Source of the DNA: Caecitellus pseudoparvulus
Lineage: Eukaryota > Protista > Bigyra: Bicosoecida
Reading direction: 5' to 3'
NCBI GenBank assembly: GCA_965644315.1
Contig: CBFFRQ010000067.1
Span: 806,001-870,000, forward strand
DNA length: 64,000 nucleotides
Shown: positions 1 to 64,000 of the stretch, piece after piece
How positions within the stretch are numbered: position 1 is the stretch's first letter
Layout of the letters: each line of letters opens with the position of its first letter
Translations under genes and position numbers: made by a program
Notes under the pieces: model-generated
What the model was told of the DNA's origin: nothing
Seen by the model: the letters and a program-made list of their open reading frames with translations, nothing else
Database searches by the model: none

Positions 1-2
1 CG

Positions 3-635
3 CCGCCGCCCAAGCCTGGACGAGCAAGTGGCAGCGCCACGAGCCCCAAGGGCACTCGCGCCAGCACCCTGCAACTGGGCCAGCTGGCAGTGGGTGTGTG
101 CGTGGAAGATGCCTGGTCAGCCAAGCCGCCGCCGGGTCTCGCTGGCACTCTGCGGGTGGCACTTGAGAGCCAGCAGCAGGGTGAGGGGGCTGGTGGCTGT
201 GGAGCGTTCCTGCCGAGCATCGGCGCGGCATTTGCTCGAGCAGCATCTGCCTGCCCACGTGTCACTGTCGTCGAAGCAGCTGGAGTTGCCTGTGACGAGC
301 TGGGGCGGGAGGAGGGTGTGCTGCACGTGGTGGCGGGTACGCCCCGCACTTCCCATGGTGATGCTCTGTGGAGTCACCCGCTGGATGCGGTGACGCAGCT
401 GGTAGGTGCCGGCGGCCCGGCAGGGAAAGCGACCTCCGAAGGGGCGCCTGCTGCCACACTTGCCGTCCTCGTGGAGCCACAGGCAGTGCTGGCGCTGCAG
501 CGAGCACTGCAGGCTCGGCTGGTCAGCGTGCTGGACCTGGCAGCGCGAGGGGCGGCCAGTGCGGGAGCCGGGCTGGCGGAGGGAGTGACCATTACACCTC
601 GACTGTTGCATGCTGCAATTGTGTGTGGGCAGTGA
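3..635 (+). CDS. 3' end of a gene of unknown function (partial, runs off the window start)
   Basis: The frame of ORF 90..635 is open back to position 3 and ends at TGA 633-635. It is followed by GCAATGCA at 681-688, like other gene ends here. Confidence 0.5.
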
Positions 636-779
636 GTGCGTGGCTGCTGCAGCAAGTGCGTGGGCGTGTGATTGTGCCGTGCAATGCAGTGCGAAGCAGT
701 CGCCACTTTCTACTCACCACTCAATTCCCTTGCCGGCCGCTCCTCAGCCTATGCCACCAGCCCCCCCCCTTCGATTACC

Positions 780-1384
780 ATGGCCCTCGCCCGCCGCCTG
801 GCGGCCCGCGTCACCACCACGGCCATGGCGGCCGCAGCTGCCGTCGGCGGCGGCGCCGTCGCCGCTGCAGCGCCTGCCACCACGCAACTGCGCCCGGCCT
901 CCACAGCCAGCGGAATCCGCGTGGAAGCTGACACCATGGGCGAGCTGCAGGTGCCTTCGGACAAGTACTGGGGCGCCCAGACTCAGCGTTCTCTCATCAA
1001 CTTCCCCATTGGCAACGAACAAGACCGCATGCCCAAGGAAGTCATGCGTGGTGAGTGTTTCGAGGCACGCTGCGGAAATACGCGCACAGCCCGCGCCATC
1101 ACCACGCCTGGCCTTTCCTGTCCCTGCAGCGTTTGGCATCCTCAAGAAGTGCGCGGCCAAGGTGAACATGGAGTATGGCCGCCTGCCCAAGGACATTGGC
1201 AGCGCCATCGTGCAGGCATGCGACGAGCTCATCGCCGGCAAGCTGGATGAGCACTTCCCGCTGGTTCGTGCCTGGCTCAGGCGGCGCTGGCGCCAGCACA
1301 CCGCAGGGTGGCACGCAGGCACGCCTCTCCTCTGTCGCAGGTGACGTTCCAGACGGGCTCTGGCACGCAGAGCAACATGAACAG

Positions 1385-1427
<43 letters not shown>

Positions 1428-2498
1428 GAGCTGGGCTCCAAGACCCCCGTGCACCCCAACGACCACGTGAACATGGGCATGAGCAGCAACGACTCCTTCC
1501 CCACCGGCATGTACATCGCCGCGGCGCTGGAGGTGCACACCAAGACCCTGCCCGGCCTGCGCCACCTGCACGCCTCCCTCGTGGCCAAGGCTGATGAGTA
1601 CAAGGACATCATCAAGATCGGCCGCACCCACACGCAGGACGCGACGCCCCTCACCCTGGGCCAGGAGTTCGGCGGCTACGCCCACCAGGTGGAGAAGAGC
1701 ATCGCCCGTGTGGAGCGCGCCCTGCCTTCACTCTTCGAGCTGGCACAGGGCGGCACTGCTGTGGGCACGGGCCTGAACTCAGTGGAGGGCTTCGACGTCA
1801 AGATCGCGGCTGAGATCGCAGCCGAGACAGGCCTGCCCTTCATCACCGCCCCCAATAAGTTCGAGGCTCTGGCCGCCCACGACGGCATCGTGGACGCGTC
1901 AGGCGCCCTGAACACCGTCGCCGTGTCCCTCATGAAGATCGCCAACGACATCCGCTTCCTGGGCTCTGGGCCCCGCTGCGGGCTGGGGGAGATCCAGCTG
2001 CCTGAGAACGAGCCAGGGTCCAGCATCATGCCCGGCAAGGTCAACCCTACCCAGTGCGAGGCGCTGACCATGGTGGCCGCTCAGGTGATGGGCAACCACG
2101 TCGCCATCACCGTCGGCGGCTCCAACGGCCACTTCGAGCTGAACGTGTTCAAGCCCATGATGGTGTACAACTTCCTGCAGTCTGCCCGCCTGCTGGGCGA
2201 CGCCGCTACCGCCTTCACCGACAAGTGCGTCGTGGGCATCGAGCCCAACAAGCCCCGCATCGAGAAGCTGCTGCACGAGAGCCTTATGCTGGTGACGGCC
2301 CTGAACCCCTACATCGGCTACGACAAGGCTGCCGCAGCAGCCAAGAAGGCCCACAAGGACGGCACGACGCTGAAGGAGGCTGCACTGGAGCTGGGCTACC
2401 TCACCTCCGAGCAGTTCGACGAGTGGGTCAAGCCGGAGCTCATGATCGGCCCCACGCCCGTGGAGGTCATGAAGGCACAGTACGGCATCAAGGACTGA
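780..2498 (+). CDS. FUM1: Fumarate hydratase class II, mitochondrial precursor; exons 780-1050, 1130-1263, 1341-2498
   Basis: Motifs [51 protein letters not shown] and the signature [15 protein letters not shown]. Introns 1051-1129 (gtgagt..ccctgcag) and 1264-1340 (gttcgt..gtcgcag) join the frames. The N-terminus is an Ala/Arg-rich presequence. Confidence 0.97.
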
Positions 2499-2601
2499 GC
2501 GCTGCCTGAGTCATCGCAATGCATTGGCACATGCGTGGAAGGGACTGACGGCCGTCCTTGCCTAGCCCGGAGGCGCAGCTAAGTCGCGCTAGGCCACGTG
2601 T

Positions 2602-4611
2602 CTACCCGAGGAACAGACGCACGAACGTCCGAAGGTCAGTTAACATTACATCTACGACACCTTGAGCTCTTGCTGCCGCCTCTTGTGCTGCCGCCCCCGC
2701 CGCTTCAGCCTGCAGGCGCTCATAGTGCCGGCAGAGCCGCCCCTCCACCGCCGCACAGCAGGAACGCAGCCCCTTCCCGATGGCGCGGGTGGCTTGCTGC
2801 CCCGTGAGGCCAATGTTTGAGAAGAAGGCATGCACTGTTCGATCTGGGTTCAAGTAGCCCGTCCACCAGTTCACCATGCTGGCATCTGCCGCCCGCTCAG
2901 CGGCTCCCCCCTCCACTCGCTCCCAAGGGTCACCGCTGAAGGCAGCCTTGATGAAGGCGAGAATGGCAAACTTCTTGGCTTGGTTCAGGGTGTGGTGGAC
3001 CATATTCAGGTTCGCGCTTCCCCGGGACGCCTTGTCTCCTGCGAAAGGCGCATCGTTCACGACTGCCTGCCAAACATCGCCGTGTGGGAAGCCAGCCGCC
3101 CCCGCTCGTGCCACGTCAACCGCGTGCAAGTTATCATGGAGCGTCCCAGATGGACTTCCTTCTACCTGCAGCACTGCGCGCACAAACAAGCGGTCCATGA
3201 GCGCGATTTCCAGAGTGTGGTCAACGTGCAGCGCACCACCAACGGTTTTCATCGCCGCCTCGATGGCCTGCCTGGACTTGCCCGTGAGTACATCCACCTC
3301 CCCGCGCGCTTCCCACACTTCATCAGCAAACATTGTCACGGGGCATCGCATGAAGTCAAAGTTCTGGCACAAGTCCAAGAGGTCGGCACCGCCTTCAGGG
3401 CGGAATTCCAAGGTCCGCGCTGGACCTGGTCGCTGCACCAGGTCTTGCATCCGCAAGGCTCCACTGTGTGCATCCGCATCGCCACTTGGGGTGGAGTCAA
3501 TCTCACAACCTTCGCCACTCGCGGCAGCTGCGAGGGATGTACCTGTTCTTGCGACAGTTTTCTTTCTCCGGGGAGACGGGGACCCCGGCAGGTCAGTCTC
3601 TCGGAGTGACTCAGTCACGGAATCATCTAGCAGCAGGGCCGTGAGGACAAGCAGCTCGACATCGTCGTCGCTTGGGCGGCTGGGTGCTGCCAGGATGCTC
3701 AGCACTTCCTCACGTGCCACCGCATCAACTGCTTGCTTGAACGGCGAGTCTGCCTTTTCGTACTCCTTCAGCAGGCACAAAAAGAAGTCGGACCTTCGAA
3801 TGGCATCCATCCCATCCAAAATGGCATCAATCTTCTTCTTCTTTGTCCTCCTGGCTTTCCTCAGGTCGGCTTGCACTGCTTTGTCTGGCCGCCTGGCCAT
3901 GAATGCGAGGAGCTGATTCATGCGCTCCTGCAGGACTTTCAACGTGTGACTCTTGTTGCAGAGCATACTACAGACGACGCTCCTCACTCCTGGTCGCTTG
4001 CTCCAGTCGCGTCCTGGCTCTTGTGAGCGAGGAGCAGCACGAGCTGAAGCGGACGGTCGTGCGGGCACCGCCTCAGTTGGAACGGCAGCCTTGGCAGCCG
4101 AGAACGGCGGCGAGTGCACTTCTTCTGAAGAACCAGGATGCTGCGTTGGTGATGGGGGGGCTTGGGGCTGTGGGCTGTTGGGGGGCTCACTGTCACCTGC
4201 CGGCAGCAATGCAAGCGCTTTGTCCAGGTCAGGCGTGACAAGCAACACAGCGAGAGCAGCCATCTTGGGTGCTTCAGGTTCGAAGGAAGCCCTTCCTTTT
4301 CGACATCGCCGGCTGCCGGGGTGCTGCATGTCCTCACACACTAGCGCAAGCGCTGCCGCGTTTGAGAGTGCCACTATCTCGCCAAGCTGCCCGACCGCAG
4401 CACACTCCCAAACAGCACGGCAAACGCGCGAAATATAGGACGGCTTTGGCTCTGACTTTGGGTCTCCAAGCTCGCGCAGCGCCTCGACTTGGCTCGGGAT
4501 CAGCCCTGGAAGCCTCTCTGACAGCAGCTTGACCCGCTGGCGCATGGACTTCACCGTGCACCGTGCCGCAACATTGTCCCGAAACGAGTCCCGAGGGAAG
4601 CGGCCAGCCAT
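2602..4611 (-). CDS. 669-aa intronless protein with a C-terminal HNH-like (beta-beta-alpha-Me) nuclease motif
   Basis: Long ATG-initiated ORF. DVLTG...LHVDHTLE...SANLNMVHHTLNQAKK fits the DH...N...N...K pattern of HNH nucleases. A basic stretch, RKARRTKKKK, may be an NLS. Confidence 0.6.
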   Translation of the reverse strand: MAGRFPRDSFRDNVAARCTVKSMRQRVKLLSERLPGLIPSQVEALRELGDPKSEPKPSYISRVCRAVWECAAVGQLGEIVALSNAAALALVCEDMQHPGSRRCRKGRASFEPEAPKMAALAVLLVTPDLDKALALLPAGDSEPPNSPQPQAPPSPTQHPGSSEEVHSPPFSAAKAAVPTEAVPARPSASARAAPRSQEPGRDWSKRPGVRSVVCSMLCNKSHTLKVLQERMNQLLAFMARRPDKAVQADLRKARRTKKKKIDAILDGMDAIRRSDFFLCLLKEYEKADSPFKQAVDAVAREEVLSILAAPSRPSDDDVELLVLTALLLDDSVTESLRETDLPGSPSPRRKKTVARTGTSLAAAASGEGCEIDSTPSGDADAHSGALRMQDLVQRPGPARTLEFRPEGGADLLDLCQNFDFMRCPVTMFADEVWEARGEVDVLTGKSRQAIEAAMKTVGGALHVDHTLEIALMDRLFVRAVLQVEGSPSGTLHDNLHAVDVARAGAAGFPHGDVWQAVVNDAPFAGDKASRGSANLNMVHHTLNQAKKFAILAFIKAAFSGDPWERVEGGAAERAADASMVNWWTGYLNPDRTVHAFFSNIGLTGQQATRAIGKGLRSCCAAVEGRLCRHYERLQAEAAGAAAQEAAARAQGVVDVMLTDLRTFVRLFLG

Positions 4612-5157
4612 CGTGAAAGGTGGCGTTCAATACACAAGGGGATGATACCCCCCGCATCCACCTGCGGACTCGCCGGGAAGGCTGCACTGCTCACTGCTTG
4701 AGAGCGCTATGGTGCTCCTTTCAACGCAGGCGAAACTCCAGCGTCCACTTCCCTTGATCTCAGCACAGAACCATGAGACAGAGCGAGGCACCACACCACA
4801 TACCATGCCCTTTCAGAGGTACTGTATCCGTTCTGCAGCAGTACTATTTGTCCATGCAGTGCGTTGTGACTTGCTGGGGCGCAGAGAGTGCTCATGTGCA
4901 GTGCACTTTGCCCAGCCTCAGCCTTCGTCCATTTGCACCCCCACAGCACAATCGACAGATCATCCCATGTCCAAATTTGCAAGAAGCACACAAAATCATT
5001 TCAGGCTGCGCCCCACTCTGAACAGCTTGACCACGACGCCCAGAGGCAGGCAGCACGGCGCTTTGTCACCACGCCAGCCACTTCCATGTGGTGTCTGGAC
5101 ATTTCTGCGACTTGACTTTGCGAGTTCGACCGCAGCCGGGCATCCAGTACCTACAAC

Positions 5158-6600
5158 ATGGGACAGGGGGCATGTACACCATCGGGGGAGGCGCCAGTCA
5201 GGGCTCAAGTGCTGGAGGCCTTGGACTCACGGGAGATAGACTTGGAAGCGTGGACCAAGTGGCTAGGGCAGTGGAAGGAGTCCAACGGCAGGGACCGACC
5301 CACTCGCACCATGCAGCTGGGGTACTGGCTCGCACTGGGCAACATTGGTTCTAGGCAGTATGCGAAGTCTTTGTCTGCTCGGTCGCTTCTGGCGATGCTG
5401 GTGAACGCAAGCGTGCCGTACCCTGCTGAGCTGCGGGCATGCAAGCCCACCACCCCCGAAGCACGCGTGGGCTTGGAGCACTTCAAAGCTGCCTTGTTGC
5501 GGGAGGAGGGGGGGCTAGATTCTGCAGCTGACATGCTCAAGGTGGGGTTTCCCGCCACGCTGGGAGGAGCAGAGGGTACATATGTGGACAGCTTGCAGCT
5601 GTGGACGCCGCTGCTGTCCATCATCCAGCAGACGTCAAAGGCGGAGCGAGCTTTGGATTTGCTGCTGCAGAACGGAGCGAGATTGGACGAATGGGCCCCA
5701 TGTGCTTCTTGCCCGTTGCCACCGCCTCACTTGTGCCGGTTCCAGAGCCCTGGGGAGCCAGTGCCAGGTGTGCTGCACGCGATCACGGCGTTCCACGCAG
5801 CATTGCACAACCACCACAGCCCAAAGAACGTGGACCTTCTGCTTGACAGGTGCCCTCCTGGCCATGTGTTTCCGTTGTTGAATGCTTTTGACAATTCCGG
5901 GCGTGGTGTCGTGAATCTGTGCATCAACAAGTGCTTGGCGGCTATGCAAAGGTGCAAGACGCCGGCTGGGCGAGTGGAGATCGCATGCATGTGGACGGAC
6001 ACGCTTCGGCGGCTGAGCCGATTCGGGTTGGACCTTGGTGGCCCAGTCGAGGCGGGAGTGCTGGGCAGCAGCAGGCTACTGGAGGAGAATGTGGATCTTC
6101 CGCCGAAGGGAGTTTGGCAGGTGCTGAACGACCACTTGGACTTGCCAGGATATGGCGACATGCCAGGCAGCGCGCCGTTGCGCTTGGAGGATGTGCCGGC
6201 ATCGTTGGTGTCTGACATTGAGCACTTTTTCACCATGCCTCCCGTCGAAGCAGGCCCCGCCATTGCAGCACACCCAGAGCAGCAGCTGGTTCTGTGGCTG
6301 ATGAAGGAGAGAGGCAGGATGCGGCTTGGTGTGTCTCCGACGCTTTTTGGAGCTGTTCAGGCTGCTCAAGGTGCTGATGCTGCCCGATCCTTTCCCCGAG
6401 CGCTTGATAACAGGTTACGGTTGGAGAGCGTTGCGGTGCTGGCACAGGAGCTGGCAAAGCTGGTCCTGCCGTGCCCGAGGGTGCTGAGGCTGTGGAGGTT
6501 CTATGGATTCTTCCTGCCTCGTGGCCTCACCCACTTGCGGTGGGCGCTCCGGAGGCCCATGATGCTGCTGCGTGAGCGGTCCAAAGCGACCCGGTTGTGA
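5158..6600 (+). CDS. 480-aa protein with degenerate ankyrin-like repeats
   Basis: Long ATG ORF with segments ALDLLLQNGARLD, TAFHAALHNHHSPKNVDLLL and LNAFDNSGRGVVNLC that resemble ankyrin repeats. Confidence 0.55.
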   Translation: MGQGACTPSGEAPVRAQVLEALDSREIDLEAWTKWLGQWKESNGRDRPTRTMQLGYWLALGNIGSRQYAKSLSARSLLAMLVNASVPYPAELRACKPTTPEARVGLEHFKAALLREEGGLDSAADMLKVGFPATLGGAEGTYVDSLQLWTPLLSIIQQTSKAERALDLLLQNGARLDEWAPCASCPLPPPHLCRFQSPGEPVPGVLHAITAFHAALHNHHSPKNVDLLLDRCPPGHVFPLLNAFDNSGRGVVNLCINKCLAAMQRCKTPAGRVEIACMWTDTLRRLSRFGLDLGGPVEAGVLGSSRLLEENVDLPPKGVWQVLNDHLDLPGYGDMPGSAPLRLEDVPASLVSDIEHFFTMPPVEAGPAIAAHPEQQLVLWLMKERGRMRLGVSPTLFGAVQAAQGADAARSFPRALDNRLRLESVAVLAQELAKLVLPCPRVLRLWRFYGFFLPRGLTHLRWALRRPMMLLRERSKATRL

Positions 6601-6665
6601 AGTTTGCTGCGGTCGCGTGCGCAATGTCACCGTGCATTGAGTCGTGCGTGCACCTCCCTCCCGGG

Positions 6666-9600
6666 TCAATGCTCCGCGTCCCCCGTGAGCACAGCTGCAC
6701 CAGCCACGCCCAGAGGGAAGTCTGCAGCAGACAGCACGTGGAACTGGCCCACAGGCGTGCTTCGACGGGGGCTGGCAAAGACAGGCACCTGCTCCCACGC
6801 AGCACCCTCAGCCGCCGGAGCAATGGCGCGCTGCAGCTCATGGCCAGGCGCTGCTGAGAGGAGGAGGGTTGTGGCAGGGAGGGCCGATCGCACTGCTCCC
6901 GTCCAGGCAATGTCCACTCGTGCATCCGTCGCCGGGCAAGCCCCCTCCATGAACAGGCCAGTCAGCTGCACGATGGCTGAGTGCTCAGGTACATCTTCCA
7001 CAAGCAACGGTGCCCAGTACGCCTTGATCTGGTGCACGGGGCACTGCAGTGCGGCAGCGGCAGCCTGCTGCAGGGCAGCCAGCGCCGCGGCAGGGCTGTG
7101 CAGAGCGGCCAATGCAACACCTGTGTCTGGTACTTGGGTTTGAGAGATGATGGAGGTCGGGTCATCCAGTGACGCCTTGGTCAGCGTGCACACCGCCTGG
7201 CTGGCATCTGCTAGCGCACCCAGCCAGCTCGTTACATCAGCCTGTCGAGCCCCGCTGGCGTAGCCAGGGCGCAGCTGCAACCACATGCTTGGTGTGCGTT
7301 GCTGCGCCAGAGCATCTCGCGTAGTGCGCAGGGTGTGCGGCAGTGGGGGTGGGGTGCGGCCCTCTGCAGCAGCCGATGCCAGCAACGTCGCATGAGCCTG
7401 CAGAGCCTGCACGTCAGCCAACGCAGACTGCGCGACATGGCGCAGGGCGCTCGCTTCCCCTGCCAGCCACCGCAAGAGCGTGCGGGTCACGGGCTCGGCG
7501 TGCACCGCGTCGCCACTCGCCTCCTCCGCAGCCTCCAGCACGCTGAGGACTGACTGCGCCCCCTGCTCTAGCCGTGTGTAAGTGCTGGCTGCAGCGGCGT
7601 GGCCGTCAAGCGTGCCGCCTGCCTCCGTGCTGACAGCGGCAGTGCTGGACGCTGCGACCTGCCCAGCTGCAATGGCCGAAAAAGCCGCCGCGATGTCCGA
7701 CCCCTCTCGAGACAAGGTGGCCTGCTCACACCCTGCCGGCAAGCCCAGCCACGCAGGAGGGTTGATGGCGGGGAGGCGGCGTGCCCAAGCTTCAAATGCA
7801 TCCAGAGAATTCGCAGCGGGAGGTGGTGGCGCCAGCTGTTCACCTGGCCCCAGGCTCAGGTTGTGGTCCGCATCGAAAATGCTCGGCGTCAGCACTGCTT
7901 CGGCCAGGTGCAGCAGCACCGCTGCGTCCACGTCTGTTGACAGGCGCCCTCCATGGTGAGCGCCCCCTACCAGCTTGCGCAGGGCCTCCCACGGCAGGCT
8001 GTCCGGCTCCACGTGCCCCGGCACGGCGCCCTGTCCATACTGCAGGTCCACCCACCGCCCAACGGACACCGCCGCAGCAGCCAGGTCCCCGTCACTGAAC
8101 GTGTACCGCTTCGTCCAGCCCAAGGGCGCGTACCTGCACCGTTCACTGACGGAAGCGTGCAGCCAGGCCAGGGCGAACAGGACGCGGGTGGACTCCACAG
8201 GCGCCTTGCTCCACAAGCCACGGGGAATGCAGTGCAGCGCGCCCAACACAGCTGCCCGCATGCCCGCCGGGCGCTGCAGGGTGACCTTGGTGCTGACTCG
8301 CAGCAGGGCGGCAGGAATGCGCGTGCCCTCCTCCCCCACCTCTGCGCACAGAATGATGCGGAACTTGGCGTGCACCTTGCCCCGCTTCCCAGACTGCCCT
8401 GCAGCACCCGCTGTGCTGCCCGCGCCCCCTCGGTGTTGCAGCTGCTTCAGCAGCTTGGGCAGCCAGGCTGTCGCGAGGTGCACGTTGCTGAGCAATACCC
8501 AGTCCCCGCCACTCATGGCCCGGTCCACGGCCGCCCGTGCTGCGTCGAAGCTGTCGGGGTCGCCCATGGGCACAGTGTGCAGAGCGGACGTGAAGCCCGC
8601 AGCGGCCTCTTGCGCACGCTGCACGACGTTCACCCCAGCCGCGCCGGCGATGAAGACAGGCGCAGAGCGCAGCACAACGCGGTCAGAGCCCCGCACGGCG
8701 TCCTCCAGGGTCATAGCGCAGTCCGCAGCATCATCCCCCAGCAGCGCACTCTCCCACCGCGCAACCGCTGCCCACAGCCCTGCTGGCGCTGCGGCAGCCT
8801 GCAGCACCAGTGGCACCCACGCAGCATGCCGAACAGCGTCACCCTCGTCCTCCTCTTGCCAGGCTGGCTGAGCCCTCCCCTCGGAAAAGTGCTGCACCCA
8901 GTCGTCCGTGTTCTGCGTCAGCGACTCGGCGAGGCGCGGCCAAGGCTGGTGCGGCAGGGCTGTGAGCGCGGCCAGGCTGGTACGCGCAGCTGGAGGCAGC
9001 ACCTTGGCTACATCTTCGGGCAGTGTCGCTTCAGTGGCTGGCACACGGCCTTGCACCAGGGCCACCTCTTGGGAGGGTGGGCTGCAACCTAGGGCTTCGG
9101 AGCAGGCGAGCAGCACGCCAGCTGTCAGACCGGCTGCGTGAGCCCGGAACATGCAGGGGCGGACGGCGCCCAGCACTGTGCGGGCCAAGGCCCACACGGT
9201 GTTTGTGACGGTGTCGGGCGTGTCAGCACTGGGCGCCGCGGCGAGCGTGCGATCCAGTGCGGACAGGAAGAAGTGCAGCGACCAGCGGTACATGGCATGC
9301 AGCGCAGGCAGCTTGCGCAGCGCAAAGTACACTTCCACAGCCGCCGCCACGAGAGGCTCGTAGCCCGACGTCACTGCTGTCAGCTGCTCCAGAGCACTGG
9401 CAACGTCAGCGGCCTTGTTCTCCACCACGGCCGTTTCTTGCTTCAGCCGCTCCATGGCCTTCAGCGTCGCGTCGTCCTCCAGCAGGCTGGCCGTGGATGA
9501 CGACAGCTGCGTCAAGACATCGTCCTCCAGCTGGCGCAGCTGCGCAGTGTACTCTGCTGCGAGCTTGAGGGCCTCACCGCGTTGCTTGGCGATGTCTGGG

Positions 9601-12600
9601 CGCTGCGCTGTCAAGATGCGTGCGAGGGCGACGGAGCGGAGGGAGCCGGGCGTCACGGAGTTGTTCACGGCAGTGACGCGGGAAAGGATGTCCGGCGCGA
9701 ACTGGTGTGTGGCGTCTGACGTAAACATGAACATTTGGAAGGCGGGAGAGACGTCCACCTCGGAGGCGCCCACAGTGACGGTGGAGCGCCCGCCTAGGGA
9801 CGAGTACTCCCGCCCCAGCACAGGGTTCAGCAAGGGATCGATGCCTTCCGCATCCGTGACGACGAGGGTGTTCCCGAAGCGCAAGCTGGACTCCAGGCGC
9901 TTGGGGAAGGCAGGGTCCAGGTAGCTCACCACGACGGGCGCCGTGCCGGCAGCTCGCGCCACCTTCTCGCAGACCACCTGCTGCACCTCCCCAGTGGGGT
10001 CGATGATGAGGGGGAAGCGGGCAAACGCCGAGAGCAGTGCGGAGTTCTGCGTGGCGAGGTCGTCCTCAGCTGCCCCGGCCGCACGCCATGCCAGAACGTC
10101 GGCGGGCTCTGCCAGCCCAGACCCCGCCTCGCACTCGGCGTCAAAAGGCACTCCTGCCGCGTCCAGCACCTCGCTCCACTCCGCATGCAGGCTTGCGCGC
10201 ACTTGGAAGCCGAAGAAGCCGGCATACGCCGCAAAGGCGCCGTGCAGCAGCGCCGCCCCCGGCACGTGCGCAGTCTGGGCGGCAAAGTGAGCCTCCGACG
10301 AGGCCCACCGCTGCTCCTCCCCTGCCAAGCCTGCCACCAAGCCTTCCGCCCGAGACACCTTGGACTGCACAGCCTCAAGTGCTGTGCCCAGTTCCTGTCC
10401 CTCTGCGATCAGCTTCGCGTACTCCCGCTTGTACTGTGCGATGGTGTCTTGCAGCTCGGCCAGGCGGGCGGCAGTGGCCTCGGCGCGCTGTGCCAGCTCG
10501 GTGGCTTGGTCTTCCAGCTGCCCCACTTCCTCACGCAGTGGTGCGACGGTCTGCAGCACCTCGGCATACTGCACTTGGGATGTCACCCACTCGAACAGGG
10601 GTCCGCAAGCCTTGGACGACTTGGCGGCGCGCTCCTGGGTGAAGTCAGGGTCGGACAGGAATGTGTCGGCAATGTACTGCCGCACGGCAGGTGTGACGGT
10701 TTCAGTGTTGAAGTTGAGGATGTTGGGGATGAAGTCGCGCTTCTGCAGACTGCGCTTGATGTCCGTCCACTTCTTCGGCTGCGGTGCTTCGTCGCTGGCC
10801 GCAGCAGCCGTCGTCCCACTCGCGCCGTCGCTGGTCGCACTTTCCAGCAGAGCGAGGAGCGCCTCCATGGTCTTGCGGATGGGCTCTGGCGGGCGGGCCA
10901 ACGCGCGGATCTCATCCAGTGCCGAGCGCTTGATGCTGGAAACGCCAGCCTTCACTTTCTCCAGCAGGGGCTGCATGCCCTTGAGTTTGTCCTCCACCAC
11001 CGCCTTGCGCTCTGCCACGGCGCCTTCCCGGGCCGCCACCTGCTGCGCCAAGTCCTCGCTCTCTGTGCGCTGTGTCTCGGCCACCTGCTGCTTCTCCAGC
11101 ATCTCACCCAGCTTCGTCTCAGCTTCCTGCTGCTTGGCGTGCAGTGCCGCTTCCTTCTCGTGCAGCTGGGCCTTCATGCCCGCCACGGCCTCGGACGTGT
11201 TCCGCAGCTTGGCCAAGCCGCCTGCGACGCGGGCGTGCTGCTTGGCAAGAAACTCGCGCTCCCGGTTCCACAGCCGCACGACGTGGCCCAGGAAGTCCAA
11301 AAAGTGCCGCGGCGTGATGAAGGTCCGCGTCTCTGCAGTCAAGGCCTCGGCTTCGGCAGCCTCCGCCGCCACTCTGTGCAACTGCACAGCTGCCGTGACC
11401 AGGGACACGCCCTGGCTGACAGCAGGGCCCACCTCCTCCCCAGCCCCCAGAGCAGCCTGCACGGCGGGCAGGGCCAGTCCGGCAATGTCCTCAATGCCGT
11501 GGCCCCCCGCCAACACGAATGCGCCGGCGCCAGCCGCTTCTGCCGCTGGTGCCAGGTCCAGAGCTCGCAGCAGGGTGGCAGCGGTCTGCGTCAGTGCAGG
11601 AGCGGACCAGTCCCCGAACCAATCCACGATGCAGCGGTTGAACAGGGCTGGGCTCGTGGCGGCCCGGTCGGTGAAGTCTGCCGTCGCGGGGTTCATGGTC
11701 ATGGCCACGTGGAGGTTGCGGCGGACACGGGCGACGAACCAAGCGTACAGGGCCTCTTCGCCCTGGCCGCGTGAGGGCGCGCCAGCGGATGCGGGAGCGG
11801 CTGAGGCCGCCTCCCGCAGCCCACTCATGAGGGCTGTCCAGTCATCAGCTTCAAACAGACCCGGGACCTCCCCACTGGCCAGCAGCGCGTTCATGCGCTC
11901 CAGGAAGCCAGTGTCCAGGACGTTGCCCTCGTCGAAGATGAACACGAGTGGCTCCCCCTGCACGCCAGCCCGCGTGAGGAGACTCCTCAGATCGGCGTCG
12001 AAGTGTTCCTGGCCGTAGCCACGGTGCACCTTGAGGGTGGCAGTGGCAATGCCGCGGGACCACGCCGCAAAGCGAGTCAGCAGCGTCTTGCCAGCGCCTG
12101 ACTGCCCCACGAGGAGCAAGTGCCCAGACTGCTGTCCCAGCACACGGTCGATGCGCGCCAGGTGTCGCAGGACGTCGTCGAACGTGATCAGCTGCACCTG
12201 CTGCACCTCCTCTGCGAAGTCCCGCGCCCTGTGAGCTACGAACGCCCGGAACTCAGACAGGCTCGTGCTCTCGTACTTGCCCGACACAAGCGTCGTGTAC
12301 ACGGCTGAGCCAGTGAGGATGTCCTCCAGAGTGGGCGACGCGGCATCTCCCGCAGCGAGTGCCTCGGGCAAGTGCTCAGCAAGAGCTTCACGGGTGGCAT
12401 CCTGGCACCACGCCACGTCCTCCGCCCGCACCAGGCGGTCGGCGAAGATGCGCAGCGCCTCGTGCGCCCACAGCCCCGTGAAGGTGGGCAGGTCGCACTC
12501 GCCGCCGCTCTGCAGCACATCCCCCAACGCCCGCACCCACCGGCTGAGCTCTCGAGGTGAGTACACATAGTGGGCCCACTCGTCCGTGCTGAACTTGCTC

Positions 12601-15600
12601 GCATTGGCGGCGTACAGGTGCACCATGGCGGCAGCGATGGCGGCGGCGTGGGGCGCAAGGGCTGGGTGCGGGCTCAGCAGCGGCGTGATCATGGTGGTGA
12701 AGATGTGCCGCATGGCAGGCGGCGAGGGGAAGCCCACGTACAGCAGGGGGGCGTGCCGCATGAAGCGTGGGGACAGCTGGGAGCGCCCCGCATCTGTGGG
12801 GGGATTGCACGCACCCACGAACGTCACGCGCTGCAGGGCGATCCACAGGGGCCGCGCGCCGCTGCCTGGCACACCCGGCAACTTGCGTGGCGGCACCCAG
12901 AAACCGCCGTGCTCCACGGCACAGCGCATGAACGCGATGGCGCTCTGCGTGCCGAACGCGTCGGGAGTGGGCAGGTTCACCTCGTCTGCGAAGACAGTCA
13001 ACGTCGTGTTCTCACTGGGCGGCGCCAGCACCACACCTGCTGGTGTGGGCGTGTACACGCAGTGCGCCTCCAGACTCTGCAGCACGGAGGCAGCTGTGGT
13101 GCCACTGGAGAAAGCCATTGTGGCAGCCGCCAGGTTGGGGTTGGAGTCCAGGGCAGCTGTGAGGGTCATGGTCTTGCCTGATCCGGGGGGGCCGCACAGC
13201 ACCAGCGGCGCCGCCGCATCCAGCCATGTTCGGATGAGGAAGCTGTTCCGCAGCGTGTCCACCGTCTGCACGACGGTGTCACCGCCCGCTGCCTGCTCGC
13301 CCGTCAGGGCGGTGGGAGGCACCTGGTCCGCCCAGTTCACCCACTCGCAGCCGTTTTCGTCCACGGTGGGCGCACCCAGCACCACACCACGCAAGTACGC
13401 CGCACCATCCGCCGGCACCCACCCCAGCAGGGAACCCTCCTGTGCCGGGAGTCCAGGCGGCAGGCTGGTTGCGTGCAGGGAGACGAGTGTCTCCAGAAGG
13501 CTGCCTCGCTTGCCGCTGGACTCTGCCGACACGCCGGCCCAGGCAGCGGCCAGGGCGACCCAGGCAGACGCGTCCACCTCTGCCTCAGCTGATGTGGGTG
13601 TGATGTCAGGCGTGCGCTCCACCCTGGCCAGCCACGCTCGCAGGCCACCACAGAGGACTGCAGCGAAGTTGGACAGGGGCGAGCCGAGGGGGAAGGTCAT
13701 CACCTGCGCATCAGGCATGCTGGCCACCCACTGCATGGCTTCCAGCGGCCCACACGCTGCAGAGTCCAGGCAGTCGGCCAGCGCCTTGCCAAAGGCAGCG
13801 GCACCAACGCTGCTGGGCGAGTCTGAGGGCGCTGGCGCGGCAGGTTCATCCGAGGTGCGTGAAGGGGGGTGCTGCCAGCGACGCATGGCGCCAGCTGCGG
13901 CGGGGCCTGAAGTGGACAGCAGGTGTGCCAGGCGACGCAGGGTGTGCTGTGGCGGCACGACTGCCTCGTGGAACCACACCATGCCGCAGCGCGACACTGT
14001 GGCAGGGGTGGCGTGCGCCAGGGTGTCGGTTTCAAACAGCATGCGCACGTGGTGCGGCAGGGGCAGGCGCTCGCCGGACGGCAGAGTGAGCAGGCGGTTG
14101 TCATCTAGGACGGAGTTCAGGTTCTCGGCCCACTCCGGGTCCACGTCGCCGTCAAAGACGACCCAGACAGGGCTGAGGGGTGCCCCGCCCGCCCCACGCG
14201 CGTCGTCGGCCCGGGAGATTTCTGCCCGCAGCACAGCTGTGAAGATGCCGTCGGTCCACTCCAGCGTGGCCTGGTCCAGGGACCCGTACAGGGCGTCCTT
14301 GTCCTGTGCCTTGGGGTCCAGCGTGATGAGCTGCACGGGGCTGCCGTGCACGCGCCCCACGGCGCAGGCGGCGGCATGCAGCGCTGCCGTCTTCCCCGTC
14401 CCGGAGGGGCCCACCAGCATGACGCCATGTCGCAGCGCGACGACAGACGCCAGCTGCCGCACCTTGGCTGTCCAGGCGTCGCTGGCCACCGCCCCATTCG
14501 CCCGCGCAAAGTCCTGCACTGCCGCGTCAATGGCCGCCGAGTCTCCCTCCGCCAGCCGCGAGTCCTGGAACACCGTGCCACACAGGGCCGTGAAGACGTC
14601 AATGTCCTCAGGCACCAGCTTTGGCAGCGTGCTGTCCACGATGCTGCGCAGCAACACCTCTGGCTCTGGACGGGGGCCGTCTGGGGAGGCGGCACGCAGC
14701 GCTTGCCCGCCCGACACCAGCACCTGCTTCAACGCACGCAGCCCAAAGTCATAGTGCACCTGGGGCGTCAGCTGCTCACGGCAGAGGCGGAAGAGCGTCA
14801 CAGCGTGCGACGCCAGCGTCTCTGCCTCCCGAAAACCCTGTGCGAACAGCAACACCTCTGCAATGGCGTGCCAGTCGGGCGTCATCATGGCACAGGGTCG
14901 GAACAGCGCCTTCAAGTTGTCGGGCAGCTCCGAGCGCCCCGCATACCCCGGGTTCATCGTCACGAAAATGCCCACTGACGGGTGCAAGTCCACCGTGCGC
15001 CCCAGCAGGCGCACAGAGCGCTGGCCGCTCAGAACGGCCTCCTGAATGGCTTGCACCTGCCCCGACACTGCGGACAGGATGCCCTCTGTCAGGCGGTTGA
15101 ACTCGTCGAAGCAGCCCCAGGCACCCGTCTGGCAGAGGCCTGTGAGGATGCGCCCCATGGCGCCCACGTCGAACGCCTCGTCGCAGTTGAACACCAACAC
15201 GTGGCGGCCAAGGGCGCCACCCAGCGCCTTCACACTCTCCGTCTTGCCGGTGCCAGCGGGGCCAAAGGGGTTCCCCCCCAGGCCCGCTCGCAGGGCCTGC
15301 GTGAGGGTCAAGTAGCACCGCTCCGTCAAGTCGGTGACGACCAAGCGGTCCCCGATGCCCAAGTACTCATACCCGTAGTCGAAGCTCGCATCTGCCAGCT
15401 GCACGGTGTAGGCGTCGCCGTCCCACACATGCCGCATGGTGCGCAGCCAGGGGAAGGAGCGGGGCCCGGCGTTCTCAGCTGCCAACAGCCGCCGCCCACA
15501 GTCCCGCAAGTGCACCAGGGTCGTGATGGTGTGCTGCAGGGCTAGAGGGTTGCCTTCCACGGCGTCCTGCCCGTGCACTGCGACGGCCGAGAGCACGCGC

Positions 15601-18600
15601 AGCACGCGATCTTGCATCGCACGCATGTCAGCTTCCTCCCCCACTGCGGCGCCCATGCCAGCTGTCCACGCGATGTACAGTGCTGCCGTGGTCACTTGCG
15701 ACGCCAGGCTAGACCACCAGCTCACCATGCTCCGTGCCAACTCTACGTCCGCCGACGGTGCCGCCTGGTCGAAGGCATGGCACGTGTCCACTGCCCCCGC
15801 CAGTTGCTCGCGCAGGGAGCAGCGCATGGAGTCCTGCAGCGCCCGCAGGAAGGTGACGGGCGCAGGTGTGCCGGAGGGGGGCGGCGTCGCATACGATGCT
15901 TCTGCGGAGGTGAGGGGGATGGTCTCGCCGTCTCGCGACAGCATGGCGCTGAGCGTCAGCGGCGCCGCCCCGTCACTGCCAAGACACACCTGCACGCCGC
16001 TGGGGCCTGCCATGTCCACGGCCGCGATGCCTGCGAACATGCGCGCGACGTGGCGCTGCACGGCCTTGGCTGGCTCCTGCGCCCCCAGCACCTCCAGCAG
16101 GTCCTCGTCGCCCAGGAAGTAGAAGCGCGCGAACATGCCACGCTGCCGCTCCAGGAACTTGCCCAGCGCGCGCTGCACCTCGCCGAATGTGTCCACCAGG
16201 CGCCCCAGCGTGTCGTCCAGCTTGCCGGCCTGCACCAGCTCCAGAGCCGAGGGGGGCGACGCCGTGCCGGTGGCAGGGACAGAGTGCTTGCGCACGAGGC
16301 CCTGCAGCTCTGAGTCTGCGCCGCGGAAGCGCCCCCACTCGCTGGGCAGCTGCACCTTGATGCTGCCGCTGCCCCCGCTGAAGAGGCCCGCCAGGTGCAC
16401 CCACGCCTTCTGCGCTGCCACCCACAGGTCCAGCGTCATGCGCAGGGCACTGAGGCGGGAGCTCCACGATGTGGCGTCGTCTTTGAACGTGTCAAAGTAC
16501 GGCGACGCCTTCATGCTGGTGAGGAAGCCGAGGTGGTCGTCCACCACCTCCAGCACCTCGTTGAAGTTGGTGACGACTGACGAGCTGCGGCCGCCGGAGA
16601 AGGCGGCAGACGTCAGGCCGGTGCCACCCCACGTCGTCTTGAGGTCACGCATGAACTTGGCCAGGTTCTCCTCGCCCGCCGCCCGCGTGAAGATGGGCGC
16701 CAGGGCACCTGCGTGTGCGGCGGGGTCTGCCTCCCAGATCTGCCCCAGTGTCAGCTCCCCCAGCAAGGCGGAGTCGACATCTGCGCCCTCCTCCGCCAGC
16801 CCCAGCACAGTGAGGATGCTGGCCCAGTGGTGCAGCTGCAGGGCAGGGCTCTTCAAGGACACGAGTTGGGGGTGGGCTGCCTTGCGCCGGGCTACTTCGT
16901 CCGCATAATACGTGTGCACTGCGTACTGCTGCAGCGCGGGAGGCGCCTGAGCCACCGAGTCAGACAGGGCGGTCAGCGCTGCCCGCACCCGCTGAGGCAC
17001 GACCGCGGGCCAGGGCGTGGAGGCCAGGTCGTTCAGGCCACCTTCGATGTCCCGCGCCCACATCCACACCTTTGTCAGGCCGGCAGCCTCCTGCTGCACT
17101 GGGCCCAGGGGGCACTGCCCACCGCCCGCGGAGCCGATGGCCTCCCGTGCTCGCTCCATCTCCGCCCACTGCCCGGCCAGCGCCTCAGCCCGTGTGGCAA
17201 AGGCGGTGAGGGCTGTGAGCGCGGCAGTGGTGTCCCCGCCCCCCCCTGCTGTGGGCGCGTTGGCTGCCCACTCCGCGTTCAGCGCGGCAGCCTTCGCCGC
17301 CAAGTCCGTCTCCGTCGTCAGCAGCGTGGACTTGAGGGAGGGCAGGTGCTCGTCCACCTCCCGGGCCCGTTTTGCGAGGATCTGGGAGACTGCCCCCCAC
17401 TCCCCCTCCACCTGGCTCAGGCGCACCCAGGCTGAGGGGAAGGTGAAGTTGTGCCGCTGCAGGGATCGCTCTGCGACGCGCAGGTCGTCGATGGTCTTGC
17501 TCCACTGGCTCGCAGCGGCTTGCGCAGCTGATGTGGCCGTGATGCACTGCACGATGGCGCGGGAGCTGCCTGAGAGGTTGGCCACCTCCAGCGTCTCACG
17601 CGTCTCCTGCATGGTGGCCAGCAGGCCCACCGAGACGTCCTTCACGGCAGCAGCGAAGCGCTTGACCGCCTCCCCCACCCACCCCGCATAAGACTGCTTC
17701 AGGTTGAAGGTGATGTGGCTCAAGTCCAGCGTGATGCTGCCGCCGAAGCGCAGGGAGCCACGCGCCTCCTGCAGGGACCGCTGCTGGGCGGTGATGCCTG
17801 CCAGCAGCTCGTGCCAGGCGGGGAGGGACTGCCCTGCCACCTGCTGCAGGTCATCAGGAGTCAGGCTCCACAGTGACTCGTACACGGTCCACTGATCCAT
17901 GGCCCCCGCGACGTCTGCCAAGACGCCCTCCACTGCCTGAGCAGCGCCATCCAGCGCCCGAGACACCGGCAGCGTGAAGAGGCAGCTCGCATATGTGGCA
18001 GCGTGCTTGCCATGTGATGTGCCCGTGGCAGAGGGCGGCGCCACGATGGGCAGGTTGGTGAACGGGTGCAGTGTCTGCGCCAGCCGTTCCAGCAGTGCGC
18101 CACGCACAGCATGCAGCGGCGGGTCCAGCACCACCCGCCCCTCCTGCACATCCAGCCTGAGGGCCAAGGGCGCACCTGCAGCAGCGGGGGACTCCCCTCG
18201 CAGAGCCTGCGTCCACTCCTGCAGGGTGGACGCGACTCGGCTCTGCAGCGCCGCCGCCACGCGCAAGTGCACCGCCTCCGCCCAACGAGGCACGTTTGCG
18301 AAGCCGCCAGTGGACAGGCGTGTCACCTCGTCCTGGATGCCGCCCACTACGGCCGCCACAGAGGCGTCCGCACTGGCCAGCTTCGCTACACCCTCCTCCA
18401 CAGCCTGCGCCGCCGCCGTCGCGACAGCTGCGGCGTCTGCGAACCGCACGGCAGCAGCGCTGAAGGACTGCACGTACTGCTTGGCGCCAGCCTCGTCCCA
18501 ATGCAGGCCTTTGGCGGCGCCAGACTGCACCTGTTTGCGCAGGGCGAGCTCTTCGTGCTGCACCAGCGCCTGCACATCTGGCGAGGCGGAGGCGCGGGTG

Positions 18601-21103
18601 GTCGCCCACTGCGACACGCCGACGTGCAGTTCCAGGGCAAGGGGGTACACCTGTTCCGCGAACAAGGCGGGCTCGCGCAGGGAGCTGGGGATGCGGAAGC
18701 CCATCGTTCGCAGCTGGTTCGACTCCCGCAGCAACTCCACGAGGGCCGGCGCGAATGCCACACGCAGGGCCCCCGCCGACACCTCCCACAGAGTGGAGGC
18801 GGTGGATGCCGCCGTCACACCTTGCATGGTATCTGTCCAGGCTGCCACCACCGGCACAGGGTCCAGGCGCGCGATGAAGGCGGCAGCCTGCGCGACCAGC
18901 GTGCGACCCGCCGCGTCGTCTTCCCACGACTCGCCCAGCACCAGCTGTACGCTCCGACGCACAGACGCCGCACCCCGCCTGAGCTGTTGCAGCCACATGA
19001 CGGTGGCCACTGTCGGGGGCACGTTGTGTTGCGCTGCCACATCAGCGCCGCCTGCCGTGCGCCAACCCCCCGCGAACATGCGCTGCAGCGCTGTCAGTTG
19101 CTGCCCAATGGCAGTCAGCAGTTTGCGCTGGTGGCCCGCGACAGCTGAGCGCACTCTCGGCCGCTGCAGCAGGCTTTGGAAGGCCTCCAGCACCTGCAGC
19201 ATGGCTGCCGTGCTGTTGCACTGCGACAGGCGTTCTTGCAGGCGCGCGGTGACATCCACCTCCACAGCAGCCGCGCTGGCACTGTAGGTGCTCTGCCGGG
19301 CCCGCCACGCCTCAATACCCGCTTCATCCACGGCAAACATGTCGCCTGAGGTCGCCAGCGTGTACGCTGCCTCCAGCTGCGCCAGCGACGCAGGCGTGTC
19401 ACCGCCACGCCGCCCGACGGAAAATGCCTGCGCCACAACTGACAGCAACGCTTCGTGGGCTTCCCTGAACTTGACGAGGCTGTCGAGGCGCTGCAGGAGG
19501 GCAGTCGGTGCCGCACTTGTGTGCATGCAGTCTTCATGCAGCGGTGTTCGGGCACTGCGGGCTGCTGTTCCGAATGCGCCGATGAGGCGCGCCTCGCCCT
19601 GCACCCATCCTCGCAGCGCCCGCGTGCACACCGCCGCATGCGCCCTGAACTCCGGCAGGGGCCGGGCCATGAAGCTGCTGCGGCCACACAGTCCAGACAG
19701 TGCACTGGCCAGGTCCACGCCAGCGCTGCGCACGAGGTGCAGGAGCAGGGGCATGGTGGGTGGCGGCGGCGAGGCGGCTGTCAGTACCGCCAGCGACGGC
19801 GCCACGAGAGCCTCCACCTCCTCCACACTGCTAGCCTGGGCGACGTTGGCCATGGGCAAGTCAGTGACTGCTATCAACGTGGCGGCTGCGTCACGGAGAA
19901 GGGGCAGCGTGGAGCTCAGTACCCTGGCCAGGGTCTTACTGGGCAGTAGTTGCTTCGCAGCCTGCAGAAAGGACACTGCCAGGGGGAAAGCTGGCGCCTG
20001 CATGGCTTCTGCGACGCGGCCTGCCTCCTCCGCCACCTTTTTCAGGCGCAGGGCGAGGGGCAGCGCCCTGCGGGGCTCTGTGGGCAGTGGCCCCGGCATG
20101 ATGGGTGTGTGGCTGCGACTCCAGGTGACGTCAGCCAGGGTGGAGAGGGGGGGCGGCGCCACCAAGCTCTGCAGCGTGTTCAGTCCCTGGGTCCACGCAT
20201 TGGCAGCCTGCGCGATGGAGGCCACCACGGCGCTGTCATCCACCGCCTCTGCCAGGGGTGTGCCGGCCAGGTCGACGGACCCACCTGCCGACGTGGCATC
20301 CCCCGCCGCCTCCTCCAGGGCCGGTGGCAGCGTGAGGTCCACGGTGGGCACGCTGCCGCCAGCCCGACAGGCCTGCAGGGCCGTGTCTAGGTCTGCCAAG
20401 CGCCCCGCCACGGCACGCAGGCCCGACGCATCAGCTGACAGCGCAGAGTCCGAGGCGCTGGTCCCACTCCCCCCAGCTGCGGCACGCAGGAGGGGTGTGA
20501 AGAAGCCACGCAGGTACGCCTGCAGCAGAGGCGCCGCCTCTGCTTGGCCAGCGCTGGGGCCTGGTGCGGTGGAGGTTGGCGGCTGCTGCACTGGCATGGG
20601 AGCCAGCAGCACCTGGCCAGCCACCGCGGCGTCCGGCGCAAGTCCGCCTTGTGTGAGGCGCATCAGAGCAGCGAGGGGCAGACCGTTGAACACTGCTTCG
20701 TTCACATGTACGGCATATGACAGGCTCTGCAGTCCTGCCCCTGCATCGCCTGTGGAGCGCAGGGTAGACACTAGTGTGCACGGGCTTGCGTTTCGCTGCT
20801 GCCAGGGCGGCGTGTACGCACCCAACAGGCCAAAGTACAGCACCGCGGAAGCGCCCTGAGCGAACTCTGTCAGTGCATGCACTGTGTCACCATCGTGCAT
20901 GAAGGCGGACACGCCTTCAGTGTCCTGCTGGCCCTTGAGCAGGAGTGGCAGCAGGGCCGCTACATGCTCCGACAGCCTGTGACAACGGCAGGCCGACGGA
21001 CGGTGCAGTTGGAGTCGCTGCACGCCGCACACAGGCTGTGCTCGGCGCAGGCAGCATGCGCAGCGCACCTTTCCACAAGTTCTGCGTCGCTGCCACCTGC
21101 CAT
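6666..21103 (-). CDS. DYNC1H1: Cytoplasmic dynein 1 heavy chain (~4,780 aa); exons 21103-21069 and 20976-6666
   Basis: Four P-loops: GGNPFGPAGTGKTE, GPSGTGKT, LCGPPGSGKTMTL and GQSGAGKT. Also WGCFDEFNRL, WAENLNSVLDDNRLLTLPSGERL and the stalk coiled coils. A likely first exon MAGGSDAELVER is joined in frame by intron 21068-20977 (gtgcgc..gtcacag). Confidence 0.95.
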
Positions 21104-21465
21104 GGCTTCGTTACAAGGACGCCCACTTGCGCTGTGGCGTGGCTGCCGTGTGCTGGTGCGGATTTTGAGCCAAGTCTAAGCACAGACGGCGGCTGAAGTG
21201 AGAGCGTGCGGCTCTTTGCTCCCCCCTGAAAGATCGTATGGGGTGCCCTGACTACATGCATGGGGCTGCTTTTGAATTGGGTCCGCCCCACTGCTGGCGT
21301 GGCTTGGGCCCTGCACGAAGCTTCACGTGGGCTTTGCGCTGGCTGCCGCTCAGTCAGCGCGTGGCACGCACCGCCAAATTCAACGCGCTGGTGCCCCTGC
21401 AGGCAAGGGCGCTGATGCCCGCTGCACGGCATGCTACCGTGGTCCCCACCTATCGCGGTGGCACC

Positions 21466-24279
21466 ATGGGCTGCTGCCAGTCGCGGTCTGCGGCAGTGTA
21501 TGCTGTGGACGCCAACGACAGCGGCGAGGGAGCGGGCGGCCAGCTGCTACTGGAGCAGGGGCATGCTGGGTGGCAGGAACATCCAGGGACGTCCAGTGAG
21601 GCACCAGCGAGGCCTGCTCATATTTCAAAGGTCACCTCTGACCGGGATGAGCTGGAGGAGTTTGCGTGGGTGAAAGGGGAGGCCATCGGTAGGTCGCATG
21701 TGTCGGTGCAACGCCCATGAAACGCCACCCACATGTCGCCATCCCTCGGCGCTTGCGTGCAGGGAGCGGCAGCTCAGGGCAAGTGTTCCTGTGCCTGAAT
21801 CAGAAAACCGGCCGCCTGATGGCGGTGAAGGAGGTGCCCTTTGACCCGACCGACACCCAGCGCCGACAGAGGGTGCAGACTGAAATCACGCTCCTACGGT
21901 GCGTGGCCAGCGACGCCGTCTGCGCCTCGCCAGCGCCCTGGCGCACCCTGATCCACGCTGTCTCAAGTACAGGCAACTTCAGCACCCAAATATCGTGCGG
22001 TACCTGGGCACTGACATGCATGAAGGCACGCTGTGCATCTTGACAGAGTGGGTATCAGGCGGCGCTCTCACATCGGTCGTGGAGGCCTTTGGGCCGCTCG
22101 CTGAGAGTGTCGCGGCGCAGTACATCTACCAACTAGTGCAGGGACTGGTGTACCTGCACGACCAAGGCATTGTGCACCGCGACATCAAGGTGAGTCTGCG
22201 CGTCGCAGAATGCGCGTCGTGCAAAGAGCAGCATGCAGGCCCCCACCTCACACACACGCCCCCACGCCACAGAGCGGAAACGCAGTGGTGGACCACAACG
22301 GCACTTTAAAAATCGTGGACTTTGGCACGGCAGTGTGGCTTGGGCAGTCGCCCAGCGCCTCCACCTCGCCACCTGCGAAACAAAGCAGCACGATCGCCGG
22401 CACACCACATTTCATGGCCCCTGAGGCGGTGGAGGGCGAGTCAGCCACACCGGCCATGGACATTTGGAGTCTAGGGTGCACGGTGTTGCACCTGCTCACG
22501 GGCGCTCTGCCGTGGAGCGACGCGGGGGGTGTGCCGGACAGCGCCGCAGTGCTGCACCGCCTCGCAAAAACCGACAGACTGCCGCCGCTGTCCAGCCGCC
22601 TGTCACCGAATGCGACGGCGTTTCTTCAGGCGTGCTTGGTTCGCGACCCGGCTGAACGGTCGTCTGCAGCCACCCTGCTCGGTCACCCGTGGTTGCTGCA
22701 CGCCTCGTCGCTCAAGCGCCCCAGCGGCAGTACCAGCCACTCTGCAAGTGCGCCGGGCAGCAGTGTGGCACCCTCGCACCGCTTGGGCAGCGGCAGCCAC
22801 GGCTCCAGCGTAGGGACACGCAGTGTGCACCAGAGTGGCGGCCCCCTCGCAGCCACTGCCACACCGCGGGAGCCGTCGTGGGGCATGGACGGCGCGCTGA
22901 TGTACGGCCGCGAACGGGGCATGGAGGGTTACCACGACAGCCTTCCAGCGCAGCAGGGGGGTGGTTCTGTCGGGCTGAGCGGCTCCATCATGCTGTCTCG
23001 TGGCCCCAGCACAGTGGGGGGTGGCGGGTCCATGGCGTTTCCCGACAGAGAGCGGCGTGTGCCTGGTGCTGTGTTGCCAACTGCCCTGTCTGGGGGAGTG
23101 TCGCTGGGCCTGGGCGGTCGCGGCATCGCACCTCCCCGCACCAACCGCTCCGGCCCCAGCACACTGCGCCGGGATGACCCGTACGCCGCATCCTTTGGTT
23201 TCACACAGGTGCACGGCCTGAGTCGCGCAGGCAGCACGGCGACACCAGGAGCGGCGGAGCAAGAGGCGGTGCACGGCAGTGTGGTGGCGTTGTCCACCCC
23301 AGACGCCGCTCCAGCCGCCGCCACAGGGAGCAGTCTGGAGGCTGCAGACAGGCCCCGAGCACGCACTGCGCCAGATACACGTGGTGAGGGGGGCGCCGCT
23401 GATGCCGGTCTCTCCACCCTTGCTGAGGTGTCAGTGACGGGCTCGCTCAGCGGCGGCAGTGCTGGTGGAACGCCCAAGCACTCCCACAAACCAAGGGGCC
23501 AGGGCAGCCCAGCTGCCATTCGTCTGGCTGGACGGGCCGGAGGGGGGGGTGGCGAGGGCGCCGACCCCCCCTACCGACCCGACAGGCGCAGAGTGCCCTC
23601 TGGCCCAGCCCCCTCCACAGTGCAATGCCGCACCACGTCCCCTGCTCTCGCCACGGGCGGCATCGCAGCACGGCCCTTCCCCGGCTCGACAGCCCGACGC
23701 CCGTCGTACCACACACGCCACACGTCGGGCGGCAGCGGCGGCGGACACTCCCGCAACCCCAGCGGCAGCAGCGGCGGACACTCACGGCAGGGCAGTGTCG
23801 GGCTGCACTTCCGACACCCCAGCCTGGGCAGCGCAGGCCCAGCGCCCGGCACGGGGCACACACGGGGCGCGAGCAGCCTGCTGCTCAGCGGGTCGGTGGA
23901 CGGCTTCCTCGTCGCACCTGCCGAGCACGCAGAGGACGAGGACGTCATCGCAGACTTCCACATGCGCCAGCCGGCGGAGCCTGGGCCAGGGCAAGGCGGC
24001 GGTGCCGGCGGCCCACCCGTCGTGGCACAGGCCAAGGAGCAGTCGCCCCAGGCCGTGCCACGGTCGGGCACTGCGCGAGAGTCGACTGGCAAGGGGGCCG
24101 AGGCCGCCCCTGATGCGCCCAGTGCCGCCGACGGTGCAGGAGCACTGCAGCTGGACTGGCAGCAGTACTCCAGCAGTGGCGTGTCGTCCGATGAGTCATC
24201 GGGTGGGGATGTGCAGGGCGGTGGCAGACATCGCGTGCAGGCTGTGCGGCAGGGGGGCTGGGTGCTCACACAGGCGTAG
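21466..24279 (+). CDS. MAP3K/STE11-like Ser/Thr kinase with N-terminal MGCCQS acylation motif and long disordered tail; exons 21466-21688, 21763-21898, 21973-22189, 22273-24279
   Basis: The spliced product gives IGSGSSGQV, MAVKEV, LQHPNIVRYLG, HRDIKSGN, DFG, GTPHFMAPE and DIWSLGCTV. Three GT-AG introns restore the frame. Confidence 0.9.
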
Positions 24280-24710
24280 CGGGGGGGCTGGGGGCGGTGT
24301 CAGGTGGCGAGGGGTGTGTGGTTAGGATGTGCGTTTGGCGTCCCGTGACCTGTCGGGGGGGTGTGTGCCGCGCTTGTCAGGCGGTGTAGGGCTGGGGCTT
24401 GCAATGCATTGCGGTGGTCTGCACTGTGGCGCGTCAGGTCGAGTGGTGGCAAGGTGCTGCTGAAGGTGCATGTCTCAGCTGCCACCTCTGGCACCAGCGT
24501 GGAGAAGGGTGGAGGTGGACAGCACACTCCCCCTGAATACAAGCAGGACACTGTCATTCCACTGTCAAATCTCAACATCGCCTTCTTTTCTGGGTATCAT
24601 TGGACAGACAATACCAGCAGCTTGTGCAGCACTGTGCCGTGCCGCTTGTGCTCCGGTGCAGGTGTGTTGGTTATCGGAAGCACTTGCGGGATTATCCACG
24701 CCAGCACGCC

Positions 24711-25529
24711 ATGGCTGCTGACAGTGAGAGGCAGGCTGTGGTGGATCGGTGGAGGGCTGCTTGTGGTGCTGATGAGGCAGATGTGCTGCTGGGCATACTG
24801 CAGGAGTGTGGTGATGGTGTGGGTGTGGAGTTGGGAGGTTTGACTTCGACCGAGACTACATGTGGCTTTTTGGTTGCTTGCAGAACAGGGCACGTTGAAC
24901 TGCTGCGAGGGCTGTTGGCGTTGGAGGGGGGCCTTGCTGTGGATGTGCATCAAAATCGTGAGGCCGCCTTCCGAGAGGCATGCGCTAAGGGCCACACAGG
25001 CATCGTGCGTGAGCTGTTGGGCCTGAGCGGGGCGCGGGAAGTGGATGTGCACGCGGAGGCTTGGGATGGACCTGAGGCCGCCTTTCGATGGGCATGCGAG
25101 GGTGGCCACACCGACATCGTGCGTGAGCTGCTGGCTCTGACTGGAGCGCGGACAGTGGATGTGCATGTGGCAAATGAGGATGGACCTGAGGCCGCCTTCT
25201 GGCGGGCATGTAGCTGGGGCCACACAGGCATCGTGCGTGAGCTGCTGGGCCTCACTGGGGCGCGGGAAGTGGATGTGCACGCGGCGGATCGGGGTGGACC
25301 TGAGGCCGCCCTCCGAGCGGCATGCGCAGGCGGCCACCTCGACATTGTGCGTGAGCTGCTGGGCCTGACTGGACACCGAGCTACGTCCCATCAGACCAGA
25401 CTCAAGGTCGGAGTTGTTGCCGTGCAGTCGGCCAAGAAAGCCGTGTGGGCTGGCACCAGCACTCGACAAGGACGGCGCGCCATGCTGCTGCTGCGAGCTG
25501 CCCGGGGCGCAAGAGGCAGCAGCACCTAG
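24711..25529 (+). CDS. Ankyrin-like repeat protein, copy 1 (272 aa; degenerate N-terminal repeat + four 38-aa repeats)
   Basis: gccATGg start (MAADSERQ). Repeats follow GPEAAFRxACxxGHxDIVRELLxLTGARxVDVH. The 819-nt CDS length is identical in copies 1-4. Confidence 0.85.
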   Translation: MAADSERQAVVDRWRAACGADEADVLLGILQECGDGVGVELGGLTSTETTCGFLVACRTGHVELLRGLLALEGGLAVDVHQNREAAFREACAKGHTGIVRELLGLSGAREVDVHAEAWDGPEAAFRWACEGGHTDIVRELLALTGARTVDVHVANEDGPEAAFWRACSWGHTGIVRELLGLTGAREVDVHAADRGGPEAALRAACAGGHLDIVRELLGLTGHRATSHQTRLKVGVVAVQSAKKAVWAGTSTRQGRRAMLLLRAARGARGSST

Positions 25530-27396
25530 ACCCGAACACTGGAGTGGTACCTCCATGAGGGAAGGCGTCACGCTTGGAGTGCGAGGTGCAGCGGGCGGCC
25601 GCTGTCCAGCGTGCAATGCAAGGGGGCATGAGATGCCGCGCTCTTGAGTGAGGCTGGCGCCGGTGCAATGTGACACCATGAGATCTACGCGCAGTATGCG
25701 GATGCTGCTTGCCTCCACCCACGCTTGCTCTCCGGTATCTGCGGTGGACTCGCACCACTCAGGGGTGGCAGGTCAGCAGACCGTATGGGGCGCCCGCCAG
25801 CCGGTCCAAGGGGGGCGCCCACCGCCCCACACGCTCCAGCAGCGACGCGCCCACGGCCTGCCAGCTCAGCGCCAGTGCCATGACTGTGCACGGCGCCACG
25901 CCTTCCGCTTGCCTTATCCGGAGGCGGGGCGTCAAAGGCGCTCCCGTCAGTGCTGGAGACGCGACAGCATGGCTTGCCCCGACAGCGCCAGGTGCGAGTG
26001 CCATCCCTCACGGCGGAGCGTCGGATGCGGTGCACCCCCATGACGAGGCTCAGCGTGGCCTGTGCCGCACTGTCGGCAGTGGCCGCTTGCAGCAGAGTGT
26101 GGGCGGTGGCGAGGGGTGGCGGGGCAGGCCGCATGTACCTACATGTCATACTCCGGCACCGCCATACACCCCCGCAGCATCACGTGACCCCTGGCTTGGG
26201 GGTAGAGGGTGGAGGGTGGACCACCTCGCGCGACGGTGGGGGGGTGGTGGGCGCCGACCCCCCCTACCGACCCGACAGGCGCAGAGTGCCCTCTGGCCCA
26301 GCGCCCTCCACAGTGCAGTGCCGCACTGCGCCCCCTGCTCTCGCCACGGGCGGCATCGCAGCACGGCCCTTCCCCGGCTCGACAGCCCGACGCCCGTCGT
26401 ACCACACACGCCACACGTCGGGCGGCAGCGGCGGCGGACACTCCCGCAACCCCAGCGGCAGCAGCGGCGGACACTCGCGGCAGGGCAGTGTCGGGCTGCA
26501 CGTCCGACACCCCAGCCTGGGCAGCGCAGGCCCAGCGCCCGGCACGGGGCACACACGGGGCGCGAGCAGCCTGCTGCTCAGCGGGTCGGTGGACGGCTTC
26601 CTCGTCGCACCTGCCGAGCACGCAGAGGACGAGGACGTCATCGCAGACTTCCACATGCGCCAGGCGGCGGAGCCTGGGCCAGGGCAAGGCGGCGGTGCCG
26701 GCGGCCCACCCGTCGTGGCACAGGCCAAGGAGCAGTCGCCCCAGGCCGTGCCACGGTCGGGCACTGCGCGAGAGTCGACTGGCAAGGCCGTGCCTGACGC
26801 GCCCAGTGCGGCCGACGGTGCAGGAGCACTGCAGCTGGACTGGCAGCAGTACTCCAGCAGTGGCGTGTCGTCCGATGAGTCATCGGGTGGCGGCGATGTG
26901 CAGGGCGGTGGCAGACATCGCGTGCAGGCTGTGCGGCAGGGGGGCTGGGTGCTCACACAGGCGTAGCGGGGGGGCTGGGGGCGGTGTCAGGTGGCGAGAG
27001 TGTGTGGTTAGGATGTGCGTTTGGCGTCACGTGACCTGTGGCGGGGGGGTGTGTGCCGCCCTTGCCAGGCGGTGTAGGGCTGGGTCCCGCAATGCATTGC
27101 GGTGATCTGCACTGTGGCGCGTCAGGTCGAGTGGTGGCAAGGTGCTGCTGAAGGTGCATGTCTCAGCTGCCACTTCTGGCACCAGCGTGGAGAAGGGTGA
27201 GGTGGACAGCGCACCCCTCCTGAATACAAGCAGGACACTGTCATTCCACTGTCAAACTGATCACAGGCATCATTTTTCAGTATCTGTGGGTAATTAGTGC
27301 CAGCAGCTCTTGCAGCACTGTGCCGTGCCGGTTGTGCTCTTGTGCAGGTGTGTTGGTTATCGGAAGCGTTTGCGGAATTATCCACGCCAGCACGCC

Positions 27397-28215
27397 ATGG
27401 CTGCTGACAGTGAGAGGCAGGCTGTGGTGGATCGGTGGAGGGCTGCTTGTGGTGCTGATGAGACAGATGTGCTGCTGGGCATACTGCAGGAGTGTGGTGA
27501 TGGTGTGGGTGTGAAGTTGGGAGGTTTGACTTCGACCGAGACTACATGTGGCTTTTTGGTTGCTTGCAGAGCAGGGCACGTTGAGTTGCTGCGAGAGCTG
27601 TTGGCGTTGGAGGGGGGCCTTGCTGTGGATGTGCATCAAAATCGTGAGGCCGCCTTCCGAGAGGCATGCGCTAAGGGCCACACAGGCATCGTGCGTGAGC
27701 TGTTGGGCCTGAGCGGGGCGCGGGAAGTGGATGTGCACGCGGAGGCTTGGGATGGACCTGAGGCCGCCTTTCGATGGGCATGCGAGGGTGCCCACCTCGA
27801 CATTGTGCGTGAGCTGCTGGCTCTGACTGGAGCGCGGGCAGTGGATGTGCATGTGGCAAATGAGGATGGACCTGAGGCCGCCTTCCGGCGGGCATGTAGC
27901 TGGGGCCACACTGACATTGTGCGTGAGCTGCTGGCTCTGACTGGGGCACGAGAAGTGGATGTGCATGTGGTGGATGAGGAGGGGCCTGAGGCCGCCCTCC
28001 GAGCGGCATGCGCAGGCGGCCACCTCGACATCGTGCGTGAGCTGCTGGGCCTCACTGGACACCGAGCTACGTCCCATCAGACCAGACTCAAGTTCGGGGT
28101 TGTTGCCGTGCAGTCGGCCAAGAAAGCCGTGTGGGCTGGCACCAGCACTCGGCAAGGGCGGCGTACCATGCTGCTGCTGCGAGCTGCCCGGGGCGCAAGA
28201 GGCAGCAGCGCCTAG
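27397..28215 (+). CDS. Ankyrin-like repeat protein, copy 2
   Basis: Same start context, 819 nt, same repeat consensus. Confidence 0.85.
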   Translation: MAADSERQAVVDRWRAACGADETDVLLGILQECGDGVGVKLGGLTSTETTCGFLVACRAGHVELLRELLALEGGLAVDVHQNREAAFREACAKGHTGIVRELLGLSGAREVDVHAEAWDGPEAAFRWACEGAHLDIVRELLALTGARAVDVHVANEDGPEAAFRRACSWGHTDIVRELLALTGAREVDVHVVDEEGPEAALRAACAGGHLDIVRELLGLTGHRATSHQTRLKFGVVAVQSAKKAVWAGTSTRQGRRTMLLLRAARGARGSSA

Positions 28216-30103
28216 ACCTAGACACTGGAGTGGTGCCTCCGTCAGGGAAGGCCCCACGTATGGAGTGCGAGGTGCAGCGGGCGGCCGCTGTCCAGCGTGC
28301 AATGCAAGGGGGGATGAGCTGCCGCGCTTGTGAGTGAGGCTGGCGCCGGTGCAATGTGACACCATGAGATCTACGCGCAGTATGCGGATGCTGCTTGCCT
28401 CCACCCACGCTTGCTCTCCGGTGCCTGCGGTGGATTCGCGCCACTCAGGGGGGGCAGGTCAGCAGACCGTATGGGGCGCCCGCCAGCCGGTCCAGGGGGG
28501 GCGCCCACCGCCTCACACGCTCCAGCAGCGACGCGCCCGTGGCCTGCCAGCTCAGCACCAGTGCCGTGGCTGTGCATGGCACCACGCCTTCCGCTTGCCT
28601 CACCCGGAGGCGGGGCGTCAAAGGCGCTCCCGTCAGTGCTGGAGACGCGACAGCATGGCTTGCCCCGACAGCGCCAGGTGCGAGTGCCATCCCTCACAAC
28701 GGAGCGTCGGATGCGGTGCACCCCCATGACGAGGCTCAGCGTGGCCTGTGCCGCACTGTCGGCAGTGGCCGCTTGCAGCAGAGTGTGGGCGGTGGCGAGG
28801 GGTGGCGGGGCAGGCCGCATGTACCTACATGTGATACTCCGGCACCGCCATGCACCCCCGCAGCATCACGTCACCCCTGGCTGGGGGGGCTGGGAGAGTG
28901 AACCGCTTACCACCCCGGGCGACGGCGGGAGTGGCGGGAGTGACGAGGGCGCCGACCCCCCCTACCGACCCGACAGGCGCAGAGTGCCCTCTGGCCCAGC
29001 CCCCTCCACAGTGCAGTGCCGCACCACATCCCCTGCTCTCGCCACGGGCGGCATCGCAGCACGGCCCTTCCCCGGCTCGACAGCCCGACGCCCGTCGTAC
29101 CACACACGCCACACGTCGGGCGGCAGCGGCGGCGGACACTCCCGCAACCCCAGCGGCAGCAGCGGCGGACACTCGCGGCAGGGCAGTGTCGGGCTGCACT
29201 TCCGACACCCCAGCCTGGGCAGCGCAGGCCCAGCGCCCGGCACGGGGCACACACGGGGCGCGAGCAGCCTGCTGCTCAGCGGGTCGGTGGACGGCTTCCT
29301 CGTCGCACCTGCCGAGCACGCAGAGGACGAGGACGTCATCGCAGACTTCCACATGCGCCAGGCGGCGGAGCCTGGGCCAGGGCAAGGCGGCGGTGCCGGC
29401 GGCCCACCCGTCGTGGCACAGGCCAAGGAGCAGTCGCCCCAGGCCGTGCCACGGTCGGGCACTGCGCGAGAGTCGACTGGCAGGGCCGCTGAGGCCGCCC
29501 CTGACGCGCCCAGTGCCGCCGACGGTGCAGGAGCACTGCAGCTGGACTGGCAGCAGTACTCCAGCAGTGGCGTGTCGTCCGATGAGTCATCGGGTGGCGG
29601 TGATGTGCAGGGTGGTGGCAGACATCGCGTGCAGGCTGTGCGGCAGGGGGGCTGGGTGCTCACACAGGCGTAGCGGCGGGGCTGGGGGCGGTGTCAGGTG
29701 GCGAGAGTGTGTGGTTAGGATGTGCGTTTGGCGTCCCGTGACCTGTCGGGGGGGTGTGTGCCGCGCTTGTCAGGCGGTGAAAGGCTGGGGCTTGCAATGC
29801 ATTGCGGTGGTCTGCACTGTGGCGCGTCAGGTCGAGTGGTGGCAAGGTGCTGCTGAAGGTGCATGTCACAGCTGTCACCTCTGGCACCAGCGTGGAGAAG
29901 GGTGGAGGTGGACAGCACACTCCCCCTGAATACAAGCAGGACACTGTCATTCCACTGTCAAATCTCAACATCGCCTTCTTTTCTGGGTATCATTGGACAG
30001 ACAATACCAGCAGCTTGTGCAGCACTGTGCCGTGCCGCTTGTGCTCCGGTGCAGGTGTGTTGGTTATCGGAGGCGTTTGCGGGATTATCCACGCCAGCAC
30101 GCC

Positions 30104-30922
30104 ATGGCTGCTGACAGTGAGAGGCAGGCTGTGGTGGATCGGTGGAGGGCTGCTTGTGGTGCTGATGAGACAGATGTGCTGCTGGGCATACTGCAGGAGT
30201 GTGGTGATGGTGTGGGTGTGGAGTTGGGAGGTTTGACTTCGACCGAGACTACATGTGGCTTCCTGGCTGCTTGCAGAAGAGGGCACGTTGAGTTGCTGCG
30301 AGAGCTGTTGGCGTTGGAAGGGGGCCTTGCTGTGGATGTGCATCAAAATCGTGAGGCCGCCTTCCGAGAGGCATGCGCTAAGGGCCACACAGGCATCGTG
30401 CGTGAGCTGTTGGGCCTGAGCGGGGCGCGGGAAGTGGATGTGCACGCGGAGGCTTGGGATGGACCTGAGGCCGCCTTTCGATGGGCATGCGAGGGTGGCC
30501 ACACCGACATTGTGCGTGAGCTGCTGGCTCTGACTGGAGCGCGGACAGTGGATGTGCATGTGGCAAATGAGGATGGACCTGAGGCCGCCTTCCGGCGGGC
30601 ATGTAGCTGGGGCCACACTAACATCGTGCGTGAGCTGCTGAGCCTGACTGGGGCGCGGGCGGTGGATGTGCATGCGGCGGATCGTGGTGGACCTGAGGCC
30701 GCCCTCCGAGCGGCATGCGCTAGTGGTCACACAGACATCGTGCGTGAGCTGCTGGGCCTCACTGGACACCGAGCTACGTCCCATCAGACCAGACTCAAGA
30801 TCGGGGTTGTTGCCGTGCAGTCGGCCAAGAAGGCCGTGTGGGCTGGCACCAGCACTCGACAAGGACGGCGCGCCATGCTGCTGCTGCGAGCTGCCCGGGG
30901 CGCAAGAGGCAGCAGCGCCTAG
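30104..30922 (+). CDS. Ankyrin-like repeat protein, copy 3
   Basis: Same start context, 819 nt, same repeat consensus. Confidence 0.85.
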   Translation: MAADSERQAVVDRWRAACGADETDVLLGILQECGDGVGVELGGLTSTETTCGFLAACRRGHVELLRELLALEGGLAVDVHQNREAAFREACAKGHTGIVRELLGLSGAREVDVHAEAWDGPEAAFRWACEGGHTDIVRELLALTGARTVDVHVANEDGPEAAFRRACSWGHTNIVRELLSLTGARAVDVHAADRGGPEAALRAACASGHTDIVRELLGLTGHRATSHQTRLKIGVVAVQSAKKAVWAGTSTRQGRRAMLLLRAARGARGSSA

Positions 30923-32786
30923 ACCTAGACACTGGAGTGGTACCTCCGTGAGGGAAGGCGTCACGCTTGGAGTGCGAGGTGCAGCGGGCGGCCGCTGTCC
31001 AGCGTGCAATGCAAGGGGGCATGAGATGCCGCGCTCTTGAGTGAGGCTGGCGCCGGTGCAATGTGACACCATGAGATCTACGCGCAGTATGCGGATGCTG
31101 CTTGCCTCCACCCACGCTTGCTCTCCGGTATCTGCGGTGGACTCGCACCACTCAGGGGTGGCAGGTCAGCAGACCGTATGGGGCGCCCGCCAGCCGGTCC
31201 AAGGGGGGCGCCCACCGCCCCACACGCTCCAGCAGCGACGCGCCCACGGCCTGCCAGCTCAGCGCCAGTGCCATGACTGTGCACGGCGCCACGCCTTCCG
31301 CTTGCCTTATCCGGAGGCGGGGCGTCAAAGGCGCTCCCGTCAGTGCTGGAGACGCGACAGCATGGCACGCCCCGACAGCGCCAGGTGCGAGTGCCATCCC
31401 TCACGGCGGAGCGTCGGATGCGGTGCACCCCCATGACGAGGCTCAGCGTGGCCTGTGCCGCACTGTCGGCAGTGGCCGCTTGCAGCAGAGTGTGGGCGGT
31501 GGCGAGGGGTGGCGGGGCAGGCCGCATGTACCTACATGTCATACTCCGGCACCGCCATACACCCCCGCAGCATCACGTGACCCCTGGCTTGGGGGTAGAG
31601 GGTGGAGGGTGGACCACCTCGCGCGACGGTGGGGGGGTGGTGGGCGCCGACCCCCCCTACCGACCCGACAGGCGCAGAGTGCCCTCTGGCCCAGCCCCCT
31701 CCACAGTGCAGTGCCGCACCACATCCCCTGCTCTCGCCACGGGCGGCATCGCAGCACGGCCCTTCCCCGGCTCGACAGCCCGACGCCCGTCGTACCACAC
31801 ACGGCACACGTCGGGCGGCAGCGGCGGCGGGCACTCCCGCAACCCCAGCGGCAGCAGCGGCGGACACTCGCGGCAGGGCAGTGTCGGGCTGCACTTCCGA
31901 CACCCCAGCCTGGGCAGCGCAGGCCCAGCGCCCGGCACGGGGCACACACGGGGCGCGAGCAGCCTGCTGCTCAGCGGGTCGGTGGACGGCTTCCTCGTCG
32001 CACCTGCCGAGCACGCAGAGGACGAGGACGTCATCGCAGACTTCCACATGCGCCAGCCGGCGGAGCCTGGGCCAGGGCAAGGCGGCGGTGCCGGCGGCCC
32101 ACCCGTCGTGGCACAGGCCAAGGAGCAGTCGCCCCAGGCCGTGCCACGGTCGGGCACTGCGCGAGTGTCGACTGACAAGGCCGCCCCTGACGCGCCCAGT
32201 GCCGCCGACGGTGCAGGAGCACTGCAGCTGGACTGGCAGCAGTACTCCAGCAGTGGCGTGTCGTCCGATGAGTCATCGGGTGGCGATGTGCAGGGCGGTG
32301 GCAGACATCGCGTGCAGGCTGTGCGGCAGGGGGGCTGGGTGCTCACACAGGCGTAGCGGCGGGGCTGGGGGCGGTGTCAGGTGGCGAGAGTGTGTGGTTA
32401 GGATGTGCGTTTGGCGTCCCGTGACCTGTCGGGGGGGTGTGTGCCGCGCTTGTCAGGCGGTGAAAGGCTGGGGCTTGCAATGCATTGCGGTGGTCTGCAC
32501 TGTGGCGCGTCAGGTCGAGTGGTGGCAAGGTGCTGCTGAAGGTGCATGTCACAGCTGTCACCTCTGGCACCAGCGTGGAGAAGGGTGGAGGTGGACAGCA
32601 CACTCCCCCTGAATACAAGCAGGACACTGTCATTCCACTGTCAAATCTCAACATCGCCTTCTTTTCTGGGTATCATTGGACAGACAATACCAGCAGCTTG
32701 TGCAGCACTGTGCCGTGCCGCTTGTGCTCCGGTGCAGGTGTGTTGGTTATCGGAGGCGTTTGCGGGATTATCCACGCCAGCACGCC

Positions 32787-33605
32787 ATGGCTGCTGACAG
32801 TGAGAGGCAGGCTGTGGTGGATCGGTGGAGGGCTGCTTGTGGTGCTGGTAGGGCAGATGTGCTGCTGGGCATACTGCAGGAGTGTGGTGATGGTGTGGGT
32901 GTGGAGTTGGGAGGTTTGACTTCGACCGAGACTACATGTGGCTTTTTGGTTGCTTGCAGAACAGGGCACGTTGAACTGCTGCGAGAGCTGTTGGCGTTGG
33001 AGGGGGGCCTTGCTGTGGATGTGCATCAAAATCGTGAGGCCGCCTTCCGAGAGGCATGCGCTAAGGGCCACACAGGCATCGTGCGTGAGCTGTTGGGCCT
33101 GAGCGGGGCGCGGGAAGTGGATGTGCACGCGGAGGCTTGGGATGGACCTGAGGCCGCCTTTCGATGGGCATGCGAGGGTGCCCACCTCGACATTGTGCGT
33201 GAGCTGCTGGCTCTGACTGGAGCGCGGGCAGTGGATGTGCATGTGGCAAATGAGGATGGACCTGAGGCCGCCTTCCGGCGGGCATGTAGCTGGGGCCACA
33301 CTAACATCGTGCGTGAGCTGCTGGGCCTTACTGGGGCGCGGGCAGTGGACGTGCACGCGGCGGATCGGGGTGGACCTGAGGCCGCCCTCCGAGCGGCATG
33401 CGCAGGCGGCCGCCTCGACATTGTGCGTGAGCTGCTGGGCCTCACTGGACACCGAGCTACGTCCCATCAGACCAGACTCAAGATCGGGGTTGTTGCCGTG
33501 CAGTCGGCCAAGAAGGCCGTGTGGGCTGGCACCAGCACTCGACAAGGACGGCGTGCCATGGTGCTGCTGCGAGCTGCCCGGGGCGCAAGTTGCAGCAGCA
33601 CCTAG
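32787..33605 (+). CDS. Ankyrin-like repeat protein, copy 4
   Basis: Same start context, 819 nt, same repeat consensus. Confidence 0.85.
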   Translation: MAADSERQAVVDRWRAACGAGRADVLLGILQECGDGVGVELGGLTSTETTCGFLVACRTGHVELLRELLALEGGLAVDVHQNREAAFREACAKGHTGIVRELLGLSGAREVDVHAEAWDGPEAAFRWACEGAHLDIVRELLALTGARAVDVHVANEDGPEAAFRRACSWGHTNIVRELLGLTGARAVDVHAADRGGPEAALRAACAGGRLDIVRELLGLTGHRATSHQTRLKIGVVAVQSAKKAVWAGTSTRQGRRAMVLLRAARGASCSST

Positions 33606-36164
33606 ACCCGAACACTGGAGTGGTACCTCCGCCAGGGAAGGCCTCACGCTTGGAGTGCGAGGTGCAGCGGGCGGCCGCTCTTCAGCGTGCAATGCAAGGG
33701 GGGATGAGCTGCCGCGCTCTTGAGTGAGGCTGGCGCCGGTGCAATGTGACACCATGAGATCTACGCGCAGTATGCGGATGCTGCTTGCCTCCACCCACGC
33801 TTGCCCTCCGGTGCCTGCGGTGGATTCGCACCACTCAGGGGTGGCAGGTCAGCAGACCGTATGGGGCGCCCGCCAGCCGGTCCAAGGGGGGCGCCCACCG
33901 CCTCACACGCTCCAGCAGCGACGCGCCCGTGGCCTGCCAGCTCAGCACCAGTGCCATGACTGTGCATGGCACCACGTCTTCCGCTTGCCCCACCCGGAGG
34001 CGGGGCGTCAAAGGCGCTGCCGTCAGGGCTGGAGACGCGACAGCATGGCACGCCCCGACAGCGCCAGGTGCGAGTGCCATCCCTCACGACGGAGCGTCGG
34101 ATGCGGTGCACCCCCATGACGAGGCTCAGCGTGGCCTGTGCCGCACTGTCGGCAGTGGCCGCTTGCAGCAGAGTGTGGGCGGTGGCGAGTGGTGGCGGGG
34201 CAGGCCGCATGTACCTACATGTGATACTCCGGCACCGCCATGCACCCCCGCAGCATCACCTCACCCCTGACTGGGGCTAGGGGGGTGGACCACCCACCAC
34301 CCCGGGCGACGGCGGGTGTGGCGGGGGTGACGAGGGCGCCGACCCCCCCTACCGACCCGACAGGCGCAGAGTGCCCTCTGGCCCAGCCCCCTCCACAGTG
34401 CAGTGCCGCACCACATCCCCTGCTCTCGCCACGGGCGGCATCGCAGCACGGCCCTTCCCCGGCTCGACAGCCCGACGCCCGTCGTACCACACACGGCACA
34501 CGTCGGGCGGCAGCGGCGGCGGGCACTCCCGCAACCCCAGCGGCAGCAGCGGCGGACACTCGCGGCAGGGCAGTGTCGGGCTGCACGTCCGACACCCCAG
34601 CCTGGGCAGCGCAGGCCCAGCGCCCGGCACGGGGCACACACGGGGCGCGAGCAGCCTGCTGCTCAGCGGGTCGGTGGACGGCTTCCTCGTCGCACCTGCC
34701 GAGCACGCAGAGGACGAGGACGTCATCGCAGACTTCCACATGCGCCAGCCGGCGGAGCCTGGGCCAGGGCAAGGCGGCGGTGCTGGCGGCCCACCCGTCG
34801 TGGCACAGGCCAAGGAGCAGTCGCCCCAGGCCGTGCCACGGTCGGGCACTGCGCGAGTGTCGACTGGCAAGGCCGCCGAGGCCGCACCTGACGCGCCCAG
34901 TGTGGCCGACGGTGCAGGAGCACTGCAGCTGGACTGGCAGCAGTACTCCAGCAGTGGCGTGTCGTCCGATGAGTCATCGGGTGGCGGTGATGTGCAGGGT
35001 GGTGGCAGACATCGCGTGCAGGCTGTGCGGCAGGGGGGCTGGGTGCTCACACAGGCGTAGCGGGGGGGCTGGGGGCGGTGTCGGGTGGCGAGGGGTGTGT
35101 GGTCAGGATGTGCGTTTGGCGTCCCGTGACCTGTGGCGGGGGGGGTGTGCCGCCCTTGTCAGGCGGTGTAGGGCTGGGGCCTGCAATGCATTGCGGTGGT
35201 CTGCACTGTGGCGCGTCAGGTCGGGTGGTGGCAAGGTGCTGCTGAAAGTGCACTTCTGATGTGCCACTTCTGGCACCAGCGTGGAGAAGGGTGAGGTGGA
35301 CAGCGCACTCCCCCTGAATACAAGCAGGACACTGTCACTCCATGGTCAAACTGATCACTGCCATCATTTTTCAGTATCTGTGGGTAATTAGTGCCAGCAG
35401 CTCTTGCAGCACTGTGCCGTGCCGGCTGTGCTCCGGTGCAGGTGTGTTGGTTATCGGAAGCACTTGCGGGATTATCCACGCCAGCACGCCATGGCTGCTG
35501 GCAGTGAGAGGCAGGCAGTGGTGGATCGGTGGAGGGCTGCTAGTGGTGCTGGTGAGGCAGATGTGCTGCTGGGCATACTGCAGGAGTGTGGTGATGGTAT
35601 GGGTGTGAAGCTGGGAGGTTTGACTTCGACCGAGACTACATGTAGCTTTTGGGTTGCTTGCAGAACAGGGCACGTTGAGTTGCTGCGAGAGCTGTTGGCG
35701 TTGGAGGGGGGCCTTGCTGTGGATGTGCATCAAAATCGTGAGGCCGCCTTCCGAGAGGCATGCGCTAAGGGCCACACAGGCATCGTGCGTGAGCTGTTGA
35801 GCCTGAGCGGGGCGCGGGAAGTGGATGTGCACGCGGCGGATCGGGATGGACCTGAGGCCGCCTTTCGATGGGCATGCGCAGGCGCCCACCTCGACATCGT
35901 GCGGGAGCTGCTGGGCCTGACTGGGGCGCGGACAGTGGATGTGCATGTGGCGGATAAGGATGGTCTTGAGTTCGCCTTCCGAGCGGCATGCAAGAATGGC
36001 CACACAGACATCGTGCGTGAGCTGTTGGCCCTGACTGGGGTGCGGGAAGTGGATGTTCATGCGGTGGACAAGTATGGACCTGAGGCCGCCTTCCGACAGG
36101 CATGTGCCAAGGGCCACACAGACATCGTGCGTGAGCTGCTGGGCCTGACTGGGGCGCGGGCAGT

Positions 36165-38096
36165 GGTTCCCTCGTGTTGGTGCGTTGTGCGTGGCAATCG
36201 AAATGCATTGAACTGGGCCCGCCTCGAGGCCGTCCCCTCCCCCCTCTATGCCAGCGGCCACCAGGGCTCGCTGCATCTCTTGGGGGAGGGGACGCCTCCT
36301 TGCGGCACCCGCCAATCGAGAAAAAGAAAAAAAAAGGAAAGAGAGTGACGAGGCCGGCTAATGACTGGTTTTGTCATGCCCGGTCCTGCCGTCGTCTACT
36401 CTGCGTTGGGGCGGCGGGGGACAATTGTGCCACTAGCGTGGGACTGCCCGCCGCCCCTCCTGCCGGGAAACATGGTTGCCGGCTGGGGTGCCGGCAACCT
36501 CGGTTCCCTCGTGTTGGTGCGTTGTGCGTGGCAATCGAAATGCATTGAACTGGGCCCGCCTCGAGGCCGTCCCCTCCCCCCTCTATGCCAGCGGCCACCA
36601 GGGCTCGCTGCATCTCTTGGGGGAGGGGACGCCTCCTTGCGGCACCCGCCAATACTTTTCAATGCTTGCTTCCTCCCCTGGGTGTCATGGCCTCGTGCCA
36701 CAGCCTCGCCCCCTCCCCCCTGGGTGTAGTATCGTGCCCGGGTGGGGGAGCCAGCCGCCCAGCCCGCCGCGTGCTCCACCAAGACGTCGGGGGCCCGGCC
36801 TGTCCAGAACATATTGCCCCCGGGTCTCAGGTGGGCCAAGGACACGCCCGCTACAGCCTTCAGGATGCCTTGCAGGCTGAGCCACGCCCACCTTGGGAGC
36901 AGGCTTCCCCGCTTGTCCCGGGCCTGCTCCCGGAGGCGGTCGAAGGCCCCCGCCCACTCGGCCTGGCGCACCACCTGGATGTGGCGGTTTGCACTCAGGT
37001 GCGTTTTATCCGTGACCCTGGCCTCCACCCACTGCAGGGGGCCCGCCCGCCCGAAGTGCAACTCCTCCCATCGCAGGCCCCGGAGCTCTCCCGGCCTGCA
37101 CATGCCATGAAAGCCGATGTAGATAGCTGCGGCGGCAGTTGGGGCATGCCTCCCGAGGTGTGGCCCGTCCCATGCCCGCTTCATGGCCTCCATGACTTGT
37201 TCTTTGCTGATAGGGCGGCGGTGTTGCTCCCCTCTCCCTCGGTGGAGCCGGCGGATTGCCCGGCAGATGCTGCCGACTGTGAGCCCCAGCGGGGCTAGCG
37301 ACGGGATTGGCAGGCCCAGATACCTAAAACCACCGACCCATTGCGCCAGGATCTGCTTCGCCCGATGGGGGGCCCATCTGCCTGCGGCCACGCCGCCCGT
37401 TAAGATGCCCACCATGGTCCGCGCCCTGTCCCGGGGTGCTGGAGCGGCCCTGATCAGGCCAGCAACCGCGCGAACGTACTTGACCACCGTCCCCTTTGCC
37501 AGCCTATGTTGGTGAATCCTGCTGATCGGGGACGCGGGGATGGCCCTGATCATCTGCCAGAAGGTCTGCTTCCTTATCCAGAGTGTGTCGCGCGGACGGG
37601 TTCGCTTCGTGCCGTGCCCCCGTGGTGAGCCGCCTGCGCGATGAGGGGCACCGTCAGCGGGGAGGCGGAAAGCTCTGCCCGCAATGAGGGATCGCATGCG
37701 ATCTGCCCGGAATCCCTCGGGCACCTCCCGGAGGCGCCAAGCGGCCTCCATCTTACCAAAATCCTCAGAATCCGCCCACTTCAGCCAGTACTCGAACTCC
37801 TGCTCCGTTATGAGCGCCTTGGCTTGCTTGGCGGAGTTGACAGACATCATTTTGTCGTGGATGTCCTCCCAGCTTCCGCCCTCCGTGTCGCTGGAAGCTG
37901 GATCATCCGATGCCATCTCGAAAAAAAAGGAAAGAGAGTGACGAGGCCGGCTAATGACTGGTTTTGTCATGCCCGGTCCTGCCGTCGTCTACTCTGCGTT
38001 GGGGCGGCGGGGGACAATTGTGCCACTAGCGTGGGACTGCCCGCCGCCCCTCCTGCCGGGAAACATGGTTGCCGGCTGGGGTGCCGGCAACCTCGG
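36165..38096 (-). mobile_element. Non-autonomous Ngaro-type YR retroelement copy lacking the 3,889-nt GT-AG segment (apparent spliced retrocopy); A1 38096-37921, B1 36653-36502, A2 36503-36328, B2 36316-36165
   Basis: Reverse complement of 53456-53964 joined to 57854-59282. The length difference is fully explained by two homopolymers. GG core at both ends. Confidence 0.95.
36396..37916 (-). CDS. Gag N-terminus (109 aa) fused to tyrosine recombinase; C-terminus shifted by a short G-run
   Basis: MASDDPASS...KRTRPR|DTLWIRKQTFWQMIRA... with YR motifs GMCRPGEL, DKT, AHLRPGG, AGW and RYY. Confidence 0.85.
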   Translation of the reverse strand: MASDDPASSDTEGGSWEDIHDKMMSVNSAKQAKALITEQEFEYWLKWADSEDFGKMEAAWRLREVPEGFRADRMRSLIAGRAFRLPADGAPHRAGGSPRGHGTKRTRPRDTLWIRKQTFWQMIRAIPASPISRIHQHRLAKGTVVKYVRAVAGLIRAAPAPRDRARTMVGILTGGVAAGRWAPHRAKQILAQWVGGFRYLGLPIPSLAPLGLTVGSICRAIRRLHRGRGEQHRRPISKEQVMEAMKRAWDGPHLGRHAPTAAAAIYIGFHGMCRPGELRGLRWEELHFGRAGPLQWVEARVTDKTHLSANRHIQVVRQAEWAGAFDRLREQARDKRGSLLPRWAWLSLQGILKAVAGVSLAHLRPGGNMFWTGRAPDVLVEHAAGWAAGSPTRARYYTQGGGGEAVARGHDTQGRKQALKSIGGCRKEASPPPRDAASPGGRWHRGGRGRPRGGPSSMHFDCHAQRTNTREPRLPAPQPATMFPGRRGGGQSHASGTIVPRRPNAE

Positions 38097-39290
38097 ATGT
38101 GCATGCAGCGGATGAGGGTGGACCTGAGGCCGCCTTGCGAGAAGCGTGCGACTGGGGCCGCACAGACGTCGTGCGTGAGCTGCTGGGCCTGACTGGGGCG
38201 CGGGAAGTGGATGTGCACGTGGCGGCATTTGGCGGAGCTGAGGCCGCCTTCAGAGTGGCATGCGAGGGTGGCCACCTCGACATCGTTCGGGAGCTGCTGG
38301 GCCTGACGGGGGCGCGGGCAGTGGATGTGCATGCAGCGGATGAGTGTGGACCTGAGGCTGCCTTCCGAGAGGCATGCGCCAATGGCCATCTCGACGTTGT
38401 GCGTGAGCTGCTGGGCCTGACTGGGGCGCGGGAGGTGGATGTGCATGCGGTGGATGAGGAGGGGCCTGAGGCCGCCCTCCGAGCGGCATGCGCAGGCGGC
38501 CACCTCGACATCGTGCGTGAGCTGCTGGGCCTCACTGGACACCGAGCTACGTCCCATCAGACCAGACTCAAGATCGGAGTTGTTGCCGTGCAGCCCGCCA
38601 AGAAAGCCGTGTGGGCTGGCACCAGCACTCGGCAAGGACGGCGCGCCATGCTGCTGCTGCGAGCTGCCCGGGGCGCAAGAGGCAGCAGCACCTAGACGTT
38701 GACACTGGAGTGGTACCTCTCTGAGGGCAGGCCTCACGCTTGGAGTGCGAGGTGCAGCGGGCGGCTGCTCTCCAGAGTGCAATGCAAGGGGGGATGAGCT
38801 GCAGCGCTTGCGAGTGAGGCTGGCGCCGGCACGACGTAGCACCCTGAGACCTACGCGCAGTCTGCGGGTGCTGCTTGCCTCCACCCACGCTTGCCCTCCG
38901 GTGCCTGCCGTGGACTCGCACTCCTCACGGGTGGCACGTCAGCAGACCGCAAGGGGCGCCCGCCAGCCGGTCCAAGGGGGGCGCCCACCGCCTCACACGC
39001 TGCAGCAGCGACGCGCCCATGGCCTGCCAGCTCAGCACCAGTGCCGTGGCTGTGCATGGCGCCACGCCTTCCGCTTCCCTCACTCGGAGGAGGACCGTCA
39101 AAGGCGCGCCCGTCGGGGAAGGAGACGCGGCAGCATGGCTTGCCCCGACAGCGCCAGGGGATGCACCGCCCTTGTCAGGCGGTGTAGGGCTGGGGCTCGC
39201 AATACATTGCCGTGTTCTGCACTGTGGCACTCATGGTCAGGGGCTGTCAAGCTGCTGCTGAAGGCGCTTGTCACTGCTGCTACTTCTGGT

Positions 39291-42182
39291 TCAGTATGGA
39301 GGGTGGTTTGGAGTTGGCCAGTGGGGCTGGTGCGTCTGCATGGCACTGTAGCTGTAGGTATCGACAGCTTCACCCTCAGGCATGGCCCCGGGCTTTCCGT
39401 GGCCGTGCGAGGGTGGGGAATCAGCCACACTGCCAGGACGAGTCATAGCCTGGCCACTCTCAAGCTGCCCATCTCCACGAGCACCTGCAGCCTGAGGCAA
39501 GGGACTCCTAGCACCTTCTTGGGCGTCTTGTGGTGCTGCTTGCCTCCACCCACGCTTGCCCTCCGGTGCCTGCCGTGGACTCACGCCACTCAGGGGTGGC
39601 ACGTCAGCAGACCGTATGGGGCGCCCGCCAGCCAGTCCAAGGGGGGCGCCCACCGCCTCAGACGCTGCAGCAGCGACGCGCCCATGGTCTGCCAGCTCAG
39701 CACCAGTGCCGTGGCTGTGCATGGCACCACGCGTTCCGCTTCCCTCACTCGGAGGCGGGGCGTCAAAGGCGCTCCCATCAGGGCTGGAGACGCGGCAGCA
39801 TGGCTTGCCCCGACAGCGCCAGGTGCGAGTGCCATCCCTCACTACGGAGCGTCGGATGCGGTGCACCCCCATGACGAGGCTCAGCGTGGCCTCTGCCGCA
39901 CTGTCAGTAGTCGTCGCTTCCAGCAGAGTGTGGGCGGTGGCGAGGGGTGTGTTGGAAGTCCGTATGTACTTCCGGCACGCCGGGCAACACCGAGCGGCGA
40001 GGGCGGCGAGGACGCCGCTGAAGTCCGGGAAGCGTGTCATCTGCAGTTGTGCGATGTCATCCCCGCCTTCCAGTGGCGGTATGCCCAGCTCAGGTACAGC
40101 TGCATACAAGGTTGTAAATGCCTTGGCGAGTGCGGCGCGCCAGGCAGCCAAGCAGCCTCGAAGTGTGTGCCACAGGCAGGCCGTCCACACTAAAAAAGAC
40201 ACGGCCAAGCTGATGGTGTGGAACACTTCCCCAGCCAGGGCCGCAGCAAGAGCGCCTTCAGATCCCAAGGAGCGTGCGGTGGAGGACAGCAGTTGCAGGG
40301 CCACTGCCAGGTGGGCCCAGCCGTCCAGGGTGTCCAGGTCGGAAACCGCCCACGGTTGCCGAGTGCACAGGAGGGCAAAGGAGCAGCACAAACACGCAGT
40401 CATGACAAAGAAGCGCGCCAGCGGGTCTGTCGTGTAAAAAAGCATGGCAGAGGCAGTTACCATGGACACGATTTGCATGGCCCCATACGTGTTCGGGAGG
40501 AACAGAGGCGCTTGCCCATACCACATGCCCTCATCAGCGTGCGCATCCTGCAGTGCAAGGCTGGACAACATCGCTTGGGGGGCAGTGCTGGCAGATTGCA
40601 TCTGTTCCAGTGCTTGCTGCACCGTCAGCTGCCGCCGGAAGCCAGCGGTGCAGCAGCCACGCATACTTGGATGGTACGCAAGTGTGCCAGGCTGGTCGAC
40701 CCAGTTAGGCCATGACACCATCGCCCACATGCCAACAGTGCCAGAGAAAGCAAGTATTCCGAAAATGATCTCAAATACGAGAAAGTTTGGCTGTTGGTAG
40801 GCTGGGGAGTGGACAGTGTCCACCGCTGCAGTGTCAGCCCACAGCCCAGAGGCCTTGGCGGAGGCTCTGAGGCTGCCTGGGAGCAGGACCAAGAACAGAG
40901 CGGCAGGTATGAGCGTTCCGAATTGAAGCAGGTGCTTGTGCTGCACTGGAGCCTGACCTGGAGCAGAGCCTACCAAGATCACCACCAGGAAGATGAGTAT
41001 GCCCAATATCACGCCGACAGCTGTGGTGGCTTCCGCAGAGCTCGGCAGACCACGCACACCACCGCCGTACATGCATGTAGCAGCTGGGGGGGCGGCTGCC
41101 CCGGCAGCCCTCAGCAGGCCGAAGACTATGCCCAGCACAGAGAAGTCGACAGGCTCCTGGGGCAGAGAGATGGGGTACAGAGACCCGGGCACCTCCTCCT
41201 GCCGCCACGCTGGCCGCAGGCCGCAGGTGGCGACCCACTGCGCCGTGGTGTGGGCGGAGAAGGAAAGGGAGAAGGTCGTCGTGCCAGACAGTGCGTTTGC
41301 GCTGAGCCACATGAACACGAACCAATGCAGAATGCGCAGCGCCCCAAGTGCCAAATGAGACGACAGTTTACGAGGCGCTGCGACGTAGACTTGCACCACC
41401 CCGAAAGCCACGAGCAAGGGGAAGATGTACTCCACAAGCAGAGCGATGGCGGGGGATGCCTTGCCGAAGCCGCCGTGAAACTGACAAGGCTGGCAGGCGC
41501 CACAGGGTGATGCAGCCGCCCAGCCTGACTCGCAACTTCCGCACACAGCGCTGGTATGCCCCTCCACGCAGCTTACAGCGTCTCTGACAAGCGTCGTGCT
41601 GTTGCAGCTGCCCTGCCTGGGGCAGGGTGCAATCGTTGCGGAGCGGGGGTTGGCGCACGACCCCGTGCACTTGACGCTGCCTGGATAGGCAAGGCGCCAG
41701 TTCGATGCCAAGTGTGCCTCGTTGCCGGTGGGGATGCGCTGATAGGCCCACGGAGAGACGACATTGTCGTTTCGCTCTTGCAGATCTCGCCCGACGCTTC
41801 GGCCCCCAAATGGGTCAGCTGGAGCGGTAGCAAGTCGGTTGCGTTTCAGATGAAGCGCGGCAGCAGGTACAGGAAGCAGCAGTGCCAAGCACAGGGCCAG
41901 GATGGCCGGCCCAGCTCGCAGCCTCTGCAGATGAGCAAAGCCGCGAGGTGCTGAGCTCCTGAGCGTGCTTCGGCGGAGAGGTAAGCGCCCGCAAGTGCTT
42001 GCCTTTGCACACCCAGCTGACAGACGGGCGCGATGCAATGACAATTGCGGCATACACAGCGAACTTGAGGAGAACTGCGTGAGCGCTTCCCTCAGCTGCG
42101 TTCTGGCCTGAACCACCACACGCTGCTTCGTGCCGGTGCTGGTGCAGCGCGTTTCGGCAGCGGCAGCAGCAGCAGCGCACAT
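39291..42182 (-). CDS. Membrane protein with signal-peptide-like segment, Cys-rich (GCC2/GCC3-like) ectodomain and about 7 TM helices; start codon uncertain
   Basis: 963-aa ORF containing ILALCLALLLPVPAAA and CVEGHTSAVCGSCESGWAAASPCGACQPC, followed by several hydrophobic helices. Confidence 0.75.
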   Translation of the reverse strand: MCAAAAAAAETRCTSTGTKQRVVVQARTQLREALTQFSSSSLCMPQLSLHRARLSAGCAKASTCGRLPLRRSTLRSSAPRGFAHLQRLRAGPAILALCLALLLPVPAAALHLKRNRLATAPADPFGGRSVGRDLQERNDNVVSPWAYQRIPTGNEAHLASNWRLAYPGSVKCTGSCANPRSATIAPCPRQGSCNSTTLVRDAVSCVEGHTSAVCGSCESGWAAASPCGACQPCQFHGGFGKASPAIALLVEYIFPLLVAFGVVQVYVAAPRKLSSHLALGALRILHWFVFMWLSANALSGTTTFSLSFSAHTTAQWVATCGLRPAWRQEEVPGSLYPISLPQEPVDFSVLGIVFGLLRAAGAAAPPAATCMYGGGVRGLPSSAEATTAVGVILGILIFLVVILVGSAPGQAPVQHKHLLQFGTLIPAALFLVLLPGSLRASAKASGLWADTAAVDTVHSPAYQQPNFLVFEIIFGILAFSGTVGMWAMVSWPNWVDQPGTLAYHPSMRGCCTAGFRRQLTVQQALEQMQSASTAPQAMLSSLALQDAHADEGMWYGQAPLFLPNTYGAMQIVSMVTASAMLFYTTDPLARFFVMTACLCCSFALLCTRQPWAVSDLDTLDGWAHLAVALQLLSSTARSLGSEGALAAALAGEVFHTISLAVSFLVWTACLWHTLRGCLAAWRAALAKAFTTLYAAVPELGIPPLEGGDDIAQLQMTRFPDFSGVLAALAARCCPACRKYIRTSNTPLATAHTLLEATTTDSAAEATLSLVMGVHRIRRSVVRDGTRTWRCRGKPCCRVSSPDGSAFDAPPPSEGSGTRGAMHSHGTGAELADHGRVAAAASEAVGAPLGLAGGRPIRSADVPPLSGVSPRQAPEGKRGWRQAAPQDAQEGARSPLPQAAGARGDGQLESGQAMTRPGSVADSPPSHGHGKPGAMPEGEAVDTYSYSAMQTHQPHWPTPNHPPY

Positions 42183-42864
42183 GTTCGTTTCCCAGTGCTT
42201 GAGTCAAACACTACGTTGTCGGACGGCAGGGCGCGGAAGAATGACGAGTTGGGAGTTTCTTCGCTACCTTGGCGCCACGCTCCACGAAGTTACCACGCTG
42301 CGTCGACACTTGGCGGCAGCGGCGGCTTCTAGCTTTTCGGCGCTGCTTCGGACTGACGCGAGCACTTGCCCTGCACCCAGCTGCACCTTGCTTGGATAAA
42401 TGACGTGTGAACCTTTTGATGGTCACGCTCCTTGAGTTTAGCACGGTTCCAGCTCAGTTGTACTGATGAGATTGCCGGAGCTTGTGGAGTTTGGCGAAAA
42501 GCATGCCATTGATCTTGTAAGTGATGTCTGAATTTCCCAACCAGCCATAACCGCATCTCGCCCTTTCGTAAGTTTTTTCAACAGCCACATGCAAATGTAA
42601 ATTCGGACATTTCAATATTACCGGGCGTACTCCCATGCACACGTTCACACCCTGCAAAGTGCTCTCACACCGCAAACCCTCCTTTTTCCTCCGCGCCGCA
42701 GGCTGGGCGTGTTTGGCGCCAGCGCAACGGGCGGTGGCACTCCCTGAGCGACGGGACTTTGCCTGCGACACGACAGGCACAAGGGCTGTGTGGAGGACAG
42801 CAAATTGCTGGTTAATTCCACAAGCTTCCATCGACGCGAGGCCTTGTTGCCCCGTGCGGCGTGA

Positions 42865-45800
42865 ATGAGCAGCAACATGGCGTCGGCGGGAGGTGGTGCG
42901 GAATTTGGCCGTGCGAGCGGCGTCGAGGCTGAGCTGCGTTCTGCGCTGGAAGAGCGTGGGCGGGAGCTGGAGAAGAAGAACATGATCATGTCAAGGGCTA
43001 AGGCTGTGATCGAGTCGCTGCAGGTGCGTGTGTGCGCAAGGGCGGGGTCGGGCAGCCTGCGTTTCGCCGCCGTTTCGCGCCCCGACCAAAGTGCAAGATG
43101 CTGTGCAGCCCACGCTGCACCGCGATGCGCGCCTGCTCCCCTGCACAGGCTGACCTTGCAGCTGCTCGGGCAGATGCGAGGCTCGTGGCGGCTTCTTCGA
43201 GTGACTCGGGGGGGCAGCTGGAGGAAGCGCGTGCCGTCATCGGCGACCTGCGGGGGCAGGTGGCGCTGCTGCGGCAAGATGTGTCCCTGGCGCAGCAGGG
43301 TGAGGGCGCCGCCCGCGCGACGGCACGTGCCCTGGAGGAGCAGTTGTCCCAGGCGCTGCCTGCGGTGCAGCAGCTGGAGGATGCGCGGACGCGTGTGGCT
43401 GAGAGTCAAGCGACGGTGGAGGGGCTCAGTGCCGAGTGCAGTGCGTTACGCGGGCGAAACGGCGAGCTGGTGCAGGAGGTGGGGGACCTTACTGGTCAGT
43501 TGGAGACCACGCGATCTGAGCTCGCGACGACGCGCAAGGCTGCCGCGGAAGCTGAAGCCTCCCTTGCTGCAGCGCAGTCGGTGACGACGATGGAGGCTGA
43601 GACGATTTCTGCGTTGCGTGGAGAGTTGAAGAGCGCAGAAGCACGGGCGACGGCTGCGGAGGCGGCGGTGTCTTCGCTGAAAGGCGACGTCGCTCGTCTG
43701 GAGGCTGCGGCGGCGGGGTCGCAGTCGTCCCTCACCGCCGCATCCAGCGCAGCGAAGGAGCAAGCTGCACAGTGGGAGCAGCGGGAAGCGGCGTTGCTGG
43801 CACGGTGCCAGGCGCTTGTTGCGTCAGAGGGAGAAGCCACACAGCGCCTGGCAGCTGCCTCAGCGCGGGAAGCAGGTTTGCAGCGGCAGGTGGACGAGAT
43901 GGCAGAGGCGCTGTCGCGCAGCGAGCGGCGTGTGGCTGCTGCGGAGGGGCGTGAGAGTGACTTGGCCAGTGAGCTGGCCATGTGTCAGAGCCAGGTTAGG
44001 GAATTGGAGGCACTGGTGCAGGCAGCAGAGGAGGAGCAGGGTTCGTTGCGTGAACAGACACAGGAGCAGGTGGAGGCGGCGAAGCGGGCTGCTGCGCGGG
44101 AGAGGCGTGCGGCGGAGGAGGCTTTGCGTGCGGAATTTGAGGGGCGCCTGGAGGCGAGTCGCGATCGCGAAGCGGCGCTGGCAGAGCAGGTGCGGCACTG
44201 GCAGGAGCACGTGCGGTCCAAGTTGGCGCCGTTTGTGACGCCTCACGGCGGTGGTGGGCATGGTGGTGCGCTGGAGGATGGCGCCGTGTCGACACAGCGA
44301 GTTGGCTCCACTGGCCCAGGCACGCCGCGGGCTGCGCGGAGCACCGCTGCCTCCCGTGCGCGCAGCGTGGGGAAAAAAACGCCTGCAGAGTCCAGCAGCA
44401 CCGCCATGGTAGCGTCTGCAGGCGCTGGCACTTCGGCACCTGCGTTGGCCGAGTCACTGCAGGCGGAAGGCGCTGAGACATTGCGGGTGTTGCAGCAAGT
44501 TCCGCGCGTGCGTGAGTGGTTCACAGCGGCGGCGGACAGCTTGGAGGCGCAGATGCACGTGAAGATGCGGGCGATGGCGGCAGCATGCGAGGCTGTCGCG
44601 GCGCGGGTGGATGCGGCCACGGCCCAGCTGCCGGGCGCTCTAGCTGCAGTGCACATGAGTCAGGGTGAGCGGCAGCGTGCCGAGTCACGCGCCGAGCAGG
44701 CTGGTGCAGCCAAGGCAGTGCTGGCTGAGCAGCTGGCGTCGACGTCGCAGGCGTTGCAGCTGGCAGAGTTGGAGGCCAGTCGCGCGAAGGAGGAGCTGGT
44801 CGCAGCCACCGACCGACTGGGCGTGCTGGAGGAGAACAACCGCGTGTTGCTGCTGGAAGTGACGGAGAAACGGCAGGTGGCAGGGGTGTTGCAGGATGCA
44901 CTGGCTTCCCTGGACGCCGAGCGACGGGCTGTGCTGGGCGCGCTGTCGTCCCTGCGACAGCACGTGCACCGTATGGTGACGACGCACGGCAGCTTGATGT
45001 CGGGGGGTGGTCGCACGGGACGACCAGGGCGCGGCGCCGCCACCGCCACCGCCGACGCCGCGACGGCGACACAAGACGTCCTGTCCGCTCTGCACAGCCT
45101 GGAGGGCCACTTGGGGCGCCTGCCATCGGCGGAGGATATCACAGGAGCCACTGGCACGACGCCTGGCTACCCAAGTTCCGCAGGCTCCAAACCCGACGCA
45201 GCCACTGCTGCTGCCTATGTCAGTCAGGCAGCCACGCAGCTGGCGGGGCACCTGCCGTCACTCAGCTCGTACGTGGCACAGCTGGACCGCCACGTGGCCG
45301 AGACGTCGACCATCGTGTCCAGCACGTCGCACGTGACGACGGCACTGCAGAACGCGACCGCCTCCGTGGCCAGCGGCGGCGCGCCCCCCTCCCTCACCGG
45401 TGTGCTGCAGACACAGCAAAGCCTGCAACAAGCCCTCGTCGCCATTGCGACCAGCGTGCAGGCGCTGGCGGGCGACTTCAAGGCCTCTTTTGAACGCCTG
45501 CGGAACACCGTCGCGTTCGCAGCTGCACACGTCAGCGCCGGGAAGGCAGCGGCAGAGGCGGCGCCGTCGGCCCCCAGCACGCCAGGGGTGCAAGCTGCCC
45601 CCACACCCCAGCCTGCACAGACCATGCAGGCAAGTGCTGCGCAATTGCCTGCATGGACGGGCACCCTCCCACCCTCCAGCAGTGGGCTCGGCAGGGGCAC
45701 TTACGATGCGAGGTTGCCCCCGGCACCCCCCCTGCACACCCTCGACTTCAGCGGCGGTGGCGGAGCTTCAAGGACAGCCACATCCACGTCCTTCACTCCC

Positions 45801-45956
45801 CATGCCACGGCTGTGTCAGTGCCTTCAGCAGGCGGCACGTCATCAGCCGCCGCCAGCGCCAAGCTGTCAACTCTTCACGCCAGCATGATGGACCGTTTCA
45901 AACGCATCGGCTCAGAGTTGCAAGCCAGTGCTGCCCGGGTGGAGCGACTTGGGTGA
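42865..45956 (+). CDS. Long coiled-coil protein; exons 42865-43023 and 43149-45956
   Basis: Heptad-rich Ala/Glu/Arg sequence. Intron 43024-43148 (gtgcgt..cccctgcacag) joins ESLQ|ADLAAA in frame. Confidence 0.8.
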
Positions 45957-46049
45957 TGTGCACCTGATGCCATGGAAACGGGGGAGTGGGCGGTGAAATG
46001 CATTGCACACCGTGGTGCGGCGCCTCGCCAGCAGCTTGGAGGTCAGCAA

Positions 46050-49000
46050 TTACCGCAGCGCGGCGGGGGACACAGGGGACGACGGCAGGGCGCTGGACCT
46101 GCGATGCAAATTGAACGACAGGGCAGAAACACTGCCCCTGGCTTTGCGGTGGGGGGCTGTTCCGCCGCGCGGCTTGGGGGAGTACTCGTCGGCGAACGAG
46201 TCTTCGCTGCGGGTCGCATGCTCCGACATGAGCAGGGAGATGCGGCGGTGGAAGTCCCGGCCTGTGTGGGCCGAGAAGGGCTTGGCTGTCGTGAGCATGG
46301 GGTTGCGGGCGGCTCGTGAGGGGATGTGCCGTGCCGTGCGCCCCGCCGCATTTGCGCTGCGGCGGACGGGGCTCAGGCGGCGTTTGGGCAGGTGGCCACG
46401 TGAGTGACTCAGTGAGGCTGAGCGGGGTATGCCCTCTCGGCTGGGGGAAGCAGGGGCACCTACACCGGTTGCGCTGGCGTGTGCGAATGCCGATGTCGTG
46501 GGTGTGCCTTGGTCGCTTTGCGACCTGCGCACCGCGCTTGGTCGCCGGTTGTGTGTGGGCGGAAAGGCAGAGTCCGAGGAGTCCGAGGAGTCGGAGTCAC
46601 TCTGCGCTGCAGCAAGGGCGAGCGGGCTGGACTGACTGTGCTGTGAGGCGGTGGTGGTGGTGGAGGGGGCACTGCCTGTGGCCAGCAGCGCCAGGTGGGG
46701 TGGTCGCATGGGCAGTGGGTCATCCCCCCGCAGGGACTGTGTCGGGGACTGCGACGCGCCGACTGACGAGGCGTCCGTGATGGTGGAGGTGCCGCCCTTG
46801 GCCCCAGCGGGCGCCAGGGCGAGGGTGCGGTGTGACAGGTACAAGTTGCGTTTGTGGGCGCCACGGCGCGAGGAGCCTTCCACTGAGTCCACACTCACGA
46901 CGTGTGTGCCGGTGGGGGGCGGTGTCCAAAACGGCGACCCCCGCTGAGGCAGCATGCGAGGCAGCAGCCCCAGCGCCAGCGTGTAGCCGACAGCCAGCCC
47001 CACGACGGCGAACAGTGCGACGATGTACCACGCGAGCGGCACGCCGGGGGTCGCGACTGCGACCACGGCAGTGACGCCTGCCAGGGCGCAGTCCAAGACG
47101 ACTCGCGTCGTCAGCACACGGTAAATGCTGGACTGTGGAATGAGCACAGTGGCGGGGAAGGGGGCTTGCCAGCCAAAGGTGTGCCGCCACGCTTGCCACT
47201 GCACGCGACCCGTCCACCACGTCGTGACTCCGGTGGCGAGCAGGACGTCTGCGACGAGGGCAGGGATGATGCCGTACACGTTGCGCGTGAGCAGGGACAG
47301 GACGACGAGGGAGCCGATGCGGGAGGACACTAGTAACGTGCGCATGGACCACGCTACAAAGGTGACAGCGTTGGTGATGCCGTTGGCACGGATGTCCAGG
47401 AACAGGACGTAGAACACAGTCAGGGAGAGGATGCTGAGGCCGATGCTGAGGTACTGCACGCCAGCCACCACTTCGGCTTGCGCGAGGGAGCTGAGAACAA
47501 TGAACACTTGCAGCAGCGCCTGGGGAGTGGACTCGAACACCACCTCGGCGAAGCGGTGGTCACGGATGCGGTCTTGGAACAGCGGCACGCGTGTTCCGAG
47601 AGAAACCAAGTCCAGAAAGAACTCCAGCGCAGGCAGTAGCTGCAGGAAAGCGACGGAGGCGATGGTGACCTTCTCGCAGCGCGTGCCGTCGGGAATGCGG
47701 CCCTTGTACGCGACGACGGCGGCCATGACTGCCGTGAAGGAGACACAGGACACGACGAGGGTGAAGAAGATGGGGTTGTTTTGGCGCACCATCTCCGCCG
47801 CCACGAGCACGTCGCTGATGACGTCCACGTAGTTCAGCACGACGGTGAGGAGGAGACTGCCCAGCAGGCCCCACGCTGTCAGGCGCTGCATGCGGATGAG
47901 GCGCCCAGACACCTCCATGTCGCACAGCGACCACGGCGACTCGCCCATGTCGTTCAGCAGGAAGGGGTTGGCGCCGCGGGCCATGAGCGTGGACACGGCG
48001 CCGGCCTCCGCAGCCCGTACCGCCGCGTGCAGGGGCGTGTCGCCATCCACGTCTGCAGCGTGCACGTCTGCGCCATGTGCAGTGATGAGCTTGGCGGTCA
48101 GGGGCGCCCCTGCCGCCGTGACGACGGCCCAATGCAAGGGCGTGCGACCGCGGGCGTCCCGGGCATTGATGCTGGCTGCGCCGCTGTGTGCTGACACCAG
48201 GTAGGCTACACAGGCGTACCGGCCCTGTGCAGCGGCCAGGTGGACAGGTGTGGCGCCTTGTGGGTCCCGTGCTGACGGGTTGGCGCCCACTCCCAGCAGG
48301 TACGTGAGGGTGTCGAAATTGCCCACCTCCGCGGCGATGTGCAGCGGCGTGCGACCTGCCGCGTCCACGGCGCTGGGGCGCAGGCCACACGCCGTCACGA
48401 GGGTCGGCACGATGGACCAGAAAGACGGCTCTGCAGCTGCCATGTGCAGGAGGGTGGCACCACCCCGAGATGGCGCGGCACCGCCCCCCCCTCCTCGAGG
48501 TAGGGCCTTTGCACCCAGCTGCAGGAGCACTTGCACCGCTTCGACGTGCTTGCCGCTCCAGGCGCGATGCAAGGCCGTACACCGCTGGGAGTCAGTACTG
48601 TTCAATCCAGCGCCCAGGCGGCTGACGAGGTGGTACAGCGTGCGAGCCTGCCCCGCTGAAGCTGCGACGTGCAGTGGCGTGGCGCCAGCGTCGTCCACCG
48701 CGTCGACGAAAGCCTTGCCTTGCCTCACAAGGACCTGCAAGACATCGTTGAAGCCCCGTTCGGCGGCCAGGTGCAGGGCTGTGGCACCCGTGTCGGTGTG
48801 GGCCAGCGGGTCGGCTTGTGGGAATGCCTCCAGCAGTGCGCGCAGTGCGATCGCCTTGCCGCCAGCAGCGGCAGCCATGAGGGGCGTCAGGCCGGCCGCG
48901 TTGCGGTCCTCGTCAGCCACGAGTTCAGGGTCCAAGGCAGCGCCTAGGGCTGCGATGACTCCGCTGGCCCCCGCCATGGCTGCGACGTGCAGGGCAGTGT

Positions 49001-49460
49001 TGCCAGCCATGTCCCGCTGCAGCGGCTCCGCGCCAGCGCCCAGTTGCAGCAGCATCTCCACAATGTCTGCGTGGCCCAGCGACGCTGCCAAGTGCAGCAG
49101 CGTGCTACCACCCTCTGGATCTGCAGCTCTGACGGCTGACGGGCTCTCCTGCAGGGCGTGGCGGAGGGCTGCCGGCTCGTTTGCGGCCACAGCTGCAGCC
49201 GCTGTGGCACTCCAATCCCCGCCCTGCTGGAGCATTGTACGGCTCTCAGAGGGCGACGGTGCCTTCTTGGGTGAGGTTTCGGGAAAGAAACGAGTGGAAA
49301 GGGAGCTAAGTAGGCCTTTCTTCCGCCCTGGGCTCCTGCTGGCCCGCGGCGAGCTTGCGTTTGGCGCTGCGGCGTTTTCGGCGGAGGGTGGCGCCGTGCT
49401 TGTAGGCGAGCGAGCGAGCGGCATTTCCGCCGCCTGTGCGGCGCTCTGCGGCACACTCAT
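46050..49460 (-). CDS. Ankyrin-repeat protein fused to an XK-related (Xkr-like) multi-TM domain
   Basis: About 12 canonical ankyrin repeats (GxTPLHxAA), then YVDVISDVLVA...AEVVFESTPQALLQ...LSIGLSILSL (ESxPQ motif of the XK family). Likely start MSVPQ at 49460. Confidence 0.8.
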   Translation of the reverse strand: MSVPQSAAQAAEMPLARSPTSTAPPSAENAAAPNASSPRASRSPGRKKGLLSSLSTRFFPETSPKKAPSPSESRTMLQQGGDWSATAAAAVAANEPAALRHALQESPSAVRAADPEGGSTLLHLAASLGHADIVEMLLQLGAGAEPLQRDMAGNTALHVAAMAGASGVIAALGAALDPELVADEDRNAAGLTPLMAAAAGGKAIALRALLEAFPQADPLAHTDTGATALHLAAERGFNDVLQVLVRQGKAFVDAVDDAGATPLHVAASAGQARTLYHLVSRLGAGLNSTDSQRCTALHRAWSGKHVEAVQVLLQLGAKALPRGGGGGAAPSRGGATLLHMAAAEPSFWSIVPTLVTACGLRPSAVDAAGRTPLHIAAEVGNFDTLTYLLGVGANPSARDPQGATPVHLAAAQGRYACVAYLVSAHSGAASINARDARGRTPLHWAVVTAAGAPLTAKLITAHGADVHAADVDGDTPLHAAVRAAEAGAVSTLMARGANPFLLNDMGESPWSLCDMEVSGRLIRMQRLTAWGLLGSLLLTVVLNYVDVISDVLVAAEMVRQNNPIFFTLVVSCVSFTAVMAAVVAYKGRIPDGTRCEKVTIASVAFLQLLPALEFFLDLVSLGTRVPLFQDRIRDHRFAEVVFESTPQALLQVFIVLSSLAQAEVVAGVQYLSIGLSILSLTVFYVLFLDIRANGITNAVTFVAWSMRTLLVSSRIGSLVVLSLLTRNVYGIIPALVADVLLATGVTTWWTGRVQWQAWRHTFGWQAPFPATVLIPQSSIYRVLTTRVVLDCALAGVTAVVAVATPGVPLAWYIVALFAVVGLAVGYTLALGLLPRMLPQRGSPFWTPPPTGTHVVSVDSVEGSSRRGAHKRNLYLSHRTLALAPAGAKGGTSTITDASSVGASQSPTQSLRGDDPLPMRPPHLALLATGSAPSTTTTASQHSQSSPLALAAAQSDSDSSDSSDSAFPPTHNRRPSAVRRSQSDQGTPTTSAFAHASATGVGAPASPSREGIPRSASLSHSRGHLPKRRLSPVRRSANAAGRTARHIPSRAARNPMLTTAKPFSAHTGRDFHRRISLLMSEHATRSEDSFADEYSPKPRGGTAPHRKARGSVSALSFNLHRRSSALPSSPVSPAALR

Positions 49461-50256
49461 TGTGAAGGAGGGCGGGCCTGTCTCGTTTCCACCTAGGGAA
49501 GTGGGGTCCACAGTGCAGGCGCCAGGCAGCGAGGGCGGGGGGCGCTGCTCTGTGCAAGGCGCCACAGCCGTGATTGAGTGTCCTGTGGGGCAGAAGGCAT
49601 GGGGCAGTGCAGGACACATGGGGAACAGGGACAGGAAGCGGCGCCGCCACGTGAAGGAATTCAACCCCTTCTCGCGTGGCATTGGTTCGTTCAGGCCCAA
49701 ACGTCCCACTGGCAGGCTGGGCGGCGGCGCAGCTGTCACCCTGCGCCGTCGCCGCGACGCAGCTGCAGCCGCACTGCCTCTCCCAGCCGCCAGGGACACA
49801 GTGTGGAAGCAGGGCTTCGAACAAGGCCACCCACCTTGCGCAAAGCAGTGACCTCCTTGCCAGAGGGGGGACCAACGCGGCGGTGCTGCGGTCACGACTG
49901 CCGCGCGGCAGATTCCTCTTGACAGCTGCTCCAGCCAAGTCTGGTGCTGGTGATGGTGGACGGCGGTGGACTTGAACCGTGCGCAGCGGGGCGAACGAGC
50001 AGTGGGTGCAGCGCAACGCGCCGGCAACCGGGAGGTGACTGGGAAGTCCCTATTTGCATTGTGTTTCAGCGGCTTCCTTTGTGGGAATGAGTGCTCGTGC
50101 GAGCGTGCACGCTGCACAGGGGACACTGGCTTGGCCGCGCCGCCACCTCTCCGCAGCGCAGTCAGGGCCGCCACTGGAGGGCGCAGGCCATGCAGTAGTA
50201 CCCTCGGACGACACACTCAGGGCGTCGCTCAGTGCAGGGCGCACTGGAGTCTCCCG

Positions 50257-51010
50257 TCAGCCAGAGCGTTTCGGGGGGGGCTGGTGCGTGCCTGCCGCTT
50301 CGCCCGGCGCCTGGCCACGTCGCACGTGCCGACCTTGCCTGCCCCGGCGCTTTCCACCAGCCTGTGGCTTGCTCTGGGGCGGAGGCGGGGCCTCAATGCC
50401 CAGCGCTGCAGCGCATTTGCGCAGCAAGCGCTTCAGCTGCCCGTTGCGCACCTTGCGGCACGCTGTCGCAACGTCCAGCCACGCCACATCCTCCGTCTCA
50501 TCTGACAGGGCGGCAGGGGTGCTGGCAGGGCACGTGCCCGTGAACCAGTGCACTGTCTTGTCATGCACCGCGCCTTCCTTGCGCCTGTACGTGTAGTGGA
50601 TGGTGTGCCTCCAATCGGGCAGCAGCGTCACCGCATCGGGCGGCACGCCTGACTCCTCGTGCAGCTCACGGAGGGCAGTGGCGCGCAGACTCGCGTCGCC
50701 TGGCTCGACATGCCCCTTGCAGCAGCCCCACATGTGGGTGAGGTTGCTCTTGATCAGCAGCACGTCCTGCGGGCGGTAGGTGAGGCGGCGTGGTGACAAG
50801 TCGCCGCCAGTCCTGTCGCTGCGTGGCACGCACAGTGCCACGGAACAAGACCACCCCACACGACACGTGGTGATGCACACCCTCCTCATCGGTCCACCTG
50901 CCCAGCGGCATGTCTGCATGGTCCTCTGCGGGAAGCTGGGCCGCGCCTGTGGCGTCCTGGCCCAGGCAAGGTGCGGTAATTGCTTCGCCGCTCGCCGCCA
51001 CCGCAGCCAT
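50257..51010 (-). CDS. Nudix hydrolase, Ap4A-hydrolase (NUDT2)-like; exons 51010-50834 and 50766-50257
   Basis: SCGVVLFRGT|DVLLIK..WGCCKGHVEPGDASLRATALRELHEESG (Nudix box) and KTVHWF. 67-nt intron gtgcgt..ccgcag. Confidence 0.85.
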
Positions 51011-51138
51011 GGCGTAGCGTGGGCGGTGTGGAGTGTGCAACGCACACGCATTGCATTTCAAGTACATGAGTTTGGATACTCCCCGACAAAGAATGTGACC
51101 AAGGCAGCTGACTGTGGCCGCCCCACACCTTACACGCC

Positions 51139-53457
51139 TCACGAGCTGCGCGCAGTCATCAGCGGGTTGGGTGTGTCCAGGGCTGCCACAGTCGGCGCCC
51201 GGGGCGGAGCAGCGGGGGCGCGACGAGGAGGGCCCGGAGGTTTGCCTGTCTGGGCGGGGCTGGTCGCCCCGGACTGGCTCTGGCGACTCACGCGGCGGGA
51301 GGAGCGCTGTCCCAGCAGCCGCTTCACGGAGCTGTTGCGCCCGGATCGACTAGGCAGCATGGCGGCACGCTTGGCATCTGCAGGCGTCTGCATGACGCTG
51401 GCAAGGAGGCTGCTCATGCGCTGCGTCGTGGGGGACGCCCCACTCCCTCCGCGCATGGACCGGCCGGCGAGGCTGGCGCGGGGCGCCCTGCCGTCCAGAC
51501 CACCCGGTCGCTTGGCAAGGGAGGGGCCCCGCACTGCGATGGAGGCACGTCGCACGGCGACCTTGACACGGGCCTGCGACTGGTTCACGGCGCGGTTGAA
51601 GCGTTGGGACTGGCGCTTGACAAGGAAGAACAGGCACACAAACAGGAACAGCGCGTTGCACACTGTGAGGAAGACACTGATGGGGACGGGGTCGATGGGG
51701 GCGGTGGCAGGCTCCTCTGCCGCAGCTTGCAGCAACACACCCCCGCACAGCGTCAGCACTGACAAGTGCAAACTGGCCGCTTCCAGGTGGTTCAAGCGCC
51801 GCAGCACGAAGGGCTGCAGGGAACTGGACAGACCCAGCGCCGCCGTGAGGGTGACGGCGGCGAAGGCCACCTGCGGCAGGAGGCCAAAGGGTCGCAGAAC
51901 GATGAGCAGCGTGGCGAGGGCTGCCTTGCGAGCCATGACCACCACTTCATACCCGAAAGCCGTTTTTGTGTACCCAAGGTACGTGAATCCCAGTGTGGCG
52001 ACGACCTTGGGGGAGGAAAACAGCTTGGACCGCTGCCAACGCAGGGCGATGTGCAGGGCGAGCGGGAAACCGATCAAGAACAGCACGGAAGCCGGAACAC
52101 CAATGCCCAGACGCCAGTGTGCCGTGGAGGCATCACATGGCGTGTCAGGGTCAGCTGTGAGCACCGAGTGCCCAGCAACCGTCTCACACGAGAACAGCTG
52201 CGTGGTGGCTCGAATAAGGCCGGTGTAGAGGAGGAACGCCGTCACGAAGAAGAAGAGAAGGAAGCGGCGGCGGGCAGCACGGAAGTCCATGCGACCGACC
52301 ACCACCAGCACTGCCAGGACGGTCAGAACGCAGCCCAGGAACGCGAGGGGGAAGGCAAACGTGACGGCGGTTTTGATTTGGAAGGCGGTCCAATCGCCAC
52401 GCTCGGCAGACTCCCGCGCACATTCAGGCGACAGCACTGCCGTGCTGGCAGAGGAAGCAATGTCCGAGACAGTCATGAGGGACGCCAGCGGGTCGGGCCA
52501 CGCCAGCTGGAACTGCAGCATGAGGGAGGTCTGCTGCAGGTGGTTCAGGAGAATTTTCTGCAGGCCGCCTGCCTCGTACTGCAGGTCAGTGAGGGTCATG
52601 GTGTTCATGTAGAAGCGAGCCAAGAAGCAGATGAGGGCGCTGCCGCCCACCACCACCAACATGAGCACGGCCAGCGCGGCCGCCCTGCCTGAGGAACACG
52701 GCTCACAGCGCTCGCTCGTGCCGGCTCGTCCGTAGCCGAGTGAGCAGCTGGAGCAACGCAGGCCTGTGTGCCCAGTGGCGCACCCCTCTGCGTGCGTTGA
52801 GATGGGGGCACTGGACGGCCCGCCTAGCAAGAATGCCTCCGGGGTGGCAACTGCCATGGACGCGTTCACTGCCTGGCTGTCGTGGCGGTAGAGCGGCGAC
52901 ATGGCGGTTGGGGTGCAGCGCCAACCGCCGTTGCACTGCTCCCACAAGGCGCCCAACCACGCAGGCACTGGCAGGGGGGCGTGTCTGAACTCCGGACACG
53001 CCTCGGGCAGACTGCAGGGCAAGAAGGCCAGACCAGCCTCCGACCACGGCACACGGTAGAAGCCAGCCGCGTTGCGCATGCCCTCCCACGGCAAGCCATC
53101 ACACAGCGCCCCAACAGGGCATGGCTGGCAGAGAACGGCGCTCCACATGGGCGGCTCAGCCAGCAGGTGGTACGTGGTCAGCATGTCTGACGGCCCACAC
53201 GTCGGCAGTACGGGGGATGGGTACCATGCAGGCGGTCCGTCCATGCGCCGGTCGCCCAGGGCCGTGCCGGCAGCCACACCGACTGACACCGCCCCGGGCA
53301 GGCCATGCTCCACGCTGAGTTGCAGGAATGGCCCCGCGGGAATCGCATCTCGAGGGCGCGTACCGCAGGCTGCCGGCAGGGTGGCCAGCGTCTGCACGCG
53401 TGCCTCGACACCTGCGTCACCTTGCAGAGTGAAGGTCGCGCGGCCTTCAGCACTACC
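51139..53457 (-). pseudogene. 3' part of a giant surface receptor-like gene (Cys-rich domain + ~7 TM + basic tail), separated from its 5' part by the Ngaro insertion
   Basis: CQPCPVGALCDG, CATGHTGLRCSSCSLGYGR, KILLNHLQQ and LFSCETV plus TM helices. Rejoins 59282 in frame as NATVR-G-SAEGR. Confidence 0.85.
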
Positions 53458-53631
53458 GAGGTTGCCGGCACCCCAGCCGGCAACCATGTTTCCCGGCAGG
53501 AGGGGCGGCGGGCAGTCCCACGCTAGTGGCACAATTGTCCCCCGCCGCCCCAACGCAGAGTAGACGACGGCAGGACCGGGCATGACAAAACCAGTCATTA
53601 GCCGGCCTCGTCACTCTCTTTCCTTTTTTTT
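53456..53631 (+). repeat. Split direct repeat A1 (176 bp)
   Basis: Matches 58944-59119 and, inverted, 37921-38096 and 36328-36503. Confidence 0.97.
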
Positions 53632-53635
53632 CGAG

Positions 53636-55718
53636 ATGGCATCGGATGATCCAGCTTCCAGCGACACGGAGGGCGGAAGCTGGGAGGACATCCACGACAA
53701 AATGATGTCTGTCAACTCCGCCAAGCAAGCCAAGGCGCTCATAACGGAGCAGGAGTTCGAGTACTGGCTGAAGTGGGCGGATTCTGAGGATTTTTGGTAA
53801 GATGGAGGCCGCTTGGCGCCTCCGGGAGGTGCCCGAGGGATTCCGGGCAGATCGCATGCGATCCCTCATTGCGGGCAGAGCTTTCCGCCTCCCCGCTGAC
53901 GGTGCCCCTCATCGCGCAGGCGGCTCACCACGGGGGCACGGCACGAAGCGAACCCGTCCGCGCGGTGCGAGCAGTGGCACGCCCTACGGCCCGCACCTAC
54001 CCCCGCGCCCGACCCAGCCGGACGCAGTCGCAGGCGACCTCCCGCAAGATCCCGCCACAGTGCTTACGTGGTTCCTGCAGAGGGGAGCGACGGTGCCGAG
54101 CGAGGACGTCGCCGTGCAGCTGCAGTTCTACGTGGGCTTGGCAACGGAGGAGACATCGCCGTACGCCCTCTCCGCTTGGCCTCCACGGCGCTTCGCCGCA
54201 TGGTGCAGACTCAACGGTATTCCCCCCGACCTCACCCCCGACGACATCGTGATGCATTTGCAGCGGGTCCTGGAGGCCGCGCTGGCGGGCGACGACGACT
54301 TTGGCGACGACGATGCCGGCGCCCCGTTCTTTCCCGTTTTCCCGGGCACCACACCGGATGCCGCCCGGTTACAGCCCCGTGCGGCGGCCCCGGGTCACCC
54401 CCGGCCTCCAAGAGGCACAGGGCGGCCTATAGCCCGCAGCCCCCCTCCCCCGTGGGGCGGCGGAGCCTCGCCGGCAGTCCACCCCGAAGGCGGGTCGGCT
54501 GTTTTCGGTCACATGGGGGAGAACAGCGGTCGGTCGTCGCCAGCCGACGAGGTACTGGTCACTGTAGGCGCGCTGCGGGTCATTGGGCCGACCGCACACC
54601 CCTCGTCGGCGGTGGCCCGGGACCGCCTGTCAGCCTTGGGGGCAGTTTTCGCTGCGGGGACCACAGACGCCTTGACCACGGTGGCTGTCGAGATGGCTGA
54701 GGCTGCTGCACGAGAGGTGCCCGCAGCAACGGGCCCAGTGCCGTCAGGTACGTTCCTGTCCCGCCAGCTCCCCCCCCACTCGCCCCGCGTGCCCGCTCCC
54801 GGCGACCCGTCCTGGCTCACAGCCCCCGGCGATGAGGTAGCCCCGCCGTCCGCGTCGGTCATGATGGACGACGCTATGGACGTAGTGACTGCTGTACGCC
54901 TGGTGCAAGGGAGGGTGGAAGTTACAGTTGACCCAACCCATCTAGTGGCAGTAACTGGGGCGGGTGCCCTGTCGGCATGCCACATGCTGGGCAACCGTGG
55001 GGGCGCTTGGTGGCTTGCTGCGATGACCAGGGACTTGCTGACGGCGCCTTCCGACGACCTCCACCGCTCCCTCCGAGCGTTCTGGTGGAAGTGGGCGTCC
55101 GAGGTGCCCGCCCTGGCAGACCAGCGGGGCCTGTGCCGAGCCATGGCGTGCGCACTCCTGATCACAATCGCAGTGCGGGCCGTGGCGCAGACCGCCGCTG
55201 CGTTGCCCGAAGGCCAGCGCAGGCGATGGGCCCAGCTGACGTGGGCCTCCTGGGTGGCCACGTTCCGCACTAACGCCACCATTGTCATGATGGCGTCGGC
55301 GACGGGGCAAGCACTGGTGGCCAGCTCGCTGGCGCGCGAGGCATGGGCGGCCGGGGCCGCCGCCACACCGATGCCAGGTGCGGGGGGCGGCCCGGCGCAA
55401 ACCCCCGCTCGTGGCCCTCCCGCGGGGCTGTACCGGCAGGACGACCCGAGCACATTCGTGTGGTGCCCCGGGTGCGTCGGATCCGACCGGCGGCGCCGGT
55501 CGCTGGCATCCTGCCCACGCCTGGCCCAGCATGTGGCCCACCTGCGCCGGACCCACACAGTCGGAGGTAAGCCCGCAGAACTTACCCAGGCGCAGGCAGT
55601 GGCCATGCTGGTGCGCCAGTGGGAGCGGAAGGTGGCATCCAAGGGACGTGACTTCCAGCGGCGCATGCAGCCCCGCGCTGTCACCACGGCCATGGTGGAG
55701 GCAGCTCTCAGCCTCTAG
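53636..55718 (+). CDS. Retroelement ORF1 (Gag-like); one extra T at 53791-53795 shifts the frame in this copy as sequenced
   Basis: The MASDD start reads straight into MEAAWRLRE in the second copy (T4) but not here (T5). A C-terminal CPGC...HLRRTH motif is present. Confidence 0.8.
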
Positions 55719-57938
55719 GAGGTGGGCCGGAGCGCGGTGGTGAGAGCGACCACGGGGTACCGGGCCGTGCCCGTGGAGTGGAGGGCTGCCGCCCCGCTCT
55801 CGACAGACCACCGCGCCATGGCCGTGCTCATCGAATCAATGGTCCAGCAGCTGCATGGGGACCGTTGTTGGACTCCACCGGGGCTCTTCGAGGACATCTT
55901 GCGTGGGGGCTTGGACTGGGGCCCCCACCCCGTGGTCTCATACTGGGGTTGCCAGGAGGCCCACGCTGACGTGTGTCCCGCATGCGGCGAGACCACTTCC
56001 AGATTACGGCAGCTTGAGCGGTGCGCAGCCATGCGACTGCTCACCGTGGTCACGCTGCGCGGGTGGGACCCCGCTTGGCTGCTGTTCCGCCGCCCCCCGG
56101 CAGCGGCATCCCCGTCCTCGGCATACGTGCTGCAGCCGCACGACGAGCGGGCGGGGGCAGCGGCCTATGACGCCTTCGCGGCTGCGCGCGTGCTGCAGCC
56201 GGTCACCCCCCAGCAGCTGCAGCAGCACCGAAAGATGGGGGGGCCAGCCGCTTCTGCCTTCGTTGTCACGACATGGGCCCCCCAGCCGGGCGTCAGCGAC
56301 GAAGCTCTGCGACAGTGGGCTGCTGCGAACCCAGGCGAGGCGGTGCAGGCCGCCAGCTCTTCCCGCGCGCCCGCCCGCCCGAGCCGCCTGTTCCGGGCCA
56401 AGCAGCGGGTGGTGTACGATCTGGCAGCCGTCAACCAGGCCTCAGTGAGCCCCCCATTCCACTACCCCACGCTGGAGAGCTGGGCGCTGCGCCTCCCGCC
56501 GAACTCGGACTGTGTTGTCCTGGACGTGGAAGCAGGGTACACGGCCATCCCCATCGCTCCGTCGGGCGCCGGACTGTTCACCATGCTCGCCCAGGGCAGG
56601 CCAGCCTTCCGCATGCTTCGGATGGCCTTCGGGTACAGCCCGGCCGGGGCCATTTTCTGCTTTTTTTCTGGACTTCTGGGCGCCAAGATCGAAGCGGCGT
56701 TCCCAGCAGGGCATGTGGTTGTGTACGTAGACGACGTCGGGCTTGGGGGAGCTACGTTGGGGCCACGGCCATCGATCGTGCCCAAGATAACTCAACTGTT
56801 CGAGGACGTGGGCTTCCGGGTGTCGCGCAAGAAGACGCAAGGGCCACAGCGCGTCGTTCAGTACTTGGGGATGGTGGTCAGGTGTGCCCCGTGTGGGGTG
56901 TACCTTGAGTGTCCTCAAGCCAAACGAACTCAGCTGCGGTGGCAGCTGGCCGCGGTCCTTAATCGCCTCGGCGCTTGCTCCACCATCCCCAAGCGCGTTT
57001 TCGCCGCGGTCACAGGGCGCTTGCACGGCCTGTCGGCCGTGGTGCCCCACGCAAAACAAACGCTGTCGCTCTTGTACGACACCATGCGCACACACAAGTA
57101 CCGCGTCGGCCCCCCCGGCGCTCTCGTGCCTGTCCCCCCGGCGTCGCACGGGGCCCTGCGGACCCTCCTTGAGGCCCTCGGTGGGCCGTTATCGACGGGC
57201 CCGATGCGCCCGCTCTCCCCACTGTCAAGCAGGTGGCGCGCCGCCCTCTTTGGCTCGTGCGACGCGTCGGGGGAAGGCGGGCTGGGGGCAACAGTGTCGA
57301 GGTGGGCAGGGCCAGGAGAACGCACAGACTCCGCTTGGTACGCGTCCATGCGCATCCCCGGCACAGCCCCGGGCGAGGAGCTCGTGGGAGCCTCCACGAT
57401 GCTGGAGCTGTACGCAATCGCCTTGGCTATGGCAATGGCGCGGCATGTTTTTCCCGAGCCGGGGCCGCTGCTGCTATGCCTAGCTGCGGACAGCCAGGCA
57501 GCGGTGGCGCTGGCGCGACGAGGGTACAGCAAGCACAGCCGTGAACTCACGCGCGTCTGCGGGGTCCTCGAGCGGGTTTCCCGCGTTTTGGACGTCCACT
57601 TGGCGCCTCGGTGGATCCCGAGGAGCCTGAATTGGCGGGCGGACGCCCTCAGCCACCCCGAAAGGGTGGATAGCAGCACACCGGCAGCGCTCGGCCTCCC
57701 GCCAGGGCAACCAGCCGAGCTGGAGGTATCAGCAGGGGGAAGCAGCGCCGCTGAGCGGTGGCATGATGTGTCCCTAGACGTAGGGCCGTCGGGAAAGGCC
57801 GGGGCGGGCACCGCGTGGATTCACTCAGCTCAACTCTCCGTCGCCCTGCACAGACACACTCTGGATAAGGAAGCAGACCTTCTGGCAGATGATCAGGGCC
57901 ATCCCCGCGTCCCCGATCAGCAGGATTCACCAACATAG
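55719..57938 (+). CDS. Retroelement ORF2: reverse transcriptase + RNase H, same frame as ORF1 after a single TAG
   Basis: RT motifs RVVYDLAAVN, LDVEAGY, MAFGYSPA, YVDD and YLG. RNase H motifs CDASGEGGLG, LELYAI, ADSQAAV and WIPRSLNWRADALS. Confidence 0.95.
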   Translation, partial: EVGRSAVVRATTGYRAVPVEWRAAAPLSTDHRAMAVLIESMVQQLHGDRCWTPPGLFEDILRGGLDWGPHPVVSYWGCQEAHADVCPACGETTSRLRQLERCAAMRLLTVVTLRGWDPAWLLFRRPPAAASPSSAYVLQPHDERAGAAAYDAFAAARVLQPVTPQQLQQHRKMGGPAASAFVVTTWAPQPGVSDEALRQWAAANPGEAVQAASSSRAPARPSRLFRAKQRVVYDLAAVNQASVSPPFHYPTLESWALRLPPNSDCVVLDVEAGYTAIPIAPSGAGLFTMLAQGRPAFRMLRMAFGYSPAGAIFCFFSGLLGAKIEAAFPAGHVVVYVDDVGLGGATLGPRPSIVPKITQLFEDVGFRVSRKKTQGPQRVVQYLGMVVRCAPCGVYLECPQAKRTQLRWQLAAVLNRLGACSTIPKRVFAAVTGRLHGLSAVVPHAKQTLSLLYDTMRTHKYRVGPPGALVPVPPASHGALRTLLEALGGPLSTGPMRPLSPLSSRWRAALFGSCDASGEGGLGATVSRWAGPGERTDSAWYASMRIPGTAPGEELVGASTMLELYAIALAMAMARHVFPEPGPLLLCLAADSQAAVALARRGYSKHSRELTRVCGVLERVSRVLDVHLAPRWIPRSLNWRADALSHPERVDSSTPAALGLPPGQPAELEVSAGGSSAAERWHDVSLDVGPSGKAGAGTAWIHSAQLSVALHRHTLDKEADLLADDQGHPRVPDQQDSPT

Positions 57939-58788
57939 GCTGGCAAAGGGGACGGTGGTCAAGTACGTTCGCGCGGTTGCTGGCCTGATCAGGGCCGCTC
58001 CAGCACCCCGGGACAGGGCGCGGACCATGGTGGGCATCTTAACGGGCGGCGTGGCCGCAGGCAGATGGGCCCCCCATCGGGCGAAGCAGATCCTGGCGCA
58101 ATGGGTCGGTGGTTTTAGGTATCTGGGCCTGCCAATCCCGTCGCTAGCCCCGCTGGGGCTCACAGTCGGCAGCATCTGCCGGGCAATCCGCCGGCTCCAC
58201 CGAGGGAGAGGGGAGCAACACCGCCGCCCTATCAGCAAAGAACAAGTCATGGAGGCCATGAAGCGGGCATGGGACGGGCCACACCTCGGGAGGCATGCCC
58301 CAACTGCCGCCGCAGCTATCTACATCGGCTTTCATGGCATGTGCAGGCCGGGAGAGCTCCGGGGCCTGCGATGGGAGGAGTTGCACTTCGGGCGGGCGGG
58401 CCCCCTGCAGTGGGTGGAGGCCAGGGTCACGGATAAAACGCACCTGAGTGCAAACCGCCACATCCAGGTGGTGCGCCAGGCCGAGTGGGCGGGGGCCTTC
58501 GACCGCCTCCGGGAGCAGGCCCGGGACAAGCGGGGAAGCCTGCTCCCAAGGTGGGCGTGGCTCAGCCTGCAAGGCATCCTGAAGGCTGTAGCGGGCGTGT
58601 CCTTGGCCCACCTGAGACCCGGGGGCAATATGTTCTGGACAGGCCGGGCCCCCGACGTCTTGGTGGAGCACGCGGCGGGCTGGGCGGCTGGCTCCCCCAC
58701 CCGGGCACGATACTACACCCAGGGGGGGGGGGAGGGGGCGAGGCTGTGGCACGAGGCCATGACACCCAGGGGAGGAAGCAAGCATTGA
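57854..58788 (+). CDS. Retroelement ORF3: tyrosine recombinase (3' exon of the inferred spliced mRNA; first internal ATG at 57889)
   Basis: Catalytic R (GMCRPGEL), K (DKT), HxR (HLR), W (AGW) and Y (RYY). Overlaps the ORF2 end in the +1 frame and stops just before B1. Confidence 0.93.
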
Positions 58789-58793
58789 AAAGT

Positions 58794-59282
58794 ATTGGCG
58801 GGTGCCGCAAGGAGGCGTCCCCTCCCCCAAGAGATGCAGCGAGCCCTGGTGGCCGCTGGCATAGAGGGGGGAGGGGACGGCCTCGAGGCGGGCCCAGTTC
58901 AATGCATTTCGATTGCCACGCACAACGCACCAACACGAGGGAACCGAGGTTGCCGGCACCCCAGCCGGCAACCATGTTTCCCGGCAGGAGGGGCGGCGGG
59001 CAGTCCCACGCTAGTGGCACAATTGTCCCCCGCCGCCCCAACGCAGAGTAGACGACGGCAGGACCGGGCATGACAAAACCAGTCATTAGCCGGCCTCGTC
59101 ACTCTCTTTCCTTTTTTTTTCTTTTTCTCGATTGGCGGGTGCCGCAAGGAGGCGTCCCCTCCCCCAAGAGATGCAGCGAGCCCTGGTGGCCGCTGGCATA
59201 GAGGGGGGAGGGGACGGCCTCGAGGCGGGCCCAGTTCAATGCATTTCGATTGCCACGCACAACGCACCAACACGAGGGAACC
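58794..59282 (+). repeat. B1-A2-B2 terminal block (B = 152 bp, A = 176 bp)
   Basis: Direct comparison. The B1/A2 junction GAGGGAA-CC-GAGGTT reproduces the joined element ends. Confidence 0.97.
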
Positions 59283-62200
59283 TCGCACCGTCGCATTGCC
59301 AGTCCACGGCTGCACGTGCACAGTCCACGAGGCGATACCCAGTGCTCGCGTCACACGGTCACCTGGCCACAGCAGCACGATGGACAGTACGCCAGCGGGG
59401 GACTGCTGCGCGCAGAACAGGGTGGGGGAAGCTGTGGGTGGCTGCAGGGGCAGCTGGTACGAAAAGTCCGCCACGCCTGCACTGGCGGGCAGTGATGCCT
59501 GCTGCCCAACAGTGTGCACTGTGATGGGCAAGGCGTCCAGGCGGCCGTCTGGCTGTGCAGGCACTCCTTGGTGCAGCAGAATGCTGGTGCCACCCCCCCA
59601 CTCAAACGGCACGGAGTGCAGGGCGCCCACTGAAACACGGGCGATGTGGGCTGCAGTGGCGCCAAAGTTGGCGCCGGACAGCGTCACGCGCGTGGTGTTC
59701 GCGAAGCCCTGCGCAGGGCTGACGCGAGTGACGAGGGGCGGCCCATGCACCAGCAGGCGAGCACTCTGCGCTGTCACGTCAATGCCTGTGTGCGTTCGCA
59801 GCACCAAGGCGAGTTCTACGACGTCGCCTGCTGGCACAGGCGGCAAGGCTGCCTCACGGAAGTCGGTGCAGCTGGCTTCCACGCTGCTGCCGACTTGACG
59901 AGCACGCATGGTGCCGCCCATGCCGCTGCACGTCGCAAGTGTGTCGCCGTCGGCATCCCGCACGAACACCTCCTCCTGCCCGGTGCTGGGCTGGTCCGGG
60001 CCAGCCAGCACCGGGCCAATGAAGGAGATAGTGGAGGTGGTGGGCGACGAGGGCGCTGCGAGGAACTGCAGCGTGCCGGAGACTTGGATGATCTCGGGGG
60101 AAGCAAACCGCAGCGCAGATGCGAGGGTGAAGTTGCCACCAGACACCAGGGTGACGGTCACGGGCGCGAGGCCCACGGCGCCCCCCGCAGCCTGCCACGT
60201 CGGCGCCGTGCAGGTGAGTGTGCCGGGCGAAGTCACCACAACGCCAGTGCATGGACCGCTGCCGACCGTCACGGAGCGCACGCCATCCAGCTCCAGCTCA
60301 GCGGCGAAGTTGCTGCCAAACACGGTCAGGGCACCGCCGGCCGTGGACAACGTGGATGGCTGCACAGCGCTGATGCTGGGTTGCAGCAGCACAGTCAGCG
60401 GTGCAGGGGCGGTGGCCACGACCTGCCCCAGCATGGACAGCTGCACGGGGCAGTTGGCGCTTGCTTGCCCACCTGCACGTGCAGTGGCCGGCGCTTGCAG
60501 GGCAGCCGCATCCAGCCCAGCGCAGAGCAGCTGCCCTGGTGCCTGGGCTTGAACCGCAGGGCAGGGCACGCCGCAAATGCGGATTTCGTGTGAGAAATTC
60601 ACGCCAGCCACTGCCAGAGAGCTGCCACTGAGCGTGACATTCAAGAACGCCTGCCCTGCTGTTGGCCTGGCGAAGACGGACGCAGGTTGCACCTGTGCCA
60701 CAACTGGCGCCGCGTAACGTGCAATGGCTGGCGCTTCGACCAGCGTCGCAGACGCACCGCCCCGGCGCGTGAAGTGGATGGGGGTGAGGGGACCAAGGCC
60801 AGGGGGCAGCTGGCACTGCACGGAGGCCCCTGTGGATGCCGCTGACAGGGGGATGCAGGAGGCGTTGTGGGGCCCCAGCGTTACGGCGGCCACCTGGCCC
60901 ACGTGTGTGGCCAGCCGCAGCCCGAAGAGAGTGAGCACTTGCCCGGCAATGTCTGCTGGGAAGGGCAGCACGCCAGTCAGCAGCGGCTGGCCCAGCACGG
61001 GGGCTGAGGCTGGCAGGCGCGCAGCTACATCACCGCCGCCACGCAACAGGAGTGTGTCGACCAGGGGCAATTCCCGCTCCACGTCCGACAGAGGAAGGGC
61101 GGAACACAGAATGTAAGAGGCATTGATGACGGTGGCACTGCCACATTGCGCGTCCCCGACACTGGCGTGCACTGTGGAGTTGGCGAGGCCCAGGTTGGCG
61201 CCGTGAATGGCCACAGCAGCCGTGCCGCGCGCACCCCACACCAGGACAGCTTCCTGCCCCAGAACCTCCACAGCTTCGATGCTGGGTGTGGCGTACTGCA
61301 CGGTCACGGGCGGCCAGGACTCCTGGCCAGCCACAGACACAGTCAGGCCCACCGTTCCCGTGCCTGGTGGCATGCGGCAGTGCAGCAGCCCAGACAGCCG
61401 CGAAGCGCCCAACAATGCACATTGCCCTGTCACCTGCCAAGTGGAGTTCGCCGGGGTGTGCACCCATACAGCCGTCGCGTTGAGGGGGAGTTGGAAGGGC
61501 ACGGCGGCGGCGGCGAGGGCGCTGGTTGCCTGGCCCAAGCCGAATCCGCGCAGTTGGATGTCTTGCCCTGTGATGCTCAGCCCAGCGCTGGGGATGGCGG
61601 CGGTGATTTGCGGCGGCTCATACTGCAGTCGCGCTGCAGCCGTCGTGCCGGCGATGGGGGACGGCAGGCCCGGCACAGTGTGGTGCAGGAGGATGGGGAC
61701 ACCCCCCGACACGTTGGCGCTGGGTAGGGGCGGCGCGAGGCAGTGCAGGACACGGCCGCCTTGCCCGACGAGGGAGGGCGCAGTGCAGGCCGCACCGCCC
61801 ACTGTGATGGTGAAGTGCTTGGAGGTGGATGAGACGATGCTGAGTGCCCAAAAGACGCCCCACAGGCGCACCAGCGTGCCTCCTTGAGACGCCACGGTGA
61901 CTCCCGTGTCGGGTCCGGGGGGAGTGTCCAGCGGCAGGGCGGCATCCATGGCGGCGTGGATGGCAAGGGTGCCGTTGGCGTGCACCCACGTGTCTGGCCA
62001 GGCACACGTGGTGCTCCACGCCTGCACGGCGCTCTGCGTGCCCCCGCCGCCGGCCGAACACCCTGTCCAGGCTGTGCACACGCCACTGCCCTCCTGTGTG
62101 GGCATGCCAGCGATGGTGCAGGGAATGCCCAGTGCGGCTTGCGGCAGCGGGATGGACACCTCGTCGGCGCCGTGCAAGGAGGCGAACAGCCAGGGGGCAG

Positions 62201-64000
62201 TCCAGGCAGCTCAGCCATGTTGCACGTGACACATGTGTGCACTTGGGTGATGCTGCGCCACGAGCCACGGCTGCCCACCACTGCAGGGCGCGTGGAGATG
62301 CCTGCCAGGGTCAGGTACCCTGACAGGTCCAGCGCCCACTGGGCGGCGTGTGTGGCGTGGCGGGCAATGCCTCGAGTGTCAGTGGACGTGGTGGTGCCGC
62401 GGCCACGCAGGCCGTCCTCATCGAGGCCGAAGCACTTGACAGCACCTCCCCACAGCACGACGCACGTTGTAGCGAGGGGCGTGGCCACAGAGCGCACGGC
62501 TGGAGGCAGTCCTGCCACGCCCACCTCGGCGGGGGCCTTGATGTCCCCCACAGACGCAGTGCCGCCCGTGACCAGGCCGCCTGACACACCCTCGCCCCAA
62601 CACTGCAGGTGGCCTGACTGCAGCAGGGCACAGGTGTGCCGCGACCCAGCGAACACGTCGATGGCAGGGCCTGACAGCCGCACACGCGGCATGCAGGCCA
62701 ACATGTACTGCGTCATGGAGTTGCACACGTTGCCGTTGGTGTCATACTCCAGTTGGCCATCATGGCCGACTTTTTGGGCCCCCTGCAACGGCACTCCGGC
62801 CTTGCCCTGTCCGTCAAAGCCGTTGTTGGAGGTGTGCTGCCCCCAGCACTGCACCCCACCATCTGCGAACACCACACACGCATGCGTGTCCCCCGTTGAC
62901 ACGCGCACAGCCGGCACCCTTGCAAAGGTCTGGTTGAAGCGCAGGTATCCCTGTGCTGATGGGTGTCCACCCCCCTATCAGCGCTGTTCACCATGTTGCC
63001 GTACCCCAGCTGGCCATGGTGGTTGCGGCCCCAGCACGTGACATTGCCGTGCACTGTCACCGCACAGGCAAAGTGGTTCCCCGCTGCGACAGCGGACAAC
63101 GTGTCCGGGGGCGCACCAATGCCTGCCGCGAGGGGCAGGGGGGGGAACGCCGTGACTGGGTGAGCCAGGCCCAGCACATTGCTGGAATTATGCAGTGCTG
63201 CCAAGTCTGCAGTAGGGTGTCCCAAGCAGCCATAGGCGCTGTCCCCCCAGCACCGCACCCGGCCAGCAGCGTTCAGAACACAGGAGACCTTGTCCCCCAC
63301 CCTCACGTCCACGATGGCTTCATCGCTGATGCCACCAAACACGAAGGGGGGCGTGCGCACAGACAGTGGCAGCTCTTGCAGGGAGCGCCACGGAACTCCC
63401 TGCCCGCCATACGCTGCCTCATGAATGTACCCCCAACACACCAAGCGTCGTGAGTCGCGGAGGATGGCACAGGTGGCGCGCTGGCCCACCGACACTTGGC
63501 TGGCAGCTTCAGGCAGCGGCACTGACGGCGCCTGCCACCACATCTCGTCGTCCCCGATGTGCTGGGAGTCGCCCTGAAAGAAAGGCTGCGGCAGGCCCAA
63601 GTACGGCCATGTGCCGTCGCCACTGCCCCAGCACGACACCCGGCCGCCCTCACGCAGCACACAGACACGGCCTCCCCACCCCGAGATGCTGACACCGTCA
63701 GCGTGCCGGGGCGGGCGCAGAGCCAGAGATGCAGCGATGGTGGGGGTGGCGTCATACCGTTGTGGCACCAGGGGCAACAGGTACAGGGGCGTGGACTGGC
63801 CCTGCGTGGCAGACTTGCCCAGCCCCCCACGCCCCTCCAGCGACATGCCCATGTGCGTGAGTGCGCCGCCCTGCATCAGCACGCTGGTGTACAGGAAGCC
63901 AGGCGCCGCGGCGACAGCCCCGCCCTGCAGCAGCACTGGTCCGTCCGCGCCCACTGGCACGCCAGGCCACTCGGCTTGGCCACTGCTGCCGTCGTTAGCC
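59281..64000 (-). pseudogene. 5' part (partial) of the giant surface protein: RCC1/BLIP-II-like repeats and multiple IPT/TIG domains; two apparent 1-nt homopolymer frameshifts (~62970-62975, ~62193-62197)
   Basis: VAAGNHFACAVTVHGNVTCWGRNHHGQLG-type repeats and PSISAVQPSTLSTAGGALTVFGSNF-type IPT repeats. The three ORFs join if one base is added to each homopolymer. The frame stays open to the window end. Confidence 0.8.

Follow-up and report, generated by a model that had tools for sequence, protein, structure and literature searches.

A short copy of a Ngaro-like YR retrotransposon and conserved splice-site-like motifs suggest recombinase expression from spliced RNA

How does a YR retrotransposon express its recombinase (YR)? 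In the literature surveyed, YR ORFs are described only as overlapping or frameshifted (PMC3783388, PMC9210276, PMC6681497). The window, that is, the whole 64-kb stretch of DNA analysed here, contains a full-length and a short copy of one such element, and the initial annotation proposed that the short copy derives from spliced RNA. The two copies and their repeats are the following.

53456-59282, plus strand: full-length YR retrotransposon with split direct repeats A1 ... B1-A2-B2 (sequence comparison)
53455-53631, plus strand: repeat A1, 100% identical to A2
58794-58945, plus strand: repeat B1, 100% identical to B2
58943-59119, plus strand: repeat A2, 100% identical to A1
59131-59282, plus strand: repeat B2, 100% identical to B1
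36165-38096, minus strand: short copy, with A1 at 37921-38096, B1 at 36502-36653, A2 at 36328-36504 and B2 at 36165-36316
53965-57853, plus strand: segment missing in the short copy, 3,889 nt (self-BLAST, base-level reading)
35739-38538, strand not assigned: host array of 114-nt repeats split by the short copy, with arms 35739-36166 and 38095-38538

The short copy was originally described as the element minus exactly 53965-57853, and self-BLAST bears this out: its 1,932 nt equal the full element, 53456-59282, without that segment. Bases 1-1425 of the short copy align with 59282-57853 (99.65% identity) and bases 1425-1932 with 53964-53456 (99.8% identity); the copies differ by 0 mismatches and by two length differences, of 1 nt and 5 nt, so that the loss of identity is due to gaps only. 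The missing segment begins with GTGCGA and finishes with ...CCCTGCACAG (CACAG end), and a single base (G) is common to both sides of the junction, which lies at 37589/37588 in the short copy. All four A/B repeats are present in both copies and 100% identical, as initially noted, with an overlap of 2-3 nt (..ACC) between B1 and A2. The same split layout, A1...B1-A2-B2, was found in a related element (L007). No further copy or fragment of the element was detected by self-BLAST of the 64-kb window.

The two copies occupy independent sites. The full element sits inside a long minus-strand host ORF, the halves of which (59283-62177 and 51139-53454) share one frame on either side of the insertion. 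The short copy splits the repeat array, and uninterrupted paralogous arrays contain GG once at the insertion point; its termini and the 2-nt CC target overlap are the same as those of the full copy.

The coding regions of the two copies are listed below.

53636-55718, plus strand: ORF1 (gag-like, no Pfam domain), ends with TAG
55716-55718, plus strand: single in-frame TAG between ORF1 and ORF2 (family comparison)
55722-57938, plus strand: ORF2, reverse transcriptase, conserved C-terminal part, with RVT_1 at residues 219-385
57889-58788, plus strand: YR ORF from its first ATG, with the R..K..R..W..Y pattern conserved
36396-37916, minus strand: fused ORF of the short copy, consisting of 109 ORF1 codons, a split codon and then YR

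To judge from its repeats and gene order, the element is a Ngaro-like YR retrotransposon (order DIRS). ORF1 yielded no Pfam match above threshold, and the ORF1 proteins of the relatives are 17-45% identical to that of the window element, with values of 17-22% in the alignments of the relatives' ORF1. The TAG that separates ORF1 from ORF2 is followed by G or C in 7/7 families; in view of this conservation, programmed readthrough is more probable than a break. ORF2 (738 aa) encodes a reverse transcriptase, with an RVT_1 match above the Pfam cut-off (E 1.7e-7; 3e-15 and 2e-13 in relatives). Beyond RVT_1, Pfam revealed nothing in ORF2 up to E 1, although the DIRS methyltransferase domain is perhaps outside Pfam, and no integrase or protease domain was found by Pfam in ORF1 or ORF2.

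The YR frame is open from 57784 and overlaps ORF2 by 50 nt in the window element. Its invariant residues are R153, K183, R243, W265 and Y276. The window protein itself gave no Pfam YR match, but the YR profile matches Cre (E 0.013) and one relative matches Phage_integrase (E 2.3e-4). The top matches of a fold search are all Cre, Tre, Xer, IntI and lambda Int (E down to 4e-5), on a model with pLDDT 66 and with a TM of only 0.37. Relatives of YR are few, 14 among 1.84 billion representatives, which makes for very sparse sampling.

The short copy lacks the RT and retains a fused reading frame. Translation across the junction confirms that ORF1 is joined in frame to YR (KRTRPR/DTLWIRK), as initially read, but the length given then, ~420 aa, needs correction: the fused ORF as it stands comprises 506 aa from the ATG at 37916, or 524 aa if counted from an upstream ATG. 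Compared with the full copy, the 5-nt length difference puts the final part of the YR ORF of the short copy into another frame, with the catalytic motifs still in frame. ORF1 of the full copy, in turn, is frameshifted once when set against the short copy, and its longest uninterrupted ORF is 53802-55718. With one frame-changing length difference in each, neither copy is demonstrably intact. When the fused ORF was used as a protein query, no database protein spanning the exon-1 part was found. The opposite polarity, in which the long copy would be the short copy plus an insertion, is rejected, given that ORF1 continues through the donor and that the order ORF1-RT-YR occurs in all relatives.

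The comparison of related elements centers on the following sites.

57815-57853, plus strand: acceptor-like region with a TTCAC/CTCAA branch-like motif, a 75% pyrimidine tract and CAG
53965-53970, plus strand: upstream putative donor used by the short copy, gcg/GTGCGA, phase 1, score 5/9
54748-54753, plus strand: family-conserved 5' splice-site-like motif, cag/GTACGT, phase 1, ORF1 codon 316
54748-57853, plus strand: predicted family-conserved intron, 3,106 nt (phases computed; exons not joined)

The 3' breakpoint of the short copy coincides to the base with the acceptor-like CAG ending at 57853, which is in phase 1, with the YR ATG 35 nt downstream. Such a CAG, always in phase 1, is found in 10/10 related metagenome families, in which YR is 25-35% identical, just upstream of the first conserved YR peptide; the distance from the acceptor to the conserved W of this peptide is mostly 6-7 codons, and 3-4 in the window element and L002. 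The tract preceding the acceptor is in the top 0.5-2.8% for pyrimidine content in 6/7 families scored, and a YTNAY motif lies 11-39 nt upstream of the acceptor in 9/10 families. The peptides encoded upstream of the acceptor are not conserved among families. The coincidence of the 3' breakpoint with this conserved site amounts to roughly 1-2 chances in 5,162 positions.

On the donor side, conservation points to another site. The GT at 54748 is the best-scoring one on the plus strand of the element, and in each of the seven elements the best plus-strand GT is CAG/GTAAGT, GTACGT or GTGAGT, in phase 1, at one shared ORF1 alignment column (7/7 families). The synonymous positions of this motif (NCA, GGT, NNG) are fixed to the splice consensus in 7/7 families, and the product of the codon frequencies is 4e-12; the relatives are metagenome contigs, the hosts of which may follow other splice rules. 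The segment 54748-57853 combines GT..AG ends, an extended 5' consensus, a branch-like motif and a pyrimidine tract, and it is most likely the regular intron of the element, to judge from these signals and their conservation. With its excision, ORF1 would lose its C-terminal half and ORF2 almost its whole length.

The initial annotation took the GT/AG pair of the missing segment as the splice sites of the element and named their conservation in relatives as a check; the acceptor is conserved, and the donor at 53965 is not. An intron at 53965-57853, with the 109-codon ORF1-YR fusion as the normal recombinase, has in its favor that this is the sole junction recorded in DNA and that the donor is in phase 1, directly after a basic cluster positioned as in the relatives. 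However, with a score of 5/9 the donor at 53965 takes 26th place among the 284 GT sites of the element; a search of the relatives for a conserved donor beside the basic cluster showed a GT at the homologous codon in L004 only, the column being without a conserved GT in 5/6; and the near-perfect donor present in 7/7 families lies 783 nt downstream. We consider this reading unlikely. Because the donor at 53965 is weak and unconserved and that at 54748 is conserved, the short copy appears to reflect the use of an alternative or cryptic donor.

Host splicing in the window offers a comparison for these sites.

21899-21972, plus strand: host intron of a protein kinase gene, 74 nt, GTGCGT...ACAG, between Pkinase exons
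22190-22272, plus strand: second verified host intron of the protein kinase gene, GTGAGT...ACAG

In an exon-by-exon check, the Pkinase profile runs across consecutive exons (9-52, 54-125 and 128-263). The donors of these introns are GTGCGT and GTGAGT, their ACAG ends resemble the acceptor of the element, and the 10-mer at its acceptor is identical to the end of the putative host intron at 43148, as reported at the outset. Among the host donors initially cited as matching, GTGCGT is present at 21899 (in the verified intron) and 43024, whereas it is solely on the minus strand that 21068 and 50833 read GTGCG, as candidate donors. Lengths range from 74 to 125 nt in the four host introns seen, compared to 3.1-3.9 kb for the predicted intron of the element.

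Taken together, these observations make it probable that YR is made as a fusion to the N-terminal part of ORF1 from a spliced RNA, and that the short copy arose, as a retrocopy, from an RNA in which the weaker donor was used. The full-length RNA would encode ORF1, and readthrough of the conserved single UAG would yield an ORF1-RT fusion. The recombinase, apparently devoid of a dependable start codon of its own, would be produced when the phase-1 donor in ORF1 is joined to the phase-1 acceptor that closely precedes the YR coding region, in the window element the conserved donor at 54748 and the acceptor that ends at 57853. The proposal that YR comes from a spliced mRNA gains support from comparative evidence, with 53965 most likely an alternative or cryptic rather than the regular donor. 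The short copy at 36165-38096 would be the DNA trace of an RNA spliced from 53965 to this acceptor. Such an RNA would have retained both ends of the element and could have been copied by the reverse transcriptase of a full-length element, entering the genome with normal termini; both RT action in trans and non-autonomous derivatives have documented precedents among YR elements (PMC7192593, PMC6681497, PMC9940879). The junction 53964/57854 is recorded in one short copy, and none joined at the conserved donor was seen within the window. An exact junction search gave no match in viral or prokaryotic genome collections, which are unlikely to include the host, and relatives of the element are likewise absent from these collections. 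Metagenome contigs L003, L008, L009 and L014-L016, considered as candidate short forms, were rejected because they are truncated or retain the unspliced acceptor region, the end of ORF2 or both.

The splice could be real and the route to the short copy different: cDNA of the spliced RNA might have recombined with a full-length copy already residing at 36165-38096 and so eliminated the segment (cDNA-mediated intron loss). The outcome in sequence would be the same, with termini and target overlap inherited from the earlier full-length insertion; this scenario needs an extra event, evidence in the window favors neither route, and we regard it as improbable.

Expression of YR by frameshifting, reinitiation or non-AUG initiation, with the motifs serving, for example, U1 binding against premature polyadenylation or as some other cis signal, appears more improbable still. 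It accords with the overlapping or frameshifted YR ORFs that alone are reported (PMC3783388, PMC9210276), with the 50-nt overlap and the ATG of the window YR, and with the single frame shared by ORF2 and YR in some relatives. Against it, both donor and acceptor are in phase 1 in all families, and acceptor use is recorded by the short copy. Moreover, YR homology in L004, L011 and L013 already begins before the first ATG of the YR frame, and the YR frame of L009 contains no ATG; in L004 and L011, this frame opens only past the end of ORF2, with no overlap, which makes a frameshift route impossible there. Given that several relatives have no usable YR ATG and two have no overlap with ORF2, neither independent initiation nor frameshifting can explain YR expression in these elements. 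In some database relatives, ORF2 and YR, or all three ORFs, are in one frame, so splicing may not be the sole route.

Least probable of all is a chance DNA deletion or RT template switch at the 1-nt microhomology, with GT..AG ends and frame coincidental: non-autonomous derivatives with internal deletions are frequent among YR families (SIRE/VIPER, PMC6681497; TOC1, PMC9940879), the donor at the 5' end is no more than weak and one base is shared at the junction, but the 3' end matches to the base a site that conservation in 10 families defines independently, the whole YR region is kept in an in-frame fusion, and among simulated random internal deletions GT..AG could be represented in 0.65% of trials and the combined signals (GTRNG plus a pyrimidine-rich YAG) in 2e-5.

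With expression from spliced RNA as the preferred reading, the conserved donor/acceptor pair would give a concrete answer to how a YR retrotransposon expresses its recombinase and would predict a new protein species, the ORF1(N)-YR fusion. A second recoding feature would be the UAG conserved between ORF1 and ORF2. With the short copy, such splicing would for the first time be on record as a DNA trace in YR elements, and one route to recombinase-only non-autonomous elements would be shown. That there exists a clade of Ngaro-like YR elements with a two-RNA programme (UAG readthrough for ORF1-RT and a conserved intron for ORF1(N)-YR), the spliced RNAs of which are copied into the genome and found recombinase-only elements, is a doubtful generalization. 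If true, the programme would be retrovirus-like, and recombinase-only elements with full terminal repeats would bridge YR retrotransposons and Crypton-like transposons.

Among known systems, the element shares with Ngaro-like YR retrotransposons the split direct repeats A1...B1-A2-B2 and the order of gag-like ORF1, RT and YR; no methyltransferase, protease or DDE integrase was detected here (definitions in PMC13465315, PMC6681497). For this group, the literature surveyed mentions neither a conserved intron nor UAG readthrough, although earlier Ngaro reviews may note introns. The inverted terminal repeats and internal complementary region of DIRS1-like elements are absent: there are zero inverted repeats of at least 40 nt, and the repeats are direct. 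PAT-like elements also have split direct repeats, as here; the methyltransferase was not detected by Pfam, which may not cover it.

Retroviral env mRNA is a spliced subgenomic RNA. The spliced subgenomic RNAs of LTR retroelements (Ty1/Copia shGAG, BARE gag RNA) resemble the proposed programme in that one transcript serves as genome and, partly spliced, as mRNA (PMC8892269, PMC3735527), and in an intron that is long relative to host introns. The class differs, the present element being a YR element without LTRs, and so does the product: in LTR elements the splice enriches Gag or yields Env, whereas here it would skip RT and fuse the N-terminal part of ORF1 to the recombinase.

SIRE of VIPER and TOC1 are short elements that share termini with an autonomous YR retrotransposon, on whose enzymes they depend (PMC6681497, PMC9940879); splice-site breakpoints or a retained open YR gene are not reported for them, whereas the short copy has splice-site-like breakpoints and keeps YR open. 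The SpIREs of human L1 are genomic copies that record splicing of the element's own RNA, and are mostly defective and trans-dependent (PMC5860796). Like them, the short copy lacks exactly a GT..AG segment and keeps the hallmarks of insertion at another site. L1 splices in the 5'UTR or ORF1, events that are seen as accidents, whereas here the acceptor is conserved and the product keeps the enzyme gene together with all terminal repeats.

Self-comparison of the window, whose G+C content is 66.6%, agrees with the initial annotation that the short copy equals the full element minus 53965-57853. The two are collinear except for this 3,889-nt segment, which starts with GTGCGA and ends with CCCTGCACAG, and they differ by no mismatches and only two length differences (1 nt and 5 nt); one G is common to both sides of the short-copy junction. 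The short copy also retains all four split direct repeats intact, as had been claimed, with 100% identity within each pair. A repeat search of the full element detected no inverted repeats.

Features of the element and its host neighborhood
53456-59282, plus strand, full copy of the tyrosine recombinase (YR) retrotransposon
36165-38096, minus strand, short copy
53455-53631, repeat A1 of the full element
58794-58945, repeat B1 of the full element
58943-59119, repeat A2 of the full element
59131-59282, repeat B2 of the full element
53802-55718, plus strand, ORF1 (gag-like), longest open stretch
55722-57938, plus strand, ORF2 (reverse transcriptase, RT), RVT_1 match, E 1.7e-7
57889-58788, plus strand, third ORF (YR), conserved residues, profile and fold searches
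21899-21972, kinase-gene intron, GTGCGT..ACAG, checked exon by exon
22190-22272, kinase-gene intron, GTGAGT..ACAG, checked exon by exon
22210-24279, plus strand, host neighbor, protein kinase with at least three short introns
46050-50216, minus strand, host neighbor, ankyrin-repeat protein
59283-62177, minus strand, host neighbor, TIG-domain protein interrupted by the full copy

The third ORF encodes a tyrosine recombinase, as indicated by the invariant R, K, R, W and Y residues, profile matches to Cre, one relative that matches Phage_integrase, and a fold search in which, with a model of moderate quality as the query, the top matches were exclusively tyrosine recombinases. Compared with the short copy, whose ORF1 N-terminus resembles those of the relatives, the full copy has a single frameshift in ORF1. 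The YR ORF of the short copy carries one frameshifting 5-nt difference from the full copy and from the database relatives P0001 and P0002. Both length differences lie in a homopolymer or G+C-only tandem context and could be real or assembly errors.

Relatives of the YR are rare, with 14 found among 1.84 billion representatives; the two word-indexed searches that returned any match yielded two matches each. A metagenome scan produced 16 loci, representing about ten families when the window element is counted: six whole elements (L002, L004, L005, L007, L011 and L013), three partial ones (L003, L008 and L009), and the window element, which is the seventh whole one. The metagenome relatives have the gene order ORF1-RT-YR in common, and L007 has the same repeat layout as the window element. 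Several contigs of the same family (L010 versus L011, L006/L007, and L012/L013) are circularly permuted with respect to one another or end in the repeats of the element itself, as expected from tandem or circular forms, or from assemblies that collapse split repeats.

ORF1 and ORF2 lie in one frame in each of the seven whole elements, with just one in-frame stop between them, TAG followed by G or C (window, 55716-55718; L002, 1809; L004, 2145; L005, 2045; L007, 2233; L011, 2549; L013, 2369). This invariance suggests programmed UAG readthrough that would produce an ORF1-RT fusion. In three database proteins, P0007 (1,696 aa), P0012 (1,008 aa) and P0020 (464 aa), ORF1, ORF2 and YR, or ORF2 and YR, form one ORF.

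In every family, a C/T-rich tract ending in CAG directly precedes the first conserved YR peptide (..W[IL]..), and the G of this acceptor opens a codon of the YR frame (phase 1). Ranked by pyrimidine content among all YAG sites, the tract falls within the top 0.5-2.8% in six of seven scored families. Nine of ten families have a YTNAY motif 11-39 nt upstream, and the translation upstream of the acceptor is not conserved among families. In the window, the acceptor CAG ends at 57853, the exact 3' breakpoint of the short copy. Independent initiation and frameshifting fail as routes to YR in four of these families, because YR homology begins upstream of the first YR-frame ATG in L004, L011 and L013, the YR frame of L009 lacks any ATG, and in L004 and L011 this frame opens only past the ORF2 stop. 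Splicing would explain YR expression in all families. At the protein level, P0007, P0012 and P0020 contain the peptide ..A-V/A-D.. before YR, as expected from a same-phase GCAG.

When every GT in the seven whole elements was scored against the MAG/GTRAGT consensus, the best plus-strand donor (CAG/GTAAGT in four elements, GTACGT in two, GTGAGT in one) was in phase 1 and about midway in ORF1, at a single alignment column shared by all seven. At this site, every element has the splice-consensus base at the synonymous positions (NCA before, glycine encoded by GGT, and a next codon ending in G), with ORF1 identity across the elements being only 17-45%. Multiplying the frequencies at which the elements themselves use such codons gives 4e-12. 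The P0007 protein contains the ..SGTFF..H motif seen at the donor column. In the window, the conserved donor is at 54748 and, as both sites are in phase 1, the fusion produced by removing 54748-57853 is in frame by arithmetic.

The intron proposed initially, 53965-57853, ends at the conserved acceptor but starts at a weak donor distinct from the conserved one. Donor 53965 (gcg/GTGCGA, phase 1) scores 5/9, ranks 26 of 284, and is weaker than the four host donors (scores 6-9); among the relatives, only L004 has GT at the homologous codon. This donor follows a basic cluster whose position the relatives share. The cluster (..KRTRPR) closes exon 1 (53636-53964; 37590-37916 in the short copy), has counterparts in all relatives (KRAR.., KRRR.., KRKR..), and may serve in nuclear import or nucleic-acid binding as a patch that both fusion isoforms would keep. 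Random internal deletions gave GT..AG ends in 0.65% of trials, and GTRNG with a pyrimidine-rich YAG in 2e-5; a chance deletion is made still less probable by the short copy's 3' end also hitting a site defined independently by conservation.

The host GTGCGT donor reported at 21899 was confirmed exon by exon: searched separately, successive kinase exons align to positions 9-52, 54-125 and 128-263 of the Pkinase profile. The four host introns seen are short, at 74-125 nt. The genome of this flagellated, G+C-rich eukaryote is intron-poor, given that a dynein heavy chain (6666-21068, minus strand) occupies a single uninterrupted ORF of 4,800 codons.

A tandem gene family at 24000-38600 comprises at least five units of about 2.69 kb, each containing within it an array of repeats of 114 nt (38 codons). 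The final array is about twice as long and houses the short copy, which interrupts the otherwise continuous repeats. Uninterrupted paralogous arrays have GG once where the short copy has CC (element orientation) at both ends (38095-38096 and 36165-36166). The full copy also has CC at both ends (53456-53457 and 59281-59282), with CC once at the B1/A2 joint, a pattern consistent with either a 2-nt duplication or recombination at an overlap of 2 nt. A long host ORF on the minus strand, with a TIG domain, is divided in two by the full copy, and its halves remain in frame. Given the like CC ends and the separate interrupted host sequences, the two copies seem to have arisen at independent sites through one and the same insertion reaction. 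An alternative that we consider unlikely is cDNA-mediated loss of the segment from an earlier, full-length copy already in this place, which would also have left the short copy in its array with these ends.

The most likely account, built on sequence comparison, combines UAG readthrough, the 54748-57853 splice, and reverse transcription of spliced RNA. Full-length RNA would yield ORF1 and, via readthrough, ORF1-RT, and RNA spliced from 54748 to 57853 would encode a fusion of the N-terminal part of ORF1 to YR. We further infer that reverse transcription in trans of RNA spliced at the weaker donor 53965 gave rise to the recombinase-only, non-autonomous copy of 1.9 kb now fixed in the genome. The original proposal of a spliced YR mRNA and of a retrocopy of spliced RNA is thereby kept in part, with 54748 rather than 53965 as the probable regular donor.

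By structure, the element is Ngaro-like under the definitions in PMC13465315 and PMC6681497. The YR-element literature searched, a set that excludes two key reviews, does not mention splicing for YR expression. Trans-acting RT and non-autonomous derivatives have been described for YR elements (PMC7192593, PMC6681497, PMC9940879), spliced subgenomic RNAs for Ty1/Copia and BARE (PMC8892269, PMC3735527), and retrocopies of spliced retrotransposon RNA in the form of the SpIREs of L1 (PMC5860796).
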